A stretch of 64,000 bases of DNA from Candidatus Latescibacterota bacterium (GTDB lineage: Bacteria > Latescibacterota > UBA2968 > UBA8231), in NCBI GenBank assembly GCA_963422735.1, contig OY730476.1:800001-864000 (forward strand). The letters run 5' to 3'. The notes beneath the pieces were generated by a model. That model was not told the origin of the DNA. It searched no databases and saw only the letters and a program-made list of their open reading frames with translations. Numbering within the stretch: the first letter of the stretch is position 1; every line of letters begins with the position of its first letter. Positions 1-64,000 of the stretch are shown here, in pieces. The translations under genes were made by a program, and so were the position numbers.

Positions 1-1
1 G

Positions 2-2608
2 ACCAAAATCGAGGGCAACTCCGCGCACCCCTCCGGCAGCAGAGGCTCTAATGCGCTCGTACAGGCTTCGATTCTCGACCTCTACGACCCCGATCGCTCG
101 CAAACGGTTAAAAACGCCGGTCGCATCAGTGCTTGGAGCATCTTCCTAGCCGATTTGACGCAGCGGCTGAGCTCGCACGAGGCCAACGGCGGTGCTGGCC
201 TGCGTATCCTGACTCAAACGGTGACTTCTCCGACCCTCGGGCACCAGTTGCAGGCCCTGCGGGCTAAATTTCCCCAAGCCCAGTGGCACCAGTACGAACC
301 GGTCAATCGCGACAACGCCCGCGCCGGGGCCCAAATGGCGTTTGGCGAGCCGGTTCATGCGTTTTACGACTTGGCCAAAGCCAAGGTCATCCTGTCGCTG
401 GACGCGGACTTTACCTACAGTGGTGCTGGCAATGTCCGCCACGCTCGGGACTTCGCGGCCGGCCGCAGCGTCCGCAACGGCCCTAAGGCCAGCAATCGGC
501 TCTATGTGGTCGAGAGCAGCCCAACAGCCACGGGCAGCATAGCCGATCATCGCTTGGCACTAGGCACGGCGCACATCGAAGCCTTGGCTCTAAAGGTCGC
601 CCAAGGGCTTGGCATCGGCTGGGAGGGGCCGAGTGTTCCCGCCGACTTCTCCGCTCACGACGCTTGGATTGCGGCCCTAGTCGACGATCTAAAGGCCCAT
701 CGCGGCCAAAGCCTCGTACTCGCTGGTGACCAGCAAGCCCCAGCCATACACGCTTTAGCCCATGCGATCAATCACGCTTTAGGCAATGCGGGCGCAACCG
801 TACACTACACCGAACCCCTCGAAGTCGAGTCGGTTGGTCAGCGAGAGTCGCTGTCTGCTTTAGTCGCCGACATGAACGCCAGCCAAGTCGGGTCTCTGTT
901 CATCCTCGGTGGCAATCCGGTGTACGACGCGCCCGTGGATCTCGATTTTGCTGCCGCGCTCGACAAGGTCGGCTACCGCGTCCACCTCGGCCTGTACGAC
1001 AACGAAACGTCGGAACTCTGCCACTGGCACATTCCGGAATCTCACTTTCTCGAAGCCTGGAGCGACACCCGCGCCCACGACGGCCTCGCCACGATTGTCC
1101 AGCCGCTGATTCGCCCGCTCTACAAGAGCAAATCAGTACACGATCTCTTGGCGGTCCTCACCGGTCAGCCCGGGGTCCCAGATCTCGAAATCGTGCGCCA
1201 GTACTGGGAGGGCCAAGGGCTGGACGCGATCGCTTGGCGCCGCGCACTGCACGACGGCTTCGTCGAGGGCGCACGCCCCAAAGCCCAATCCCTGCAGCTA
1301 GATCCTTTGCACCTGCCGACAATGACAGGAACCCTTCCCGCCGAAGAAGATCTCGAAATCCACTTTCGACCCGATCCCGTGGTGTGGGACGGTCGCTTTA
1401 CCAACAACGCTTGGCTACAGGAAACCCCTAAGCCCATCACGAAGCTAACTTGGGACAACGCCGCCCTCGTCAGCCTAGCCACGGCCGAGCGCCTGCGGCT
1501 CAAGAGCGAATTCCTCGCCGAGCTGCGCTTTGACGGGCGCGCGATCAATGCAGCGGTTTGGATCGTGCCCGGCCAAGCCGACGGCGTCGTCACCCTGCAC
1601 TTAGGCTACGGACAGCAGCGCAGTGGCCGAGTCGGACGGGACGCGGGATTCAATGCCTATGCCCTGCGTCCTACCGCGGCCTTGTGGAGCGGCGGCGGCC
1701 TACAGATCAGCGCATCCTACGACCGCTATCGCCTCGCCTGCACCCAAGATCATCACAGCATGCAGGGCCGCAACTTCGTGCGCCAAGCCTCGCTGGATTA
1801 CTACCAAGCGCATCCGCACTTTGCTCACGAGGGCGCACACGACCCACCCGATGACTTGACGCTGCACAACCGCACGGATCACCAGTACACGGGCTACGCC
1901 TGGGGCATGGTCATCGATCTAAGCTCCTGCATCGGCTGCAATGCGTGTGCAATGGCCTGCCAAGCCGAAAACAACATCCCCGTCGTAGGCAAGGACGAGG
2001 TACTCAACGGCCGCGAAATGCCTTGGATTCGCGTCGATCGCTACTACAAGGGCACACTCGATAACCCCCAGATCGTGCATCAGCCTGTGCCTTGCATGCA
2101 GTGCGAAAACGCTCCTTGCGAGTTGGTTTGTCCGGTCGCGGCTACGACCCACAGCGACGAGGGCCTCAACGACATGGTTTACAACCGCTGCGTCGGCACC
2201 CGCTACTGCGCCAACAACTGCCCCTATAAGGTTAGGCGCTTCAACTTCCTCCAATACGCCGACCGCGATACCGAGAGCTTAAAACTACAGCGCAACCCGG
2301 ATGTCACTACGCGTGCCCGCGGTGTAATGGAAAAATGCACGTACTGCGTCCAGCGCATCAATCAAGCGCGGATTGATGCCAAAAAGGCTAATCGCACCAT
2401 AGGCGATGGCGAGATCGTCACCGCCTGTGAGCAGGCCTGTCCTACCGAATCCATCGTCTTCGGGGACATCAACGACCCCGAGAGCCGGGTCTCCGCGCTC
2501 AAGGCCTCCCCGCTCAATTACGGCATCCTCACGGAGTTGAACACGCGCCCCCGTACTACGTATTTGGCAAGTATCAACAACCCTAATCCAAAAATTGCTG
2601 AGGCTTAG
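2..2608 (+). CDS. actB: Alternative complex III subunit B (molybdopterin-oxidoreductase-like domain + Fe-S ferredoxin domain); 5'-truncated by the window edge
   Basis: Frame open from nt 2 ([10 protein letters not shown]...[13 protein letters not shown]); C-terminal Fe-S motifs [43 protein letters not shown]...ACEQACP; followed by actC-F homologues. Confidence 0.93.
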
Positions 2609-2609
2609 C

Positions 2610-3983
2610 ATGTCCGAAGCTGCGAAAACGCCTTATCGCCCCCCAGTGTCGGAACTAGGCCCGAGCCAGACCTCGTACACTTCAATCACCGACAAGATCA
2701 GTGGGATCGTCCTGACCAGAAACACCCCGCTGGCGTGGTTCATCTGCTTTGCTTTGGGCTTTCTCCTGCTGTCCGGATTCATGGTGGGCGTTCCCTATCT
2801 GCTCTTTGAGGGCGTGGGCATCTGGGGCATCAACAACCCGGTGGGCTGGGGTTGGGCCATCATCAATTTTGTCTGGTGGATCGGCATCGGCCACGCCGGC
2901 ACGTTGATCTCGGCGATTTTACTGTTGTTCCGACAGCGGTGGCGCACCTCGATCAATCGTGCGGCAGAGGCCATGACCATCTTTGCCGTGCTCTGCGCCG
3001 CGCAGTTTCCGCTCTTTCACACGGGGCGGCCCTGGCTGGCCTGCTACTGGCTGTTGCCCTATCCCAACTCCATGGGCATCTGGCCGCAGTTCCGCAGCCC
3101 GCTGATCTGGGACGTCTTCGCGGTCTCGACCTATTTGACAGTGTCGCTGGTCTTTTGGTTTGTCGGCTTGGTCCCGGACTTAGCGAGCCTGCGCGACCGA
3201 GCCAAAAATCGCATCGCTCAAGTCATCTATGGCATGCTCGCGCTCGGCTGGCGCGGCTCGGCCATTCACTGGGAGCGCTACGAAATGGCGTCCCTCCTGC
3301 TGGCCGGTCTCTCCACGCCCCTTGTGCTTTCTGTTCACAGCGTCGTCAGTTTCGACTTTGCCGTAGCACTTATACCTGGGTGGCACACGACCATATTCCC
3401 CCCTTATTTCGTCGCTGGGGCGATTTACGCGGGCTTTGCCATGGTGCTGACCTTGATGATCCCCATGCGCCTTATCTATGGCTTGGACGACTTCATCACC
3501 GAGCGTCATCTAAACAACATGGCCAAAGTCATGCTGGCCTCCGGGCTGATTGTGGGGTATGGCTACTTCATGGAGCAACTCATATCCTGGTACAGTGCCA
3601 GTGTATTCGAGGGCTTTATGATGCAAAACCGCATGCACGGCCCGTACGGCCCCTTTTACTGGGCCTTGATTGTCTGCAACATAGCCGTGCCGCAGCTCCT
3701 GTGGTTTAGGCACTTCCGCACGAACATGTTCTGGCTATTTTTTATTTCTCAGTTCATCAACGTCGGCATGTGGCTGGAGCGCTTTATCATCGTCGTCACG
3801 AGCCTACACCGGGATTTTATGCCCTCTTCTTGGGACATGTTCCACCCGACGATCTGGGACATCGCCATCTACGCGGGGACCATCGGCCTGTTCATCGTCC
3901 TGTTTTTTCTGTTCATCCGTGGCCTACCGATGATTTCCATCCACGAGATCCGCAATCTGCTGGCCGCTAGAAGCCACAAGTGA
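2610..3983 (+). CDS. actC: Alternative complex III subunit C (NrfD/PsrC-family quinol-binding membrane subunit)
   Basis: [52 protein letters not shown] motifs; multiple TM helices; ATG at 2610 just after the actB stop. Confidence 0.93.
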
Positions 3984-3995
3984 GCCATTGAACTT

Positions 3996-4541
3996 ATGCT
4001 GCAGCGCGAAGAACCAACGCACTACGGCCTACTGGCCGAATTTGAATCTCCCGACGACTTGCTGGCCGCAGCCAAGGAGACTTTCGCCGCTGGCTATCGC
4101 AAGATCGACGCCTATTCGCCCATGCCCATCCACGGCTTGGGCGAGGCCATCGGCTTTCCACGCACTAAGTTACCTTGGCTGGTTTTCGCCTTTGGCCTGC
4201 TCGGTGCCATCACGGGCTACTCCCTGTGCTATTGGGTCTCGGCCATAGACTATCCGCTCAATATCGCCGGCAAGCCCTTGCACAGCGGGCCTATGTTCAT
4301 TCCGGTGACCTTTGAGCTGACCATCCTCTTTGCCGCGCTCAGTTCGGCCTTTGGCATGTTCATCGCCAACGGCCTGCCCCAGCCTTATCACCCGGTCTTC
4401 AACGCGCCTAATTTCGTCCGCGCCAGCCAAGACCGCTTCTTTCTCAGCATCGAAGCCGAAGACCCCCAGTTCGACCGCAAAAAAACCGAGGACTTTCTGC
4501 GCGGCCTGAATCCGCATGAGGTTGTCGAAGTTGAAAAGTAA
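3996..4541 (+). CDS. actD: Alternative complex III subunit D (DUF3341)
   Basis: DAYSPMPIHGL, DYPLNIAGKP, FIPVTFELTIL motifs; two TM helices; position in act operon. Confidence 0.9.
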   Translation: MLQREEPTHYGLLAEFESPDDLLAAAKETFAAGYRKIDAYSPMPIHGLGEAIGFPRTKLPWLVFAFGLLGAITGYSLCYWVSAIDYPLNIAGKPLHSGPMFIPVTFELTILFAALSSAFGMFIANGLPQPYHPVFNAPNFVRASQDRFFLSIEAEDPQFDRKKTEDFLRGLNPHEVVEVEK

Positions 4542-4542
4542 A

Positions 4543-5127
4543 ATGACCATCACCAGCCGACGGCCCGCGGCCCTGTTAGGAGCGGTGCTGTTGCTGATTG
4601 GCACCACCGGTTGCGAGCTGCGGCAGGCCATGTACGACCAAGAAAAATACGAGCCGCTAGAGGCCTCGGCATTCTTCGCCGATGGCATGTCCTTTCGCCC
4701 GCAGGTTGACGGCACCGTGGCGCGCGGCCAACTGATGCTCGACGAGCACTTCTACCAAGGCAAAATACAAGGCCAACTCGCGGAGACCTTGCCGGTGGTA
4801 GTTGACCGCCAGCTACTAGTGCGCGGCAGGGAGCGCTATGACATCTTCTGTGCCCCCTGCCACGACAGGACCGGTGCGGGCAACGGCATGATCGTCCAGC
4901 GGGGGCTTAAACAGCCGCCGAGTTTTCACCAAGAGCGGCTGCGCGAGATACCCGTCGGTCACCTTTTCGATGTCATTACCAATGGCTTTGGCGTCATGTA
5001 TAGCTATGCCGCCCGCATTCCCGTGGCCGACCGCTGGGCCATCATCGCCTATATCAAGGTATTACAGCGAAGCCGAAATCTCGAATTCGACCAACTGCCG
5101 GCCGAGGACCAAAGGCAACTTCAATGA
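4543..5127 (+). CDS. actE: Alternative complex III subunit E (monoheme cytochrome c lipoprotein)
   Basis: Lipobox-like TTGC after hydrophobic signal; MYDQEKYEP; CAPCH heme motif; distal Met in GVMYSYA; DRWAIIAYI. Confidence 0.9.
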   Translation: MTITSRRPAALLGAVLLLIGTTGCELRQAMYDQEKYEPLEASAFFADGMSFRPQVDGTVARGQLMLDEHFYQGKIQGQLAETLPVVVDRQLLVRGRERYDIFCAPCHDRTGAGNGMIVQRGLKQPPSFHQERLREIPVGHLFDVITNGFGVMYSYAARIPVADRWAIIAYIKVLQRSRNLEFDQLPAEDQRQLQ

Positions 5128-6356
5128 ACGAGTCGATTCCCCAGCAATCCACTGCCCTACATCCCTATTTGGACAACCTCCAGCGCCGTGCGCTGGCCGT
5201 GGGCTTGGTCGGCTTGGCCGCCACTGCGGTCGGCTACTTCACCGCCGAGGAGCAGTTCTTCCGCTCTTATTTGCTGGCCTTTACCTTTTGGATCGGCCTG
5301 CCTCTGGGCAGCATGGGCATCCTCATGATCCACCACGTCGGCGGTGGCACTTGGGGATTTTCGATCCGGCGTCTGCTCGAAGCCGCTACCCGCACCTTGC
5401 CGCTGATGTTTCTGCTGTCGCTGCCGATCCTCTTCTTCGGCCTGCACGACCTCTACGAGTGGACGCACCAGAGCGTAGAAGACGACGCCATCCTCAAGCA
5501 AAAGGTCCCATATCTCAACGAGCCTTTCTTTATTGCGCGCACCATACTCTACTTCGCCATTTGGGGACTGTTCGCCTTCCTGCTCAATCGCTGGTCACTG
5601 CAGCAGGACCAGACGACGGAGACGCATCCAACCCATCGCCTGCAGCTTTTGAGCGGTCCGGGTATCGTCATTTTCTTTCTTACCGCGACGCTGGCCTCTA
5701 TTGATTGGCTAATGTCGCTTGAGCCGCATTGGTTCTCGACGATCTTTGGCATCATCTACATTTTGGGCATGGGGCTGATGGCCTGGGGGTTCGCGTTCCT
5801 CATCGCCGTCCCCCTCTCGCGGCAGGAACCGCTACAGGGCCTGATTACCGAGCAGCACCTGCGCGACTTGGGCACCTTTATGCTAGCCTGCGTCATGCTT
5901 TGGGCATATACCTCGTTTTCCCAGTTGCTCATCATTTGGTCGGCTAATTTGCCCGAGGAGATTACCTGGTACATAACCCGCTTGGAGGGCGGCTGGCAAT
6001 ACGTCGGCTACGGGCTGCTGGTGTTTCACTTTGCCGTCCCCTTTCTGTTTCTCATATCTAGCACTATGAAGTCCAAAACCAAGCTGCTCGGCACCCTTGC
6101 CGCTGGCCTAGTCTTCATGCGCTTGGTCGATTTGTACTGGATTACAGCACCGGCTTTCACCAAAGTCCACGCCGAGCAGGGACCGAGCTTCCACAGCACC
6201 GGGATCACCCTACATTGGCTCGACCTAGTCATTCCAATAGGCATCGGCGGCATCGTTATTGCGCTTTTCTTCGCGCAGCTAAAAAAGCGCGCCCTGATCG
6301 CGCAAAACGACCCCCGCTTTACAGACCTCTACAGCGGCGAAAGCAATCATGGCTGA
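5124..6356 (+). CDS. actF: Alternative complex III subunit F (polytopic membrane protein)
   Basis: DWLMSLEPHWFST, WAYTSFSQLLIIWSANLPEE motifs; about 10 TM segments. Confidence 0.88.
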   Translation: MNESIPQQSTALHPYLDNLQRRALAVGLVGLAATAVGYFTAEEQFFRSYLLAFTFWIGLPLGSMGILMIHHVGGGTWGFSIRRLLEAATRTLPLMFLLSLPILFFGLHDLYEWTHQSVEDDAILKQKVPYLNEPFFIARTILYFAIWGLFAFLLNRWSLQQDQTTETHPTHRLQLLSGPGIVIFFLTATLASIDWLMSLEPHWFSTIFGIIYILGMGLMAWGFAFLIAVPLSRQEPLQGLITEQHLRDLGTFMLACVMLWAYTSFSQLLIIWSANLPEEITWYITRLEGGWQYVGYGLLVFHFAVPFLFLISSTMKSKTKLLGTLAAGLVFMRLVDLYWITAPAFTKVHAEQGPSFHSTGITLHWLDLVIPIGIGGIVIALFFAQLKKRALIAQNDPRFTDLYSGESNHG

Positions 6357-6741
6357 ACGATCACACGACCCAAACAACTCCGGCTACGAGACGACGGATG
6401 CGCGGATAACGCCGCTGGCACAGACCGGTCTTTTTATCGTCGCGCTAGTCGTCGCTTCTTTTGTCGGCATGATAGTCTTATTCAGGGTTTTCGCCTATTA
6501 CCAGCCGCTCTTCGACGATCCAGTCCCGCCGCTCGTGGCCGATCGCATCGCCAGCGACGCGCCGCGACTACAGGTGGACCCGCCAAAGCAAAAGTCCGAG
6601 TTGGCCCAAAGCGAAGCTGCGCTCCTCGGCTCCTATGGCTGGATCGACCAACAAGTGAAGGTAGTACACATTCCCATCGAGCGAGCGATTGATCTGGTGA
6701 GCGAGGGCAAAATACAGCTCATCGCGCCAGCGGCACCATGA
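6349..6741 (+). CDS. ActG-like single-TM accessory protein of the ACIII/caa3 cluster
   Basis: GYETTDA, one TM helix, PRLQ...SYGWID...HIPIERAIDL; lies between actF and sco. Confidence 0.7.
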   Translation: MAERSHDPNNSGYETTDARITPLAQTGLFIVALVVASFVGMIVLFRVFAYYQPLFDDPVPPLVADRIASDAPRLQVDPPKQKSELAQSEAALLGSYGWIDQQVKVVHIPIERAIDLVSEGKIQLIAPAAP

Positions 6742-7577
6742 GCGGGGCTACAATTACATTCGCTCGGAGCGCGATCTTTGCGGCATTGGCCGTGCCGCTT
6801 TTGTTAGCCGGCCAGACCGAGGCGCAGAGCTATACCCAGCAGCTACAAGAGCGCATCGGCATCGACCAGAAGCTGGGCGACCAGCTCCCCTTGGATCTCG
6901 AATTCACCGACTCCAGCGGCGAGCGCACCTCGCTGCGCCAATACTTCGGCAAAAAGCCCGTCGTGCTCACCTTGGTGTACTACGAATGCCCCATGCTCTG
7001 CACTCAAGTGCTAAACAGTCTCTTGCGGGCCATGAACGTGCTGAGTTTTGGCATTGGCACGGATTTCGATGTCCTGACCATCAGCGTCGATCCCGGGGAA
7101 ACGCCGGAATTGGCCGCGGCCAAAAAAGCCGAGTACAGCAAAAACTACCGCGGCCGCGATGGTTCTACGGGTTGGCATTTCCTCACTGGTGAGCAAGACC
7201 AGATCGAGCAGCTAGCCGCAGCCGTCGGCTTTCGCTACGAATACGACGAAGACACCGATCAGTACATCCACGCCAGCGGCTTGATAGTGCTGACGCCGGA
7301 AGGTAAACTGGCGCGCTATTTCTACGGCATCGACTACCCTCCGCGCGACTTGCGCTGGGGTCTCGTCGAAGCAGCCGACGGTGCCATCGGCAACCCGGTC
7401 GATCAGCTACTCCTGCTCTGCTACAGCTACGACCCAATGACCGGCAAATACGGTCTCTATATTCGCAATTCCCTGCGCATCGGTGGGCTGATTACTGTGC
7501 TGGCTCTCGTCGCCTTTATCATCGCTATGCTCAAACGGGAGCGCAGCAACAATCCGCACCAGCCTCAGTTGAACTAG
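6738..7577 (+). CDS. sco: SCO family copper chaperone for cytochrome c oxidase assembly
   Basis: Signal peptide, YYECPMLC CxxxC motif, WHFLTG, conserved His (YIHAS). Confidence 0.9.
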   Translation: MSGATITFARSAIFAALAVPLLLAGQTEAQSYTQQLQERIGIDQKLGDQLPLDLEFTDSSGERTSLRQYFGKKPVVLTLVYYECPMLCTQVLNSLLRAMNVLSFGIGTDFDVLTISVDPGETPELAAAKKAEYSKNYRGRDGSTGWHFLTGEQDQIEQLAAAVGFRYEYDEDTDQYIHASGLIVLTPEGKLARYFYGIDYPPRDLRWGLVEAADGAIGNPVDQLLLLCYSYDPMTGKYGLYIRNSLRIGGLITVLALVAFIIAMLKRERSNNPHQPQLN

Positions 7578-7595
7578 TTCGGAGCCTTGAACCGC

Positions 7596-8531
7596 ATGTC
7601 CGACTTCCCACTTTTTCCCGCCCAAGCCTCCACCATCGCTTGGCAAGTAGATGCCCTGTACGCCTTCTTGCTCGTCTTGACTGTGGTCTTCTGCCTGCTC
7701 GTCTTCGGCATGGTCATCATCTTCGCCATCAAGTACCGCCGCCGATCGGAAGACGAACAGCCCGAGCAAAACCACGGCAATCTCGTCCTCGAACTGTCTT
7801 GGACTATCATTCCGCTCTTCCTCGCGCTTTTCGTCTTTTTGCTCGGAGCCGATGTCTTCTTCCGGCTCCAGCGGCCACCGTCCGATCCCTTGGAGATCTA
7901 CGCGGTCGGCAAGCAATGGATGTGGAAAATCCAGCACGAATCGGGCAAGCGAGAAATCAATACCCTACACGTGCCCAAGGGCCAGCCCGTTCGCCTGACT
8001 ATGACCTCGGAGGACACAATCCACGACTTTTTCATTCCGGCCTTCCGGGTCAAAAACGACGTGGTGCCCGGGCGCTATACCACCCTGTGGTTCGAGGCCA
8101 CGCAGACGGGCGAGTTCCACTTGTTTTGCGCCGAGTATTGCGGTACTCAGCACTCGGGTATGATTGGCAAGGTGATCGTCTTAGAGCCAGCGGATTACCA
8201 CGACTGGCTGATGGGAGCGTCCAGCGGCGAATCCATGGTCGAGGCGGGCGAGCGCCAGTTCCAGCAACTCGGCTGCGAGACCTGCCACAAGTCCGCGGCC
8301 ACGGGGCGCGGCCCTTCGCTGGTCGGGATTTACGACAAGCCGATTACGCTCAGCAACGGGCAGGAGATAGTCGTCGATAGCGACTATATCCGCGAGTCCA
8401 TACTCCAGCCCAAGGCCAAAATCGTCGCCGGGTACGAGCCGATTATGCCCGTCTTCGAGGGGCAGATCAGCGAGCAGTCGCTGCTGCAAATCGCGTCTTA
8501 TATAAAATCCCTGAGTGAGTCCGCAGAGTGA
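7596..8531 (+). CDS. coxB: Cytochrome c oxidase subunit II with fused cytochrome c (caa3 type)
   Basis: Two TMs, KQWMW, DTIHDF, CuA motif [13 protein letters not shown]-terminal CETCH heme motif. Confidence 0.95.
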
Positions 8532-8556
8532 ACATCCCAACGAGGTCATTCAAGCC

Positions 8557-10224
8557 ATGAGCCATGCAGTTAGTGCCAACGGCGAGCCAAGAAACTATCT
8601 CAACGAAACCTATGGGATCAAATCTTGGCTCCTGACCCTAGATCACAAGCGCATCGGTATCCTCTACTTGATAACGATGGCGATCTTCTTCTTGGCCGGC
8701 AGCCTTTTCGCCAGTATGATTCGCTTTGAGTTGATGACGCCCAAGGGCGATTTGGTCGAGGCCGAGACCTACAACAAGCTCTTCACCATGCACGGCGTGG
8801 TGATGATCTTCTTCTTCCTCATTCCCTCCATCCCGGCGGCACTGGGCAACTTTTTCATTCCCCTACAGATCGGCGCTCGGGATGTGGCCTTTCCCCGCCT
8901 GAATCTCCTCAGCTACTATCTCTACGCGGCCGGGGGGCTGTTCGCCGTGCTGGCCATCATCTTGGGGGGCATTGATACGGGTTGGACCTTTTACACGCCT
9001 TACAGCAGCACATACTCAACTTCGTTTGTCTCCCTTGCCTTAGTCGGCGTTTTTGTCAACGGCTTCTCTTCGATCCTCACCGGGGTCAACTTCATGGTCA
9101 CCATCCACAAAATGCGAGCCCCGGGCATGACGTGGTTCCGCTTGCCGCTTTTTATTTGGGGGCACTACGCGACCAGCCTGATTCAGGTCCTAGGTACCCC
9201 AGTGGTGGCCATCACCTTGTTGCTAGTCTGCTTCGAGCGCATCTTCAAGATCGGCATTTTCGATCCCAATTACGGCGGCGATCCGGTGCTCTTTCAGCAC
9301 ATGTTCTGGTTTTACTCGCATCCGGCCGTGTATATCATGATCCTGCCGGGCTTTGCCGTCATTAGCGAAGTAGTAGCTTGCTTCTCGCGCAAGCGGGTCT
9401 TCGGCTATTCGTTTGTCGCCTTTTCTTCCTTGGCCATCGCCATCCTCGGCTTTCTCGTCTGGGGACACCACATGTTTGTATCGGGTCAGTCCACCTACGC
9501 CAGCATGGTCTTTTCCTTTATTACCTTCTTCGTGGCCGTGCCCTCGGCCATCAAAATTTTCAACTGGTCTTTCACCCTTCACAAAGGCTCGGTTCAGCTA
9601 GACTCGCCCATGCTCTACGTGATGGGCTTTATCGGCCTTTTTACCATTGGCGGGCTGACGGGCCTGTTCCTCTCCACCTTGGGCACCGACGTCCATCTCC
9701 ACGACACCTACTTCGTGGTAGCCCACTTTCACTATGTCATGGTAGGCGGCATGGTCATGGCGTTCCTCTGCGGCCTGCACTTTTGGTGGCCTAAAATGAC
9801 CGGGCGCATGTACCCGGAAGGGGCGGCCAAGCTCGGCGTCATGTTCGTCTTCGCCGGGTTCAACCTGACCTTCTTTCCCCAGTTTGTCTTGGGCTACTTG
9901 GGGATGCCTAGGCGCTATCACGCCTATCCCGAGGAATGGCAAGCCCTCAACATCATGTCCACAGCGGGTGCCACAGTCCTCGGGCTGGGCTTCTCGCTGA
10001 CCATTGTCTATCTCCTCTGGTCCTTATTTAAGGGCCAGAAGGCCACCGCCAACCCATTCCAAGCCAAGGGCCTCGAATGGGACATCCCCTCGCCGCCCAT
10101 AGCCCATAACTTCGAAACCATCCCGATAGTTACTTGGGAAGCCTATCCCTACGGCGAGGAGGAACCAGCCCCGCCGGGCACCGAGGTCGTACCTGAACGC
10201 GCTAAGGAGGATGAAGTTGTCTGA
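8557..10224 (+). CDS. ctaD: Cytochrome c oxidase subunit I (heme-copper oxidase, A2 type)
   Basis: [24 protein letters not shown] (YS motif of type A2), [23 protein letters not shown]; start 8557 (ATG) or 8515. Confidence 0.97.
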
Positions 10225-10885
10225 GCACGCACATAGTGCCCACCACCTGCACCAGTTCGAGACGGCGGAGCAGCAATACGAAGCCGCCAGTCTCGGCATG
10301 TGGGCGTTCATCATCCAAGAGATTCTCTTCTTCGGGGGGCTGTTCGGTGCCTATACCGTATATCGCAACACCTATATCGACGCCTTTACCGCTGGCTCGC
10401 ACCACCTCGACATCTTCTGGGGCACCTTCAATACCATCGTGCTGATCGCCAGCAGCCTGACCATGGCGCTGGCCGTCCGCGCTGCACAGACCAACGCTGG
10501 TCGCAACGCGATTACGGGATGGCTCGTCGCCACGATCATTCTCGGATGCGCCTTCTTAGGCGTCAAGTACATCGAGTATAGCGATAAGTGGCACCATCAC
10601 CTTATCCCCGGCAGCATGTTCCAGTGGAATGACCCCGCCTTTCCCGAGGTTTCGCTCGGCAACGCCAAAATTTTCTTCTCGTTTTACTTTGTGATGACCG
10701 GGATGCACGCGCTGCACATGGTCATCGGCGTCGGCATCATGCTGTGGATGATCGCCAAGGTCCGGCGCAACGAGATTTCGGCTCAGTACTTCACACCAAT
10801 CGAAATTAGCGGCCTTTATTGGCACTTCGTGGATATCGTGTGGATTTTCCTCTTTCCCCTGCTCTATCTGATCGGACGCCACTAA
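10211..10885 (+). CDS. ctaE: Cytochrome c oxidase subunit III
   Basis: [52 protein letters not shown]; TTG at 10217 is better spaced from the AAGGAGG RBS and may be the real start. Confidence 0.95.
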
Positions 10886-11214
10886 TGTCTGAACATCACG
10901 TCGTCCCGCTCAAGATCTACTTTCTAATCTTCTCCGCCCTGATGATCGGCACGGTCCTCACCGTGGCCGCCGCCTTTGTCAACATGGGCTTTTTGAATAC
11001 CCCGGTCGCCCTGATCATCGCCTTAGTAAAGGCATCGCTGGTCATCTTGTTCTTCATGCACGTGAAATACAGCCCCAAGCTGGTCGGGCTGTTTGCCGTG
11101 TCCGGCTTCTTCTGGCTGTGCATCCTGTTGGCCTTGACCATGCAGGACTATTACACGCGCGGCTGGGGCGAAGAAGCGCCGGTGGAGTTTCTCAAGCAAG
11201 GGTCGTTCTTCTAA
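10885..11214 (+). CDS. ctaF: Cytochrome c oxidase subunit IV
   Basis: Three TMs, KASLVILFFMHVKY motif; TAATG coupling to subunit III. Confidence 0.9.
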   Translation: MSEHHVVPLKIYFLIFSALMIGTVLTVAAAFVNMGFLNTPVALIIALVKASLVILFFMHVKYSPKLVGLFAVSGFFWLCILLALTMQDYYTRGWGEEAPVEFLKQGSFF

Positions 11215-11257
11215 GGATGATGGTGAGGGATGAGACTGGTGGAAAGAAATTAGGGAT

Positions 11258-11482
11258 ATGTCGATTAAGCTAAAGGACATCTGGCCAATCGAGAATGTTG
11301 GCGATTACAAGGTCCATTTCGGACGAGACTTCATCTTTTCGCTGATGAACTTTTACCGTTTTTCGCTGATGAACTTTTACCGTGAGAAAGACGGCTGGCT
11401 ATTCGGAGGAATCTTCCGCGTCTTGGCTCAGCATGAAGATCGCTACGCGGTTAGGCCCTCGGAGCCGGGAATGTCGATATAG
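11258..11482 (+). pseudogene. Degraded N-terminal fragment resembling a family usually annotated as GIY-YIG nuclease
   Basis: IWPIENVGDYKVHF...FIFSLMNFY.E.D.WLFGGIFRV recalled from that family; apparent internal deletion, 24-bp tandem duplication, no C-terminal domain. Confidence 0.55.
11336..11383. repeat. Perfect 24-bp tandem duplication (ttttcgctgatgaacttttaccgt x2)
   Basis: Directly visible; gives FSLMNFYR twice in the translation. Confidence 0.95.
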
Positions 11483-11634
11483 GCCACCGTTCCCTGGCCT
11501 GCGGGGCTGTAGGCGGCACTATACAGACTGGGTTGTCCGCTGTCGGCTTGGGCTCCGGGCGGGCGCAGATAGAGAATCCAGTGTTCGCCGGGCCAGAGGA
11601 GCGCGGCACTCCGCTCGTGCGTTTTGCGTCGCAT
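11443..11634 (-). pseudogene. Possible 3'-truncated hypothetical gene colliding with the GIY-YIG-like fragment
   Basis: 63-aa ORF with plausible composition (WPGEHWILYLR...SLYSAAYSPAGQG), downstream of the displaced groES 3' copy. Confidence 0.35.
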
Positions 11635-11675
11635 GGAGGTGTCAGGATTGCACTTTACACGTTGGAACCATGCCG

Positions 11676-11711
11676 CTCAAGCAATATCGCGGACCAGCAT
11701 CAAGATCGCCG
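11676..11711 (-). repeat. Displaced duplicate of the groES-like gene 3' end (partner copy at 12140-12175)
   Basis: 33/36 identity; encodes AILMLVRDIA* versus AILVLVRDIA*. Confidence 0.92.
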
Positions 11712-11712
11712 A

Positions 11713-11951
11713 TTAGCGATATGCCTCGTGGCGGTGTTCCACTCGGTAGATGGTAACAACTCGCCCGCGATCATCTATGTCGTAGAGAATTCGATAGACT
11801 CCCACACGCAAGCTGTAATCCGTTCTTTCTTGAAGCCTTTTTGCAGATGTAGGAAGAGGATTTTCTGACAGGCTATCGATGTGTCTGCTCATCAAGGCGG
11901 CAGATTAGAGAGGTCTCGCATCGCCCGCCGCATGATGCGAACGCTATACAT
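11713..11951 (-). pseudogene. RelE/ParE family toxin, frameshifted
   Basis: ATG at 11951 gives MYSVRIMRRAMRDLSNLPP*, then another frame continues LMSRHIDSLSENPLP...YSLRVGVYRILYDIDD...VTIYRVEHRHEAYR*. Confidence 0.85.
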
Positions 11952-12088
11952 CCGCTCTGCCTGCTTGTAACTCTACCCCTCTGAGTCTTCAAGTTCCTCT
12001 AGCACACGTAGTCGAGCAGTACCGCTTTCTTCTTGCCACGGGAGTCCACGACAAACTGAGATCTTTTAATCATATCAGCAACGCCCAT
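11944..12088 (-). pseudogene. Antitoxin partner of the RelE toxin, broken by deletions/frameshifts
   Basis: AGGAAAGGAG RBS; MGVADMIKRSQFVVDSRGKKKAVLLDY, then out-of-frame pieces LEELEDSE and VELQAGRADV*; overlaps the toxin start. Confidence 0.75.
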
Positions 12089-12140
12089 TTCGTTCTCCTT
12101 TCCTGCATATATCCCGCAAATCTCCGGTCCCAAACGACTC

Positions 12141-12506
12141 TCAAGCAATGTCGCGGACGAGCACCAAGATCGCCGCCTGCGGCACGACGATGAACTTCTC
12201 GGCGTCGAACTTGATTTCCACCGCGTCGTTGCGCAGGAAAATGGCGTGGTCTCCCTTCTTCGCCTGGAGGCCGATATAGCGCATCTGCTCGCCCCTCTCT
12301 TGGTCCCAAGGCACGCCGTCGTCATCGGTTTTCGGCGGCAAGGGAACGCCTGGCCCTACCTCTTCGACGCGCCCGCTTTGCACATTCTCCTTTTCCAAGG
12401 CGGTCGGCGGCAAGTAAAGCCCCACGGCCGTGCGCTCTTCCATGTCGTCAACCCGGATTAGCACGCGGTCGCCGACTACATACAGTTCCTTGTCGCCCCT
12501 AATCAT
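12141..12506 (-). CDS. groES: Co-chaperonin GroES (Cpn10) family protein, no groEL adjacent
   Basis: VVGDRVLIR, mobile loop EERTAVGLYLP, GRVEEVGPG, KKGDHAIF; CAGGAGGAG RBS. Confidence 0.8.
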   Translation of the reverse strand: MIRGDKELYVVGDRVLIRVDDMEERTAVGLYLPPTALEKENVQSGRVEEVGPGVPLPPKTDDDGVPWDQERGEQMRYIGLQAKKGDHAIFLRNDAVEIKFDAEKFIVVPQAAILVLVRDIA

Positions 12507-12520
12507 CTACTCCTCCTGCG

Positions 12521-13780
12521 TTAAGACGCTAGTCGCAAACACTCGCTGTAGCGCTCGAAGCGCTCTCCTTCCCCCTCTTCTGGATCGACGTATTTGAGCC
12601 AAAGGGCACTGTCCTTCTTGTCGCCGCTGAGTTTGCGGCGGCTGCCCAGATGGCTCGGATCGACGCCGTTCCACACCACTTGGCCATCCTGCATATAGAT
12701 GAATGCCCCTCGATAGCGGTCAATTAGCTTCCGCCGTTCTTCTTCGTAGATCAGCCCCTGCTCGCAGGTGGTGCGCCGCCAGTTGGCCACTGTAGCGTCT
12801 GAGTCCGTAGATACCGAGTCAAATTCGGCAAGCGGAGCCTCGACCTCACTCGCAAAGTCGATCTCGTTCAAATCCACCGTGCCAAAGCCGTGCTCGGCAG
12901 CTATCAGCAGATGATTGCGGTCGCGGCGGAAAGGCGGGATCGGCCAATCGGAGCGGGGATCGTGGCCCATCAAAGTCATGCCGCAGGCATCGGTCGCCAC
13001 CGGATGATCGCCAGCCATCAAGGCATTGCAAATCCGGCCCTCGCCGCCCCATTCGCGTCCCCATTGGCCGGTGAGGGCCTCGACGATGTTGAGGCAGGGC
13101 TTGGTAATCATGCCCAAGTCCGGCAGGACGTAAGAAAGCCGGATTAGATGGTGGTAATACGACCGCGTCCGCCCTTCCGGCGGGATCATCGGAGGCAGGC
13201 CAAAGAGATTTTTCAGGGTCAAGGTAATGCCCATGAAGGCGTGATTTTTCATCTTGGCGATGGATACCACCTCGTCGGCCTCGGCAAAGATGGCATTGAG
13301 CAGGTAGCGGTCGAACATGCAGCCGCCACCGGGTACGTCGTACGTGGCAAAGGGAGGCAAGTTTGAGTCCACATAGCGGACGCCAAAATCGTCCAATATA
13401 TAGCGGTAGTTGAAGTCTTCGGGCGTTACATGGCCGTTGCCGTAAGGATAGGTGTCGGTGGCGACTAGCTCGGCGGTAGTCCGCTCTCGCAGCAGGCGCA
13501 GCACCGCGCGGGCCACCGCATCATCTACTAACTCCCTCCGGCGACCAGCGAAGTACTCTATGCGCTCCGGCGGCTTGATCATATTGAATTTCAATACGAT
13601 CCGCCGCGCCTTTTCCAGCTTCTTCCAAGAGCGATCTAGCGGATCGGTAGTCCGTTTGAGGACCTCGTATATTTCTTCCTCGCTCGCCCGATGGTGGCAA
13701 TGCGAGGCTCTAACCGCGTATTGTCTATCGCCCATGGCGACCTTTCCTTTCCAGTTAAATGTTTGTGGTTTACTACTCAC
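12521..13780 (-). CDS. DUF362 domain-containing protein
   Basis: IVLKFN, VVSIAKMKNH...GITLTLKNLFG, NIVEAL.G...GEG, D.VATD motifs. Confidence 0.75.
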   Translation of the reverse strand: MSSKPQTFNWKGKVAMGDRQYAVRASHCHHRASEEEIYEVLKRTTDPLDRSWKKLEKARRIVLKFNMIKPPERIEYFAGRRRELVDDAVARAVLRLLRERTTAELVATDTYPYGNGHVTPEDFNYRYILDDFGVRYVDSNLPPFATYDVPGGGCMFDRYLLNAIFAEADEVVSIAKMKNHAFMGITLTLKNLFGLPPMIPPEGRTRSYYHHLIRLSYVLPDLGMITKPCLNIVEALTGQWGREWGGEGRICNALMAGDHPVATDACGMTLMGHDPRSDWPIPPFRRDRNHLLIAAEHGFGTVDLNEIDFASEVEAPLAEFDSVSTDSDATVANWRRTTCEQGLIYEEERRKLIDRYRGAFIYMQDGQVVWNGVDPSHLGSRRKLSGDKKDSALWLKYVDPEEGEGERFERYSECLRLAS

Positions 13781-15113
13781 CGAGGACGCCCACGGTCTGT
13801 TCGAGCCGCATCAGGGCAAGCGCCTTGTCGCGGCGAGCAACAGCACTTTGAGTGCGCGCCTCCACTAAGGCCAATTGCGCGTCCAGATTTTCCAATTGCG
13901 TACCGACTCCGCTCACATAGCGCAACTCGGCGACTTCCAGCCCCTTCTCGGCCTGCAATACCGCATCGCGGTGGGCCTCAATGCGCTCGCTGGCTTCCTC
14001 GACGGCATAATAGGCCTGCTGGATTTGCAGCCGCACTTCTCTCTCGATCCGTTGATGGTCGTACTCTATCCGCCGCAGGTCCTGCCGCGCCTGTGCTACT
14101 CGCGCCCCGGTGAGCCGCCCGTCGAAAAGTGGTATTTGCACTACTAGCCCGGTGTTCCAACTCTTGCGCCACTCCCGATCGGCTAGGTCGAACTCGTCGC
14201 TCTGGAACTGGGTTTGTCCAGTGGCTACTAGTTCCACCCTAGGCCGGGTGGACGCCTGATCAGCGGCGATCTTTCGCTCGTGCCATCCTATTTCTTGCTC
14301 GACGTGTGCCAGCTCTGGCCGCTCCGATAGCCCCAAGGTGACGAGAGCTTCCGGATCATCGAGATCAAGTGCCGTCTCGGTGCGAAACGTTCCCCGCACT
14401 TCTATGGCTCGGTCCAAGTCTAAACCAACGACATCCTTGAGGGCCATAGTCGCCAGCCGCAGGTTGTTTTCGGCGCGAATGGAATCGGCGCGCATGTTCG
14501 AGACCTGCACCTGAGCGCGCAACTGGTCGAGTTCGGCGGCCCGGCCGGCCTGCGCCCATGCCTCCACCTCGGACAGATTGCGTCTCGCCCACGCAAGTGC
14601 CAGATGCGACACGGTGCGCAACTCCTCTGCTAGGAGCAGGTCGTAAAATCGCTCCTCTACCTCGGCCATCACGAGCTGTGTTGTCTGCCTCTCGGTCTGG
14701 CCAAGCATGGCAAATTGGCGGCGAGCCATGTCCTCAAAAGCGCGAATGCGGCCTCCAGCATAGAGCGGCTGGCGCACACTCATGATGCCCGTGATGTTGT
14801 TTTCCGTGCCTATTTTGACGGCACTGCCGGCAAAAATAAAAGAAGGCAGCAGCCAGTTGCGGTTATAAGTGAAGGAGGCCTCGACCTGCGGCAGCCCCCC
14901 CGCCCGAGCCACGCGGAGTTCCTCGCGCCCACTCAGCAGGTCAATGCGGGCTTGCAATAGGCGTTCGTTGTTTTCTTGCACCAAAGCCAACCCAGTTTGC
15001 AAGTCGAGGATCAGCGGCCTAGCCTCTGCGTTGGCTGAACGGCTAGAGACCACGCACAAGACCACCAAGCAGAAAGTCTTGATCAACATAGCAAGCCGCG
15101 TTGCCGCAGCCAC
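13773..15113 (-). CDS. TolC family outer membrane efflux protein
   Basis: Signal peptide, two OEP repeats (QPLYAGG; QIPLFDG), C-terminal YVSGVGTQLENLDAQ; start may be 15089. Confidence 0.85.
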   Translation of the reverse strand: MAAATRLAMLIKTFCLVVLCVVSSRSANAEARPLILDLQTGLALVQENNERLLQARIDLLSGREELRVARAGGLPQVEASFTYNRNWLLPSFIFAGSAVKIGTENNITGIMSVRQPLYAGGRIRAFEDMARRQFAMLGQTERQTTQLVMAEVEERFYDLLLAEELRTVSHLALAWARRNLSEVEAWAQAGRAAELDQLRAQVQVSNMRADSIRAENNLRLATMALKDVVGLDLDRAIEVRGTFRTETALDLDDPEALVTLGLSERPELAHVEQEIGWHERKIAADQASTRPRVELVATGQTQFQSDEFDLADREWRKSWNTGLVVQIPLFDGRLTGARVAQARQDLRRIEYDHQRIEREVRLQIQQAYYAVEEASERIEAHRDAVLQAEKGLEVAELRYVSGVGTQLENLDAQLALVEARTQSAVARRDKALALMRLEQTVGVLGE

Positions 15114-15343
15114 GCCGCGACATCCTCGCCTCCCACATCGGCCAGCGCAACGCCGTCGATTTCAACGCCGGGCCAAGCGTACTGCCGGCTCTTGGCGACC
15201 ATTTCCGCAAAGGCCTTGCGGCCGCTGATAATATCCAATTCCTCGCATTGTAATCCGGCTCTATCGAGTACCGCCCGCACTCCTGGGAGCCAAAGGCAAT
15301 ACGGATTGAGATATGCTTTGATTACAGGGGTAGTCTCTTCCAC
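15083..15343 (-). CDS. Glutaredoxin-like protein
   Basis: GTG after GGAAAGGA RBS; AYLNPYCLW...EMVAKSRQYAWPGVEIDG..LADVGG thioredoxin-fold pattern with a single active-site Cys. Confidence 0.7.
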   Translation of the reverse strand: MEETTPVIKAYLNPYCLWLPGVRAVLDRAGLQCEELDIISGRKAFAEMVAKSRQYAWPGVEIDGVALADVGGEDVAAWLRQRGLLC

Positions 15344-15433
15344 TTTGTCCTTTCCGATGTATAGGGGACGCGATATATTGAGAAAAACATATCGCCCGCC
15401 TCTCATCCCTGTCAAGGAAGGCATCTCTAATTC

Positions 15434-16261
15434 ATGAAACCTCTGATCCTGTTCCACGGAGGCTGTAACGACGGCTTCTGTGCCGCGTGGATCTACCGCC
15501 GCTACGTCAACCCGCAAGCCGAATTTAGGGCGGTTCAATACAATACCGACCCACCGGCTACGGCCGGCCGCGACGTCGTCATCCTCGACTTCAGCTACGA
15601 GCGGGTACAGCTCATGGAGATGCACGGCCACGCCCGCTCGCTCTTGGTTTTGGACCATCACGAGACGGCCGCGCATGACTTAGCCGGGCTCGACTATTGC
15701 GTGTTCGCCGAGGACAAGTCTGGGGGGCGCATGACTTGGGAATACTTTTTCGACCCCCGCTCTCAGGCCAGTATCGACGACGTCCCCTGGCTGGTGGCCT
15801 ATACCGAAGACCGCGATCTGTGGCGGTGGGCCTTGGCCGATTCCAAGGCCGTCAACGCCGCCCTCGCCTCGTACCCGCGCGACTTTGCCGTGTGGGACGA
15901 AATCGCCGCGCGAGGGCCGCAAGCCCTCGCCGTGGAAGGCCAAGCCATTCTCCGCTTCCAACACCGGCTCATCCGGCCGCGCGTCCGCTATCACGGTTGG
16001 ACCACTATTAGCGGGTTTCGCGTTCCCATTACCAATGCCACGTTTCTGACCTCTGAAATCGGCAATGCCCTCGCCGAAGGGCATCCCTTTTCCGCGGTGT
16101 TTTTCGTCCGTCCCGACAGCAAGGTCGTGTACAATCTGCGCTCCAAGGGGGACGCGGCCGCGGATGTGGGCCGCATAGCGCGCGATCACGGCGGCGGTGG
16201 GCACAAACACGCGGCGGCTTTTACCTTGGAGACTATGTTGCCGATGGAAGATGCTGCATAG
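15434..16261 (+). CDS. DHH/DHHA1 family phosphoesterase
   Basis: HGGCNDG, ILDFS, LDHH, EDRDLW, NLRS, GGGGHKHAAAF. Confidence 0.88.
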   Translation: MKPLILFHGGCNDGFCAAWIYRRYVNPQAEFRAVQYNTDPPATAGRDVVILDFSYERVQLMEMHGHARSLLVLDHHETAAHDLAGLDYCVFAEDKSGGRMTWEYFFDPRSQASIDDVPWLVAYTEDRDLWRWALADSKAVNAALASYPRDFAVWDEIAARGPQALAVEGQAILRFQHRLIRPRVRYHGWTTISGFRVPITNATFLTSEIGNALAEGHPFSAVFFVRPDSKVVYNLRSKGDAAADVGRIARDHGGGGHKHAAAFTLETMLPMEDAA

Positions 16262-17062
16262 ATGACCCCCGAACAGCGTTATCTATTCGACATCAACGGC
16301 TATTTGCATCTTCCCAATGTGCTTAGCGATAGCGAACTAGCGGCTGCCCGAGCGGCTGTGGACCGCTATATGGCCACGCCCGATGACGAACTGCCCGAGG
16401 GCTTTTCCCGCTCCGACGACGGCAAGTCCTACGCCAACGGCTTTGCTTTCGATAAGGCGCTTGAATCCTTGATCTTCCACCCCACCCTGTGGCCCATCAT
16501 CAAAGAGTTCACCCACGACCGGCCTGCTTTTAGCCGGGGCACCCTGTTGGTAAATAGTCACCGGCACGAGCCGCTGCGCCTGCATTGTGCCCGCGAGGAC
16601 TTTGGCTGGCAAAGTACGCGCTACGACACCCGCGAAGGCCGGATCTTCTGCGACGATTTCGTCATCTTCCCCTATTTCGACGACGTCTTCCCGGGCGACG
16701 GCGGCTTGTTGGTGGTTCCAGGCTCGCACAAGGCGGCGTTTGCGCGTCCGCCTAGCCTGTTCAACGGCGGCGTCACCACCCATTTGGAGGATTTGCCCGT
16801 TGGGGTCGTCAATGTGACGCCGCGGGCCGGAGACGCCGTGGTAATGACGGAAATGCTAGCCCACGGGACCTTGCAATGGAAGCCTAAAGATCGCTTGCGC
16901 CGCACCTTAGTGTTGCGCTACCGGCCCCAATTCAAGGGCCAAGCCGCGGTCCCGGAAGTCCTCTATGACCGCTTGTCGCCTCAGACTAGAGAGCTGATGG
17001 CCTCAGCTCACTACACCCATGTCAAGGAGATGGTCAAGAAGGGTGTAGTGCGGCTCACTTAA
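16262..17062 (+). CDS. Phytanoyl-CoA dioxygenase (PhyH) family protein
   Basis: QRYLFDINGYL, LH motif, GGLLVVPGSHK, AGDAVVMTEMLAHGT. Confidence 0.85.
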   Translation: MTPEQRYLFDINGYLHLPNVLSDSELAAARAAVDRYMATPDDELPEGFSRSDDGKSYANGFAFDKALESLIFHPTLWPIIKEFTHDRPAFSRGTLLVNSHRHEPLRLHCAREDFGWQSTRYDTREGRIFCDDFVIFPYFDDVFPGDGGLLVVPGSHKAAFARPPSLFNGGVTTHLEDLPVGVVNVTPRAGDAVVMTEMLAHGTLQWKPKDRLRRTLVLRYRPQFKGQAAVPEVLYDRLSPQTRELMASAHYTHVKEMVKKGVVRLT

Positions 17063-17073
17063 ACAAAATCAAA

Positions 17074-17121
17074 CCAAAAAAACAGGCACCTGCGATGGGT
17101 CGCAAGCACCTGTTTTTTTGG
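17074..17121. terminator. Bidirectional intrinsic terminator between convergent phyH and tRNA-Lys
   Basis: ccaaaaaaacagg..tgcga-tggg-tcgca..cctgtttttttgg hairpin flanked by A and T tracts. Confidence 0.75.
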
Positions 17122-17194
17122 TGAGCCCACTGGGGATCGAACCCAGGACCTACGGATTAAAAGTCCGGTGCTCTACCAGCTGAGCTATAGGCTC
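17119..17194 (-). tRNA. trnK: tRNA-Lys (anticodon TTT)
   Basis: GAGCCTATAGCTCAGCTGGTAGAGCACCGGACTTTTAATCCGTAGGTCCTGGGTTCGATCCCCAGTGGGCTCACCA; 76 nt, D and T loops, encoded CCA. Confidence 0.96.
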
Positions 17195-17296
17195 TATCCG
17201 CGCTGTATCTAACTCAAAATAAGCGGTTTGCGTATCCATCGCAAGGCTTTGGTCAGTGGTTAGTGGCCAGTGGTCCGTCCCGTCCCGTCCACCCAA

Positions 17297-18815
17297 TTAG
17301 TAGGCCAAAGCGATTATTTTGGTTGTTTTCTGAGTCTGCGCGTCCCCTTGCACTTCAACCCGCAAAATGTAGTTTCCCGGCGCGGCCATCTGCCCGGATT
17401 CGTCTTGGCCATCCCAACTCAACTTTGTCGGCCCGGCTGTTTGCTGCTGATCGTCCAACACTCGGACTTTCCGTCCGCTCAGGTCGTAGAGTGACACGTG
17501 CAGCAAGCGGGGCTGGAGGACGTTCAACAGGGCGAATTCTATCTGCAGCAAATCGCCGATGCCATCTCCGTTGGGGGTCACGAGCGCAGCCGACAACGCG
17601 AGCCTGTCAATTAACCCAGAGCTGACGGGCAGCGACACGGCGATCGCTTCGCTGGCATCGCCCACATCCACCCGTTGCCTTATCTGTCGCTCTCCCTGGC
17701 CGCTGGCTAAGAACGCCTCGAAGGGCATCTGTTGGCGGTATATGGTGCTGGCAAAGTCGAGTTCGATCAACCCGGCTCGGACGAATGGATCGGCAAAGGC
17801 GATGTCCAAGCCGCCATCCACTAGGGTGACCTCTGCATCCAATTAGGACTTGCCAGCGCAGCGATCCGTCCGATCCCCAGAGGATATACCAAGGGAAGTG
17901 GATGGCGTTGCGCCGGATCCAGCGCCAGTCAACGCTGCTGGGCGCAATGCCGGCCAGATCGCCCAAAATTCGCACCCGATCCACCCAGTACAGGGCACCT
18001 AAGTCAAAAGTGAATTCGGTGTCGCCCGGTTGAGAAAAACCCCAGTAGCGCCAACTCGACACGATATCGCCATCGATCAGCGCGTTGCTATTGCCCGTTG
18101 ATTCGTAGCCCTCGGCCCGCGTGCCGATTTCGTTGAGGATATCGACTTGGCCGCCGCGTTCCCGCATCCCCAGCGAGATGTTGTCCCCCACGGCCTTCAC
18201 CTCAATCGAGCTGATCCCCGCCCCTTGGGTGGGCAAGTCCACTTCAATGCGGATGAATTGCAGCGGTTTAAGGCCGTATTCGATGACCACCTCCCGCTGC
18301 TGGTTGAAGCTGTAGCGAAAGCGGTCGCTATAGCGCATAATGCTCGGCAAGGGTAGTCCGGTCGAATCAAAAAAGTGCTCGCCATTGGACAGCAGAACCT
18401 GAAAAAACTCCAACGGCGGTCCATCTTCCCTGAGCTGCAAGATCACGCGCCGCGCAGAAACGACGCGACCCAGATCGAGCTCGACGTACATGCTATCGGG
18501 ATCATCGTCCCAATCGGGGCCCCAGAAGCGGCCCGAGCTCCCGTCGATCAGATTGCCAGCATCGCCGCCGTTGGAGCCTGCGGCGCGGATGCCGCCGCCG
18601 AAATTGCCAGCATTGGCGACCGCATCGATATTGCGCCGCACGAATCTGGGGCCGGCCTTCCCGCGGCGGATTTCGATTGCGTCGCCAGGCCGCTGCCACG
18701 CATCCCAATCCGCACTGGTCCCAATCCGCAGTTCTTCGCACGTCGCGGGCGAATATATCACTCCGCAGGGCAGCAAGGCCCAAAGGGCGAGCCCCAACTT
18801 GCGTTGAGTTTTCAT
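17297..18815 (-). pseudogene. Secreted protein with discoidin-like domains and a C-terminal FlgD-Ig-like domain; frameshifted near 17843
   Basis: N-part has a signal peptide and F5/8-like motifs (LIDG, VELDLG, FDLGALYWVDRV); C-part in another frame has TPNGDG, LYDLSGRKVR, WDGQDESG, PGNYILRV. Confidence 0.7.
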
Positions 18816-18867
18816 GGTGCGACTCCCGCGCCCGGGTGTAAGTTAGCACAAACGGCTACGCAGACAA

Positions 18868-18902
18868 AAACAAGTGCCTAGGATTTTCCCCAGCACTTGT
18901 TT
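18868..18902 (-). terminator. Hairpin, possible intrinsic terminator
   Basis: 10-bp inverted repeat aaacaagtgc/gcacttgttt ending in a T-run on the minus strand. Confidence 0.45.
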
Positions 18903-18980
18903 CGCGAGTGCCGGCCACGGCCAGCACAGCCCCGCGACGCCAGCAGGCGCTTTGTTAGGAACTCTAAGGGTTAGGCGAGC

Positions 18981-19017
18981 AAAAAAGCCCCAGCTTGCCG
19001 GTAGGAGACAAGCCGGG
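18981..19017 (-). terminator. Intrinsic terminator downstream of the defence module
   Basis: Minus strand cccggcttg-loop-caagctggg-gcttttttg. Confidence 0.6.
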
Positions 19018-19040
19018 AAACGCAGGGTTGTAGTCGATGT

Positions 19041-19176
19041 TTAGGGGATGGCGTACTTGAAAACAATTTGAATCAAGACCAGCACTACGGGCACTCCGAT
19101 GCTTATCGCCTTGATCGCCATCCGCACTTCGCCCTTGAGTTCGGCAACATCCTCCTTTGTCGCCAGATACTTATGA
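19041..19176 (-). pseudogene. 5'-truncated small coiled-coil/TM protein (CCDC90/DUF1640-like)
   Basis: HKYLATKEDVAELKGEVRMAIKAISIGVPVVLVLIQIVFKYAIP*; no in-frame start codon; begins at the repeat boundary. Confidence 0.5.
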
Positions 19177-19270
19177 TGAGAAAACGCTACCTGTTCCCTA
19201 TCCCACGCGATACTTCGTCACGGCCTCCATATCAAGCTCAAAGCCCAGCCCAAGGGCGACAAAGCCATCA
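19177..19270 (-). repeat. Displaced duplicate of the 3' end of the enolase-superfamily gene (partner copy at 30115-30220)
   Basis: 66/75 identity over 19177-19251 versus 30115-30189, then a 12-nt gap and shared aagccatca; encodes DGFVALGLGFELDMEAVTKYRVG*. Confidence 0.93.
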
Positions 19271-22200
19271 CGACGAGAGATCAACGGAGTACGGCCTATT
19301 CTTGCCCTCGCAAAAATACAGGGCCTTGAATCGGTCCATTTGTTTGATTTTGTCGATCAAGACTCGTTCCTGCTGCGAGCTCGACACATTCCGTACAAGC
19401 GACTTGGCCTCCGCTTCGGTCAACCGCAAAACGAGATAGTTGGCGATGGCCGAAAATACCGAGACGTCGAAGTCCTTCGCCTCTTGCGAGGCAAGCACTA
19501 GCGAAATACCGTATTTTCGGCACTCTTTCGCCATGGTGGGAATGAGCTTTAACCCTGCGGCTCGATGCGCCTCGTCGAAAATCAAAGCGTGCGTGATTCG
19601 ATCTTGGATCCCTCGGCGGAACATGTCTTTGTAGAGACCGTAAAACACCAACGACGCAAAGGCTCGCTGAAGGTTGTCATTCTGAGTCATGTGAATCCGA
19701 ATGACGGTCGGCTGCTCGCTCTCCCACAGACTACTGTGGGACTCACGGAGATCGAAGAACCCGTAATCTTCAAGTTCTTCCAAACGCGCAAGCAGCGTCC
19801 GCAACCCGCGGTCCGGTTTTGAATCGTCGCGCAGAATCTCGACGAAGCGACTGAACGTCGGTTCCGGCAAATCCGGGGCAGCCGCGTTGGCGTTTCCCCA
19901 CCCTACCTCAACGAAGCTTTCCTTGATGGCCCCCCGAATGCGCTCGGCCTGAATGTCGCCGAGTTCTGGGTAGATGGCTGCGAAGATATCCCGCACCGCG
20001 CCCGCCACATCGAGATGCGCCATCCAAGACTCTCGATCGACCACCTCCAGCGGGTTGAAGCCCAAACCATCAAAATCGATGAACCGAACCGAATCAGCCG
20101 ACTGCCCAAGTCGCTCGTCAATATCCTGATGATAGGAAAAGACGATCGGGCGAATACCGGCTGCCATCATCTGATTGCACAGGTTCAGCAGGCAGGTAGT
20201 CTTGCCCATACCGGGCAGCCCCGCTATCAGAAGGTGAGGGTTGCCCTGTACGGTCAGTGGCCATCGAACTTCTGTGTTGGTAAAGGGATCGGTGCCGAAA
20301 CAGATCGAGGGGGCAAACACAACGGCGTCTTTCGGCTCTCCCCCGCAGGCATCCGCATTCTCAACAGCCATATTGCCGACAGTTGTTACCGTGCTTTGTT
20401 GAACGCCTAGATCGCCGTTGTGTTGATCATGTTCCTGCTTCAACGGCTCGGGAATGTGCGCGGCCATTTCAACCCGCAAGCCCGAGTCCGGCAGCAGGCC
20501 GGGACCGCATAGGAATACCTTCGTGCTCCAATTGTCCGGAGAAATTTTCAACGGATCCGCCCCGGCATACTCAGGGCAAAACACCCAGCCGCGGTCGCCG
20601 CTTTTGTCCGTGTCCAGCCTGTAGTCGCCGCCCTTTTCGATCATGCGGTCAATCTCGGCCGCGAGTTTGGTATGCCGTGCGGCCGGTAAATGGTGCCTAC
20701 GCGCCTTATCTGCATAGAAGTGCAGTACCCGGGCCAGTTTGGCACGACGAACTGCTCTGAACGCAGAGCACTCTTCATGCGAATACCAGTCGTTCCAACG
20801 CTTGCTCACCTCAGCGGTCTGCTCCTGAATGCGGCGCAGGATGTCCGGGGACCTTGCAGCGCGTAGATCCCGACGGTATTTGACCTCGACGAAGCGGAAC
20901 ATCAGTCCCTTTCCCGGTGCCGTGGTCACGTACATCAGGTCCGGCCGCACCTCCTTCTCATCGCCGTCCTCGTCCGTCAACGGCGGCAAGAGATCCCGAA
21001 CATCATCGACGGGAACGATGAAACCGCGCTCCAGCGATACCCAGCATGAATCCGTCTCCTGTGCCTGCTGGCAATTTGCCTGCGCAACGGCGAGCGCGAT
21101 CAGTTCCGAAGTCGGCGGTTTGTCTCCAGTGAGGCGAATGGCGAGCCGGCCGCTGAGGGCCTTCAGATGCTCCAAGAGGAATTCCGCGTTGCGGCGGCTA
21201 CGGCTGAGCCCCATCTGATCCAAGGCATCATCAAGTAGGACGCGTACCTCCTCCAAATTGCTGGTAGAGGTAATTAACTGTAAGCAGCCCAAGTCCTCCC
21301 GCTCTGGAACGCAGTCAATCACGTAAGCATCGTAGATTGTCCGATTGTCCCGTGGGGAATCGAAGTACTCGATGCCGGCGTTCCGGTCCAGCGTAATGAC
21401 CCAATCGCAAAGCCGATGGAGCTCCCTGAGGCCACCCTCCTTTTCCCGCGACACCTCTGTGTACAGCACCGGCAGCTTTCCACTCACGGCACCGACATGT
21501 CGCGCCACAGCATCCTGTATGGCACCCTGCAAGTCCGCCAAGCGTTTAGTATGTGCGCGGTCCGCCGGGTGCCTTTCGCCAGCTTGCGCCAGCGGGACTG
21601 TGCTGCACCATAGCGGCGCGGGCCTAGCGGCGAAGTCGCGCACGTAGAACGAGAGCAGGCCAAACGCATGGAACATCCCGTCGCTCGGCCTCTCCCGCTC
21701 GGCCAGCCTTACCTGCGACTCGAAGGTGTCAAACGCGACCGCAACGTGGGCTGCGGTCTTAGGATCAAGCTCATTCTTGCGTGCCCAGCGCAACCTCGGC
21801 ATGTTCACGCCGCCGGGCAGACTCAGGGATTCGAGCATCCATTGATCGTCAGGTGATACCGCGCCGGCACCACTGCGCCGCCGTTCCCGCGCCTCGGCGA
21901 TGAACCGCCCGGCAATTCCGCGTTGCTCCTCAGAAGGGTACATTTCCAGCGAGAAAACGGGCGCACCCCGAGATTGCTCTTCGGAAACATCCTCGTCATC
22001 GGCCCGGCGCAGGCGGTCATGGACGCGGCCCAGCGACCGGGCGATGGTCAGGCCATCTCCCGCCCGAAGGGCGTGAACGCGGAGTAGGCGGGACGTGTTG
22101 TGGCAATCCAAGTACTTGACGACCTCGTCACCGACCACCTCTGCGCTCTGTCCCCCTACTGTCGGAGCGGCGTCCATGGACTCCCCTTCCCCCAGCGCAC

Positions 22201-24256
22201 GGGCGAGAATCGCCACCGCCGCCTTGGGCTCTTTATCTGTATCGGGGACCATGCCGACCGCATGAAAGCCAAGGGTGTCTGCAAAGACAAACGATCCGCC
22301 GTCTGGATTCGGGAGAAAAGCCGGAAACATGGCACCATCCAAGCACTGGAACTCGTCTTTTACGTCTTTTGGCTTTTGACCCTGCTCAAAGGCCGCGTGG
22401 AAAACGAGATTGTCATACGCCGCATGCCACGCAACGCGCAACGGGTGCATCGGCAAGACGATGAGGCCAATCATCCGCCCAGCAAGGGACTGCACCTCTA
22501 CAGTGTTGCACCGCGCCAAGGATGGATCGCCACTCTCCAACAATGCAGTCCAAGCGCGGGTGTACCCTTTGACCGAATCAAAGGCTTTCGCCCTATCGTC
22601 ATAAACGTGCCCCACCACACCGCCGCCCTCGCGGACGCAGTCGGCTAATTTTCGGCTCGCCACGGTGGCTTTCTCCCATGTCGGCCCTTCATCCTCATGG
22701 TGAATGAACTCCACGTCTCCCGCTCGGGCACCGGACGCACGCACCTTGACGCGCCAGCGCCCAATGGCTCCGCCTCGCTCCGTCCACTGCTTTTCCACGT
22801 CGCGGAGCAGCGGCGGGCAGGGGACGCGAAAACTCAATCTTTTTGTACCCACAGATGTGCGTAACAGCACGAAATTGCTCTTCGCATCAAAGCTGAAATT
22901 CGCCGGACGGTCGGCGATGGCGGACGCGCTCTCCCGCTCATCGAGCTCGACCAACCCCTCGCTGAACGCACGGACCTTTCGGCCAGCCCCTCCAGCGGTC
23001 TTTTCGGGTGGCTCGCCAAAGCGGATGATGAACTCCTCGCTCTCTTGCGGTTCGACTGCGTCGTTCCCCACCACGGAAACCACCACTTTGGCGGAGACCA
23101 GAGAGTCTTCGTTCAGCATTGAAAAGTCATCGTTGCTGAACCGGCACTTCTCCTCTTTTCTCGCCGCGTGACTCACGTTATGCACGGATAGCTCTTCATC
23201 CACGCCGGTTACTATGGCAACGCGGTACTCTACGGCATTCTTTGCCAAATTGCCGGGTCGCGCCTTCCAGCGGACCTCCAGCTTTGAATAGTCCGACGAC
23301 GACATGGGCTCGGGCTTCAGGATCAGAACCGGTAGTTGCTGGCTGAGGTCTTCAACCAGCGATTTCACTTCGGGTTCTAATCCCGACCACTTGGCTATCG
23401 CGCCGTTCCGGTTGCGCCAAGACGTAAGTTCGATGGCTTGAATGTCATGGGCACTCTCTATCTGCAATGCGCCCACCCATAGTTTTTGCTTGTCGGCCAG
23501 TGCCGCCAACGCCGACAGCAGCGATTGGGTTTGTGCGGTGTGCAGAAAAACTTCGAGATCGCGGCGTTGCTCACCTGTCGGCTCCGCCAGCCGCAGCGAC
23601 TCAATACGCACCGGGATAGTCAGCCCAGAGGCCGCCGTTCTCAACAGGTGATCTACAAATCGGCGCGAGTAGTCCAAGACTTCTTCGTCCAAACCGGCGG
23701 ATTCGGCGACCGGCCACAGGCCGAGCAGGTAAAGATACGCGCCCGGATGCCGTTTGTGCGCTGCGATGCGGCAGAGAAAGTCGAATGCGGTCCAAGGCGA
23801 AACGCTGTACTGACTGCCGGATCCCTGCGCCTTTTTGATGGCCCGCTCGGCATATCGGCGATGGGTGCTCGACGACCGGCGCGTCCCCTCGGCACCAGCC
23901 AGTCGTCGAGCTTCCTTGAACAGGCTTGTCTCATCTACTTCCCGCGAGGCACTGTAGATGCCATCCATGCCGGCACCGGCAAGATGGGTATCCACCAGCA
24001 ACAGGGCGGCATCGCCTTTGGCTTCGCGCATCTCGACAGCTTGGTCCGCGGTAATGGTCCTCAGGTCTGTATCATCCGCATCCGCCACCCGCTGAACCTG
24101 CCAATTTGGTACGCGGAAGTTGTCGTCCGCCGCGAGCTTTGTCACCACATCCGGCGTCAGGCAGCGGACGAAGGCCATAGCCCCGGTTTCGGCTCGGCCA
24201 AGCACCTTCTCAAACGCCTGCCCGAGGATTTGCCCATGTAGTTTGCTCCATTCCAT
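19268..24256 (-). CDS. Large PD-(D/E)xK nuclease + HerA/FtsK-type ATPase (Mad8/DptH-like)
   Basis: 1662 aa; RPDLMYV...FVEVKYRR nuclease motif; Walker A GLPGMGKT, Walker B LIFDEAH, KECRKYGISLVLASQ. Confidence 0.8.
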   Translation of the reverse strand: MEWSKLHGQILGQAFEKVLGRAETGAMAFVRCLTPDVVTKLAADDNFRVPNWQVQRVADADDTDLRTITADQAVEMREAKGDAALLLVDTHLAGAGMDGIYSASREVDETSLFKEARRLAGAEGTRRSSSTHRRYAERAIKKAQGSGSQYSVSPWTAFDFLCRIAAHKRHPGAYLYLLGLWPVAESAGLDEEVLDYSRRFVDHLLRTAASGLTIPVRIESLRLAEPTGEQRRDLEVFLHTAQTQSLLSALAALADKQKLWVGALQIESAHDIQAIELTSWRNRNGAIAKWSGLEPEVKSLVEDLSQQLPVLILKPEPMSSSDYSKLEVRWKARPGNLAKNAVEYRVAIVTGVDEELSVHNVSHAARKEEKCRFSNDDFSMLNEDSLVSAKVVVSVVGNDAVEPQESEEFIIRFGEPPEKTAGGAGRKVRAFSEGLVELDERESASAIADRPANFSFDAKSNFVLLRTSVGTKRLSFRVPCPPLLRDVEKQWTERGGAIGRWRVKVRASGARAGDVEFIHHEDEGPTWEKATVASRKLADCVREGGGVVGHVYDDRAKAFDSVKGYTRAWTALLESGDPSLARCNTVEVQSLAGRMIGLIVLPMHPLRVAWHAAYDNLVFHAAFEQGQKPKDVKDEFQCLDGAMFPAFLPNPDGGSFVFADTLGFHAVGMVPDTDKEPKAAVAILARALGEGESMDAAPTVGGQSAEVVGDEVVKYLDCHNTSRLLRVHALRAGDGLTIARSLGRVHDRLRRADDEDVSEEQSRGAPVFSLEMYPSEEQRGIAGRFIAEARERRRSGAGAVSPDDQWMLESLSLPGGVNMPRLRWARKNELDPKTAAHVAVAFDTFESQVRLAERERPSDGMFHAFGLLSFYVRDFAARPAPLWCSTVPLAQAGERHPADRAHTKRLADLQGAIQDAVARHVGAVSGKLPVLYTEVSREKEGGLRELHRLCDWVITLDRNAGIEYFDSPRDNRTIYDAYVIDCVPEREDLGCLQLITSTSNLEEVRVLLDDALDQMGLSRSRRNAEFLLEHLKALSGRLAIRLTGDKPPTSELIALAVAQANCQQAQETDSCWVSLERGFIVPVDDVRDLLPPLTDEDGDEKEVRPDLMYVTTAPGKGLMFRFVEVKYRRDLRAARSPDILRRIQEQTAEVSKRWNDWYSHEECSAFRAVRRAKLARVLHFYADKARRHHLPAARHTKLAAEIDRMIEKGGDYRLDTDKSGDRGWVFCPEYAGADPLKISPDNWSTKVFLCGPGLLPDSGLRVEMAAHIPEPLKQEHDQHNGDLGVQQSTVTTVGNMAVENADACGGEPKDAVVFAPSICFGTDPFTNTEVRWPLTVQGNPHLLIAGLPGMGKTTCLLNLCNQMMAAGIRPIVFSYHQDIDERLGQSADSVRFIDFDGLGFNPLEVVDRESWMAHLDVAGAVRDIFAAIYPELGDIQAERIRGAIKESFVEVGWGNANAAAPDLPEPTFSRFVEILRDDSKPDRGLRTLLARLEELEDYGFFDLRESHSSLWESEQPTVIRIHMTQNDNLQRAFASLVFYGLYKDMFRRGIQDRITHALIFDEAHRAAGLKLIPTMAKECRKYGISLVLASQEAKDFDVSVFSAIANYLVLRLTEAEAKSLVRNVSSSQQERVLIDKIKQMDRFKALYFCEGKNRPYSVDLSS

Positions 24257-24257
24257 A

Positions 24258-26054
24258 TCAGTTCTCCATCGCCGGCTTGAAGCGAGGCTCCAGCCGCTTC
24301 ATCGCTTCCGCATCGTTGACGCCCACCAAAAGCCCTAAATCGCGCAGACGCCGCTCCAGAATCGTGCGATTCCTTTGCAGCAATTCGTTGGAGATCGTCA
24401 TCCCCGACGGGGCGGTATCCACGTGTAATCCATAGCGTTCGCGCAAGACTTCGAGAAACTCCCGGAACGAAAGAGGGCGAACGCCCGGTTTGTTGCCACT
24501 TCTCAACAAGTGCAGATGCACCAGATAGTCCAGCACCGAATCAGTGAACACTAGGGAACGAACATCGCGTTTCCGGCGCGTTGTGCTCCCACCAAGACCG
24601 CGCGTCGTCGTCCTTCTAGCGGCCAGACCGTTTGGACGACCGGTGAGCAAATTCGAGTCGAGCATCGCCATGAAGTGGCTACGAGGCCCCATTAGCACCA
24701 TCAATCCATCGGCAAGCCGCCAGACCGGGTTTTCTTGGCTGGTATCGTTAGTCAAGATTTCCGCGAATTCGGGGTAGTCGTCCGCTAGTTCCTCGGCCAG
24801 TTTGTCGGCATCGTCTTCTATCCTGTCCAAAATTCTTCGTGCTTGCGGATGGCGGTCGTGCAGCAAGTCCCCCAATAGATTCAGCCAATCCGTGGCATAA
24901 GGGCGGGTAGCAATATCCTCCCTTTTGATTCTTTTATTGTCCCGCGCCCGATAGTCCAATAGCCGCAGTACCATCAAAAGGACGGGAAAACGCTCCATAC
25001 GCCGCCTATAGTCATCCATCGACTGCTCGGCCGCGTCCCGGATGCTGCGCTCGATCCCATTAGAGCAATCCACGAACAAAGGGGCGGGTAGCTGTTCATC
25101 GCGGTGCGGGACAGTACCTGTCTCCGACCACCGCAACAACAACTCGACTGTGCTAGTAAAAATAGTCGTCAGACCAATGGCAATACAGGACTCCAGCATT
25201 TCCACCAGAGCGTATCGCGGCACTGGGTTTGCGTAGGAGCGCACAAAGCGGCGGATGTCCTCGGAGAAATTCCGCGCCACTTCCTCTGCTATGGGGCGTT
25301 GATTGGAGATTGTGCCGCCCTCCTTACCCCGCATCTTGTCCGGTGCCGTCTTGAGTTGCTGCGCGAGCCGGATCATCAACAGTTGGTCCAGTCCAACGGA
25401 GTCGTCTTCCTCCTTGAACCGATCCGATGCCAAGTCGCTCAAGACCCCTCCACGGCGGGTAACGCCTTGGCCGAAGGCACCCAACAAAACGTTCTCCTCG
25501 TACTTTTTCCCCACCGGGAACCATGTTTTTTTATCGTCGCTCTGTCCGACTAACTCGCCCTTCTGATCGGCCAGCATGGCTACGATCATTTCGGGAACGT
25601 AACGGAGGTGCGCCACTGTCTCTGGAAGATCTACCCAACTCGCCATGTAATGGGCTGGGGCGACCCGCTGGATTTGCTGGTCGCGACCGAGATTGTGCTT
25701 GATATTTTCGAGACAGAAACAGAGCAATAAATCGCCAAGGATGGCTTTCTCGGCTTCGCCCTCGAAACCGCACAACTCTACTGTACCGGAAAGCCTCTCT
25801 GCGATGCGTTCTATGGTCGCTGATTGTCTTATTCGGCTAGGCGATCCATCTTTATCGCCGAAGGTTTCTAGAAATTTTCCCTTCCCTCTCCGTTCACCGA
25901 AGCGGAACATATAGAAGACCGCGGGAAGAACCGCGGAAAGCTCAAAAATCTGTACCGAGACCGGCAATACCTTGTCGTAGTTACTGGACCAGATTTCTCG
26001 GGTCATGCCGGGGCCCAGTACGTCTTCGACGAGTTTGCGCACATTATCGGCCAT
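24258..26054 (-). CDS. Hypothetical protein, middle subunit of the defence module (Mad7/DptG-like)
   Basis: 598 aa; closely spaced with both neighbours; C-terminal wHTH-like FLEVLRERYGL...LERRLRDLGLL..VNDAE ending resembling DptG-type proteins. Confidence 0.65.
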   Translation of the reverse strand: MADNVRKLVEDVLGPGMTREIWSSNYDKVLPVSVQIFELSAVLPAVFYMFRFGERRGKGKFLETFGDKDGSPSRIRQSATIERIAERLSGTVELCGFEGEAEKAILGDLLLCFCLENIKHNLGRDQQIQRVAPAHYMASWVDLPETVAHLRYVPEMIVAMLADQKGELVGQSDDKKTWFPVGKKYEENVLLGAFGQGVTRRGGVLSDLASDRFKEEDDSVGLDQLLMIRLAQQLKTAPDKMRGKEGGTISNQRPIAEEVARNFSEDIRRFVRSYANPVPRYALVEMLESCIAIGLTTIFTSTVELLLRWSETGTVPHRDEQLPAPLFVDCSNGIERSIRDAAEQSMDDYRRRMERFPVLLMVLRLLDYRARDNKRIKREDIATRPYATDWLNLLGDLLHDRHPQARRILDRIEDDADKLAEELADDYPEFAEILTNDTSQENPVWRLADGLMVLMGPRSHFMAMLDSNLLTGRPNGLAARRTTTRGLGGSTTRRKRDVRSLVFTDSVLDYLVHLHLLRSGNKPGVRPLSFREFLEVLRERYGLHVDTAPSGMTISNELLQRNRTILERRLRDLGLLVGVNDAEAMKRLEPRFKPAMEN

Positions 26055-26061
26055 TTGTCAT

Positions 26062-29000
26062 CTACTCCTCCAGTCGCTGAATAATCATCTGTTGCTGAAC
26101 ATCGGCGCCGGCACCTTTGACGATCGCCGCAGAAACCTCGTAGATCGCCTCGTCCTGCATGTGATTCCAAGCCAACACCTTGCGGTCATCCTCGCGCACC
26201 AACCGTTGCACAAAAATCGACAAGTGGGCAAAGGTGTCATCGGTCGATACATCGCCCAACTGGTAGCCGTCGCTCAGTTCCAAAAGCAGGTGAAACAGGT
26301 CGGCACCGAGGCGGAGCCGCTCTTTACGCCCACCTCGATAGCGGTAGATCAAAAAGGCTTGGCGATGCAGCCGGTCAAGTCCTTCGGCTTCGGCTGGCAG
26401 GTCCGCTTCAAGCCGAAAGCTGGTCAGTGGCTTCTCCACCCAGAACGCGGTTTCCGTGGGCGTTCGCGGCGTGATGCGTAGCGGGACTACACCGGGGCGG
26501 TCAAGTGCTTGGGGCGGCAGACTTTCCAAACGCGCAATCCCCTCGCACAGCCTTCGGCACAGATCGTCGAGATCACCTTCGGCGCTTGGGAGATTGCTAA
26601 ACTCCCGATAATACCGCGCTTGGGCCAAGCCGAGGGCGTAAGGATCTGCGGCGAGCGCGGCGATGTCGTCTGCGGTCCATTCAAAGTAGGCCCGCCGCCG
26701 CGCTTCTTCCAGCGTCAGCCCCGGATAGTGGGGAGCACCTCCCGAGGTATCAACAGAGGGGGTTCGCAGAAGGCGTCGATCAATCTGCGGATGGGCTTCA
26801 AGGGCTGGGTCAAAGCGAATTAGCTCTTGCAACACATCTCCCTGTCGCCCCGGCGACTCCGGCGAAAAGGCGCGTTCCCAATAGGGCAACGGAGCATCCT
26901 CACCGCTGTGATAGTCGCTGCAGAAGTGAACGCCGAACAGGATATACACCAGTGCGGCCCGCAGTTCGCGGACGGTGATGTGGGTTTCGCCGCGCAGGTG
27001 AACGGCTTGCAACATCTCGAACAGTCGTTGCCGAGCGCGCTTGCGCTCATCTTCCGGGGCCATGCCGGGCAGCCCTTTGGGACCAAACCGCCGCATGGCG
27101 CGCCGGACCTCACACCGGTCTTGGGCCGAACACGTCTCGCAAGGTGCCCAAATCTGGGGGGACTTTTCTTTGCCGTAGAGGCTGTCTATCAGCTCATCGA
27201 GAAAGTCGGTTTTAATGTTTGCTTCGTCCGGCACCACGCTGCCAACAAGCGACCGTTGATTGAGGCTGATGAAGCGGATGTGCGATTCGGGCGCGGATTC
27301 CTCGCCATTGAGTAGGTTGTAGAGAGCCTGTGTCAACGGCGTTTCGGCTCTATCAATCCACTCCAAGAGACGCCCATCGTTGATCGCCAGCAGATGGACA
27401 ATGTCTTCGCCGGGCGCACCCTGTTGAAACGGCTGCAAAAATTCATCCAACAGCTCATCGGCGGAACGTCCCTGCCACGACGCCGACCCATCGAGATTCA
27501 TGCGGACAATCAGGCCATCGTCCATCGGATGCTCCAGAATGCGCTCTGAGGAATTGTGTATGCCAAACCCAAGGCGACCAGCAAGGTGCTGCAGCAACGC
27601 GGTTTTCCCGTCGCCGGCGTTGCCGCACAGGATGACGAGCCGGACTTTTCGGCACAGAATGTCGCCATACAGGGCCTCTTCGAGACGGGTTTCAACATAG
27701 GTTTGCTCGGCAAAGTTCGTGTCGAGGCCGCGTGTTTCGCTGTTTCCCCAGCGAGAGCCGGGGTAGGATTGCAGCAAGGATTGCAGCCAACGCACTTCAT
27801 TCTCACGGCGAGCGGGAGGTTCCGCTGGTGGCTCTGCGGATTCATCGGCACTTTCGGCCTCAGTGGCCGAGGGGGGACTCAAAGCGGCCTTCGCTTCATC
27901 CGCAGAAGCAAATCGCTGCTCGGGGTCGGGATCCGTCGCCTTCGCTAGGAATGCGGTGATGGTTGGATAATCCTCGCGCTCGACGCCATCCCAATTCAAG
28001 CCGCGTTCCTTGGCCCGGCTGCCATCGTACATGAACGGCTCCTTCTCGAAGAGCACCTGAAAGAAGCTCGCAGCTAACGCGAAGAAGTCGTCTGCAGGAG
28101 CGGCCGGCCGGTCTTTGGGATGTGTATGCGGGCTATATATGATGGTGCCGGGGATGACCGGCTCCCCCACCTTGGCCACGCAGTCGTAGTCCGTCAAAAC
28201 AATCTCGTCATCGGCAACGATCATGTTGCGCGGGCTGACGTCGCCATGCACCAAGCCGTTGCGATGCAGAACGTCTAATGCATCGCAAACCGTTCGCAGC
28301 CAACGCAACGCCAATGCCTCCCCCGACTCTTCGTGGAAGTCTTCGGCGAGAATCGGGAGCACACCGGCGAGCTCGCTCAAGGGTTCGCCTTCGATCCACC
28401 GCATCAAGGCAACGAAATCGTTGTCGCGCCACTCCTCCGCCGTTTCAAATATGGTCGAAAGCGCTGCCGAATCAGCGAGGTGCGAATGCGCTAAGTTGTA
28501 TGCCTGAAGGACTCGCCGACCCGTTTCTTCGTCGCTGACCACCTTGGCGACGTAGGCCCCGAGATCGCCGCCGGTCGCGCCATCGATCCGCACTACCTTG
28601 AACGTAGTTCCAACCCCGCCGGAACCGAGACGCGAAACGATTCGGTAATCCCGGCCGCGAAAGTTCACGATCTGATCTTCGGTCCAGAATCGGGCCGGTG
28701 GCGCGATGACTGCCGGCGGTTCGCCCAGCAGGTCCAACAATGAGGCGTGGAGTTTTTCCAATGTAGTTCGCGCCGCCGGATCGTCCGCCGTACCCTCGGC
28801 TAGCGCCCTGCTAGCCTCCACTTCCTGGCCGGCCTTGTCGGCCGTGTGGCCGTGTGGCCCCGTACCCTCGGCTAGCGCCCTGCTAGCCTCCACTTCTCTT
28901 CCCTCGAACAGCACGGACAGACTGGCGCACAACGAATACACATCGGATCGACGATCCGCCGCCCCAAGGCCCTGTTTGCGAATCTCGGGGGCCACCGCAA

Positions 29001-30090
29001 CATCCCACTCGTCTTCTGCCCCGCCGGAGACCGCCACTGTGACATCAGCGGGAATCCGGGCGTACTGGAAACCTGTCAAAATCGGCGTGTTGTCGTGTTT
29101 GACGAGAATCGTGCCCGGCGCAAGGTTCCGGTGCAGCATGGGTTCCTCGCCCTCACCCGGTTCGTGCAACTTCGTCAATGCTTCTACTGCTTGCCGAGCG
29201 AAGTCTAGTCGCGCCTTCGCATCCCACGTATCGTCGGTGGCGCGGTGCTCAACGCTAGGAGCCGCCGGGTCTGCGACCGTGAAGAACCACATCTCGCCAG
29301 CATACCCCGGTGCCTCTTGGAATGAATCGACAATGCGCGGTGCCCAAGCGCGAAGTTGCAACCGGTGCAGCGCGTCAAATTCCCTCCGCACCCTCGCCTC
29401 TAGGTCCCGCTGTTCGGTTGCCGACACGTCATAGAGGTGCAGCAGCACGGGATCTCGACGGGTGGAATGCACACCCTTGTAGATTCGATGCAATCGCTCG
29501 TCCGTAGGCGTCTGGAGCGTCAGATTGACATAGCCAGCCAATCGTCTCAGCGCACCGTCCACAGCCACACTGGCCTTCGGGTACAAAGCTTTGCCCAGCA
29601 TTTTGACTTGCGACGGCGATAGGAACTCTGGCGCATCCAGTGCCAAGGCACCTTGCCAAGTTTTCAATGTGTGGAACCGAACGCCGCGAACTTCCCGTCC
29701 CTCAAGCGGCTTGACTTTCGCCGCATCCTGCGTGACCAAAAACACCCCATCCACCCGGCCGAGATCCGAGATCATCCGGCGCAAAGTGGTGCCGACCTTG
29801 CGCGCCTTGTCCGTTACGCGCTCGGCTTCGCGTTCCACAAGTTCGTCGTTCCGCTTCACCCAAGCCGCGTTCCAGTGTTTGACCTCAATGACCCGAACTC
29901 CAGGCGGGCCAATGGCGACAATGTCGATTTCGTCTGATTGGCGACGATGGGTGGTGGAAAACGCGAGATTCGTCAGCAGCAACCACTCGCCATCACCTGG
30001 TTCGGCTATCAGACGAGTCTTGAGTTGGGCAATAGCCTTGCGCTCGCTCTCGTTGACGGCTGGCCCACAGCTAATAGAGGTTACTTTCAT
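26062..30090 (-). CDS. NERD nuclease + pseudokinase + Ser/Thr kinase + P-loop ATPase fusion (Mad6-like; ATPase DptF-like)
   Basis: EIDIVAIG...IEVKHW (NERD); kinase 1 HRNLAPGTIL/LTGF (degenerate); kinase 2 LGSGGVG, VAKV, HGDVSPRN, LTDYD; CGNAGDGKT Walker A and LLAINDGRL. Confidence 0.85.
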   Translation of the reverse strand: MKVTSISCGPAVNESERKAIAQLKTRLIAEPGDGEWLLLTNLAFSTTHRRQSDEIDIVAIGPPGVRVIEVKHWNAAWVKRNDELVEREAERVTDKARKVGTTLRRMISDLGRVDGVFLVTQDAAKVKPLEGREVRGVRFHTLKTWQGALALDAPEFLSPSQVKMLGKALYPKASVAVDGALRRLAGYVNLTLQTPTDERLHRIYKGVHSTRRDPVLLHLYDVSATEQRDLEARVRREFDALHRLQLRAWAPRIVDSFQEAPGYAGEMWFFTVADPAAPSVEHRATDDTWDAKARLDFARQAVEALTKLHEPGEGEEPMLHRNLAPGTILVKHDNTPILTGFQYARIPADVTVAVSGGAEDEWDVAVAPEIRKQGLGAADRRSDVYSLCASLSVLFEGREVEASRALAEGTGPHGHTADKAGQEVEASRALAEGTADDPAARTTLEKLHASLLDLLGEPPAVIAPPARFWTEDQIVNFRGRDYRIVSRLGSGGVGTTFKVVRIDGATGGDLGAYVAKVVSDEETGRRVLQAYNLAHSHLADSAALSTIFETAEEWRDNDFVALMRWIEGEPLSELAGVLPILAEDFHEESGEALALRWLRTVCDALDVLHRNGLVHGDVSPRNMIVADDEIVLTDYDCVAKVGEPVIPGTIIYSPHTHPKDRPAAPADDFFALAASFFQVLFEKEPFMYDGSRAKERGLNWDGVEREDYPTITAFLAKATDPDPEQRFASADEAKAALSPPSATEAESADESAEPPAEPPARRENEVRWLQSLLQSYPGSRWGNSETRGLDTNFAEQTYVETRLEEALYGDILCRKVRLVILCGNAGDGKTALLQHLAGRLGFGIHNSSERILEHPMDDGLIVRMNLDGSASWQGRSADELLDEFLQPFQQGAPGEDIVHLLAINDGRLLEWIDRAETPLTQALYNLLNGEESAPESHIRFISLNQRSLVGSVVPDEANIKTDFLDELIDSLYGKEKSPQIWAPCETCSAQDRCEVRRAMRRFGPKGLPGMAPEDERKRARQRLFEMLQAVHLRGETHITVRELRAALVYILFGVHFCSDYHSGEDAPLPYWERAFSPESPGRQGDVLQELIRFDPALEAHPQIDRRLLRTPSVDTSGGAPHYPGLTLEEARRRAYFEWTADDIAALAADPYALGLAQARYYREFSNLPSAEGDLDDLCRRLCEGIARLESLPPQALDRPGVVPLRITPRTPTETAFWVEKPLTSFRLEADLPAEAEGLDRLHRQAFLIYRYRGGRKERLRLGADLFHLLLELSDGYQLGDVSTDDTFAHLSIFVQRLVREDDRKVLAWNHMQDEAIYEVSAAIVKGAGADVQQQMIIQRLEE
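28788..28896. repeat. Perfect 37-bp direct repeat around a 35-bp insert, in frame inside the kinase gene
   Basis: ccgtaccctcggctagcgccctgctagcctccacttc at 28788-28824 and 28860-28896; protein EVEASRALAEGT twice. Confidence 0.93.
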
Positions 30091-30135
30091 CCGTTGTCGC
30101 CTTCCATGAGCATTTGAGAAAACGCTAGCTTTTTC

Positions 30136-31140
30136 CTACCTCACGCGATACTTCTCCACGGCCTCCATATCCAGCTCAACGCCCAGCCCGGGTGCGTCCG
30201 GCACAACGACGAAGCCATCAACCGGCGTCAGCGCACCGCCGATTAGGTCGTCCTCGCGGGTGAAGTGCAGGCTGTCGGAAGGGATGGTGGCATTGGGAAT
30301 GGTTGCGTGGACATGCGTGCCATACGCGCCCGACACGCCTAACCCCAACCCCACGACCTGCAACCAAACCGGCATCCCGGCCGCTGCAGCCATGCCGGCG
30401 CATAGCTGTGCGCTCTCGACGGTGCCGCCCAAATTGAAGCAATCGGCCGCCTCGGCGCGGATCGCGCTCATCACTATCTGCGGATTGCCTAAATGGGGCG
30501 CGAGCCGAATGCGGGTGTGACGGCGAAAGTCGCGATACTGATGCCAGCCCGGCAAGTATTGGAAGGGATCCTCAAATGCCTCGATGTGATACGGCTCTAA
30601 TGACTCGGCCAGTCGCAGACTGGTACTCAAATCGCCGAAGGTGAAATTCGGATCGACGATAATGCCGTAGTCCGGGCCGGCGGCTTTGGTCATCAGCTTG
30701 ACGGTCTCGACGAGGTTCCAAGGCCGCGCCTTGAGTTTGTGGGTCTTAAACCCTCGCTTGGCCCCTTCCTCGGCCATAGCGGCGAATTCGCGCGGCTCCA
30801 GCGGCGGCGACCACCAGCCCACCGGCACTTGGTCCCAGTGCTTGGATCCCATCAGCTTCCAAGCCGGCACCCCGAGGGCCTTGCCGACGATGTCGTACAG
30901 GGCCATGATCATCGCCCCTCCTTTATCGCCCAAGTTGACCTGCATGGGATCGACGCCGATCCACTCGGCCTCCAAGCTCGATCCGCCGCGCCCCCCTTCA
31001 CCCACCCCGCAGATGCCCTCGTCGGTATGCACTTTGATCAGGCTGATGGGCCGTTCCAAGTAATCTCCGGGACGACTCTTTTCAATTGAGGGGATATGCG
31101 GCACCGCGGTGACAAACTCTTCGAGCTGGGTGATTTTCAC
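30136..31140 (-). CDS. Mandelate racemase/muconate lactonizing enzyme family protein
   Basis: GTG start at 31140 after AAGGAGG, coupled to the upstream stop; ALYDIVGK, KLK, VDPN, FEDP, PGLGVELD. Confidence 0.88.
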   Translation of the reverse strand: MKITQLEEFVTAVPHIPSIEKSRPGDYLERPISLIKVHTDEGICGVGEGGRGGSSLEAEWIGVDPMQVNLGDKGGAMIMALYDIVGKALGVPAWKLMGSKHWDQVPVGWWSPPLEPREFAAMAEEGAKRGFKTHKLKARPWNLVETVKLMTKAAGPDYGIIVDPNFTFGDLSTSLRLAESLEPYHIEAFEDPFQYLPGWHQYRDFRRHTRIRLAPHLGNPQIVMSAIRAEAADCFNLGGTVESAQLCAGMAAAAGMPVWLQVVGLGLGVSGAYGTHVHATIPNATIPSDSLHFTREDDLIGGALTPVDGFVVVPDAPGLGVELDMEAVEKYRVR

Positions 31141-32345
31141 GAGTACACCTCCTTTAGCCAGTCCTCGGGGATATCGAGCCCAAAGCCGGGGCCTTTGGGC
31201 AGACCGAGCCGGCCGTTTCGTGGCACGTTGGTCCCCGGCGGAACTTTGTAGTGTCGCTGCCCCCACTTTGAAGGCGTCCCGATATAGCACTCGGCTAACG
31301 GCACCCCGGGCAAAGATCCAACGAAAAACTCGATCAGCGGGGTATTGGGCATCGCCGCCGTCCAATGCTGGCCATACGGATCGTTACCCCCGGTGTGCAG
31401 GCACATCTGGACGCTTTGCGAATCGGCGTAATGGGCCAGTTTCATCGCCTCGGTGAAGCCCCCTATCCAGTAGATATCGGCTTGGATCAAATCGACGAGT
31501 CGCTCCTGCACGGCCCTCATGCCGGGATGGCGAGTGGACCAGTGCTCGCCGTCGGCCAGCGTCTGCCAAGGTACGCGCTGGCGCAGGACGCGGTGCCCCT
31601 CCCAGTCGTAGGGCATCAGCATTTCCTCCATCCAGCGCATCCGATACGGCTTGAGCGCCTCGCAGATGCGCACGGCAAAGTCGAGATCAAAGGTCATCCA
31701 GCAATCGAGCATCAAATCGGCAGACGGGCCGATTAACTCGCGGCACTTGGCCATCAGTTCGACCGTGCCGTCGATTCCGGCTTGGCCATCAATGGGTCCG
31801 TGCGGACGGGCCAACTTAAACTTTTTGAAACCCAACTCCAAGTACCAATCGACGTCATTGCCGGTAGCATAGACGTCCATCTGGGTGCGCTGCGGGCCTC
31901 CGGCCAGCCGATAGACAGGCTGGTCGAGGGTTTTGCCCCATAGATCCCACAGCGCTAGATCGACCCCGGCGACCGCCCGCGCCGTAAGCCCTTCGTTGCC
32001 AAAGGACAGCGTCCCCCGCCACATGCGATCGTTGCACCGGTCAATGGCCCCCACCTCCTGCCCGACGACTAGGGGCGCTAGGCACTCGGCGATGATCGGC
32101 TGGGTGGCGTGGCCCGAATCCGTGCGACCCAAGCCAAAGGTGCCGTCCTCGGCGATGGCTTTGACCCAGATCACCCCGCCCGGCTTGGGCATAGCCCGCT
32201 CCTCGGGCGCGAATTTATCCATTGGCGTGGCCTGCTTAGGCGCCCAAAGCCATGCCTGCTCACGCAGCGGTCTAGTGCCCTCCTCGCTCGGTGGCGGGGG
32301 CGATAATTCAAAGGTTTGGATAGCGACTATTTTCTTGGCGCACAA
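31137..32345 (-). CDS. Enolase-superfamily acid-sugar dehydratase (L-rhamnonate dehydratase-like)
   Basis: GVDLALWDLWGK, YATG, FKL, LMLDCWM, WMEE, GEH, PGFGL; start approximate (TTG near 32345). Confidence 0.85.
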   Translation of the reverse strand: MCAKKIVAIQTFELSPPPPSEEGTRPLREQAWLWAPKQATPMDKFAPEERAMPKPGGVIWVKAIAEDGTFGLGRTDSGHATQPIIAECLAPLVVGQEVGAIDRCNDRMWRGTLSFGNEGLTARAVAGVDLALWDLWGKTLDQPVYRLAGGPQRTQMDVYATGNDVDWYLELGFKKFKLARPHGPIDGQAGIDGTVELMAKCRELIGPSADLMLDCWMTFDLDFAVRICEALKPYRMRWMEEMLMPYDWEGHRVLRQRVPWQTLADGEHWSTRHPGMRAVQERLVDLIQADIYWIGGFTEAMKLAHYADSQSVQMCLHTGGNDPYGQHWTAAMPNTPLIEFFVGSLPGVPLAECYIGTPSKWGQRHYKVPPGTNVPRNGRLGLPKGPGFGLDIPEDWLKEVYS

Positions 32346-32395
32346 ACTCCTCGTCTCCTCATAAAAGAATCCATAGTCAAGCATTGCATGGCTCT

Positions 32396-32816
32396 TCACC
32401 TTGAGCCGTCATCGGGCAGACCCAAGAGCCTTTTGACCGCGGCGACCACAAAGTTCGCATCCTGTTCCGCCTGCCGTGCATCTTCTTCATTGTACTTGTG
32501 CTCAAAATAAAACGCCGGTGCCCGAGCCTGGGCCAGCCATAGGGAAATCTCTTCGATTCGGTCTAGCTCCTGAGTATTTACAGGTTCCCGCTTCTGCCGG
32601 AGTTGCTCGGAAAATACCGGGGCAACATCGGGTACTTTGGGATAATCTACCCCAGCACTTTCAGGCCCCCTTCAGGACAAGCTCGGCGACTTTCTGCGAT
32701 CGCCGCACGGCCAGATTGGAGTCGGCTTCTCGTAGAGCACCTTGCACATCGCGCAGGTAGATGCGTTCGCCTTCGGCGATAAGCTGCTTGCCGGTCGCTT
32801 GGAGGCTGTCCCTCAT
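32396..32816 (-). pseudogene. HEPN domain toxin, frameshifted
   Basis: MRDSLQ...NLAVRRSQKVAELVLKGA* then out-of-frame LKVL / VDYPKVPDVAPVF...LAQARAPAFY...EEDARQAEQDANFV. Confidence 0.75.
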
Positions 32817-33318
32817 AGCACCAACCCCTCGTCCGGTTTCAGATCTGGCTTTAAGTCCCAGTACCAGCCGCTGTCTCGCCGGATTTTTCGGGCACCCAAT
32901 TGCCGCAGCCTGTCCTGTAACTTGTCTAAGCGATGGCGAAAAAAATGCCCTCGATCTAGGAGAATCCGCGCCTCTTCGATCATATCCAAGTAGAGCGGCA
33001 GGTTTTGGTCTGCCTCTTCTCGTGAGAAAATGACGACGTTGGGGGAAGGAAAAATGTGTGGCGCGACTAGAGCCGCCCAACAGGCTTGATGCCGCAGATG
33101 TCGCAAGATAGGTAGCAACAACTGAACCCGTTCGCGAAAGACCGGAGGGGCTTTTTCCAGCACGAGCGGCAAATCCACATCGCTTTCCGTTGTCGCGTTG
33201 CCGCGGGCTACAGACCCTCTTGGACCGAGGCGACAAAGCAGTCAAGCAACGGCTTATAGGTTGGGTAGCCGAATTTGGCCAGTCGGTAGGTCTCGTCGTC
33301 GATGGGGATAATTTTCAT
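32813..33318 (-). pseudogene. Minimal nucleotidyltransferase (MNT) antitoxin with internal deletion
   Basis: ATG 33318 MKIIPIDDETY...SVQEGL*, then VARGNATTESDVDL in another frame (GS of the GSxARG motif missing); C-terminal WYWDLKPD; ATGA overlap with HEPN. Confidence 0.75.
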
Positions 33319-33512
33319 AGCGGCTATTCCCAGCTCACGTGGCCGCTGTCGGTTGCAACGCGACACAGCTTTAGGATGGACCAGTTGTACACTTCGCGCG
33401 CTGTGATTTTTTGCTGGCGTTGCACAAAGGACACCTCGGCTGCGATCCGCTCGACATCTACGACTTTCGCGGGCCTGCCTCCTGAAGTTAGGTTGTCGTG
33501 GCTATCTAACTC

Positions 33513-34541
33513 TTACAATTCGAGTTGGCATCCTTGATCTGCAGCAGCGTACGCCGCCTCGACAAAGCGCATGGCCTGCCAAGCATCGTCGCCATTGGTG
33601 ATAAAAGTATTTTGCCCATGGCTGGCGGCGACAAAGTCGGCGATAAAACCCAACCCGGCCGCTCCTCCGTACCCGGGGGCCTCGCCGACGGACAGGTCAA
33701 ACTGGCGGTACTCGTCCTCGGTCCAACCTTCGGCTTGGCTCTGGACGATGAGCCGGTCGCCGCGTCCGTCCCAATCTTGCATTACCCAAGTCGCATCTCC
33801 TGAGGTCCCCCTGAAACACAAGTAGATGTCCCCGTAGCGGCGCGGCAGCACATAGCCCGCGTGGAGGCTGCCCAGCGCCCCGTTGTCCATGCAAAACGAA
33901 GCGGCGAGCACATCCTCGACATCGATGCCGGTGCCGCTCAGGGTCGCCTTGTGGGCGCTGACGCCTTTGTACTCTAGGCCGCTGATATAGCGGACCAAAT
34001 CGACCGTGTGGAGCGCCAGCCAGTGCAGGATTCCCCCACCTGCCTGTGCGCGATCAAAGAGCCAGTGGTCCGGGTTGCGCTGCCCGACGGTGCTGGTGAC
34101 CATCCGCCCCTCAATGGAGACGATGCGGCCCAAGACGCCAGCGGCGATGAGTTGGCGCGTTTTGTCGGCAATCGGATGACAGCGGTTCAAAAAGGCCGTC
34201 GCCCACAAGACCTGCTGTGCGGCGGCTATTTCGTTGAGGCGGGCAATGTCAGCGGCCGTGCGCGCGACCGGTTTCTCGGCAATGGTCGGCACGCCAGCCT
34301 GCAAAAGCTGCGCGATGAGGTCCGGGGCCTGGTCGTTGCGCGTACATACTATCGCTAATCCCAGCTTCTCGTCCGCCAGCAGCGCGTCTAGGCTGCTATA
34401 CACTTGATCGACGCCAGTGCATTCTTCATCCGTGCAGACCACCAATCGGCCCACAGCCTCGCAGTGTTGCAGCGAGGTCAGCCAGCCGCGGCTGTGGGGA
34501 TTGTCCAACCCGGCGAGGGCAGCGCATACTTTATCCGTCAT
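33513..34541 (-). CDS. Gfo/Idh/MocA family oxidoreductase
   Basis: AEKPVA, GGGILHWLALHTVD motifs. Confidence 0.88.
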   Translation of the reverse strand: MTDKVCAALAGLDNPHSRGWLTSLQHCEAVGRLVVCTDEECTGVDQVYSSLDALLADEKLGLAIVCTRNDQAPDLIAQLLQAGVPTIAEKPVARTAADIARLNEIAAAQQVLWATAFLNRCHPIADKTRQLIAAGVLGRIVSIEGRMVTSTVGQRNPDHWLFDRAQAGGGILHWLALHTVDLVRYISGLEYKGVSAHKATLSGTGIDVEDVLAASFCMDNGALGSLHAGYVLPRRYGDIYLCFRGTSGDATWVMQDWDGRGDRLIVQSQAEGWTEDEYRQFDLSVGEAPGYGGAAGLGFIADFVAASHGQNTFITNGDDAWQAMRFVEAAYAAADQGCQLEL

Positions 34542-35517
34542 GGTAGTTCACGACCTTTCTCTCCCGCGCCGAGCGGTAGATGTTTTCCAATAGCGCCACC
34601 GTGCGGCGCCCCTCGCGGCCATCCACCCGAAGCGTCGTCCCGTGCTCTAACGCCGAGACTACATCCTCGACGACATGGGTCAGCGGGTTGTCTATGGTCC
34701 GTAGCTTCTCCTCCAGCCCATCGCCAAAGACGCGCATCTCGCCCGACAGCGCAGCGTCCAGCAACACCCCTCCTTCGCTACCGTGTACCTCTGCGCTAAA
34801 ATAAGGGCTTGCCGGGAAGGTCGTCGTGCCCAAGATGCCTCCCTTGGCACCGCTTGCGAAATTCAAGATGGCCTGGCCGATATCCTCAGTCTCAATATCG
34901 TGGTTCATTATTGCGGTCTCGCCATAGACGGTCTTGGGCACGCCCATGAACCACAGCAGGAGATCGATCAGGTGCGAGCCTTGGTTAGCCAGCGAACCGC
35001 CCCCGTCCATCGCCCAAGTACCGCGCCAGCCGCCGCCGTGTTCAAAGTATTCCTGTGAGCGGAACCACTTAAAGCGCACTTCGCCGAGAATGGGCTTGCC
35101 CAACAGGCCCTGTTTGAGGGCTTCGGCGACGCGGTAATTGTTGTCAACGTAGCGGCTTTGGTAATCGACTCCGAGCAAAAGGCCTCCCTCGTCGGCCGCG
35201 GCGATCAGCTCGTCGCAGGCTTTGGTGCTGACGTCCATAGGCTTGGTGGTGATTACGTGCTTGCCGGCTCTGAGAGCCTCGACGCCTATTTGCGCGTGCA
35301 GCCCGCTCGGAGTCATTACCAGCACGACATCCACATCGCCCCGCCCCAAGGCGTCTTCAAGGGCCGTACACCACGAGCAGCCCATTTCCTCGCCTACTTG
35401 GCGGGACAAGTCCTCGTTGAGATCGACGACCACGCGCAGTTTGGCCCCAGCGGTCTCGGCCACTTGCCGAGCGCGATTGCGCCCCATGCCCAGCCCTACA
35501 ACAGCAAATCCGATCAT
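34531..35517 (-). CDS. Gfo/Idh/MocA family oxidoreductase
   Basis: VVGLGMG, TPSGLH, TKP, WRGTWAMDGGGSLANQGSHLID. Confidence 0.9.
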   Translation of the reverse strand: MIGFAVVGLGMGRNRARQVAETAGAKLRVVVDLNEDLSRQVGEEMGCSWCTALEDALGRGDVDVVLVMTPSGLHAQIGVEALRAGKHVITTKPMDVSTKACDELIAAADEGGLLLGVDYQSRYVDNNYRVAEALKQGLLGKPILGEVRFKWFRSQEYFEHGGGWRGTWAMDGGGSLANQGSHLIDLLLWFMGVPKTVYGETAIMNHDIETEDIGQAILNFASGAKGGILGTTTFPASPYFSAEVHGSEGGVLLDAALSGEMRVFGDGLEEKLRTIDNPLTHVVEDVVSALEHGTTLRVDGREGRRTVALLENIYRSARERKVVNYHDG

Positions 35518-35674
35518 TTGACTAGCTCCTTTTTCATATCCAATTCAGCAAAGCGTCTATCTGCCAGCCTCTCAAGGCGTTTTGCCTGAGTTAGAAGGGT
35601 TTGGCGCAATCCCGATGAAACGTTCCTCTCGCTTATGAGCCGGGCCAAGCTGGCGATCGTACTAGCCCTTCTTG

Positions 35675-36261
35675 CTATTCTAATATCTGGATTGCGCTGG
35701 TATTATCTTGGCTCGGTGCGATATTCAGCTCATCAACAACCGGATTGAGATAATATCGGGCTATCCATTCAATGGCCGATACGCATACGGCGTCGCCAAA
35801 ACCAAATAGAGCCCTGTTCAGCGGTAGGTCTGGACAGAGCGTAAATTCATCTGCTCCCATTAGGCGGGCACATTCCCTCGGCGTAAGCAGACGAACTGCA
35901 TACTTCCCGTTACCTCCACGAAAAAGAATCTGTCGGCCACTTCCACACGCGGCGTTCTCAAACATCCGGCGATACCATCGATGCACAGTTCGGCCATGGA
36001 CCGCTTGTTCCTCACCCGGCCAAAGACCGTACCATAGGAATGCTTTCTGCCAGCGAGCATTCGGTGCCGTTGACTCATCTAGTTCAGCAGGTATTCTGCT
36101 AGTTCCTTGCTCCACCATTCCTCGACATCATCCGGCAAGTCTTCGAGCACATCTTCGAGTGTTTGGTCGTCGCCGGAATATTCCACCCCTGGCGTTCAAG
36201 GCCCATTCTCATCAGACCGATACCGGCAAAAAACTCGGCAAGCGTTTTTTTTCAGTTTCAC
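35675..36261 (-). pseudogene. dcm: C5-cytosine DNA methyltransferase remnant
   Basis: Motif I EF(F)AGIGLMRMGL near the 5' end, catalytic PC region absent, internal TAG and frameshifts, GCLRTPR, motif IX RLLTPRECARLMG and motif X GFGDAV. Confidence 0.8.
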
Positions 36262-36379
36262 GATAAAAGCCCCCTCGTTGTCATATATCAAAATCAACCT
36301 GAGCATTGAACGGGACTATGCACCGAGCCTTTGACGCTATAGAATGCCTAAGTGCTCCGCTGTGCGACCTCGTCGCCCA

Positions 36380-37984
36380 TCAATCTTCCACCACGTGCAA
36401 CCGCTGGTTGGCGGCCAAGTCTTTGAGCACTTGCACCCCCCCGGCCGGCCAGTGAATTTCCAGTCGTTCGATGCGCTCGGCCGTTCCCAATCCGAACACG
36501 GGGTCGCGCTGACTGGTCGAGAGGAAACCCGACCCGGCTTTTACCTCCCTGACCTGCCGCCGACCGCCAGCCCATAAATACAGGCGGGCACCGATGCCGT
36601 CTCGGTTGCTCTGCCGGCCCTCCAGCGCAACTGCGAGGTAGTTGCCCCCGGCACCGTCGTTGCGCAGCAGGGCGAAGCGGCGGCCGTTGTTGGCGAGGGC
36701 AATGTCCAAATCGCCATCTTGATCTATGTCCCCAAAGGAGGAGCCGCGCACCACGTAAGAGGCTGCGAAAGCCGGGCCGCTCTCGGCGGTCACTTCGCGG
36801 AAGACGCCCGCGCGCCCATTGCGAAAGATCTGGGCCTGTTGCGCGTAGGTCACCAATTCGTCGTACGATTCAATGTTGTCGTGGACGTGGCCGTTGCCCA
36901 CGAACAGGTCGAGGTACCCGTCGTTGTCAAAGTCGAAGAAACCCGTGCCAAAACCAAGGTAGTTCAGGCTGAGGTCACCGAGGCCAGCCTTGAAGCTGAT
37001 CTCGGAGTAAAACGAGCCGTCGTTGCGATACAGCCCGTTGTTTTCCAACTGGTAGTTGGTGACGAACAGGTCGAGGTCGCCGTCTTGGTCTATGTCGCCG
37101 GCATCGACGCCCATGCCCGCTTGGCTGGCCCCGTCTGCGCTCAGCGCGGTCCCGGCCAGCAAGCCGATCTCGGCAAAAGTGCCGTCGCCTTGATTGACGT
37201 AGTGGAAATTGGGTGTCAAGTCGTTGGCCACGTACAGGTCTGGGTCGCCGTCCCCATCGAAGTCGCCAGCCACCGCGCCCAACCCATTGCCCTCGCGCTC
37301 GATACCCGCTTGGCGGCTGACTTGGGAAAAGACGCCGTGGCCCTCATTGCGGTAGAGGATGTCTGCAGTAGAAGCAAAGACCCTCGGATCGCAGTAGAAG
37401 CGCAACCCCAGGTCCTCGCGTCCGCACCAAGGCTGTTCACCCAAGGCAAAGCGGACGTACTGCGCGGCGAAGAGGTCGAGGTCGCCATCGAGATCGTAGT
37501 CGAACGCAACGGCGCTGGTCGTCCATCCTGTGTGCCCGAGGCCGGCCGCGGCCGTCGCATCGACATAACCACCCCCTTCGCGTCGGTAGAACTGGTCTGG
37601 CCCCCACGCCGTCAGGTAGAGGTCCGGGCCGCCGTCGCCATCGTAGTCGGCCGCGAGCACCCCCATGCCATAGGAGGTGCCGGGCGCACCCGCTGCGTCG
37701 GCTACCCGGGCAAAGGCGCACCCGTCGTTGCGAAAGAGCTGGTTAGAGGCTGTGCCCCGCCTCTGCTTCATGTCCCCGCTGTTGACCAAGTACAAGTCCC
37801 AATCTCCGTCGTCGTCGTAGTCGAGAAAGGCACTGCCAGCGCCGTTGGTCTCGGGCAGGTTTTTATCGGCAGAGATCCCGTTGTCGTGGACGAAGTCAAT
37901 GCCTAATTCGCGGGCTACCTCGACGAAGTGGCTCTGCCCATAGCCGGCTGCCGATAGCAGGAGCACGATAAGCAGCGCACCCAC
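36380..37984 (-). CDS. CRTAC1 family protein (FG-GAP/VCBS repeats + ASPIC/UnbV domain)
   Basis: Signal peptide; repeated DxDxDGxxDL motifs; SNRDGIGAR, GSGFLS, FGLG...IHWPAG. Confidence 0.9.
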   Translation of the reverse strand: MGALLIVLLLSAAGYGQSHFVEVARELGIDFVHDNGISADKNLPETNGAGSAFLDYDDDGDWDLYLVNSGDMKQRRGTASNQLFRNDGCAFARVADAAGAPGTSYGMGVLAADYDGDGGPDLYLTAWGPDQFYRREGGGYVDATAAAGLGHTGWTTSAVAFDYDLDGDLDLFAAQYVRFALGEQPWCGREDLGLRFYCDPRVFASTADILYRNEGHGVFSQVSRQAGIEREGNGLGAVAGDFDGDGDPDLYVANDLTPNFHYVNQGDGTFAEIGLLAGTALSADGASQAGMGVDAGDIDQDGDLDLFVTNYQLENNGLYRNDGSFYSEISFKAGLGDLSLNYLGFGTGFFDFDNDGYLDLFVGNGHVHDNIESYDELVTYAQQAQIFRNGRAGVFREVTAESGPAFAASYVVRGSSFGDIDQDGDLDIALANNGRRFALLRNDGAGGNYLAVALEGRQSNRDGIGARLYLWAGGRRQVREVKAGSGFLSTSQRDPVFGLGTAERIERLEIHWPAGGVQVLKDLAANQRLHVVED

Positions 37985-37987
37985 TGC

Positions 37988-38848
37988 TTATCCCCTGAGC
38001 AGCGGCTCAATATGGTCTTTGGCCCGCAGCAAGCCTTCCTGTTGCAGCTCGGGCGTCTGCCAGAAATAGTGGTCTTCGAGTTCCACCGAAAGCACGCCGT
38101 CGTAGCCCACATCTTCGAGCCGGCGCACCACAAAGTTCCAATCCACCTCGCCCTCCCCGGGGATGGTATAGCGCCACCAACCCTCGCCGCACACGTAGGT
38201 CGAGATGTATGCCTCGCCCAAGTTGCCGGATTCGTAGAGCTTTTCCGGCATGATCTCGGTATCCTTGAGATGGACGTGCCGCACGCGGTCACCAAACTCG
38301 TGCAAGAGCCGCTGATAGTCTATCTGCAAGCGCACAAAGTGGGAAGGATCGTAGCAGATGCCCAGCCGGGGCGACGGGCACGCCGCAAAAATCAAGCGCA
38401 GACTCTCGGGCGAGCAGCCTAAATTGGGGTAGTGGGGCCGGCCGCCCGGCCAAGGTTCAATGGCGATATCGACGCCCACCTTCTCGGCGTGGGCCACGAC
38501 CCGGGGATAGACCTTGGCAAAGATCTCAAAGGTCTCGGCTTTGGACATGCTGGGGTCGTCCGGGGCAAGCACGGTAAAGAGCGTGTGGCCGCCGTGCCGG
38601 GCAATCGCGCTCAAGCTCCTCTTGATCTCGCTCAGGCCCTTGCGGCGCTTGGCCGCGTCGCGAGTGAGGACTTGGCCGCCGCCGTCCGAGGTGCCGAGGG
38701 CCAAGCCTAGCTGCTCGCAAGTGCGGGCGATCGGACGGGTCAAAGGCGGGGTATCGATCGCGCCAAAACCGTTCTCGGCGAGCCATGCGGCATAGGCATC
38801 AAAGCCGATCTGATGGGAAAATGGGGGCATGCGGGTGCCGATTTTCAT
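37988..38848 (-). CDS. Sugar phosphate isomerase/epimerase (xylose-isomerase-like TIM barrel)
   Basis: IAIE, YDPSH, HVHLKD, PGEGEVDW, SVELED. Confidence 0.88.
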   Translation of the reverse strand: MKIGTRMPPFSHQIGFDAYAAWLAENGFGAIDTPPLTRPIARTCEQLGLALGTSDGGGQVLTRDAAKRRKGLSEIKRSLSAIARHGGHTLFTVLAPDDPSMSKAETFEIFAKVYPRVVAHAEKVGVDIAIEPWPGGRPHYPNLGCSPESLRLIFAACPSPRLGICYDPSHFVRLQIDYQRLLHEFGDRVRHVHLKDTEIMPEKLYESGNLGEAYISTYVCGEGWWRYTIPGEGEVDWNFVVRRLEDVGYDGVLSVELEDHYFWQTPELQQEGLLRAKDHIEPLLRG

Positions 38849-38873
38849 GGTATGTCCCTTCTATTGGGTTGGA

Positions 38874-40028
38874 TTAAATGGGTATGCGACTCTGCTTGTT
38901 TGGGTTGACCCACTGGGTTACTACCAGCGAGACAAATGCCAAGAGCGCACCGCTAATAAAGATGACCTCGTAGCCAAAAAAGAGCCAAGCGTATCCGCCA
39001 ACTAGGGGCGCGGCCACGGCTGCTACGTGGTTCATGGTCACCCCCATAGAGAGGGTGGGTTTGAGTTCGTCTAAGGGCGCGATCTTGTGCGCGTAGGTCG
39101 TCAGCGCGATCCCGCCGAAGAAAATGAGGTTGTCGATACAATAGAGCGCGTACAAACTCGGCCGGTGCTCCACGAACGCGTAGCCCAAAAAGACGAAGAC
39201 CAACACGCTATAACTTAGAGTGAGCATCCGCCGCTCGCCAAAGCGATCGACCAAACGGCCCATCCACGAAGCCGTCAAGGTGATGAGCACTTGGTTGATC
39301 AGCACTAAGACCATGGTCGTCTCCACCGGCATCCCGTGTACTTTCACGAGGGCGAAAATGGCGAAGGTGATAAACATCTGCTTGCGCAGGCCCTGGAAGA
39401 AATTCAGGACGTAGTAGAGCAGATAGCGCCGCTTGAGCACCAAGCGCTTCTCGCCTGCGGGCGCGTCCTTGTCATCGACCCAAAACAGGGCTAAGCCACC
39501 CGCGGCCGTACACGCACCGGCTAGGACAAAGACCCCCTCGTAGCGCAAAAACTCCAGCCCCACCATGCACACGCCAATCGCCGCTAGCCAAGCCAAGCTG
39601 CCGATGCTGCGCAGTTGCCCCAGCCAGCGGCCTTTGTCCGCAGTTGGGCCGTAGGCGAGGCCCATGCTCTGCTCGAGCGGAAGCCAGCAGTGAAAGCCCA
39701 AGCTCCACACCAGCGAGAACGAAGCCAACATGAAGACCGAGGATACCTCGGCGTATGCGGCAAGCCCAGCGCCCATTACCACTAGCGCAACAGCGGCAAC
39801 TTTCGGCGGGGCACAGCGGACGATCAGCGCGAGAAAAAACGCGTTGAGAAAACCAGGGACTTCGCGCAGTGCCTCGACATGGCCCAATTCGTGCGGCTCG
39901 ATGCCCAGCCGCTCGACGATGAAGTTGTTGAACAGGGTCAACTGCACCCCGAAGAATACCCCGGTCCCAGCCACGGCCACGGCCAAGAGCGCGAAGTTTT
40001 TATTCCACTCGGCGAAAGGATTGGCGAT
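38874..40028 (-). CDS. MFS transporter
   Basis: About 12 TM segments, GRLVDRFGER motif; first canonical start TTG 39986, but an RBS-positioned ATC lies at 40028. Confidence 0.85.
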   Translation of the reverse strand: MANPFAEWNKNFALLAVAVAGTGVFFGVQLTLFNNFIVERLGIEPHELGHVEALREVPGFLNAFFLALIVRCAPPKVAAVALVVMGAGLAAYAEVSSVFMLASFSLVWSLGFHCWLPLEQSMGLAYGPTADKGRWLGQLRSIGSLAWLAAIGVCMVGLEFLRYEGVFVLAGACTAAGGLALFWVDDKDAPAGEKRLVLKRRYLLYYVLNFFQGLRKQMFITFAIFALVKVHGMPVETTMVLVLINQVLITLTASWMGRLVDRFGERRMLTLSYSVLVFVFLGYAFVEHRPSLYALYCIDNLIFFGGIALTTYAHKIAPLDELKPTLSMGVTMNHVAAVAAPLVGGYAWLFFGYEVIFISGALLAFVSLVVTQWVNPNKQSRIPI

Positions 40029-40150
40029 GATGGCCCCCTTATTGATGTAGTGAATTCAAGTATGCTTCCCCCTCTCGGTCAACCGACTTGACGCACAGAT
40101 AGACAGCCGTTAAGCTACCGACCCCAACCAACGCAAAGGAGACTGTTACG

Positions 40151-40894
40151 ATGGCCGACGAACGCGTCTTTATTGGCGACCTGACCCGCAGGGAATTCCG
40201 CGAGCGCATCCAAGCCGGCACGATCAAGGCCGCCATCGTGCCCACCGCCGCTACTGAACAGCACAACGAACACCTGCACATGATCCACGACACCTTCCAC
40301 GCCAGCTATATGGCCGAGCACGCGGCCAAAAAGCTCCTGTCCCAAGTGGTGGTAGCCACGCCGGTGGGCATCGGCGTTTCCGAGCACTGGATGGAGCACA
40401 TCGGCACCCTGACCGTGCGGCCGGAAATTTTCTGCGAATATGTCTTCGATGTCTGCCATTCGCTCGTGCGTGCTGGCGTTGAGAACATCTTGGTACTCAA
40501 CGGCCACGGCGGCAACGTCAAACCCATGATGCGTCGCATCGACGAATACCGGGACAAACTCGGCGTAAACCTCCGCTTCCAGTCCTATTGGGACGTATAT
40601 GACCCCGATTACGTGCAGCAACACATGGAACGGGGACGCCTGCCTGGACACGCCGACGAATTCGAGACATCGACCATGCTCTACCTAGCGCCGGAGCGCG
40701 TGCAGACCGAGGCCATCGACAACCCGGCCGCCGCCTTGGGTACGCGCGCCAAGGGCGAAGCGCTAGTGGGACCAGCCGTGGACGGGGTCGCCGCGCTGTT
40801 GGAGCAAATGATCGCCGGCGAGAAAATCGACCTGCCGCCGGTGACCTTCTATCCCGAGGGCAAGCGCAACCTCGTCACCGGCGAGCCGGTTTGA
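40151..40894 (+). CDS. Creatininase family protein
   Basis: TEQHNEHL..HD, SEHW, NGHGGN, GHADEFETS. Confidence 0.9.
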   Translation: MADERVFIGDLTRREFRERIQAGTIKAAIVPTAATEQHNEHLHMIHDTFHASYMAEHAAKKLLSQVVVATPVGIGVSEHWMEHIGTLTVRPEIFCEYVFDVCHSLVRAGVENILVLNGHGGNVKPMMRRIDEYRDKLGVNLRFQSYWDVYDPDYVQQHMERGRLPGHADEFETSTMLYLAPERVQTEAIDNPAAALGTRAKGEALVGPAVDGVAALLEQMIAGEKIDLPPVTFYPEGKRNLVTGEPV

Positions 40895-41924
40895 GCACGA
40901 CCCCTAGCGCCTCGGCCGGCGACTCGACGAGCACATCTACGGCCGCGGCGATCTCTTCGAGCGCAAACTCGTGGGTATAGAGCGGTTGGACGCGCAGCTT
41001 CCCGGCGGCCATGGCGCGCAGGCACTCGGCTAGGTTGCGCTGAGTCGGCCACTCGACGAAGACCTCGGGATACGCTCGGCCGCGCTCGTATGCTGGGTCG
41101 TGATAGCCGGGGCCGGTGCGCGCAGCACTCCGCACATCCACGTTGCCCAGCGCGGACCCAAAGCCGTGCGTTATCTGCGCTCCTCCCACGAGGACAATGC
41201 GTCCCATGCGATGCGTATCCGGCGCTTGCTTTAGGCTCTGATAGATGGCGGTAAAGGCATCGCTGGCATCGCCGCCAAAGGCAATGACGCCGAAATCCAT
41301 GCCATACCCTTGGGTGAACCCTTCGGCCTGCTCGACCACATCCTGTACGGCCGGATCGACGACGCACTCTATGCCCACCTGCTGGGCGATATCCCGACGG
41401 CGGGCAAAGCGATCGACCCCCAAGACGTGGCAGCCGCTTAGCTGGGCGAATTGGGCCGTGAGTTGGCCGACCAAGCCCAACCCGACGACGACCCCGTTCT
41501 CCCCGTACAAAGGGGCTGTGCGGCGCACTGCGTGTAATCCGGTCGCCGCCAGATGCACAGACGCGGCCTCGGCAAAGCTAACGCCCTCGGGTATGGCCGC
41601 GCACAAGTTCTGCGGCACACAAGCCCAATCGGCGTGCAGGGCGTACCCGCCCCCCATGCAGGCCACGCCCTGCCCTACCTCGAATTGCTCTACCTCGGCC
41701 CCGACCTGATCGACGACGCCGGCGTTGGCGTAGCCAAAGGGACGCGGTGGACTGTGGGGTTGGGGATTTTTCCGCATGGCCTCCACCCTCCCCAGTTCGC
41801 TCCCCGGGCTGATCAACGAAGCTTCCACCCGCATTTTTATCTCGCCGTCTCCGAGTGCGGGCATGGCTTCCTCTAAACACACCCCCTGACCGCGGCCATC
41901 AATAGCGGCGACTTTCCGCTGCAT
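40875..41924 (-). CDS. Zinc-binding (MDR) alcohol dehydrogenase family protein
   Basis: SLISPGSE, GYANAG, GLGLVG Rossmann motif. Confidence 0.85.
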   Translation of the reverse strand: MQRKVAAIDGRGQGVCLEEAMPALGDGEIKMRVEASLISPGSELGRVEAMRKNPQPHSPPRPFGYANAGVVDQVGAEVEQFEVGQGVACMGGGYALHADWACVPQNLCAAIPEGVSFAEAASVHLAATGLHAVRRTAPLYGENGVVVGLGLVGQLTAQFAQLSGCHVLGVDRFARRRDIAQQVGIECVVDPAVQDVVEQAEGFTQGYGMDFGVIAFGGDASDAFTAIYQSLKQAPDTHRMGRIVLVGGAQITHGFGSALGNVDVRSAARTGPGYHDPAYERGRAYPEVFVEWPTQRNLAECLRAMAAGKLRVQPLYTHEFALEEIAAAVDVLVESPAEALGVVLKPARR

Positions 41925-42034
41925 AAGTACCTCCTTCTCGCTCGTGCTGGTTGCGCCCCCACGGGCTGCTGTATTACTTATATACCTTGAATATTTACTT
42001 ATTCTTTTTTCTTTAGCGCACCATTCGAGGCCCT

Positions 42035-42805
42035 GTGAACGTCATCATCGCTGCAATTTTAGGAGGCGTCCTTTTGGTTTGGGGCGGGTTTTTGGGCCTG
42101 CTCCGAATTGCGGACCCCTTCGAGCGCAAACACGTGCTGATCCTCGCCGCGTACACCACCGTCGTCGTCGGCTGTGTCATAGGTTTGGTGCTCTTTATCA
42201 ATCACGATCGGCAAAAGGAGCACCGCTCTCAGCTAGAGGCGCAAATGGAGGACTTCTCCAATCGCCTCTCCGAGCTGAGCACCCGACTCATTGGCCAGCT
42301 AGAGGAAAAAGCTAATCTGACCGCCTCTGAATTCGAGATCCGATCCCTCCTACAAAACGAAGAGGATCACCACCAGCGCACCCGCAACCAACTAGCGACC
42401 CAAATAGCTCACAACAACGCGCTGCAAAACAAAATGGATGCCGAGCGCAAGGCGCGGCTGCGCTACCAATCCGACACCGACCGCAAGCTCGAAGAACGCT
42501 TCCAGCAGGAGAATTTGCGCTACCAAAACCTCGCCGATACCCATAAGCGCTCCTTGGCAAGTGTACGGGAGCAGCTTGGCCCCTTCAATAGAAAGTTGAC
42601 CCGTCTGCAAGAGCAAACCGCGACCTTGCAGCGCAATCAGCAAGCGATCATAGACAAAATCGCCGCCACCCGCGAGACCCACCAAAAACTCGACGCGCTC
42701 GCCCGCAGCCTGAGCGCCCTGTACAACGACTTGAAGCAAACCATGGCGCAAGTCGATAGCCTATATCACAAAACGCCTCCAACATCCACTGGCCCAACGC
42801 CTTAA
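42035..42805 (+). CDS. Hypothetical membrane-anchored coiled-coil protein
   Basis: Two N-terminal TMs followed by a long heptad-rich region. Confidence 0.7.
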   Translation: MNVIIAAILGGVLLVWGGFLGLLRIADPFERKHVLILAAYTTVVVGCVIGLVLFINHDRQKEHRSQLEAQMEDFSNRLSELSTRLIGQLEEKANLTASEFEIRSLLQNEEDHHQRTRNQLATQIAHNNALQNKMDAERKARLRYQSDTDRKLEERFQQENLRYQNLADTHKRSLASVREQLGPFNRKLTRLQEQTATLQRNQQAIIDKIAATRETHQKLDALARSLSALYNDLKQTMAQVDSLYHKTPPTSTGPTP

Positions 42806-42815
42806 GGATCCGACA

Positions 42816-43640
42816 ATGAAACGCACTCTCATCCCTTTCATCGCTCTATTCTTTGCCGCCTGCACCAATAAAGAGCAGGAGATGCTCCTCCTCCAATTGC
42901 AAAGCGATATGGTCCGCGCCAACGCCGCCATTGACTCGCTGACGTACTCGCTCGACGACTCCAACCGCTTGCTCGACGACATGCGGGCACAAGTTGACAG
43001 CACCCAACAGGTCAACGACACGCTTCTCAAAAACGTGCAAAAGCTCAACAAGGAACTGCGGCACTGGAGCAAACTGGCCACCGAATACAAGCAGAGCAAT
43101 GCGCGGTTAAAGCGCGAAATCGAGCAGCTAAGAAGGGAAAAGCAAACGGACCGCTCCACCATCTCCCAGCTACGCGCTGAGACCGACCGCCTCAATGGCG
43201 AGCTGCTGGAAACTCATAGCAGCATCCGCCGCCAGAGTGATCACATCCGCCGCTTAGAGCGGGAGTTGGCCCAGACCAAGGCCGAACTGGACGAGGCCCA
43301 AGCCCAAGCCGCAGCGCAAAACGCGGTGTACCTCTACGCTGCCAACGAGACGCAACTCATAGAGCAGGGCTATCTCAAAACCCACCGCCCCTTTGGCAGC
43401 GGGTTCCGCAAGCAATACGAGTTGGTTAAACAGATCCGCCGCGACAATCCGGGAACCCAAGTCGCACCCATTGGCCAAACCATCGCGCTACCAGGCGAGG
43501 TCGAGGCCCTCGTCGATCACTACGGCAAGCTCAGGAAGGGGGATGACTACGAAATGAAGCGAGGCGAAGCCGGAGTGCAGGTCACGTTTCTCAACGAGTT
43601 GGCCGGTGGCACGGGCGTCTTGGCAGTACTCAAAGAATAG
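42816..43640 (+). CDS. Hypothetical coiled-coil lipoprotein
   Basis: MKR...FAAC lipobox, long coiled coil, globular C-terminal domain. Confidence 0.72.
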   Translation: MKRTLIPFIALFFAACTNKEQEMLLLQLQSDMVRANAAIDSLTYSLDDSNRLLDDMRAQVDSTQQVNDTLLKNVQKLNKELRHWSKLATEYKQSNARLKREIEQLRREKQTDRSTISQLRAETDRLNGELLETHSSIRRQSDHIRRLERELAQTKAELDEAQAQAAAQNAVYLYAANETQLIEQGYLKTHRPFGSGFRKQYELVKQIRRDNPGTQVAPIGQTIALPGEVEALVDHYGKLRKGDDYEMKRGEAGVQVTFLNELAGGTGVLAVLKE

Positions 43641-43648
43641 CTTGGCCC

Positions 43649-44068
43649 TCACCAAGTGTGGACATAGACCGCCGAGCGCACCTTTTCTCCGGCTTGGTCG
43701 GTCGAGAGCAGCGAGTCGGCAAACGACGCGTGTTTGGCCAGCCGCTCGCGGCTACCTCCTTTGAGAAATAAGTGCAAGTTGGCTTCGGGTTCGGCGGCGA
43801 GGCGGCGCACCATCCGGCGGAACTCCCACTCGCTCAAGGGGCTATCGATGGTGTAGCCATCGCGCGATAGCCCCATGCCCGCGCTCGTGTACAGCACAAC
43901 CCGGTCCCCAGACTGTGGGTCGTGGCGATGGACCCGCCAGACCGGTTGCGTCACGTTGAGAATCATAATGCCTAAGCTCAGCATCAGCATCATAATCCCC
44001 AAGAAGAGTTCCTTGCTAATATCGTGCTCTTCAAACTCGGCGGCTTGGCGCTTGAGATAGCGGCTCAC
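43649..44068 (-). CDS. Single-TM protein, putative ExbD/MotB-like partner
   Basis: GTGA coupling to the MotA/ExbB-like gene; N-terminal TM plus small soluble domain. Confidence 0.55.
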   Translation of the reverse strand: MSRYLKRQAAEFEEHDISKELFLGIMMLMLSLGIMILNVTQPVWRVHRHDPQSGDRVVLYTSAGMGLSRDGYTIDSPLSEWEFRRMVRRLAAEPEANLHLFLKGGSRERLAKHASFADSLLSTDQAGEKVRSAVYVHTW

Positions 44069-44850
44069 AATTTTCTATTCCTCTCTCTGACCCAAGCGTC
44101 CTCCTGCCGGGCGAGCCGCTGGACTAGGTAATCGGCGATCTTGCGTAACGGCAAGTAGGCCAAGAGGCCGACGAGCGTGGTCTTAAAAGCCAAAACCAAG
44201 CCCTCGGCCATGGCGCTGAGCGCCTTAAACGTCTGAGTCGCTTCGTCAATCTGACTCAATTCCTGCGCGGTCAGCAAGATGCCGCAGACCGTACCCAAGT
44301 AGCCGTACAGGGGAATCCTCGCCAGATCGCGGCGCACGTGTGTCAAAGGGTCGCCGAGAAAGCCCACTAACTCGTCCACCAACTCCTCGTCCCTGCTCTT
44401 GCGATCGCTGTAGTTACCGGGTTGACGCTGCAATACCGCTAGCTTCTCCATTCTCCTGCGGCCCAAGGTATTAGGGCCGGGACCGCCTCCCCTCTCCCAA
44501 GCCCGCTCCTCGCGACGAAGATGCAAACTAATGTGTGTCAGGCTCAACAGATGGCCGCCAGCCGACCAAGCGATCAGCACGTATGAGAAGCGGCCAATCC
44601 ACGCAAAGGAACTGGCGAGATGCTGATTGATGAAGAGGTAATAAGCGGCTAGCGCTCCAACAATCAACCCGGTCAGCATACCTATACTGCTGGCGAGGAA
44701 CTGCAGGCGAGGCACGTACAGGGAGTACACTTCGTCGTGCCGGCGCATGCGCCGAGCTCGTCGCAAGTGCAAACAGCTAACGGTGACGCCGCCGGCCAGT
44801 GCCAACAGGATGCTGCTGCCTAATACTAGTTCGTCGTTCAACAGGTACAT
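44065..44850 (-). CDS. MotA/TolQ/ExbB proton channel family protein
   Basis: PLYGYLGTVCG and GLVLAFKTTLVG motifs; extra N-terminal TMs; ATG at 44850. Confidence 0.75.
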   Translation of the reverse strand: MYLLNDELVLGSSILLALAGGVTVSCLHLRRARRMRRHDEVYSLYVPRLQFLASSIGMLTGLIVGALAAYYLFINQHLASSFAWIGRFSYVLIAWSAGGHLLSLTHISLHLRREERAWERGGGPGPNTLGRRRMEKLAVLQRQPGNYSDRKSRDEELVDELVGFLGDPLTHVRRDLARIPLYGYLGTVCGILLTAQELSQIDEATQTFKALSAMAEGLVLAFKTTLVGLLAYLPLRKIADYLVQRLARQEDAWVRERNRKL

Positions 44851-46049
44851 CCCTTCGCGCTGAAGAGCTTCCACCACAGCCGACTCACCACCCCCAGATA
44901 GAACAGCAAGCCAGTCGCAATCCCCCACAGTTCCCACGGCGCGCTGGGGCCGACGTGGATGCCCCGAGCGGACGATTCCTGTACACCCATACCCCCCGAT
45001 CCCGTAGAGCGGCCCTCGCCTTTGGCTGAGCCGCGTGCGGCCGGGGGTACGTAATCTCGGCGGCGGTCTGCTCCCCCGCTCGCCGCGCCGATCAAGACAC
45101 GCTGCGGCACGATGTGGCTCGCACCTTTAAGGGCCTGTTTTTTGGGGAAAACCAACTCGCGTTGCGCGGCGGGCAATGACTCGGTCCAAGCGAGCAATTT
45201 TTTCGCCGCGTCTATGCTTTCGACTTCGGCCAATTTGCTCGCTTTCCCGAGGGAAAAAGCCAGCCGCCCGCGGACAAACCCCTGATAGAGCACATCCTGT
45301 GTCGCGCTGCGGCGCGCTTGGAGTTTTTGTGCCAATTCATCGCGTTGCTTTTGCAGATGCACTAGACGGCTGACGACCATATGAGTCTCCATAGGCTGGT
45401 GCGGCGCCGCGCGGGCAGTGTCAGTGAGCGGGCGGCGCCGCGCTGCGCGGGCCAATTGCGCGGCGTCAAAGCTGGCCTCTAATTCGACCTCGCCAAACAG
45501 CCTCGTCCCCCAGATGACTTCGGCCCCGGGAATGTCGGGCAAGCTGTGGTTGTAAAAACGCGGCTCGGCCCGCTGGCCGGCCACCCACCAGCGGCCATCG
45601 CCGGTAGCTAGCACCTTGCGCAAGCGGCCACGGCCGTCTTGCAAGTACAAACCGGCCATAAAGCCGCTCTCGACCCGGTCGGTGTCCCAGCAATGGGCGC
45701 GCAAGACATTGGACTTGCGCAGGTACACGACGGGAATTTCGACCCGAGTTGGGGTCAAGCGCGTCTCCCCGATCCGGTGTCCATTAAGGTACAGCTCGGC
45801 TTCGTCGTCAGCCCAAAAAATCAGCAATAGTTTGGAATTGGCTGGCAATAGCCGGCTGTTCCCTTTTTGATTTGCCAATTCGCGCAGCTTGTCCCCGCCA
45901 TAGAGGCGGACCAAGGTGTCGATGCTGGCGGACACTTGGTTGTACTGCTGTCTGAGTGCCACCACGTCATCAGCCGCAGCGGCCGCGGCCCAACCGACTC
46001 CGCACACCGCCCAAGCCAACCAACACATCCATCGCGCATAGCCGCTCAT
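44838..46049 (-). CDS. Exported hypothetical protein with a jelly-roll-like domain and C-terminal membrane anchor
   Basis: Signal peptide, ADDEAELYLNGHRIG...NVL motif, C-terminal TM; ATGA overlap with the SDR stop. Confidence 0.6.
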   Translation of the reverse strand: MSGYARWMCWLAWAVCGVGWAAAAAADDVVALRQQYNQVSASIDTLVRLYGGDKLRELANQKGNSRLLPANSKLLLIFWADDEAELYLNGHRIGETRLTPTRVEIPVVYLRKSNVLRAHCWDTDRVESGFMAGLYLQDGRGRLRKVLATGDGRWWVAGQRAEPRFYNHSLPDIPGAEVIWGTRLFGEVELEASFDAAQLARAARRRPLTDTARAAPHQPMETHMVVSRLVHLQKQRDELAQKLQARRSATQDVLYQGFVRGRLAFSLGKASKLAEVESIDAAKKLLAWTESLPAAQRELVFPKKQALKGASHIVPQRVLIGAASGGADRRRDYVPPAARGSAKGEGRSTGSGGMGVQESSARGIHVGPSAPWELWGIATGLLFYLGVVSRLWWKLFSAKGCTC

Positions 46050-46816
46050 ATATTGGACTTGGATTGCCCCCCATCGACATTGATGCAGGCACCGGTCACC
46101 CATTGCGCCCGGTCGGACGCCAGGAAGGCCACTACATCGGCGACCTCCTCCGGGGTGCCAAAGCGACCAAAGGGTATATTGGCGTCAATAAATGCTTGGA
46201 TTTGCGCTGGATTTTCCTTCATCCGCCGCTCCCAACTCCCCCCGGGAAAGAGAATGGAGCCCGGGGCCACGGTATTGACGCGGATGTTCTTCTTCGCCGC
46301 TTCAATGGCCAAGTTGGCCCCTAGGCTGATCAGCGCCGCTTTGGTGGCATTATAGGCAACAGGCCCGCCGGTTTCGCGGCCAAAAATCGAAGCGATGTGG
46401 ACGATGCTGCCGCCTCCGCGCGCTTCCATTAAGGGGATCGCCGCACGGCTCACTCGCACGGCCGAGAGGAAGCTCAAGTTGATGCTGTCGTTCCACTCAG
46501 TATCGTCGATCTCGACAAAAGGGGTCCACTTCGCTCCACCGACATTGTTTACGAGAATGTCGAGCCCGCCAAAGCGGCTTTTTGCCGCCTCCGCCACAGC
46601 GACCGCGCCCTCCGGCGTCGTCACGTCTTGCGCGGTGGCCTCCACCTCTGCACCCCGGTCTACTAATTCGGTGGCCGCTTCCGCCAGCGCGTCGGCACCG
46701 CGGGCACAGATGCAGAGCCGCGCACCTTCGGTGGCCAAGGCCGCGGCAATGCGCTTGCCAATGCCGCGGCTAGCTCCGGTCACCAAGGCGACTTTATCTT
46801 TGAGTCCTAAATCCAA
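46046..46816 (-). CDS. SDR family oxidoreductase
   Basis: TGASRGIG, LVNNVG, YNATK; TTG start after AAGGAG. Confidence 0.92.
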   Translation of the reverse strand: MDLGLKDKVALVTGASRGIGKRIAAALATEGARLCICARGADALAEAATELVDRGAEVEATAQDVTTPEGAVAVAEAAKSRFGGLDILVNNVGGAKWTPFVEIDDTEWNDSINLSFLSAVRVSRAAIPLMEARGGGSIVHIASIFGRETGGPVAYNATKAALISLGANLAIEAAKKNIRVNTVAPGSILFPGGSWERRMKENPAQIQAFIDANIPFGRFGTPEEVADVVAFLASDRAQWVTGACINVDGGQSKSNI

Positions 46817-46817
46817 A

Positions 46818-47804
46818 CTACACTCCTTTTTCAATGCCCGGAGCCAGCGCACCGGGGTTGGTTGCGAAAAGCGCGATTAAGTAAGCAATGCACAACACCA
46901 ACAACACCAAGCCTTTCGAGCGGTTTAACTCGTAGCCAAAGCGCATCAGCCCAAGCATCGCCAGCACGATCACCAACATCCATGGGAACATGAAATTGAC
47001 CACGTCGGCCGGAACTACCAGCGGATTGGCCAAGGCCGAGGCGCCGGCAATCCAGCAGATATTGAGAATGTCGGCCCCGAGGATGTTGCCCACCGCCAAA
47101 GCCCCTTGGCCCTTGCGGGCGGCGGTAATGCAGGTGGCGATCTCGGGTATCGAAGTGCCCAAGGCCACGACCACCAAGCCAATGACCACGTCCGGCAGCC
47201 CCAACGCCATCGCTACCACCGGGGTCGCCTCGACGATAAAGTGGCTGCTGACGACGACGCCGGCCAAACCGCCGACGAATAGCAACGCTACCAACCAGAG
47301 GCTGCGCGGAGCGGCTCCATCCTCGCCGACCTCAGCACGTGGCCGCCGCTTCTGCTCCCAAAACGAGTATATTAGGTATAAGACGAAAAGACCTACCAAC
47401 GTGCCGCCTTCCACCCGGGTCAGCGTCCCGTCGGAGGCCATGTACCAAGCTACCAGATCCACGGTGATGAGAAAAATCGCTGCCGAGCGCAGCACGACGC
47501 GGTCGATGGCAATGGCCGCGGTGGCAAAAAGCGCGGCCATGGGCAGGGCTAAGCCATCGTCGTAAATGACCGATCCCACGGCATTGCCCAGCGCCACTTC
47601 GGGCTTCTCCCCTAAGGCGGCGGTCACAGAGACTGCCAGCTCGGGCGCGGTAGTGCCGATGCCGACGATGACGATGCCGATCAATATCGGCGGGGCGCGG
47701 AGATAGCGCGCAATATCAATGGCTCCCTCCACCAGATAGTCGGCGCATTTGGCCAACAGCACGAAGGATAGGACCATCAGGCCCGCTGCCTCCCATACCT
47801 CCAT
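46818..47804 (-). CDS. Calcium/sodium antiporter (CaCA, YrbG-like)
   Basis: GTTAPEL...GNAVGS and GTSIPEI...GNILGA alpha repeats. Confidence 0.9.
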   Translation of the reverse strand: MEVWEAAGLMVLSFVLLAKCADYLVEGAIDIARYLRAPPILIGIVIVGIGTTAPELAVSVTAALGEKPEVALGNAVGSVIYDDGLALPMAALFATAAIAIDRVVLRSAAIFLITVDLVAWYMASDGTLTRVEGGTLVGLFVLYLIYSFWEQKRRPRAEVGEDGAAPRSLWLVALLFVGGLAGVVVSSHFIVEATPVVAMALGLPDVVIGLVVVALGTSIPEIATCITAARKGQGALAVGNILGADILNICWIAGASALANPLVVPADVVNFMFPWMLVIVLAMLGLMRFGYELNRSKGLVLLVLCIAYLIALFATNPGALAPGIEKGV

Positions 47805-47825
47805 GGTTTTAGCTCGTGGCCGTCT

Positions 47826-48698
47826 TCACTGCGCGTCTAAGTAGGAAGACAAGAGGCGCTCGGCGTTTCGATAGGCGATCTTGTCAAAGGCTTCCGCAGG
47901 TAGCTCAAGGGTGAGCAGAAAATCCATCAATTGGGAGTCAAAGTAGTCCCGACCAAAGAGCAATTTGTCCTGAAATTCGAGGAGGAAATCGCGCCCGAAG
48001 CGCCGGTCCCTTTGCAATGCACGCAACCCCGACCCGGCCGACAGATCGGCATATAGATTGCGGTACTGGCGCATCATCGGGGCCAAGCGTCCATTCGGCA
48101 GCAATGGGCCGCTCGGATAGCTCTCCTTAGCGTAGCGATCATCCCCGGAAATATGGGCCCAAAACCCAGGGGCATGACCGATGAAGACCGTCTGCGGACA
48201 GGCCACAATCGCACGTTCAAGCGCGTCGAGACTGCCGCCGTACCACCAGTTTGGGCGCGGGTAATCGCTGCGGCCATGGTCAATTGGATAGTCGAGATGG
48301 ATCGTAATGGGCAAGCGCATCGCGCCACAAGCCTCGTACAGGCGCAGTGCGTCTGGATCGTCAAATGGCAGGCGCACCTTCAGCTCGGAGGCCACCTGCA
48401 CACCGTGAATTTCGACCGCGGCCTTGAGCCGGTCTATGGCGTCGGGCCGCTTGGGATGAGGCATATAGCCGAGGACAAAGCGCTCGGGCGCTTCCCTGCC
48501 GACGGCCAGCACATCTTCTAAGGGAATCCCCAAGCCCGTAGGGGGCAACACCAAGTGATACGAAGGCGAGTATTCATCTGCAGGGACCTCCCACGAAAAA
48601 AGCCACATCTGTTCGATACCCTGCTCGTCCATGTTGCGCAGGATTTTGGCGGCGTTAAACCCGTGCCAATTGGGGTGATTATGCGCGTCAATGAGCAT
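47826..48698 (-). CDS. Amidohydrolase family protein
   Basis: IDAHNH, IH, GH, LLFGRD metal-site motifs. Confidence 0.85.
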   Translation of the reverse strand: MLIDAHNHPNWHGFNAAKILRNMDEQGIEQMWLFSWEVPADEYSPSYHLVLPPTGLGIPLEDVLAVGREAPERFVLGYMPHPKRPDAIDRLKAAVEIHGVQVASELKVRLPFDDPDALRLYEACGAMRLPITIHLDYPIDHGRSDYPRPNWWYGGSLDALERAIVACPQTVFIGHAPGFWAHISGDDRYAKESYPSGPLLPNGRLAPMMRQYRNLYADLSAGSGLRALQRDRRFGRDFLLEFQDKLLFGRDYFDSQLMDFLLTLELPAEAFDKIAYRNAERLLSSYLDAQ

Positions 48699-48760
48699 TT
48701 GTTAATAATATTCTCGCGGGTAAAAACTGTCAAGATAAAGCGCAGTTTATCTATTGCGAT

Positions 48761-48803
48761 TATGAATAATTATTTTTGATTAATAATTTTTATTTATTAT
48801 ATT
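48761..48803 (+). promoter_or_regulatory. AT-rich argG promoter region with ARG-box-like sequences
   Basis: tatgaataattatttttg resembles the ArgR box consensus; ttgatt-N16-tatatt candidate promoter. Confidence 0.4.
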
Positions 48804-48831
48804 ATTTGCTTTACCCACAAAAGGACCAACC

Positions 48832-50091
48832 ATGAATATCGCAGATCTAAAAGGCCAGAAGGTCATGCTAGCCGCGTCCGGTGGCCTCGATAGCTGTACC
48901 ATCACCCATTGGCTTCAATCCCAAGGCCTAGAAGTAGTCGCCTATACCGCCAATCTGGGCCAGCCCGACGAGGAGCACATCGAAGACATACAGAGCCGGA
49001 TGCAGGCCTGTGGAGCCTCTGAGACGATCCTCGACGACCGCAGAGAGGCTATTTGCCAGACCGGTATCCAACTCGTCCAAGCTCAAGCCCGCTACGAGGG
49101 GGGGTATTGGAACACCACCGGCATCGCCCGGCACGTGACGGTGGCTGGCATGTTGCCCCACATGCAGGAGCGCGGCATCCAAGTGATGGCGCACGGGGCC
49201 ACCGGGCGGGGCAATGACCAAGCCCGCTTCCAACTGGCGGCACAGATGCTCGCGCCGCACATCGAGGTGTACGCTCCTTGGCGCGACCCAGCCTTCTTGC
49301 AAAACTTTGGCGGGCGCAGCGAAATGATCGCTTACTGCCAGGGGCACGGCCTGCCCATAACCGCCACCCCAGACAAGCCCTACTCCACAGATGCCAACAT
49401 GCTCGGGCTGACGCACGAAGCCGGCCAGCTCGAAGCCTTAGACACCGCGGCCAGCCTAATCGCACCCGGCATGGGCTGTTTCCCGCAACAGGCCCCAGAT
49501 ACAGCAGAGGTTTTTACCGTGCGCTTTGAACGAGGCGTTCCGGTTGCCATCAACGGCCGTGCCGTCGGCCCGGTTGCAGCCATCGAGCAAAGCAACGCCA
49601 TTGCCGGGCGGCACGGGGTTGGCATTGGCTTACACGCGGTGGAAAACCGCTTCGTTGGCATCAAGTCGCGCGGTATCTATGAGGCACCGGCCCTAGAACT
49701 GCTCGGCCAGTGCTACGATTACTTGCTCCAGCTCATTCTCGACCGCCGTGCACGGCGGATTTACGCCGTTGTCTCCGGGTTTATTGCCGAGCAAATCTAC
49801 CAAGGCTATTGGTTTGACACGGCGACCCAAGCGAGCTGGAAGGTCATCGAGCATTTTAATCAACTGGCGACCGGGACCCTCTCTGTATCGCTCTATAAAG
49901 GCCAAGTCGCCTTTTGCGCGGCCAGCGACGCCCCCCACTCGCTCTACAGCGAGGACACCGCCTCCATGGAGGCCATCGGCGATTTCGACCACCGCGACTC
50001 CGAGGGCTTCCTCGGCGTCTTGGGCGTCAGTGCCCGCGCACTTCATCAGGCCGGGCAGATTGCGCAACCCAGTGGCGATATAGAGGCTTAA
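48832..50091 (+). CDS. argG: Argininosuccinate synthase
   Basis: ASGGLDS, HGATGRGNDQARF, YSTDANMLG, ENRFVGIKSRGIYEAP. Confidence 0.95.
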   Translation: MNIADLKGQKVMLAASGGLDSCTITHWLQSQGLEVVAYTANLGQPDEEHIEDIQSRMQACGASETILDDRREAICQTGIQLVQAQARYEGGYWNTTGIARHVTVAGMLPHMQERGIQVMAHGATGRGNDQARFQLAAQMLAPHIEVYAPWRDPAFLQNFGGRSEMIAYCQGHGLPITATPDKPYSTDANMLGLTHEAGQLEALDTAASLIAPGMGCFPQQAPDTAEVFTVRFERGVPVAINGRAVGPVAAIEQSNAIAGRHGVGIGLHAVENRFVGIKSRGIYEAPALELLGQCYDYLLQLILDRRARRIYAVVSGFIAEQIYQGYWFDTATQASWKVIEHFNQLATGTLSVSLYKGQVAFCAASDAPHSLYSEDTASMEAIGDFDHRDSEGFLGVLGVSARALHQAGQIAQPSGDIEA

Positions 50092-50896
50092 CGGCCGCGG
50101 GCAACCGGTCAAAGACTTCTCGATCGACCGGCACCATCTCGTAGTTTTTGCCTCCGGTCTCCACCACCATAGCCTCGTGCTCGGGCCGACCGATGAGCGT
50201 GGGGTTTAGGTTCAGCCACCACGGAGCGTAGCGCACGATGAGGGCGACGCGATCGCTTTCACTCCGGTTGGGGGCCACAGCGTGCCAGAGCCGGCTGTCG
50301 TACACCAAGACGCTGCCGGCCGCCCCTTCGATTTGGCACTCAGTCGGATAGGGCGCATCCTTTTCCATTCCGGGCATATCCCCAGCCGCGGGATTGCGCG
50401 GCCAACGATGACTGCCCGGCACCACGAAGGTCCCCCCCGTCTCAGCGGTAAACGGCGTCAGCATCCAGAGGGTTGAAAGGTGCAGAACCGCATCTGGATA
50501 AGGGGCGGGGATGTGCGAGGCGTTGGTTGCGTTGTAAGGCCAGTCAGCGTGCCAATAGCCCCGTGCATTACCTCGGTGATTGACCACGCAGTCGGTACAG
50601 GAAATCCGCGCCCAAGCCCCGAAAAAAGACTCGACCACATCTAGAAGCCGGCGGTCGGCCAAATGCGGAGCAAAGGATTGCACCTGATTGATGACTTGTC
50701 TGAGCTGGGCTACGCCCGGGTTGCCAATCCGGTGACCACGGCGGCGAATTGCAGCCAACTTGGCTTCGGAACGACGGCGATTGCGCTCGACTGCGGCCGC
50801 CAACTCGGCGCATATTTCCCCGATCGCAGCCGCGGGAATCACTTGCTCGATAACGCAAAAGCCGTCTCGCTCAATGCGCTGTTGATAGATATCCAC
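50027..50896 (-). CDS. Phytanoyl-CoA dioxygenase family protein
   Basis: WHAD, GTFVVPGSH, DSRLWH, R motif. Confidence 0.88.
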   Translation of the reverse strand: MDIYQQRIERDGFCVIEQVIPAAAIGEICAELAAAVERNRRRSEAKLAAIRRRGHRIGNPGVAQLRQVINQVQSFAPHLADRRLLDVVESFFGAWARISCTDCVVNHRGNARGYWHADWPYNATNASHIPAPYPDAVLHLSTLWMLTPFTAETGGTFVVPGSHRWPRNPAAGDMPGMEKDAPYPTECQIEGAAGSVLVYDSRLWHAVAPNRSESDRVALIVRYAPWWLNLNPTLIGRPEHEAMVVETGGKNYEMVPVDREVFDRLPAAVKPLYRHWVAQSARPDEVRGH

Positions 50897-50897
50897 T

Positions 50898-51797
50898 TCA
50901 TCCCCGCAAGAGCGGCGCGACGCCGGACCAAATGATTTCCAACTCGGTCAGCGCGTCGCCGTCGAGGACGGGCACGGGTGCCCGGCAGACCGCCGAGCGG
51001 ATCAACCCGCGCTTTTGCAAAATCCACTTGTAGATCGCAAGCCCGTAGAGCCGCTCGTAGTTCAAAAGCGGCAGGAGCTGATAAAAGCGCACCCGCGCCG
51101 TCGCCTCGTCGCCTGCTTCGAGGGCATCCCAAATCGCCGCCATGGCGTCGGTCACGTGACAGCCCGGCATATTGCCGCAAGCACCGCGCCGATATTCGTC
51201 GAGCAAATAGACCCCCCCTTTGCCACCCAATACGCCCTTGCAGGCCGCGCCCGCCAGCACCAGCGTGCGGCTGACCTGCCAAGGCTCGGGGACGGTCTCT
51301 TCCTTGATGTAATCGACACCCGCCAGCTCGCGACACATCCGCCCCAACAGCTCGCCGCTCATGGGCGTACCGACCGGCGCGTCGAAATTCTGCACGCAGA
51401 TTGGGATCTCGACTGCGTCTGCCAACTGCTGGTAAAAGGCGTAGCAGCCTTCTTGGTCAACGCGCAATACGTGCGGCGGCATGGACATGATCCCGTCGGC
51501 CCCCACAGCTTGGGCAAACTGAGCGAGGGCCACGGCTGGCACGGCATGGCCTGAGGTGACTGAGGCCACTACGGGTACTCGGCCAGCGGCCGCGGCGACG
51601 ACGATCTCGATCCAGCGGCGGCGTTCCTCGTCGGAAAGGGTCGAAAATTCGCTGGCATTGGCCGGCCCCACCAAGCCCGTGGCACCCGCTTCAATACTGA
51701 AGGCGACCAAGTCCTGCAAGGCCGCTTCATCCAGCGAGTAGCTATCGGTAAAGGGGGTCACTACAATCGGCATAATTCCGCGCCACGTTTCAGTCAT
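50898..51797 (-). CDS. Dihydrodipicolinate synthase (DapA/NAL) family protein
   Basis: VTPF, ANASEF..LSDEER, MPP, YIKEE Schiff-base Lys. Confidence 0.88.
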   Translation of the reverse strand: MTETWRGIMPIVVTPFTDSYSLDEAALQDLVAFSIEAGATGLVGPANASEFSTLSDEERRRWIEIVVAAAAGRVPVVASVTSGHAVPAVALAQFAQAVGADGIMSMPPHVLRVDQEGCYAFYQQLADAVEIPICVQNFDAPVGTPMSGELLGRMCRELAGVDYIKEETVPEPWQVSRTLVLAGAACKGVLGGKGGVYLLDEYRRGACGNMPGCHVTDAMAAIWDALEAGDEATARVRFYQLLPLLNYERLYGLAIYKWILQKRGLIRSAVCRAPVPVLDGDALTELEIIWSGVAPLLRG

Positions 51798-52449
51798 GGC
51801 TATCTCCTTTTAGGCCCAGCAAAGCGGCCACTGCAAAAAGCCCATCCACCACAGCGCATTCCCCCTGTTCCAACCGACGCCGACTCTGGTGACCGGAAGG
51901 TAACAGGACGCAATGGACACCGAGCGCAGCGGCTACCTCAATGTCGTGTAGGGTATCGCCGACGAGCAAGACTTCGTCGCTTCGGCAGTTGAGGTCCGCA
52001 AGGTGCTGATGGCCGCGCTCGATTTTCCCCTCTCCCAAGCCATTGTCCACCCCGGCGACTGCGGCAAAGTGGGACCGCAACCCGTAGTGGGCGACCATTT
52101 CTTCGAGGGACACCTGGTCGTAGGCCGATAAGAGGGATTGTCCGACCCCGTTGCGGCTCAGTGCGACCAGCACTTCGCACACTCCCTCGCGCAAACGGCA
52201 CTCGCGGCGGCGCTGGCTGTAGCGGACGTTGAACTCGCCGCCCATGGCCGCAAAGTCCTCGCGCTCTAGGTCAAAACCTACGCGCTGGTAGTAGGTGTGC
52301 AGGGGAAAATCGAAGACCTCACTGTACTCGCGCAGATTGGTCGGCGCGAGCCCTCGGCGCACCAACAACTCGTTGACGATCTCGACGCACAGCCAAGCAT
52401 CGTCCACCAAGGTGCCGTTCCAGTCCCAAATTACGTGGTGCGGCTTCAT
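51790..52449 (-). CDS. HAD family hydrolase
   Basis: WDWNGTL, LLSA, GK, VGDTLHD. Confidence 0.9.
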   Translation of the reverse strand: MKPHHVIWDWNGTLVDDAWLCVEIVNELLVRRGLAPTNLREYSEVFDFPLHTYYQRVGFDLEREDFAAMGGEFNVRYSQRRRECRLREGVCEVLVALSRNGVGQSLLSAYDQVSLEEMVAHYGLRSHFAAVAGVDNGLGEGKIERGHQHLADLNCRSDEVLLVGDTLHDIEVAAALGVHCVLLPSGHQSRRRLEQGECAVVDGLFAVAALLGLKGDSHD

Positions 52450-52466
52450 AAATAGCGTTCGTAAAC

Positions 52467-53210
52467 TTACTCTTTGTAGGCGACTACGCGCAGACGCCAG
52501 TAGTCGGCACACCAGACTCCATCGCCGTACAATGCCGGGCGGACAGCGTCCTCCACTGCGGCCAACAACTCTTCGCGCATCGACGGGGAAATGCCCTCTG
52601 TAAGCGCATCGGCGAACATCTCCATCCAGCCGCGCAACCCGTTCTCTCCCTCTAGGGGCGTTGGACGCGGAAAGTGGCTAGCATAGGCAACGCGCAGCCC
52701 GGCTTGCTCCACGAGCCGCACGTACTCCCCCAAACTGGGAAAATACCAAGGCATTTGCGGATAAAGACCCCGCGCGGCCAATTGGTCGATCAGCCCCCGG
52801 CTGATGATTGCCACGTTCCGCGCACCGCCCAGTTCGGCGACAAAACGCCCGCCCTGCCCTAGACAGGCGGCAATACACACAAGTGCCTCTTCCGGCGGCT
52901 TGACCCAGTGCAGGGCTGCGTTGGAAAAGACTGCATCGAACGGCTCGGTAAAGGAAAAATCCCTCGCATCGCCGACGACAAAAGACAGGTCCGGGAACTG
53001 CTCGCGGGCGGCCTCGACCATCTCAGCCGACAAGTCGATGCCAACAACCTCAGTCCCGGCCGCAGCAATCTGAGCACTCAGTTGACCGGTGCCGCATCCC
53101 AAGTCGAGGACGCGTTCCCCGGCTTGGGGGGCCAAGACCTCCACCAAGTCGGCACCTGCGGCAGTGACATAGTGGTGTTTGGCTTGGTAGCGCTTGGGGT
53201 GCTGGAACAT
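52467..53210 (-). CDS. Class I SAM-dependent methyltransferase
   Basis: LDLGCGTG, FDAVFSNAALHW. Confidence 0.9.
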   Translation of the reverse strand: MFQHPKRYQAKHHYVTAAGADLVEVLAPQAGERVLDLGCGTGQLSAQIAAAGTEVVGIDLSAEMVEAAREQFPDLSFVVGDARDFSFTEPFDAVFSNAALHWVKPPEEALVCIAACLGQGGRFVAELGGARNVAIISRGLIDQLAARGLYPQMPWYFPSLGEYVRLVEQAGLRVAYASHFPRPTPLEGENGLRGWMEMFADALTEGISPSMREELLAAVEDAVRPALYGDGVWCADYWRLRVVAYKE

Positions 53211-53211
53211 A

Positions 53212-54201
53212 TTAGCCCAAGAGGTCGGCGATAACTGCGCGCTCCTCCTTGAGCTCGTCTTCGGTGGCCTTTATCTTCGCCCGAGCGAAGTCGCTCAGTT
53301 CCAAGCCCTGCACGATATCCCAGTGGCCTTGGCCGTTGCTGAGAATGGGAAAGGAGAACAGCAACCCCTCTTCAATCCCATAGCTGCCGTCCGAATAGAC
53401 ACCAGCCGAGAAAAAGTCGCCTATAGGCGTGGCACTCTCAACACTGACGATGTGGTCGAGCGCGGCATTGGCAGCCGACGCGGCCGATGACAAGCCGCGG
53501 GCGTCGATGACGGCCGCACCCCGCTGCTGGACGATTTGGATGAAGTCCTCGCGCAGCCAAGCGTGGTGGCCTATGACGTCGGATGCCGGACGCCCCTCAA
53601 TGTGCGCGTTCTCGGCATCCGGGTACTGCGTGGCACTGTGGTTGCCCCAGATGGCCATATTGGTCACCGCCGCGACCTTGACACCGGCCTTGTTGGCGAG
53701 CTGGGCTTGGGCGCGGTTTTGATCCAGCCGGGTCATGGCGTGGAAGCGGTCGCGGGGAATGCCGGCCTTATGGCCGTGGCTCATGGCAATCAAGCCATTG
53801 GTATTGGCCGGATTGCCCACCACCAAGACCCGCACATCGGCGGCGGCCCGGGCGAGAGCCTGACCTTGACCGACGAATATCGGGCCGTTTTCACGAATTA
53901 AATCGCCCCGCTCCATACCGGGACCGCGCGGCTTCGAGCCAATCAGCAGCCCCCAATTGATCCCGTCAAAGGCCACTTCAGCTTGGTCGGTGATCACGAT
54001 ATCGTCGAGAAGCGGAAAGGCGCAGTCGTCGAGCTCCATAACCACGCCTTCGAGGGCTTTGAGTGCCGGAGTAATCTCCAGCAAGTGCAGCGAAACCCGG
54101 ACGTCGCGGCCGAAAACCTCGCCCGAGGCTAAACGCGGCAATATAGCGTAGCCGATCTGGCCAGCGGCCCCAGTGACAGCTACTTTCACAGTGCGTACCA
54201 T
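53212..54201 (-). CDS. mdh: Malate dehydrogenase
   Basis: [42 protein letters not shown]. Confidence 0.96.
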
Positions 54202-54362
54202 GTATTCCTCCTAAAGGCAGTGTCGTGTTTATAACAGAGAAAATCTGCCAAAAAAATTCGCTTTGTGCAATGCAAGGCCCAGCCATTGACCCCACCTTGG
54301 CCCGCTGGTTATTCTACGGCTTCGCTTCCAACACACTGCCTACGGGCGAAAGGACAGCCATT

Positions 54363-55523
54363 ATGAGCGGCTACTTCGATCTCATCATCCAAGGGGGGCA
54401 CCTGATCGACCCTAAAAACGACCTCGACGGCCCAGCCGATATTGCCATCAAGGACGGACTAGTCTCTGCGGTTGCCGACCGAATCGAGTGCAGCTCAGCA
54501 AAGGTTATCGACGTGTCCGGCCTCTATGTAACCCCGGGCTTGATCGATATCCACGTCCACGTCTATGGGGGGTATCGAGGCTGGCTCTTTCCCGACCAGC
54601 ACGCCCTGCCCTACGGCGTGACCACCGTAGTAGATACAGGAGGTGCTGGATGGAAGGATTTTGCCGACTTCAAGCACTCCATCATTGACCCCGCTCAGAC
54701 CCGCGTCTTGGCCTTTGTCAATATCGTCGGTGCCGGCATGATCGGCCCTCCCGAACAAGACATCAGCGAGATGGACCCCGTGCTCTGCGCCGCGGCGGTC
54801 GAGCAATACCGCGAGCACGTCGTCGGCACCAAGTCGGCCCACTTCGGCGGCCCGGGTTGGGAGTCGGCTGGTGGAGCGATCGAGGCGGCTCGACAGAGCG
54901 GTTCCATAGCCATGATTGACTTTGCCCCCCAGCCCACTCGCTCGTACGAGGAATTACTCGAACGCATGAGTCGAGGGGACATCCACACGCACCTCTACGC
55001 CGCCCATATCCCCCTGCTCGACGCCGACAAAAAAGTCGCAGACTACGTGCGCCAAGCCCGACAGCGCGGCATCGTCTTTGACACAGGCCACGGCAGCGGC
55101 TCCTTCTGGTTTCGCATTGCCGTGCCCGCCATGGCCCAAAACTTCCCCCCGGATACCATCAGCACGGACCTACACAAGGCCAGTCGCATGCTGCCCAACG
55201 CCACTATGCCCATAACTATGTCCAAATTCCTGAACCTCGGCATGTCCCTCCAAGAGGTTGTCTATCGCTCGACGCACATACCGGCCGAGGTAATCAGGTG
55301 CCCACAGCTAGGACACCTCAGTGTCGGGGCCGAAGCCGACCTAGCGGCTTTCGCACTGCACGAAGGAGATTTTGCCTTCGTCGATTCGGGCCGGGCGCGC
55401 CTGCGGGGCCGACAAAAACTCGAATGCGAGCTAACGCTGAGAGCAGGCCAAGTCGTCTGGGACCTAAACGGCCGTAGCCTAGCGGATTGGGACAAGGCCG
55501 GCGAATACCGCCACCTCGCTTGA
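54363..55523 (+). CDS. Amidohydrolase/deacetylase family metallohydrolase (dihydroorotase-like)
   Basis: PGLIDIHVH, GVTTVVD, THLY, DTGHGSGSF, ISTDLH. Confidence 0.88.
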   Translation: MSGYFDLIIQGGHLIDPKNDLDGPADIAIKDGLVSAVADRIECSSAKVIDVSGLYVTPGLIDIHVHVYGGYRGWLFPDQHALPYGVTTVVDTGGAGWKDFADFKHSIIDPAQTRVLAFVNIVGAGMIGPPEQDISEMDPVLCAAAVEQYREHVVGTKSAHFGGPGWESAGGAIEAARQSGSIAMIDFAPQPTRSYEELLERMSRGDIHTHLYAAHIPLLDADKKVADYVRQARQRGIVFDTGHGSGSFWFRIAVPAMAQNFPPDTISTDLHKASRMLPNATMPITMSKFLNLGMSLQEVVYRSTHIPAEVIRCPQLGHLSVGAEADLAAFALHEGDFAFVDSGRARLRGRQKLECELTLRAGQVVWDLNGRSLADWDKAGEYRHLA

Positions 55524-55557
55524 GACATGGCTGCCTGCAAATGCCCTTGCAAACGAC

Positions 55558-55586
55558 TTGACGCGGCACTGCTCCTTATGTATAAT
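55558..55586 (+). promoter_or_regulatory. Near-consensus sigma-70 promoter
   Basis: TTGACG-N17-TATAAT about 100 nt upstream of the sigma factor gene. Confidence 0.75.
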
Positions 55587-55685
55587 CAATTAGTTTCGCT
55601 TATAACTATGCTACGCTTACCATTTGCACCGAGAGATTTCGGTGCTGTGGTGTGGGGATAAGACCTGCAAAGGATGAGATGCTCT

Positions 55686-56534
55686 ATGCAGAATCTGCAC
55701 GATGAGGAAAACACCCTGCGGCTCTATTTCGACGATATTGCTGAGTCCACGCCCCTTTCGAGAGAACGCGAAGTAGAACTGGCTGATCGCATCAAAAATG
55801 GCGATATGCATGCCCGCGAAGAAATGATCAGCGCCAATTTGAGATTTGTCGTCGATGTTGCCAAGAAGTACCAAAACCGCGGATTATCTCTGTCCGACCT
55901 GATTAGTGCCGGCAATCTCGGCCTCATCACGGCGGCCGACCGCTTCGACGGCACCAAGGGCTACAAGTTCATTTCATACGCAGTTTGGTGGATTCGCCAG
56001 TCCATTCTCCAAACCCTCGCCGAGCACGTGCGCACCGTGCGCCTTCCTCTCAACAAAGTCAGTTTGCTCAAAGATATTTCCAAAGCCTCGCGCAAACTGG
56101 GCCAACATCGCGCCAGTGAGCCTGACATAGAGGAAATCGCCGCTGAACTAGAAGTCCCAGCCGAAGAGGTTCTAGAGACCATCCTCAGTGCCCGCGCCGT
56201 GTGTTCACTCGACGAGTCCTTCACTGACGACGACGAGCGCAGCCTGCTCAACACCTTGGCCGACAACACGGCCGCTGCCCCGGACGCCCACATCTTGAGC
56301 GAATCGGCACGGGAGCAGCTCGAGACGGCCTTGGAAACCCTCGAAGAGCGCGAATTGCGCATTATCAGGCTCTATTTTGGTCTCGACGGCAACGAGGCTC
56401 TGACACTTGAGGAAATCGGCGACATGATGAACCTCACGCGCGAGCGTATCCGCCAGCTCAAAGAGCGGGCGCTCAGCAAGCTGCGCCATCCTTCGCGGCA
56501 CCAAGTGCTTAAAACGCTGGCTAGCGGCACCTGA
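55686..56534 (+). CDS. RNA polymerase sigma factor, RpoD/SigA family (lacks region 1.1)
   Basis: ANLRFVV, GYKFISYAVWWIRQSI, TLEEIG..MNLTRERIRQLK..ALSKLRHPSR. Confidence 0.92.
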   Translation: MQNLHDEENTLRLYFDDIAESTPLSREREVELADRIKNGDMHAREEMISANLRFVVDVAKKYQNRGLSLSDLISAGNLGLITAADRFDGTKGYKFISYAVWWIRQSILQTLAEHVRTVRLPLNKVSLLKDISKASRKLGQHRASEPDIEEIAAELEVPAEEVLETILSARAVCSLDESFTDDDERSLLNTLADNTAAAPDAHILSESAREQLETALETLEERELRIIRLYFGLDGNEALTLEEIGDMMNLTRERIRQLKERALSKLRHPSRHQVLKTLASGT

Positions 56535-56542
56535 AATTTGCC

Positions 56543-56628
56543 GGGGGGATACCGAAGTGGTCAAACGGGGCAGACTGTAAATCTGTTGGCTTATGCCTTC
56601 GCAGGTTCAAATCCTGCTCCCCCCACCA
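56543..56628 (+). tRNA. trnY: tRNA-Tyr (anticodon GTA)
   Basis: GGGGGGA acceptor stem, CTGTAAA anticodon loop, long variable arm, GGTTCAAATCC, encoded CCA. Confidence 0.96.
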
Positions 56629-56631
56629 CTG

Positions 56632-56667
56632 AAAAGGCCGTTCCTTTTAGGAACGGCCTTTTATTTT
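56632..56667. terminator. Bidirectional intrinsic terminator
   Basis: aaaaggccgttcct-ttt-aggaacggcctttt-atttt. Confidence 0.85.
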
Positions 56668-56672
56668 ACGTT

Positions 56673-57806
56673 CTATTGTCCCTCTTCCACGACCCGGTTT
56701 AGCTCCAAGCTCAGGACGTCAGCCAGCAAAAACCCCGCCCGAGTCAAACGCAATCTCTGGCCTTCGAGCACGGCGTATCCAACTTCCGCCAAGTCGGCAA
56801 AACGCTTGCTGCTCTGCACGCGACCGACCTCCTCCTCAGTCAATTCAATCCCCTCTGTGGTACGCAAACCCAGCCATAGACGTTCCCTGCGGGCCGCGTC
56901 TGGGGCTATGGTCTCCTCCCCTACACAGGGCGACCGACCTTGGTCCATAGCGTCGAGATAGGCATTGAGATCACGTGTATTCCAAAATCGCTTCCCACCG
57001 ATGAAGCTATGGGCCCCGAGCCCAATACCTAAGTAAGGAACACCCGTCCAGTAGCCCCAGTTGTGGCGCGAGCGGTACCCAAGACGGGCATAATTTGAAA
57101 TCTCGTAGTGTTCATAGCCAGCCGCCACCAACCGAGCGTCGGTCCATTCCAAGGTGCGAGCCTGCCTGTCGTTCTCGACGGGTTCCAGCAGGCCCTGACG
57201 CTGTCGTTGGGCGAAGATCGTACCTTCTTCAATGGTGAGGCTATAGACAGAAAGGTGCTCTGGAGCCAAAGCGATAGCCCGCTCGACGCTAAAGTGCCAA
57301 TTGGCCTCTGAGACTCTAGGTACATTGGCCACCAAATCCAAGCTCACATTGGCAAAGCCGGCCGCTCTAGCCGCTACATACGCCCTTTCGACATCAACTG
57401 CGCTATGCTGCCGGCCTAAGTGCCGCAAATCGGCATCTCGAAAAGCCTGCGCGCCAATGCTTATGCGGTTGCACCCCAGAGCCTTGAGCATTGCAAATTT
57501 ATCGCGGTCAACGGTTTTAGGGTTGACTTCAACCGCAATTTCCGCGTCCGGGTGTAGCCCCAAATGCCGCTGAGCTGCCTCGAGCATCTGCCCAATTAGC
57601 GCCGGCTCGACTTGGCTGGGGGTGCCCCCGCCAAAGAACACAGTCTCCACCGGCCCCGACAAATGAGCCCAAGACTCAATCTCGCGGCATATCGCCCCAG
57701 CATATAGGCCGTGGCGATCCTCCTGGCCAACGACCGTAGCAAAGGCGCAGTAGGGGCAGCGTTGGGGGCAAAACGGTACGTGGATATAGAAGCCCAACGC
57801 CATCAT
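56673..57806 (-). CDS. hemW: Radical SAM heme chaperone HemW
   Basis: YIHVPFCPQRCPYCAF, GGGTPS, HLSVYSL, YEISN, HN..YW. Confidence 0.9.
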   Translation of the reverse strand: MMALGFYIHVPFCPQRCPYCAFATVVGQEDRHGLYAGAICREIESWAHLSGPVETVFFGGGTPSQVEPALIGQMLEAAQRHLGLHPDAEIAVEVNPKTVDRDKFAMLKALGCNRISIGAQAFRDADLRHLGRQHSAVDVERAYVAARAAGFANVSLDLVANVPRVSEANWHFSVERAIALAPEHLSVYSLTIEEGTIFAQRQRQGLLEPVENDRQARTLEWTDARLVAAGYEHYEISNYARLGYRSRHNWGYWTGVPYLGIGLGAHSFIGGKRFWNTRDLNAYLDAMDQGRSPCVGEETIAPDAARRERLWLGLRTTEGIELTEEEVGRVQSSKRFADLAEVGYAVLEGQRLRLTRAGFLLADVLSLELNRVVEEGQ

Positions 57807-57862
57807 TTACTTTTTCGGGATTAGGGAACGCAGGACCGGTGAGTACGCCTCTTGCTCATAAA

Positions 57863-59659
57863 TCAGGCTTCCATCTTGAGCGCGGCCAAAAACGCTTCTT
57901 GGGGAATTTCTACCTTCCCAAACTGCTTCATGCGCTTCTTGCCTTCCTTCTGCCTTTCGAGCAATTTGCGTTTGCGGGTCACATCGCCGCCGTAGCACTT
58001 GGCCGTCACATTTTTGCGGAACGGCTTGACCACTTCGCGGGCGATCACCTTACTCCCCACCGCACCTTGGATTACCACCTCAAACATCTGCCGCGGGATC
58101 AACTCCTTGAGCTTAGCGCATAGCTGCCGGCCCCATTCATAGGCCTTGTCGCGATGGATGATCACGGAAAGCGCGTCCAGTGGCTCGCCATTGATCCTGA
58201 TGTCTAGCCTAGACAGTAGACCGGCCCGCATCTCCAGATGCTCGTAATCGAATGACGCATAGCCCCGCGATACCGACTTGAGGCGATCATAGAAGTCGAT
58301 CACCACTTCGGCCAAAGGCATCTCAAAGCTCAGGATAGCTCGGCTACCGTCGAGATACTCGGTATTGCGGTAGTTCCCGCGCCGGTCAGTGCAGATTCTC
58401 ATCACTGCGCCGATATAATCCCTCGGCACCAAGATCTGGACGGCGAGAATCGGCTCGCGCACTTCGTCGATCTCAGCGGCAGGCGGCAACAAAGAGGGAT
58501 TATCCACGTCGATCAGTTGTCCGTCCTTGGTTAAAATCTCGTAGAGCACATTGGGGAGGGTCGTGATAATTTCGACTTGGTACTCGCGGTCGAGGCGCTC
58601 CTGTACGATCTCCATGTGCAGCAGGCCTAGGAAGCCACAGCGAAAACCAAAACCCAACGCTGGGGAGGTCTCCGGCTCATAGGAGAACGCGGCGTCGTTG
58701 AGCTTGAGCCGCTCTAAGGCGTCGCGTAGTACCTCATAGTCCTCCGGGACAAGGGGATAAAGGCCGCTGAAAACCATGGGTTTGAGCGGTTGGTACCCAG
58801 GCAACGGCTCTACTTCCGCCGCTGCTTCAACGACCGTGTCACCGACGTGAGCCTCGGCCAGCTCTTTGATCCCAGCGATGAAATAGCCGACTTCACCGGT
58901 CTCAAGTGCTTGAGCCGGTACCCGGTTTAAGACCAAGTGGCCAACCTCTTCGACTTCGTAGAGCCGTCCGGTGGAGTAGAAGCGAATTTTCTGCCCCTTG
59001 TGGATGCGCCCATCAACGACTCGGATAAAGCAGATTACACCTCGGTACTGGTCGTAGAGCGAGTCAAAAACCAAGCCCCGCAACGGCCCCTGCTGACGCC
59101 CGGTCGGCGGTGGTATGCGGTCGACAATGGCTTCCATCACCTCTTCGACCCCAATCCCCTCCTTGGCACTGATTTGCAAAATATCCTCGGCTTCACCCCC
59201 TAGCAGGTCGAGCACCTGTTGCTGCACCGCTGCGACCTGAGCAGCGGGCATGTCGATTTTGTTGAGCACCGGGACGACGATCAAGTCGCTGTTTAGCGCC
59301 AACAACAAATTACTTACGGTCTGGGCTTCCACGCCCTGTGTGGCATCGACTACCAATATCGCCCCTTCGCAGGCGGCCAAACTACGCGACACCTCATAGG
59401 TAAAATCCACGTGTCCCGGCGTGTCGATCAAGTTGAATTGGCAGATTCTACCGTCGGTCGCTTGGTAGTGCATTCGCACGGCATGGGCCTTGATTGTAAT
59501 GCCCCGCTCGCGCTCTAAATCCATGTTGTCGAGTACCTGCTCCTGCATCTGCTTGGCTGTCAGGGTCGCAGTTTTTTCAAGTAGGCGATCCGCCAGCGTT
59601 GATTTGCCGTGATCAATGTGGGCAATGATGGAGAAATTGCGAATCTGCGTGATACCCAT
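57863..59659 (-). CDS. lepA: Translation elongation factor 4
   Basis: AHIDHGKST, DTPGHVDF, NKID, KCYGGDVTRKRKLLERQKEGK. Confidence 0.98.
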   Translation of the reverse strand: MGITQIRNFSIIAHIDHGKSTLADRLLEKTATLTAKQMQEQVLDNMDLERERGITIKAHAVRMHYQATDGRICQFNLIDTPGHVDFTYEVSRSLAACEGAILVVDATQGVEAQTVSNLLLALNSDLIVVPVLNKIDMPAAQVAAVQQQVLDLLGGEAEDILQISAKEGIGVEEVMEAIVDRIPPPTGRQQGPLRGLVFDSLYDQYRGVICFIRVVDGRIHKGQKIRFYSTGRLYEVEEVGHLVLNRVPAQALETGEVGYFIAGIKELAEAHVGDTVVEAAAEVEPLPGYQPLKPMVFSGLYPLVPEDYEVLRDALERLKLNDAAFSYEPETSPALGFGFRCGFLGLLHMEIVQERLDREYQVEIITTLPNVLYEILTKDGQLIDVDNPSLLPPAAEIDEVREPILAVQILVPRDYIGAVMRICTDRRGNYRNTEYLDGSRAILSFEMPLAEVVIDFYDRLKSVSRGYASFDYEHLEMRAGLLSRLDIRINGEPLDALSVIIHRDKAYEWGRQLCAKLKELIPRQMFEVVIQGAVGSKVIAREVVKPFRKNVTAKCYGGDVTRKRKLLERQKEGKKRMKQFGKVEIPQEAFLAALKMEA

Positions 59660-59706
59660 ACAGTTGAGTTAGTCGGTAAGGTTAGTGAGAAGGACTCGGC
59701 AAGCAG

Positions 59707-60330
59707 TCAGGATATGCGCTGGCGATATAGGCTCTCGTCTACCACGCTAGCCATTTGCCGCACATCTAAAGAAAGGGCGAGAAAGGTCTTGATCTCGTGG
59801 CTTGTGGCAAGCGGGTCGCGCAAAACAGCGGCGTAGTTGACATAGAGCACTTCCATCTGCTGGTGTTCCGCCAACCACTGCTGCATTGCGCTCAAGTGCC
59901 GACCGAAGGCGGCGGCCATTTCGGCGTCGGAAACTCGATCGCAGGGCTGTCCTCGCCGCGCTAACATCGCCCGCTGCGAAGCCAAAATCTCGTCCATTTT
60001 CCGGAGAGCGAATACGATTTTGTACCGCTTGTGGAGCGGCAATTGGTCGAGCAATTGGGATATGACCTTGACGGCTTTACCCCTCGCCGATTCAAGCCAT
60101 GCAGTGTCTTTTTCTAGCTTCTTGACCTTCTCGAATTCGTAATACCCTCCGGGATTGTCGGCGTCGGCCCCGCGGAGGCCGTCTGTTAGGGGTGGCAATC
60201 CGCCCGCAGCCAACATCTTCATCAGCATCGAGGTGCCAGACCGGGGGAGACCGGACACAATAGTTATATACTCGCCCGGCCTATGTGGAAGGGAAGCGGG
60301 ATGGGAATGCAAAGCGGAGAAAACCGACAC
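59707..60330 (-). CDS. Sulfotransferase family protein
   Basis: PAPS-binding SGLPRSGTS, NPGGYYE, R...EILASQ. Confidence 0.82.
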   Translation of the reverse strand: MSVFSALHSHPASLPHRPGEYITIVSGLPRSGTSMLMKMLAAGGLPPLTDGLRGADADNPGGYYEFEKVKKLEKDTAWLESARGKAVKVISQLLDQLPLHKRYKIVFALRKMDEILASQRAMLARRGQPCDRVSDAEMAAAFGRHLSAMQQWLAEHQQMEVLYVNYAAVLRDPLATSHEIKTFLALSLDVRQMASVVDESLYRQRIS

Positions 60331-60392
60331 ACGCTTCCAAAGCCTAGCTCCGGAAGCGTGTGTCGTATCCTATACTGCATGTATGGAATTAA

Positions 60393-63300
60393 TTAAAAGA
60401 CCAGACGTCCACGCAACAGGAGGCCGTGCTCAGCGATACCGGCCATGCGCTGCCAGCGTGTACTCTCAAGGCTCACTGACATCGACGAATCCACCTCAAA
60501 GCGCGTACCTAAGCGTAATTGCATTCGCTCAGGCGCTTGGGTCATTCCGCTGTACACAGTGTACACTCCCCGCCCGCCGGGCGCGGCTAGACCGTAGCCG
60601 ACCTCAGCTCTGAGCTGGCCTTGCGTGTTCACATTAGCCTGATCCGCCAACTCGGCTACGCTGCGCTCCCAAAGCGTCAGGCTGTTCGCCTGCGTACCGT
60701 AGGTCGGCATCAGCCGCAACGACAACCCCCGACCACCGGTGCCTGATGCACGCTGGATTAGCAGATGCGCCCCCCATTCTTTGTAGTCGCCGTCACCTGG
60801 GGGAGCAACCAGACTCCGCGCCATAGCTTCCAGCGTGAAGCCCCCCCCCTCAAAGCGCAGGCCACCGCCAACTTCTACGCCGGCCCCGGTCTGTCCGTCG
60901 CCACCATCTTGGCGCAGAGCGACCTCTAGCTGGGGTGTCATCTGCCCATCCATACCCACTTCATAAGCATGCGAGCCTTTGAGTGCCAGCCTCAAGCGGT
61001 TAGCACTCACCGTTTGATCGGCAATCCGGTCTCCAGCCTCGACTTCGACTTGTGCCACTGTAGCTGCACCCTTGAGACGCAACTGAGTCGGCCCGCTGTC
61101 GAGCAAGTCTCCGCTAGCCCCTACACTTGCAGTCCGCAGCGACGTATCGCTCGACTGCTGGCCTACGGTTCCCTGTTCGTCGTCAATCTCGAGGTCGCCG
61201 CGCCCTAAGCCCGCCGTCAACCATACCCCCAACCGCCCCGGCGAGAATCCGACGTAAGGATGTAGGCTCAACATTTGGGTCGTATAAGTACCGTCGACTC
61301 GCTCTTGGCCGAGCAACGGGGCGGTATAATCAAACGACCCTTGAGCCCACGACAGCGCCAAACCGGTTAGCATATCATCACCTGGCCGAGCGTCCAAACC
61401 AAGCTGAGCACGAGTCAGGTTGCCGTCCCAATCCAGCGAACCGTCGTCACTAGATAACTTGCCGTAGTCTCCCCGACCCCAAAATGCAGGACTCCCGGGA
61501 CAAACACTACATCCTCTACCGAAACCGAACGGCACCGCAAAGGACGAGCCACCTGCGACCTGTGCTAGACTGACCGGGCTATTCTCAAATATCCGGCCGG
61601 ATTGAATCATGTCGTAGAGGGTGGACTCAGCAGCAAAGCGAAAAGAACCACTCTCATTGCCGCCTCTGACCACCTGTTCAAGGCGATTCTCGATTGCGCG
61701 ATTCGTTCCATCGGCAATAGCCAACGCATACTTGGACAAGATCTGTGCGTTGAGCTCCTCAAAACGGTCCGTGGCCGATTCTTCCACTCGGACCTCGAAG
61801 CTGAGGATAGCCGCGTCGCTATCGTCCCTATTATCGTCTTCGTCGTGAGCCGTATACGTCAACGTATACGTTCCAACCTCCGTCGGCGTGCCCGAAAGCG
61901 TCAGAGCCACGGCATCGAAGCTCAGACCCGGCACCTCCGGAGCCAGGCTATACGTCAACTCGCCGAACTCGACGTTGCCGCCTGAAGCCTTTGGCAACGA
62001 CAAGTCTTCAATCGCCTCGCCTTCTATGTACGTCTGGTTAGCCACGGTCCCGTTAAAGCTGGGTGCGCCATCTATAGTTATGTAAAATCTCAACTCAGCC
62101 GAATCGCCATCGACATCCGCCACCCGGTAGCTCAGATGATACGTCCCAGTGTCAGTCGGCGTACCCGAAAGCGTCCGCGACGCGGCGTCGAAGCTCAGAC
62201 CCGGTACATTCGGAGACAAGCTATAGGTCAACTCGCCATTGCCGCCCGAAGCCACAGGCAATTCCCACGGATCCATCTCCTCATTTTGACGAAAGATTCG
62301 ATCCTCAAGGGTCGTGTCAAAGGCAGGTGTACCGTCGACTTTCAGGGAGAAGGTCACCTCCGCCGAATCGCCATCGCTATCCTCCGCCTGGTAGGTCAAC
62401 TCATACGTATCGGCTGTGGTTGGCGTACCCGAAAGCGTCCGAGTCTCGGCATCAAATACCAAACCCGGCACCTCCGGCGACAGGCTATACGTCAGCTCAC
62501 CGTTGCCGCCCAAAGTCGCAGGCAACTCCAACGGGGCCATCTCCTCCCCTTCAGCAACGGTCTGATTCGTAATAGTTCCCGCGAAGCTGGGCATACCATT
62601 CACCGCAATCGCGAAGCTCAACTCAGCCGAATCGCCATCGGCATCCGCCACTCGATACGTCAACGCATACCCCTCGGCAGCATACAAGTCATGAAGCGGC
62701 GGCGTACCCGAAATCGTCTGAGACGCGGGATCAAACGCCAGACCCGGAGGCAACCCCCCGACCAAGCTATACGTCAACCCCACATTCCCACCTGTCGCCA
62801 CCGGCAAAGCTAAGCTCACCTCATCGCCCGCCGCGTACATCTGGTCTTCTACAACCTGATCGCCGAAACTGGGCATGCCAGCCACCGCAATCGCGAAGCT
62901 CAACTCAGCCGAATCGCCATCCACATCCGCCACTCGATATGTCAACGCATATCCTTCGGCATACAACACATCCGCCGACAGATCTCCCGAAATCGTCCGA
63001 GATGAAGAATCAAACGTCAGACCCGGAGGCAACCCCCCGACCAAGCTATACGTCAACCCCACATTCCCACCTGTCGCCACCGGCAAAGCTAAGCTCACCT
63101 CATCGCCCGCCGCGTACATCTGGTCTTCTACAACCTGATCGCCGAAACTGGGCATGCCAGCCACCGCAATCGCGAAGCTCAACTCAGCCGAATCGCCATC
63201 CACATCCGCCACTCGATATGTCAACGCATATCCTTCGGCATACAACACATCCGCCGACAGATCTCCCGAAATCGTCCGAGATGAAGAATCAAACGTCAGA

Positions 63301-63998
63301 CCCGGAGGCAACCCCCCGACCAAGCTATACGTCAACGCCCCGTTACCTCCCGAAGCCGAGGGCAACACCCAATCTTCTATCGACGCCCCCCCAGAAAAAG
63401 TGACTTGATTCGCCACGGTTCCCGCGAAGCTGGGCATACCATTCACCGCAATCGCGAAGCTCAACTCAGCCGAATCGCCATCGGCATCCGCCACTCGATA
63501 CGTCAACGCATACCCCTCGGCAGCATACAAGTCATGAAGCGACGGCGTACCCGAAATCGTCTGAGACGCGGGATCAAACGCCAGACCCGGAGGCAACCCC
63601 CCGACCAAGCTATACGTCAACCCCACATTCCCACCTGTCGCCACCGGCAAAGCTAAGCTCACCTCATCGCCCGCCGCGTACATCTGGTCTTCTACAACCT
63701 GATCGCCGAAACTGGGCATGCCAGCCACCGCAATCGCGAAGCTCAACTCAGCCGAATCGCCATCCACATCCGCCACTCGATATGTCAACGCATATCCTTC
63801 GGCATACAACACATCCGCCGACAGATCTCCCGAAATCGTCCGAGATGAAGAATCAAACGTCAGACCCGGAGGCAACCCCCCGACCAAGCTATACGTCAAC
63901 CCCACATTCCCACCTGTCGCCACCGGCAAAGCTAAGCTCACCTCATCGCCCGCCGCGTACATCTGGTCTTCTACAACCTGATCGCCGAAACTGGGCAT
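60393..63998 (-). CDS. Autotransporter adhesin with tandem putative-Ig (He_PIG-like) domains; start lies beyond the window
   Basis: At least 8 Ig-like repeats (GG.G.LTYSL..PGL.FD...T.SG.P), C-terminal beta barrel (WGRGD, LRQDGGDGQTGAGVEVGGG) ending in Phe. Confidence 0.88.
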   Translation of the reverse strand: MPSFGDQVVEDQMYAAGDEVSLALPVATGGNVGLTYSLVGGLPPGLTFDSSSRTISGDLSADVLYAEGYALTYRVADVDGDSAELSFAIAVAGMPSFGDQVVEDQMYAAGDEVSLALPVATGGNVGLTYSLVGGLPPGLAFDPASQTISGTPSLHDLYAAEGYALTYRVADADGDSAELSFAIAVNGMPSFAGTVANQVTFSGGASIEDWVLPSASGGNGALTYSLVGGLPPGLTFDSSSRTISGDLSADVLYAEGYALTYRVADVDGDSAELSFAIAVAGMPSFGDQVVEDQMYAAGDEVSLALPVATGGNVGLTYSLVGGLPPGLTFDSSSRTISGDLSADVLYAEGYALTYRVADVDGDSAELSFAIAVAGMPSFGDQVVEDQMYAAGDEVSLALPVATGGNVGLTYSLVGGLPPGLAFDPASQTISGTPPLHDLYAAEGYALTYRVADADGDSAELSFAIAVNGMPSFAGTITNQTVAEGEEMAPLELPATLGGNGELTYSLSPEVPGLVFDAETRTLSGTPTTADTYELTYQAEDSDGDSAEVTFSLKVDGTPAFDTTLEDRIFRQNEEMDPWELPVASGGNGELTYSLSPNVPGLSFDAASRTLSGTPTDTGTYHLSYRVADVDGDSAELRFYITIDGAPSFNGTVANQTYIEGEAIEDLSLPKASGGNVEFGELTYSLAPEVPGLSFDAVALTLSGTPTEVGTYTLTYTAHDEDDNRDDSDAAILSFEVRVEESATDRFEELNAQILSKYALAIADGTNRAIENRLEQVVRGGNESGSFRFAAESTLYDMIQSGRIFENSPVSLAQVAGGSSFAVPFGFGRGCSVCPGSPAFWGRGDYGKLSSDDGSLDWDGNLTRAQLGLDARPGDDMLTGLALSWAQGSFDYTAPLLGQERVDGTYTTQMLSLHPYVGFSPGRLGVWLTAGLGRGDLEIDDEQGTVGQQSSDTSLRTASVGASGDLLDSGPTQLRLKGAATVAQVEVEAGDRIADQTVSANRLRLALKGSHAYEVGMDGQMTPQLEVALRQDGGDGQTGAGVEVGGGLRFEGGGFTLEAMARSLVAPPGDGDYKEWGAHLLIQRASGTGGRGLSLRLMPTYGTQANSLTLWERSVAELADQANVNTQGQLRAEVGYGLAAPGGRGVYTVYSGMTQAPERMQLRLGTRFEVDSSMSVSLESTRWQRMAGIAEHGLLLRGRLVF

Positions 63999-64000
63999 GC
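62595..64000. repeat. Near-identical intragenic tandem repeats of 279-282 bp with an 843-bp higher-order period
   Basis: Five units visible in DNA; identical shadow ORFs at 62875 and 63718 are offset by 843 nt. Confidence 0.93.

Follow-up and report, generated by a model that had tools for sequence, protein, structure and literature searches.

How do accessory genes come to lie behind a conserved gene, followed by a second copy of that gene's end? The question is raised by a stretch of 64,000 nt from Candidatus Latescibacterota bacterium (assembly GCA_963422735.1, contig OY730476.1, positions 800,001 to 864,000; hereafter the window, with its genome called G000). An earlier sequence-only reading had noticed two unrelated cargos here, each between a host gene and a diverged copy of its last codons, and had proposed that one trans-acting or homology-driven mechanism inserts bare open reading frame (ORF) cassettes at gene ends, in the manner of an integron without attC sites. 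In the first case, the host gene belongs to the Cpn10/GroES family:

12141-12506, minus strand: host gene 1, Cpn10/GroES family, 121 aa (Pfam PF00166, E = 1.8e-12)
12140-12175, minus strand: proximal repeat copy, the final 36 nt of host gene 1 (11 codons and stop)
11999-12088, minus strand: truncated antitoxin remnant, 29 aa (from the ORF list and relatives; no Pfam match)
11713-11895, minus strand: ParE/RelE-family toxin remnant, 60 aa (Pfam PF05016, E = 1.4e-7)
11676-11711, minus strand: distal (displaced) copy of the host gene 1 end (11 codons and stop)
11443-11634, minus strand: native downstream small gene (63 aa) and conserved element

The two copies, 12140-12175 and 11676-11711, are identical at 33 of 36 nt, and whole-genome BLAST found this to be the sole such match in the genome (E = 1.4e-6). 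The ParE-family ORF stops 1 nt short of the distal copy, after which comes the native downstream spacer in diverged form. Eight relatives have an empty site, with the 63-aa gene 49-50 nt beyond the host stop codon. The cargo had been taken for a RelE toxin-antitoxin pair, but the pair is degenerate. Its 29-aa remnant corresponds to the N-terminal part of a 68-aa antitoxin that is intact in G003 beside an 83-aa toxin; the ParE remnant covers profile positions 34-89 of 89 and is short of about 23 N-terminal residues relative to the G003 orthologue. Judged from its predicted proteins, the pair is a decayed remnant and not an intact type II module. The same antitoxin domain heads a PIN-linked antitoxin in G001, G002, G033, and G038. 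Case 1 has its leader and antitoxin start in common with the relatives' PIN cassette, which occupies the same site with no duplicate.

The second cargo is larger and lies behind a gene of the enolase superfamily:

30136-31365, minus strand: host gene 2, mandelate racemase/muconate lactonizing enzyme (MR/MLE, enolase superfamily; Pfam PF13378, E = 3.4e-33)
30115-30220, minus strand: proximal repeat, including a 21-nt imperfect palindrome past the stop codon (30115-30135)
26062-30090, minus strand: cargo gene 1, 1342 aa, NERD nuclease-like and protein kinase domains with an SspF-like region (Pfam; PADLOC MkoA, PD-T4-6, SspF)
24258-26054, minus strand: cargo gene 2, 598 aa, mad7/SspG-like (PADLOC mad7, E = 3.7e-14; no Pfam match)
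19268-24256, minus strand: cargo gene 3, 1662 aa, C-terminal DndH/mad8/HerA-like ATPase (PADLOC DndH, E = 4.6e-23; Pfam nSTAND3)
19177-19270, minus strand: distal copy of the host gene 2 end, with a 12-nt in-frame gap, the stop, and a copy of the palindrome (19177-19197)
18842-19176, minus strand: right-end module, 335 nt, with small ORF(s) and a 12-pair terminator (18988-19018)
17607-18815, minus strand: native downstream gene with an F5/8 type C domain (Pfam)

This repeat comprises 82 nt at 85% identity ungapped, with homology continuing past the 12-nt gap, and is likewise a unique match in the genome (E = 1.5e-15). Both gene-end repeats are real. The distal copies do consist of last codons including the stop, and in case 2 the repeat also extends 21 nt beyond the stop codon; the 21-nt palindrome occurs in the genome only at 819177 and 830115 (≤3 mismatches allowed). 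The TGA of cargo gene 3 (19268-19270) falls within the distal copy, and the junction between the two is the microhomology TGATG. Since the three co-oriented genes match F, G, and H components in PADLOC, with E-values that are modest and matches that are partial, the cargo is a predicted three-gene defense module that is DndFGH/SspFGH-like, not an equivalog of those systems. The island is also present at 79% identity in G026, a member of another family, where a check for a flanking direct repeat or integrase found no flanking direct repeat. Beside the G026 island are a frameshifted IS1595-family transposase and an N6-methylase.

In relatives with an empty case-2 site, the F5/8 type C gene begins about 30 nt past the host gene 2 stop. 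The right-end module is absent at these sites, and G018 has 78 nt of it. G006 and G018 carry the cargo at the same site without the duplicate, and their filled alleles have the same left junction as case 2. Next to the copy in G002 comes the same spacer that empty sites have; G000 and G002 share an identical junction of cargo end and copy in differing downstream backgrounds.

The window had been described as free of recombinases and transposases, and none of these families was found among the 50 predicted proteins scanned, the larger ones away from the two window ends. A PF00589 search of the genome found four tyrosine recombinases, at 742, 2735, 3424, and 4366 kb, none of them in the window or within 35 kb of any locus described below; no serine recombinase was found in the genome. 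A Rfam gathering scan of 10500-32500 returned only a tRNA. As for the claim that the cargos contain no promoter or terminator, no promoter-like site was found on the cargo strand within either cargo, and the terminator-like matches on that strand are weak (5-6 bp). The totals are at shuffle level (terminator-like, 23 versus 20.0 ± 5.2; promoter-like, 6 versus 5.6 ± 2.7), and the 12-pair terminator at 18988-19018 on the minus strand lies beyond the case-2 copy. A diversity-generating retroelement was rejected as the source of the copies (mismatches not adenine-specific by eye; no reverse transcriptase seen in the window).

The pattern is not confined to these two cases. A genome-wide scan, which used a home-made ORF caller and selection of loci by eye, yielded about 15 loci of the type gene end, cargo, second gene end. 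Orphan same-strand copies of 3' ends lie downstream in 33 genes versus upstream in 7. With other filters, the numbers are 33 and 16; under the same filters, gene starts gave 12 and 14, and mid-gene windows gave 3 and 5. The mirror image, 5'-end duplicates upstream of genes, shows no excess (14 versus 12), and few genes, 6 and 5 at ≥38 bits, have opposite-strand matches. Every copy is the best non-self match in the whole genome (E from 1.6e-21 to 5e-3). Chance origin was rejected, with about 0.06 such matches expected within 30 kb downstream. Copy lengths vary from 22 to 160 nt across loci; a transposase target-site duplication was rejected on this variability and the absence of a transposase. 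Copy mismatches fall 47/38/73 on the three codon positions, an only moderate third-position enrichment that neither proves nor excludes an origin of the copies as two functional alleles.

Could a dedicated, so far unknown system place promoterless ORF cassettes at gene ends? The recurrent, downstream-directed pattern suggests it, as do the cargos, 5 of 15 of which are toxin-antitoxin or defense modules, and the array-like look of loci E and O with two copies each. The locus O array is, however, a single displaced copy split by a later insertion. The cargo spectrum also includes housekeeping-like genes, metabolic genes on the opposite strand, and a 27.6-kb block of housekeeping-like genes at locus M; no associated gene was found, and no common cassette-end motif was seen by eye at the junctions of the roughly 15 loci. 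The sequence-only reading had stressed that the last cargo stop abuts or overlaps the copy, which is correct in both cases (a 1-nt gap and a TGA inside the copy). Such junctions are unremarkable because about 38% of co-oriented gene pairs lie within 9 nt of each other (37.6% ≤9 nt; median spacer, 24 nt), and their count, 5 of 9, is in line with the genome background (P = 0.22). Any special meaning of these stops, or of insertion at the host stop, was rejected on that basis. A single mechanism inserting bare ORF cassettes also does not fit the opposite-strand or mixed-orientation cargo at 5 of 15 loci; the idea that cargo is transcribed from host operons holds for the co-oriented cases, which lie inside host transcription units. 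Nor does a single mechanism of this kind explain the same cargo at the same site without a duplicate (case 2 in G006 and G018, locus J in G036, the PIN cassette at the case-1 site). We regard such a system as highly improbable.

Site-specific integration by a tyrosine integrase that displaced the native gene end, and was since lost or acted in trans, would produce the same anatomy: host gene, cargo, displaced 3' end, and native DNA, with empty sites in relatives. In Escherichia coli, e14 and phage 21 integrate into the icd 3' end, displacing an icd 3' pseudogene; each has an integrase gene of its own, and the recombination takes place at a fixed core. As there, an element-borne 3' end would complete the host gene and be followed by cargo, a diverged displaced end with its stop, and native DNA. 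Two of the four tyrosine recombinases in G000 are also non-Xer-sized (425 and 412 aa). Against this, no integrase was found in or beside the roughly 15 loci or in the relatives' versions examined, some of which are too small to hold one, in agreement with the earlier description of the architecture as integrase-free. Repeats and empty sites are present, but in contrast to e14 and phage 21, the loci have no integrase, no identical common core, and no element-end motif; about 15 unrelated target genes without a common core are beyond recognition by one or two integrases. The left boundary of the copy differs between genomes at one and the same locus (28-66 nt at F, 40 versus 80 nt at M), repeats are lacking around the same cargo at the same site in some relatives, and the smallest cargo, at 0.36 kb, would demand precise integrase loss every time. 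An integrase origin is therefore improbable, though less so than a dedicated cassette system.

A further explanation is tandem duplication, either of the host gene end together with cargo or of a whole paralogue, with deletion of the redundant second copy down to a 3' stub. This is what locus L shows. Relatives such as G005, G001, and G035 have two tandem DUF6785 genes there, the G000 copy aligns to the end of the second, and 15 of 26 mismatches are at third codon positions; by this alignment, the locus L copy is a stub of a decayed tandem paralogue. Loci D and E are probably decayed tandem duplications as well: E2 has 320 nt of homology with 11 of 16 mismatches at third positions, at E1 the start of the cargo recurs, in diverged form, just after the copy, and locus D has a repeated gene module. 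Case 2 itself offers two features in this direction. Its copy takes in 21 nt from the left end of the island, which is what a tandem duplicate would do, and the TGATG junction suits microhomology-mediated duplication.

We compared relatives for tandem paralogues at L, A, F, J, M, and the two cases, within a set that also comprises B, C, D, E, I, K, N, and O. Full-length tandem paralogues in relatives, which would speak against an insertion, are present at L; at case 1, case 2, A, F, J, and M, no second full-length host gene was found in 30 relatives each. The distal copy also sits on an exact empty-site junction at J and M, in the G011 version of F, and in the G002 version of case 2, which counts against tandem decay because random deletion of a second copy of the cargo would rarely restore such a junction. 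As an account of the pattern, tandem decay is unlikely. The loci do not share one origin. At M, where cargo and flanks are equally conserved and subsets of the cargo occur in relatives, an ancient rearrangement with differential loss suits equally well.

What, then, left the copies at the other loci? Two direct copies with the intact, undisturbed native junction beyond the distal one are found at J, F (G011), M (G000 and G001), and case 2 (G002), and approximately at case 1. At locus J, the distal copy in G000 is followed by x3'-TAG-CTTAC-AATAGGAGG-ATG, and five aligned empty relatives read TAG-C(T/G)TAC-AACAGGAGG-ATG. The left junction, in turn, matches a filled allele without a duplicate at case 2 (G006 and G018) and at J, where G018 and G036 have TAG-CTTAC joined to GGCGTC and no copy. 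Across the loci, relatives show empty sites, as the earlier reading had anticipated, sites with this cargo but no copy, sites filled by different cargo, and series of toxin deletions; antitoxin-only remnants are present.

We propose that the displaced copies are recombination scars, left by single-crossover (Campbell-type) or one-sided integration and then reshaped by deletion, and we put the probability of this reading at roughly one-half. The genome, at 4.95 Mb, is compact and apparently shrinking (relatives have 4.2-7.3 Mb, mostly 5-7 Mb), and the short spacers after conserved genes may be its sole tolerated insertion points. Accessory DNA that one lineage already has behind such a gene (a filled allele) would enter a relative's empty chromosome, to which it is homologous only in the conserved gene end. 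Integration of a circularized fragment by single crossover, or a homologous join on one side with an illegitimate join on the other, would duplicate the homologous segment: the proximal copy would complete the host gene, and the distal copy would remain joined to the untouched native downstream junction. Later deletion may trim toxins, cargo, and the copy itself, and the copy may act as neutral ground for further insertions. For case 2, a circle of gene end, palindrome, and cargo may have crossed into an allele with only the palindrome and the right-end module. Homology limits as observed, spanning the 21-nt left end of the island and ending where cargo and right-end module diverge, are expected under such a crossing.

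A homology-driven route, one of the two options first suggested, fits the junctions and is plausible, though not proven. Several loci have just 22-45 nt of homology, near or below the length for efficient RecA-type recombination, and this counts against the route. Recombination between the two copies could also have produced empty sites as a secondary state. Because the relatives are species with about 90% identity, all events are old, and we infer their order; neither a circular junction nor a tandem intermediate nor a recent event was seen in the genomes compared. A more specific version, in which a housekeeping gene's conserved 3' end is a reusable, homology-only landing pad, is tentative, with the odds well against it: tandem duplications or microhomology loop-outs would release circles that reenter relatives' empty sites by short-homology single crossover, each adding cargo and a pad copy.

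Campbell-type insertion-duplication, as in suicide-plasmid integration, likewise leaves two direct copies of the homologous segment around the insert without the need for a site-specific recombinase, and if the segment contains a gene end, the gene stays whole at the first copy, while the second copy is a 3' stub that runs into native DNA. The present loci differ in that the homologous stretch is in most cases shorter (22-160 nt), a related species with a natural filled allele would be the donor, the intermediate would be circular or one-sided, and later deletions have reshaped them. An experimental parallel appears in PMC3240628: when the DNA entering E. coli carried a single homologous segment, a PCR product diagnostic of duplication of the homologous locus was obtained from 56 of 60 recombinants, and duplications of 109-950 bp were confirmed in 14 sequenced recombinants, which the authors there attribute to a single crossover of a recircularized molecule.

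Integrase-free accessory hotspots between core genes, exchanged by homologous recombination, are a related kind of locus (PMC13617665; see also PMC10250203 and PMC5635113). A portion of PMC13617665 describes toxin-antitoxin-only islets without mobile-element genes and explains them by homologous recombination in the core genes on either side, with erosion afterward, which the antitoxin-only remnants here match. The loci resemble these islets in having toxin-antitoxin and defense genes between conserved genes without mobile-element genes, in differing cargo at one site across genomes, and in toxins eroding first; duplicated gene ends, in contrast, are not mentioned in that portion of PMC13617665. 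A double crossover, with one exchange in each flank, leaves no duplicate behind, and most relatives here have none. Integron cassettes share promoterless, tightly packed ORFs dependent on upstream transcription and frequent toxin-antitoxin cargo, but every defining part of an integron is missing: there is no IntI, attI, attC, or common recombination site (attC judged by eye, palindrome search, and Rfam), and the targets are many different genes. In a limited literature search, we found no description of integrase-free gene-end duplicates as a recurrent signature.

Many defense and toxin-antitoxin islets lie between core genes without a mobility gene, and their route of arrival has mostly been assumed. 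An orphan gene-end duplicate next to an intact empty-site junction is a readable footprint, which tells single-crossover or one-sided integration from a clean double crossover and can be detected in any genome by a simple gene-end search. Most likely, it records ordinary recombination at crowded gene junctions and not a new integron-like machine. If the footprint proves peculiar to this compact, apparently shrinking genome, it is mainly a record of deletion-shaped hotspots; if it is common, it offers a way to count integrase-free acquisitions and to identify donor and recipient alleles. Should the landing-pad version be true, toxin-antitoxin and defense islets would spread and stack in the host operons of this genus in an integron-like manner without any integrase.

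Short displaced copies of gene 3' ends recur well beyond the two loci, case 1 and case 2, of the sequence-only reading. Gene ends of 70 coding nt plus 25 nt, one from each of 4,139 ORF-based calls, were searched against the source genome (G000). The calls, scored by codon usage, have rough starts and omit a few genes. With matches of at least 38 bits within 30 kb counted, 78 genes had a same-strand match downstream and 52 had one upstream; opposite-strand matches of that score and distance occurred for 6 and 5 genes. With long paralogue-like homology removed, short orphan copies remained for 33 genes downstream versus 7 upstream. Under a second filter set, gene ends gave 33 versus 16, gene starts 12 and 14, and mid-gene windows 3 and 5. 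Using a home-made gene caller and a by-eye check of alignments and ORFs, we listed about 15 loci of the proposed type, which bears out its recurrence genome-wide.

Loci in the source genome with a displaced gene end (host gene; distal copy; cargo between the copies)
Case 1: Cpn10-like; 36 nt; decayed ParE pair
Case 2: MR/MLE; about 100 nt; defence module
A: MR/MLE; 160 nt; Gp49/HigB-like toxin and HTH antitoxin
B: sulfatase-like; 24 nt; 0.38 kb including an opposite-strand fragment
C: WelO5-like; 69 nt; 4.8 kb including an opposite-strand PQQ dehydrogenase
D: unknown; 41 nt, identical; repeated gene module
E: FG-GAP protein; two copies; unknown genes
F: GMC oxidoreductase; 45 nt; UPF0175 antitoxin and PIN-like gene with in-frame stop
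I: ABC ATPase; 42 nt; three opposite-strand metabolic genes
J: ceramidase-like; 45 nt; 83-aa coiled-coil ORF
K: T9SS-type protein; 27-32 nt; 99-aa coiled-coil/membrane ORF
L: DUF6785; 114 nt; MNT/HEPN pair
M: 2-hydroxyacid dehydrogenase; 80 nt; 27.6 kb of housekeeping-like genes
N: PhyH-family; 38 nt; 2.7 kb, mixed orientation
O: unknown; split copy; three genes

Toxin-antitoxin or defence modules make up 5 of the 15 cargos, and 10 of the 15 are fully co-oriented with the host gene. Repeats also occur in a phage-like region, H, where they reach well beyond the stop codon. The window itself is C1:800001-864000 of the source genome. Elsewhere on this contig, near-identical multi-kb segments 28,760 nt apart in a phage-tail-like region (C1, about 2785000-2788400 and 2813900-2817300) align with scores of 456-500 out of 500 and represent a segmental duplication that is both large and recent.

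The genes of the two original loci are as follows.
12141-12506, minus strand: host gene 1, Cpn10 family, C-terminus ...AAILVLVRDIA*
30136-31365, minus strand: host gene 2, MR/MLE enolase family
26062-30090, 24258-26054 and 19268-24256, minus strand: three large, co-oriented case-2 cargo genes following host gene 2

Both repeats claimed for these loci are present. At case 1, the last 36 nt of the Cpn10-family gene recur with 3 mismatches at 11676-11711; at case 2, the end of host gene 2 (30115-30220) recurs at 19177-19270. Each is the sole strong non-self match of its gene end in the 4.95-Mb genome (E = 1.4e-6 and 1.5e-15, respectively). The case-1 cargo is an antitoxin stub (29 aa) and a ParE fragment (60 aa) whose TAA lies 1 nt from the start of the copy. 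Downstream of the cox operon, a small plus-strand ORF (11258-11482) contains a perfect 24-nt tandem duplication at 11336-11383 (TTTTCGCTGATGAACTTTTACCGT, twice).

PADLOC matches of the case-2 cargo (kinase/SspF, mad7/SspG and DndH/mad8) identify it as a predicted DndFGH/SspFGH-like defence module. The TGA of its last gene falls within the copy, the cargo/copy junction lies at the microhomology TGATG, and the copy extends into its own version of the 21-nt palindrome at the start of the island; this palindrome is found at this locus alone. The first cargo gene (NERD-kinase) carries a perfect 37-nt direct repeat (28788-28824 and 28860-28896, spacing 72 nt), with an in-frame 24-codon period that may reflect recent internal duplication.

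Consensus scans found no cargo-strand promoter-like site inside the case-1 and case-2 cargos, and terminator-like matches there were weak and at shuffle level in number, as the sequence-only reading had supposed; a strong terminator stands beyond the case-2 copy. Its statement that the window lacks recombinases and transposases holds for the 50 proteins scanned. Serine recombinases are absent from the genome, and its four tyrosine recombinases are all encoded at a distance from these loci. An Rfam scan of 10500-32500 returned a tRNA gene alone (17122-17194, minus strand, 71 bits), which lies between the two loci with no island attached and is followed immediately by a 20-pair terminator-like hairpin (17074-17121, minus strand).

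Cargo stop codons abutting the copy had been taken as a special feature, which is not what the spacing shows: 5 of 9 cargo ends lie within 9 nt of the copy (P = 0.22), which is unremarkable because 37.6% of spacers between co-oriented genes in this genome are 9 nt or less (median, 24 nt). Mismatches between copies at codon positions 1, 2 and 3 number 47, 38 and 73 over 963 nt. Since third-position bias is strong at E2, L and N only, most distal copies resemble DNA in neutral decay, and a few resemble once-coding alleles. At locus O, the two apparent copies are halves of a single displaced copy separated by a later insertion, and the stub is thus neutral ground for new DNA.

We compared relatives at case 1, case 2, A, F, J, L and M (30 relatives per search), seven of the about 15 loci. 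The flanking genes are about 85-93% identical to those of the source genome, so the relatives are different species. At the case-1 site, 17 relatives have both anchors together on one fetched locus. In eight of them the site is empty, and a conserved small gene lies 49-50 nt past the host stop codon; three have antitoxin remnants alone; and four carry another cassette, inserted 6 nt past the stop codon with no duplicate, that encodes the same antitoxin N-terminal domain with a different tail and a PIN toxin. Among the 17, G003 alone has the ParE cassette with a copy (34 nt), and its pair is intact; the pair proposed for the source genome therefore survives there as degenerate remnants. The two cassettes at this site (L029-L050), one with a short tail and ParE versus one with a longer tail and PIN, represent a modular antitoxin swap. 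In G041, the end of the Cpn10 gene recurs separately as an orphan copy of 53 nt, about 3 kb downstream of the gene and past the conserved small gene (L030, C1:6338889-6338942); this is another scar at this hotspot.

The case-2 site is empty in eight genus members (four by alignment, four by adjacent hits), with the next gene's ATG about 30 nt past the host stop codon. The island occurs without a copy in G006 (88% identity), where the ATG of the following gene overlaps the cargo TGA, and in G018 (81%). In G002 it is internally deleted, the cargo-end/copy junction is that of the source genome, and the empty-site spacer directly follows the copy. The island is also present in G026, a genome of another family, at 79% identity and with no repeats; there it adjoins an Eco57I-like N6-methylase and a transposase of the IS1595 family that is frameshifted (L024, C1:4738000-4757900). 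Its presence in a second family indicates between-family transfer.

The cassette and copy at locus F are common to G000, G033, G011 and G013; the copy is about 66 nt in these relatives, and the source genome has an additional 16-nt loss. What follows the copy in G011 is the DNA that follows the gene in G001 and G041, which are empty at this site, and eight further genomes show graded toxin deletions with the antitoxin retained. Locus J is empty in five aligned relatives and, by overlapping hits, in most others. G018 and G036 have its cargo with the same left junction and no copy; in the source genome, the cargo ORF is followed by the 45-nt gene end and then by a junction to the ribosome-binding site of the next gene that is exactly that of an empty site. 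The coiled-coil cargo gene of G036 (L130) has a 42-nt (14-codon) tandem repeat array, expanded relative to the source genome. Locus M is empty in G037, G003 and G005; subsets of its 27.6-kb block differ among relatives, and G001 has 6.3 kb of it with a 40-nt copy on a different downstream background. At locus A, empty sites have two convergent stop codons 5-10 nt apart, G037 has the toxin-antitoxin pair with no detectable copy, and four genomes hold partial remnants, chiefly of the antitoxin.

The main rival explanation is tandem duplication followed by loss. It is the demonstrated origin at locus L, where many relatives have two full-length tandem paralogues and the source copy, being the end of the second, marks a decayed paralogue. 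The data argue against chance and against a dedicated system, whether site-specific or integron-like, the latter being the analogy drawn by the sequence-only reading. Two features weigh most here. The distal copy is backed by an undisturbed empty-site junction, and the left junction is the same as in filled alleles without a copy. Both features point to entry of filled-allele DNA into an empty chromosome, with the homologous end of the gene duplicated in the process; one crossover with a circularised fragment would yield exactly such a duplication. Gene-end displacement has a parallel in e14/icd. In an E. coli study, single-crossover events were more frequent than truly illegitimate one-sided ones, 56 of 60 recombinants yielded a duplication-diagnostic PCR product, and duplications in 14 sequenced clones measured 109-950 bp (PMC3240628).

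All the insertion events are old, and no intermediate of them was found. Toxin-antitoxin islets without mobile-element genes, as described recently in another report (PMC13617665), likewise show eroded toxins and retained antitoxins. The source genome measures 4.95 Mb and those of genus relatives 4.2 to 7.3 Mb, mostly 5-7 Mb. Additional source-specific deletions at several loci suggest a shrinking genome, which would leave many gene stubs. In a compact genome under selection, insertions would survive only in short spacers after genes, where a duplicated gene end may preserve both the C-terminus of the host protein and the upstream context of the downstream gene.
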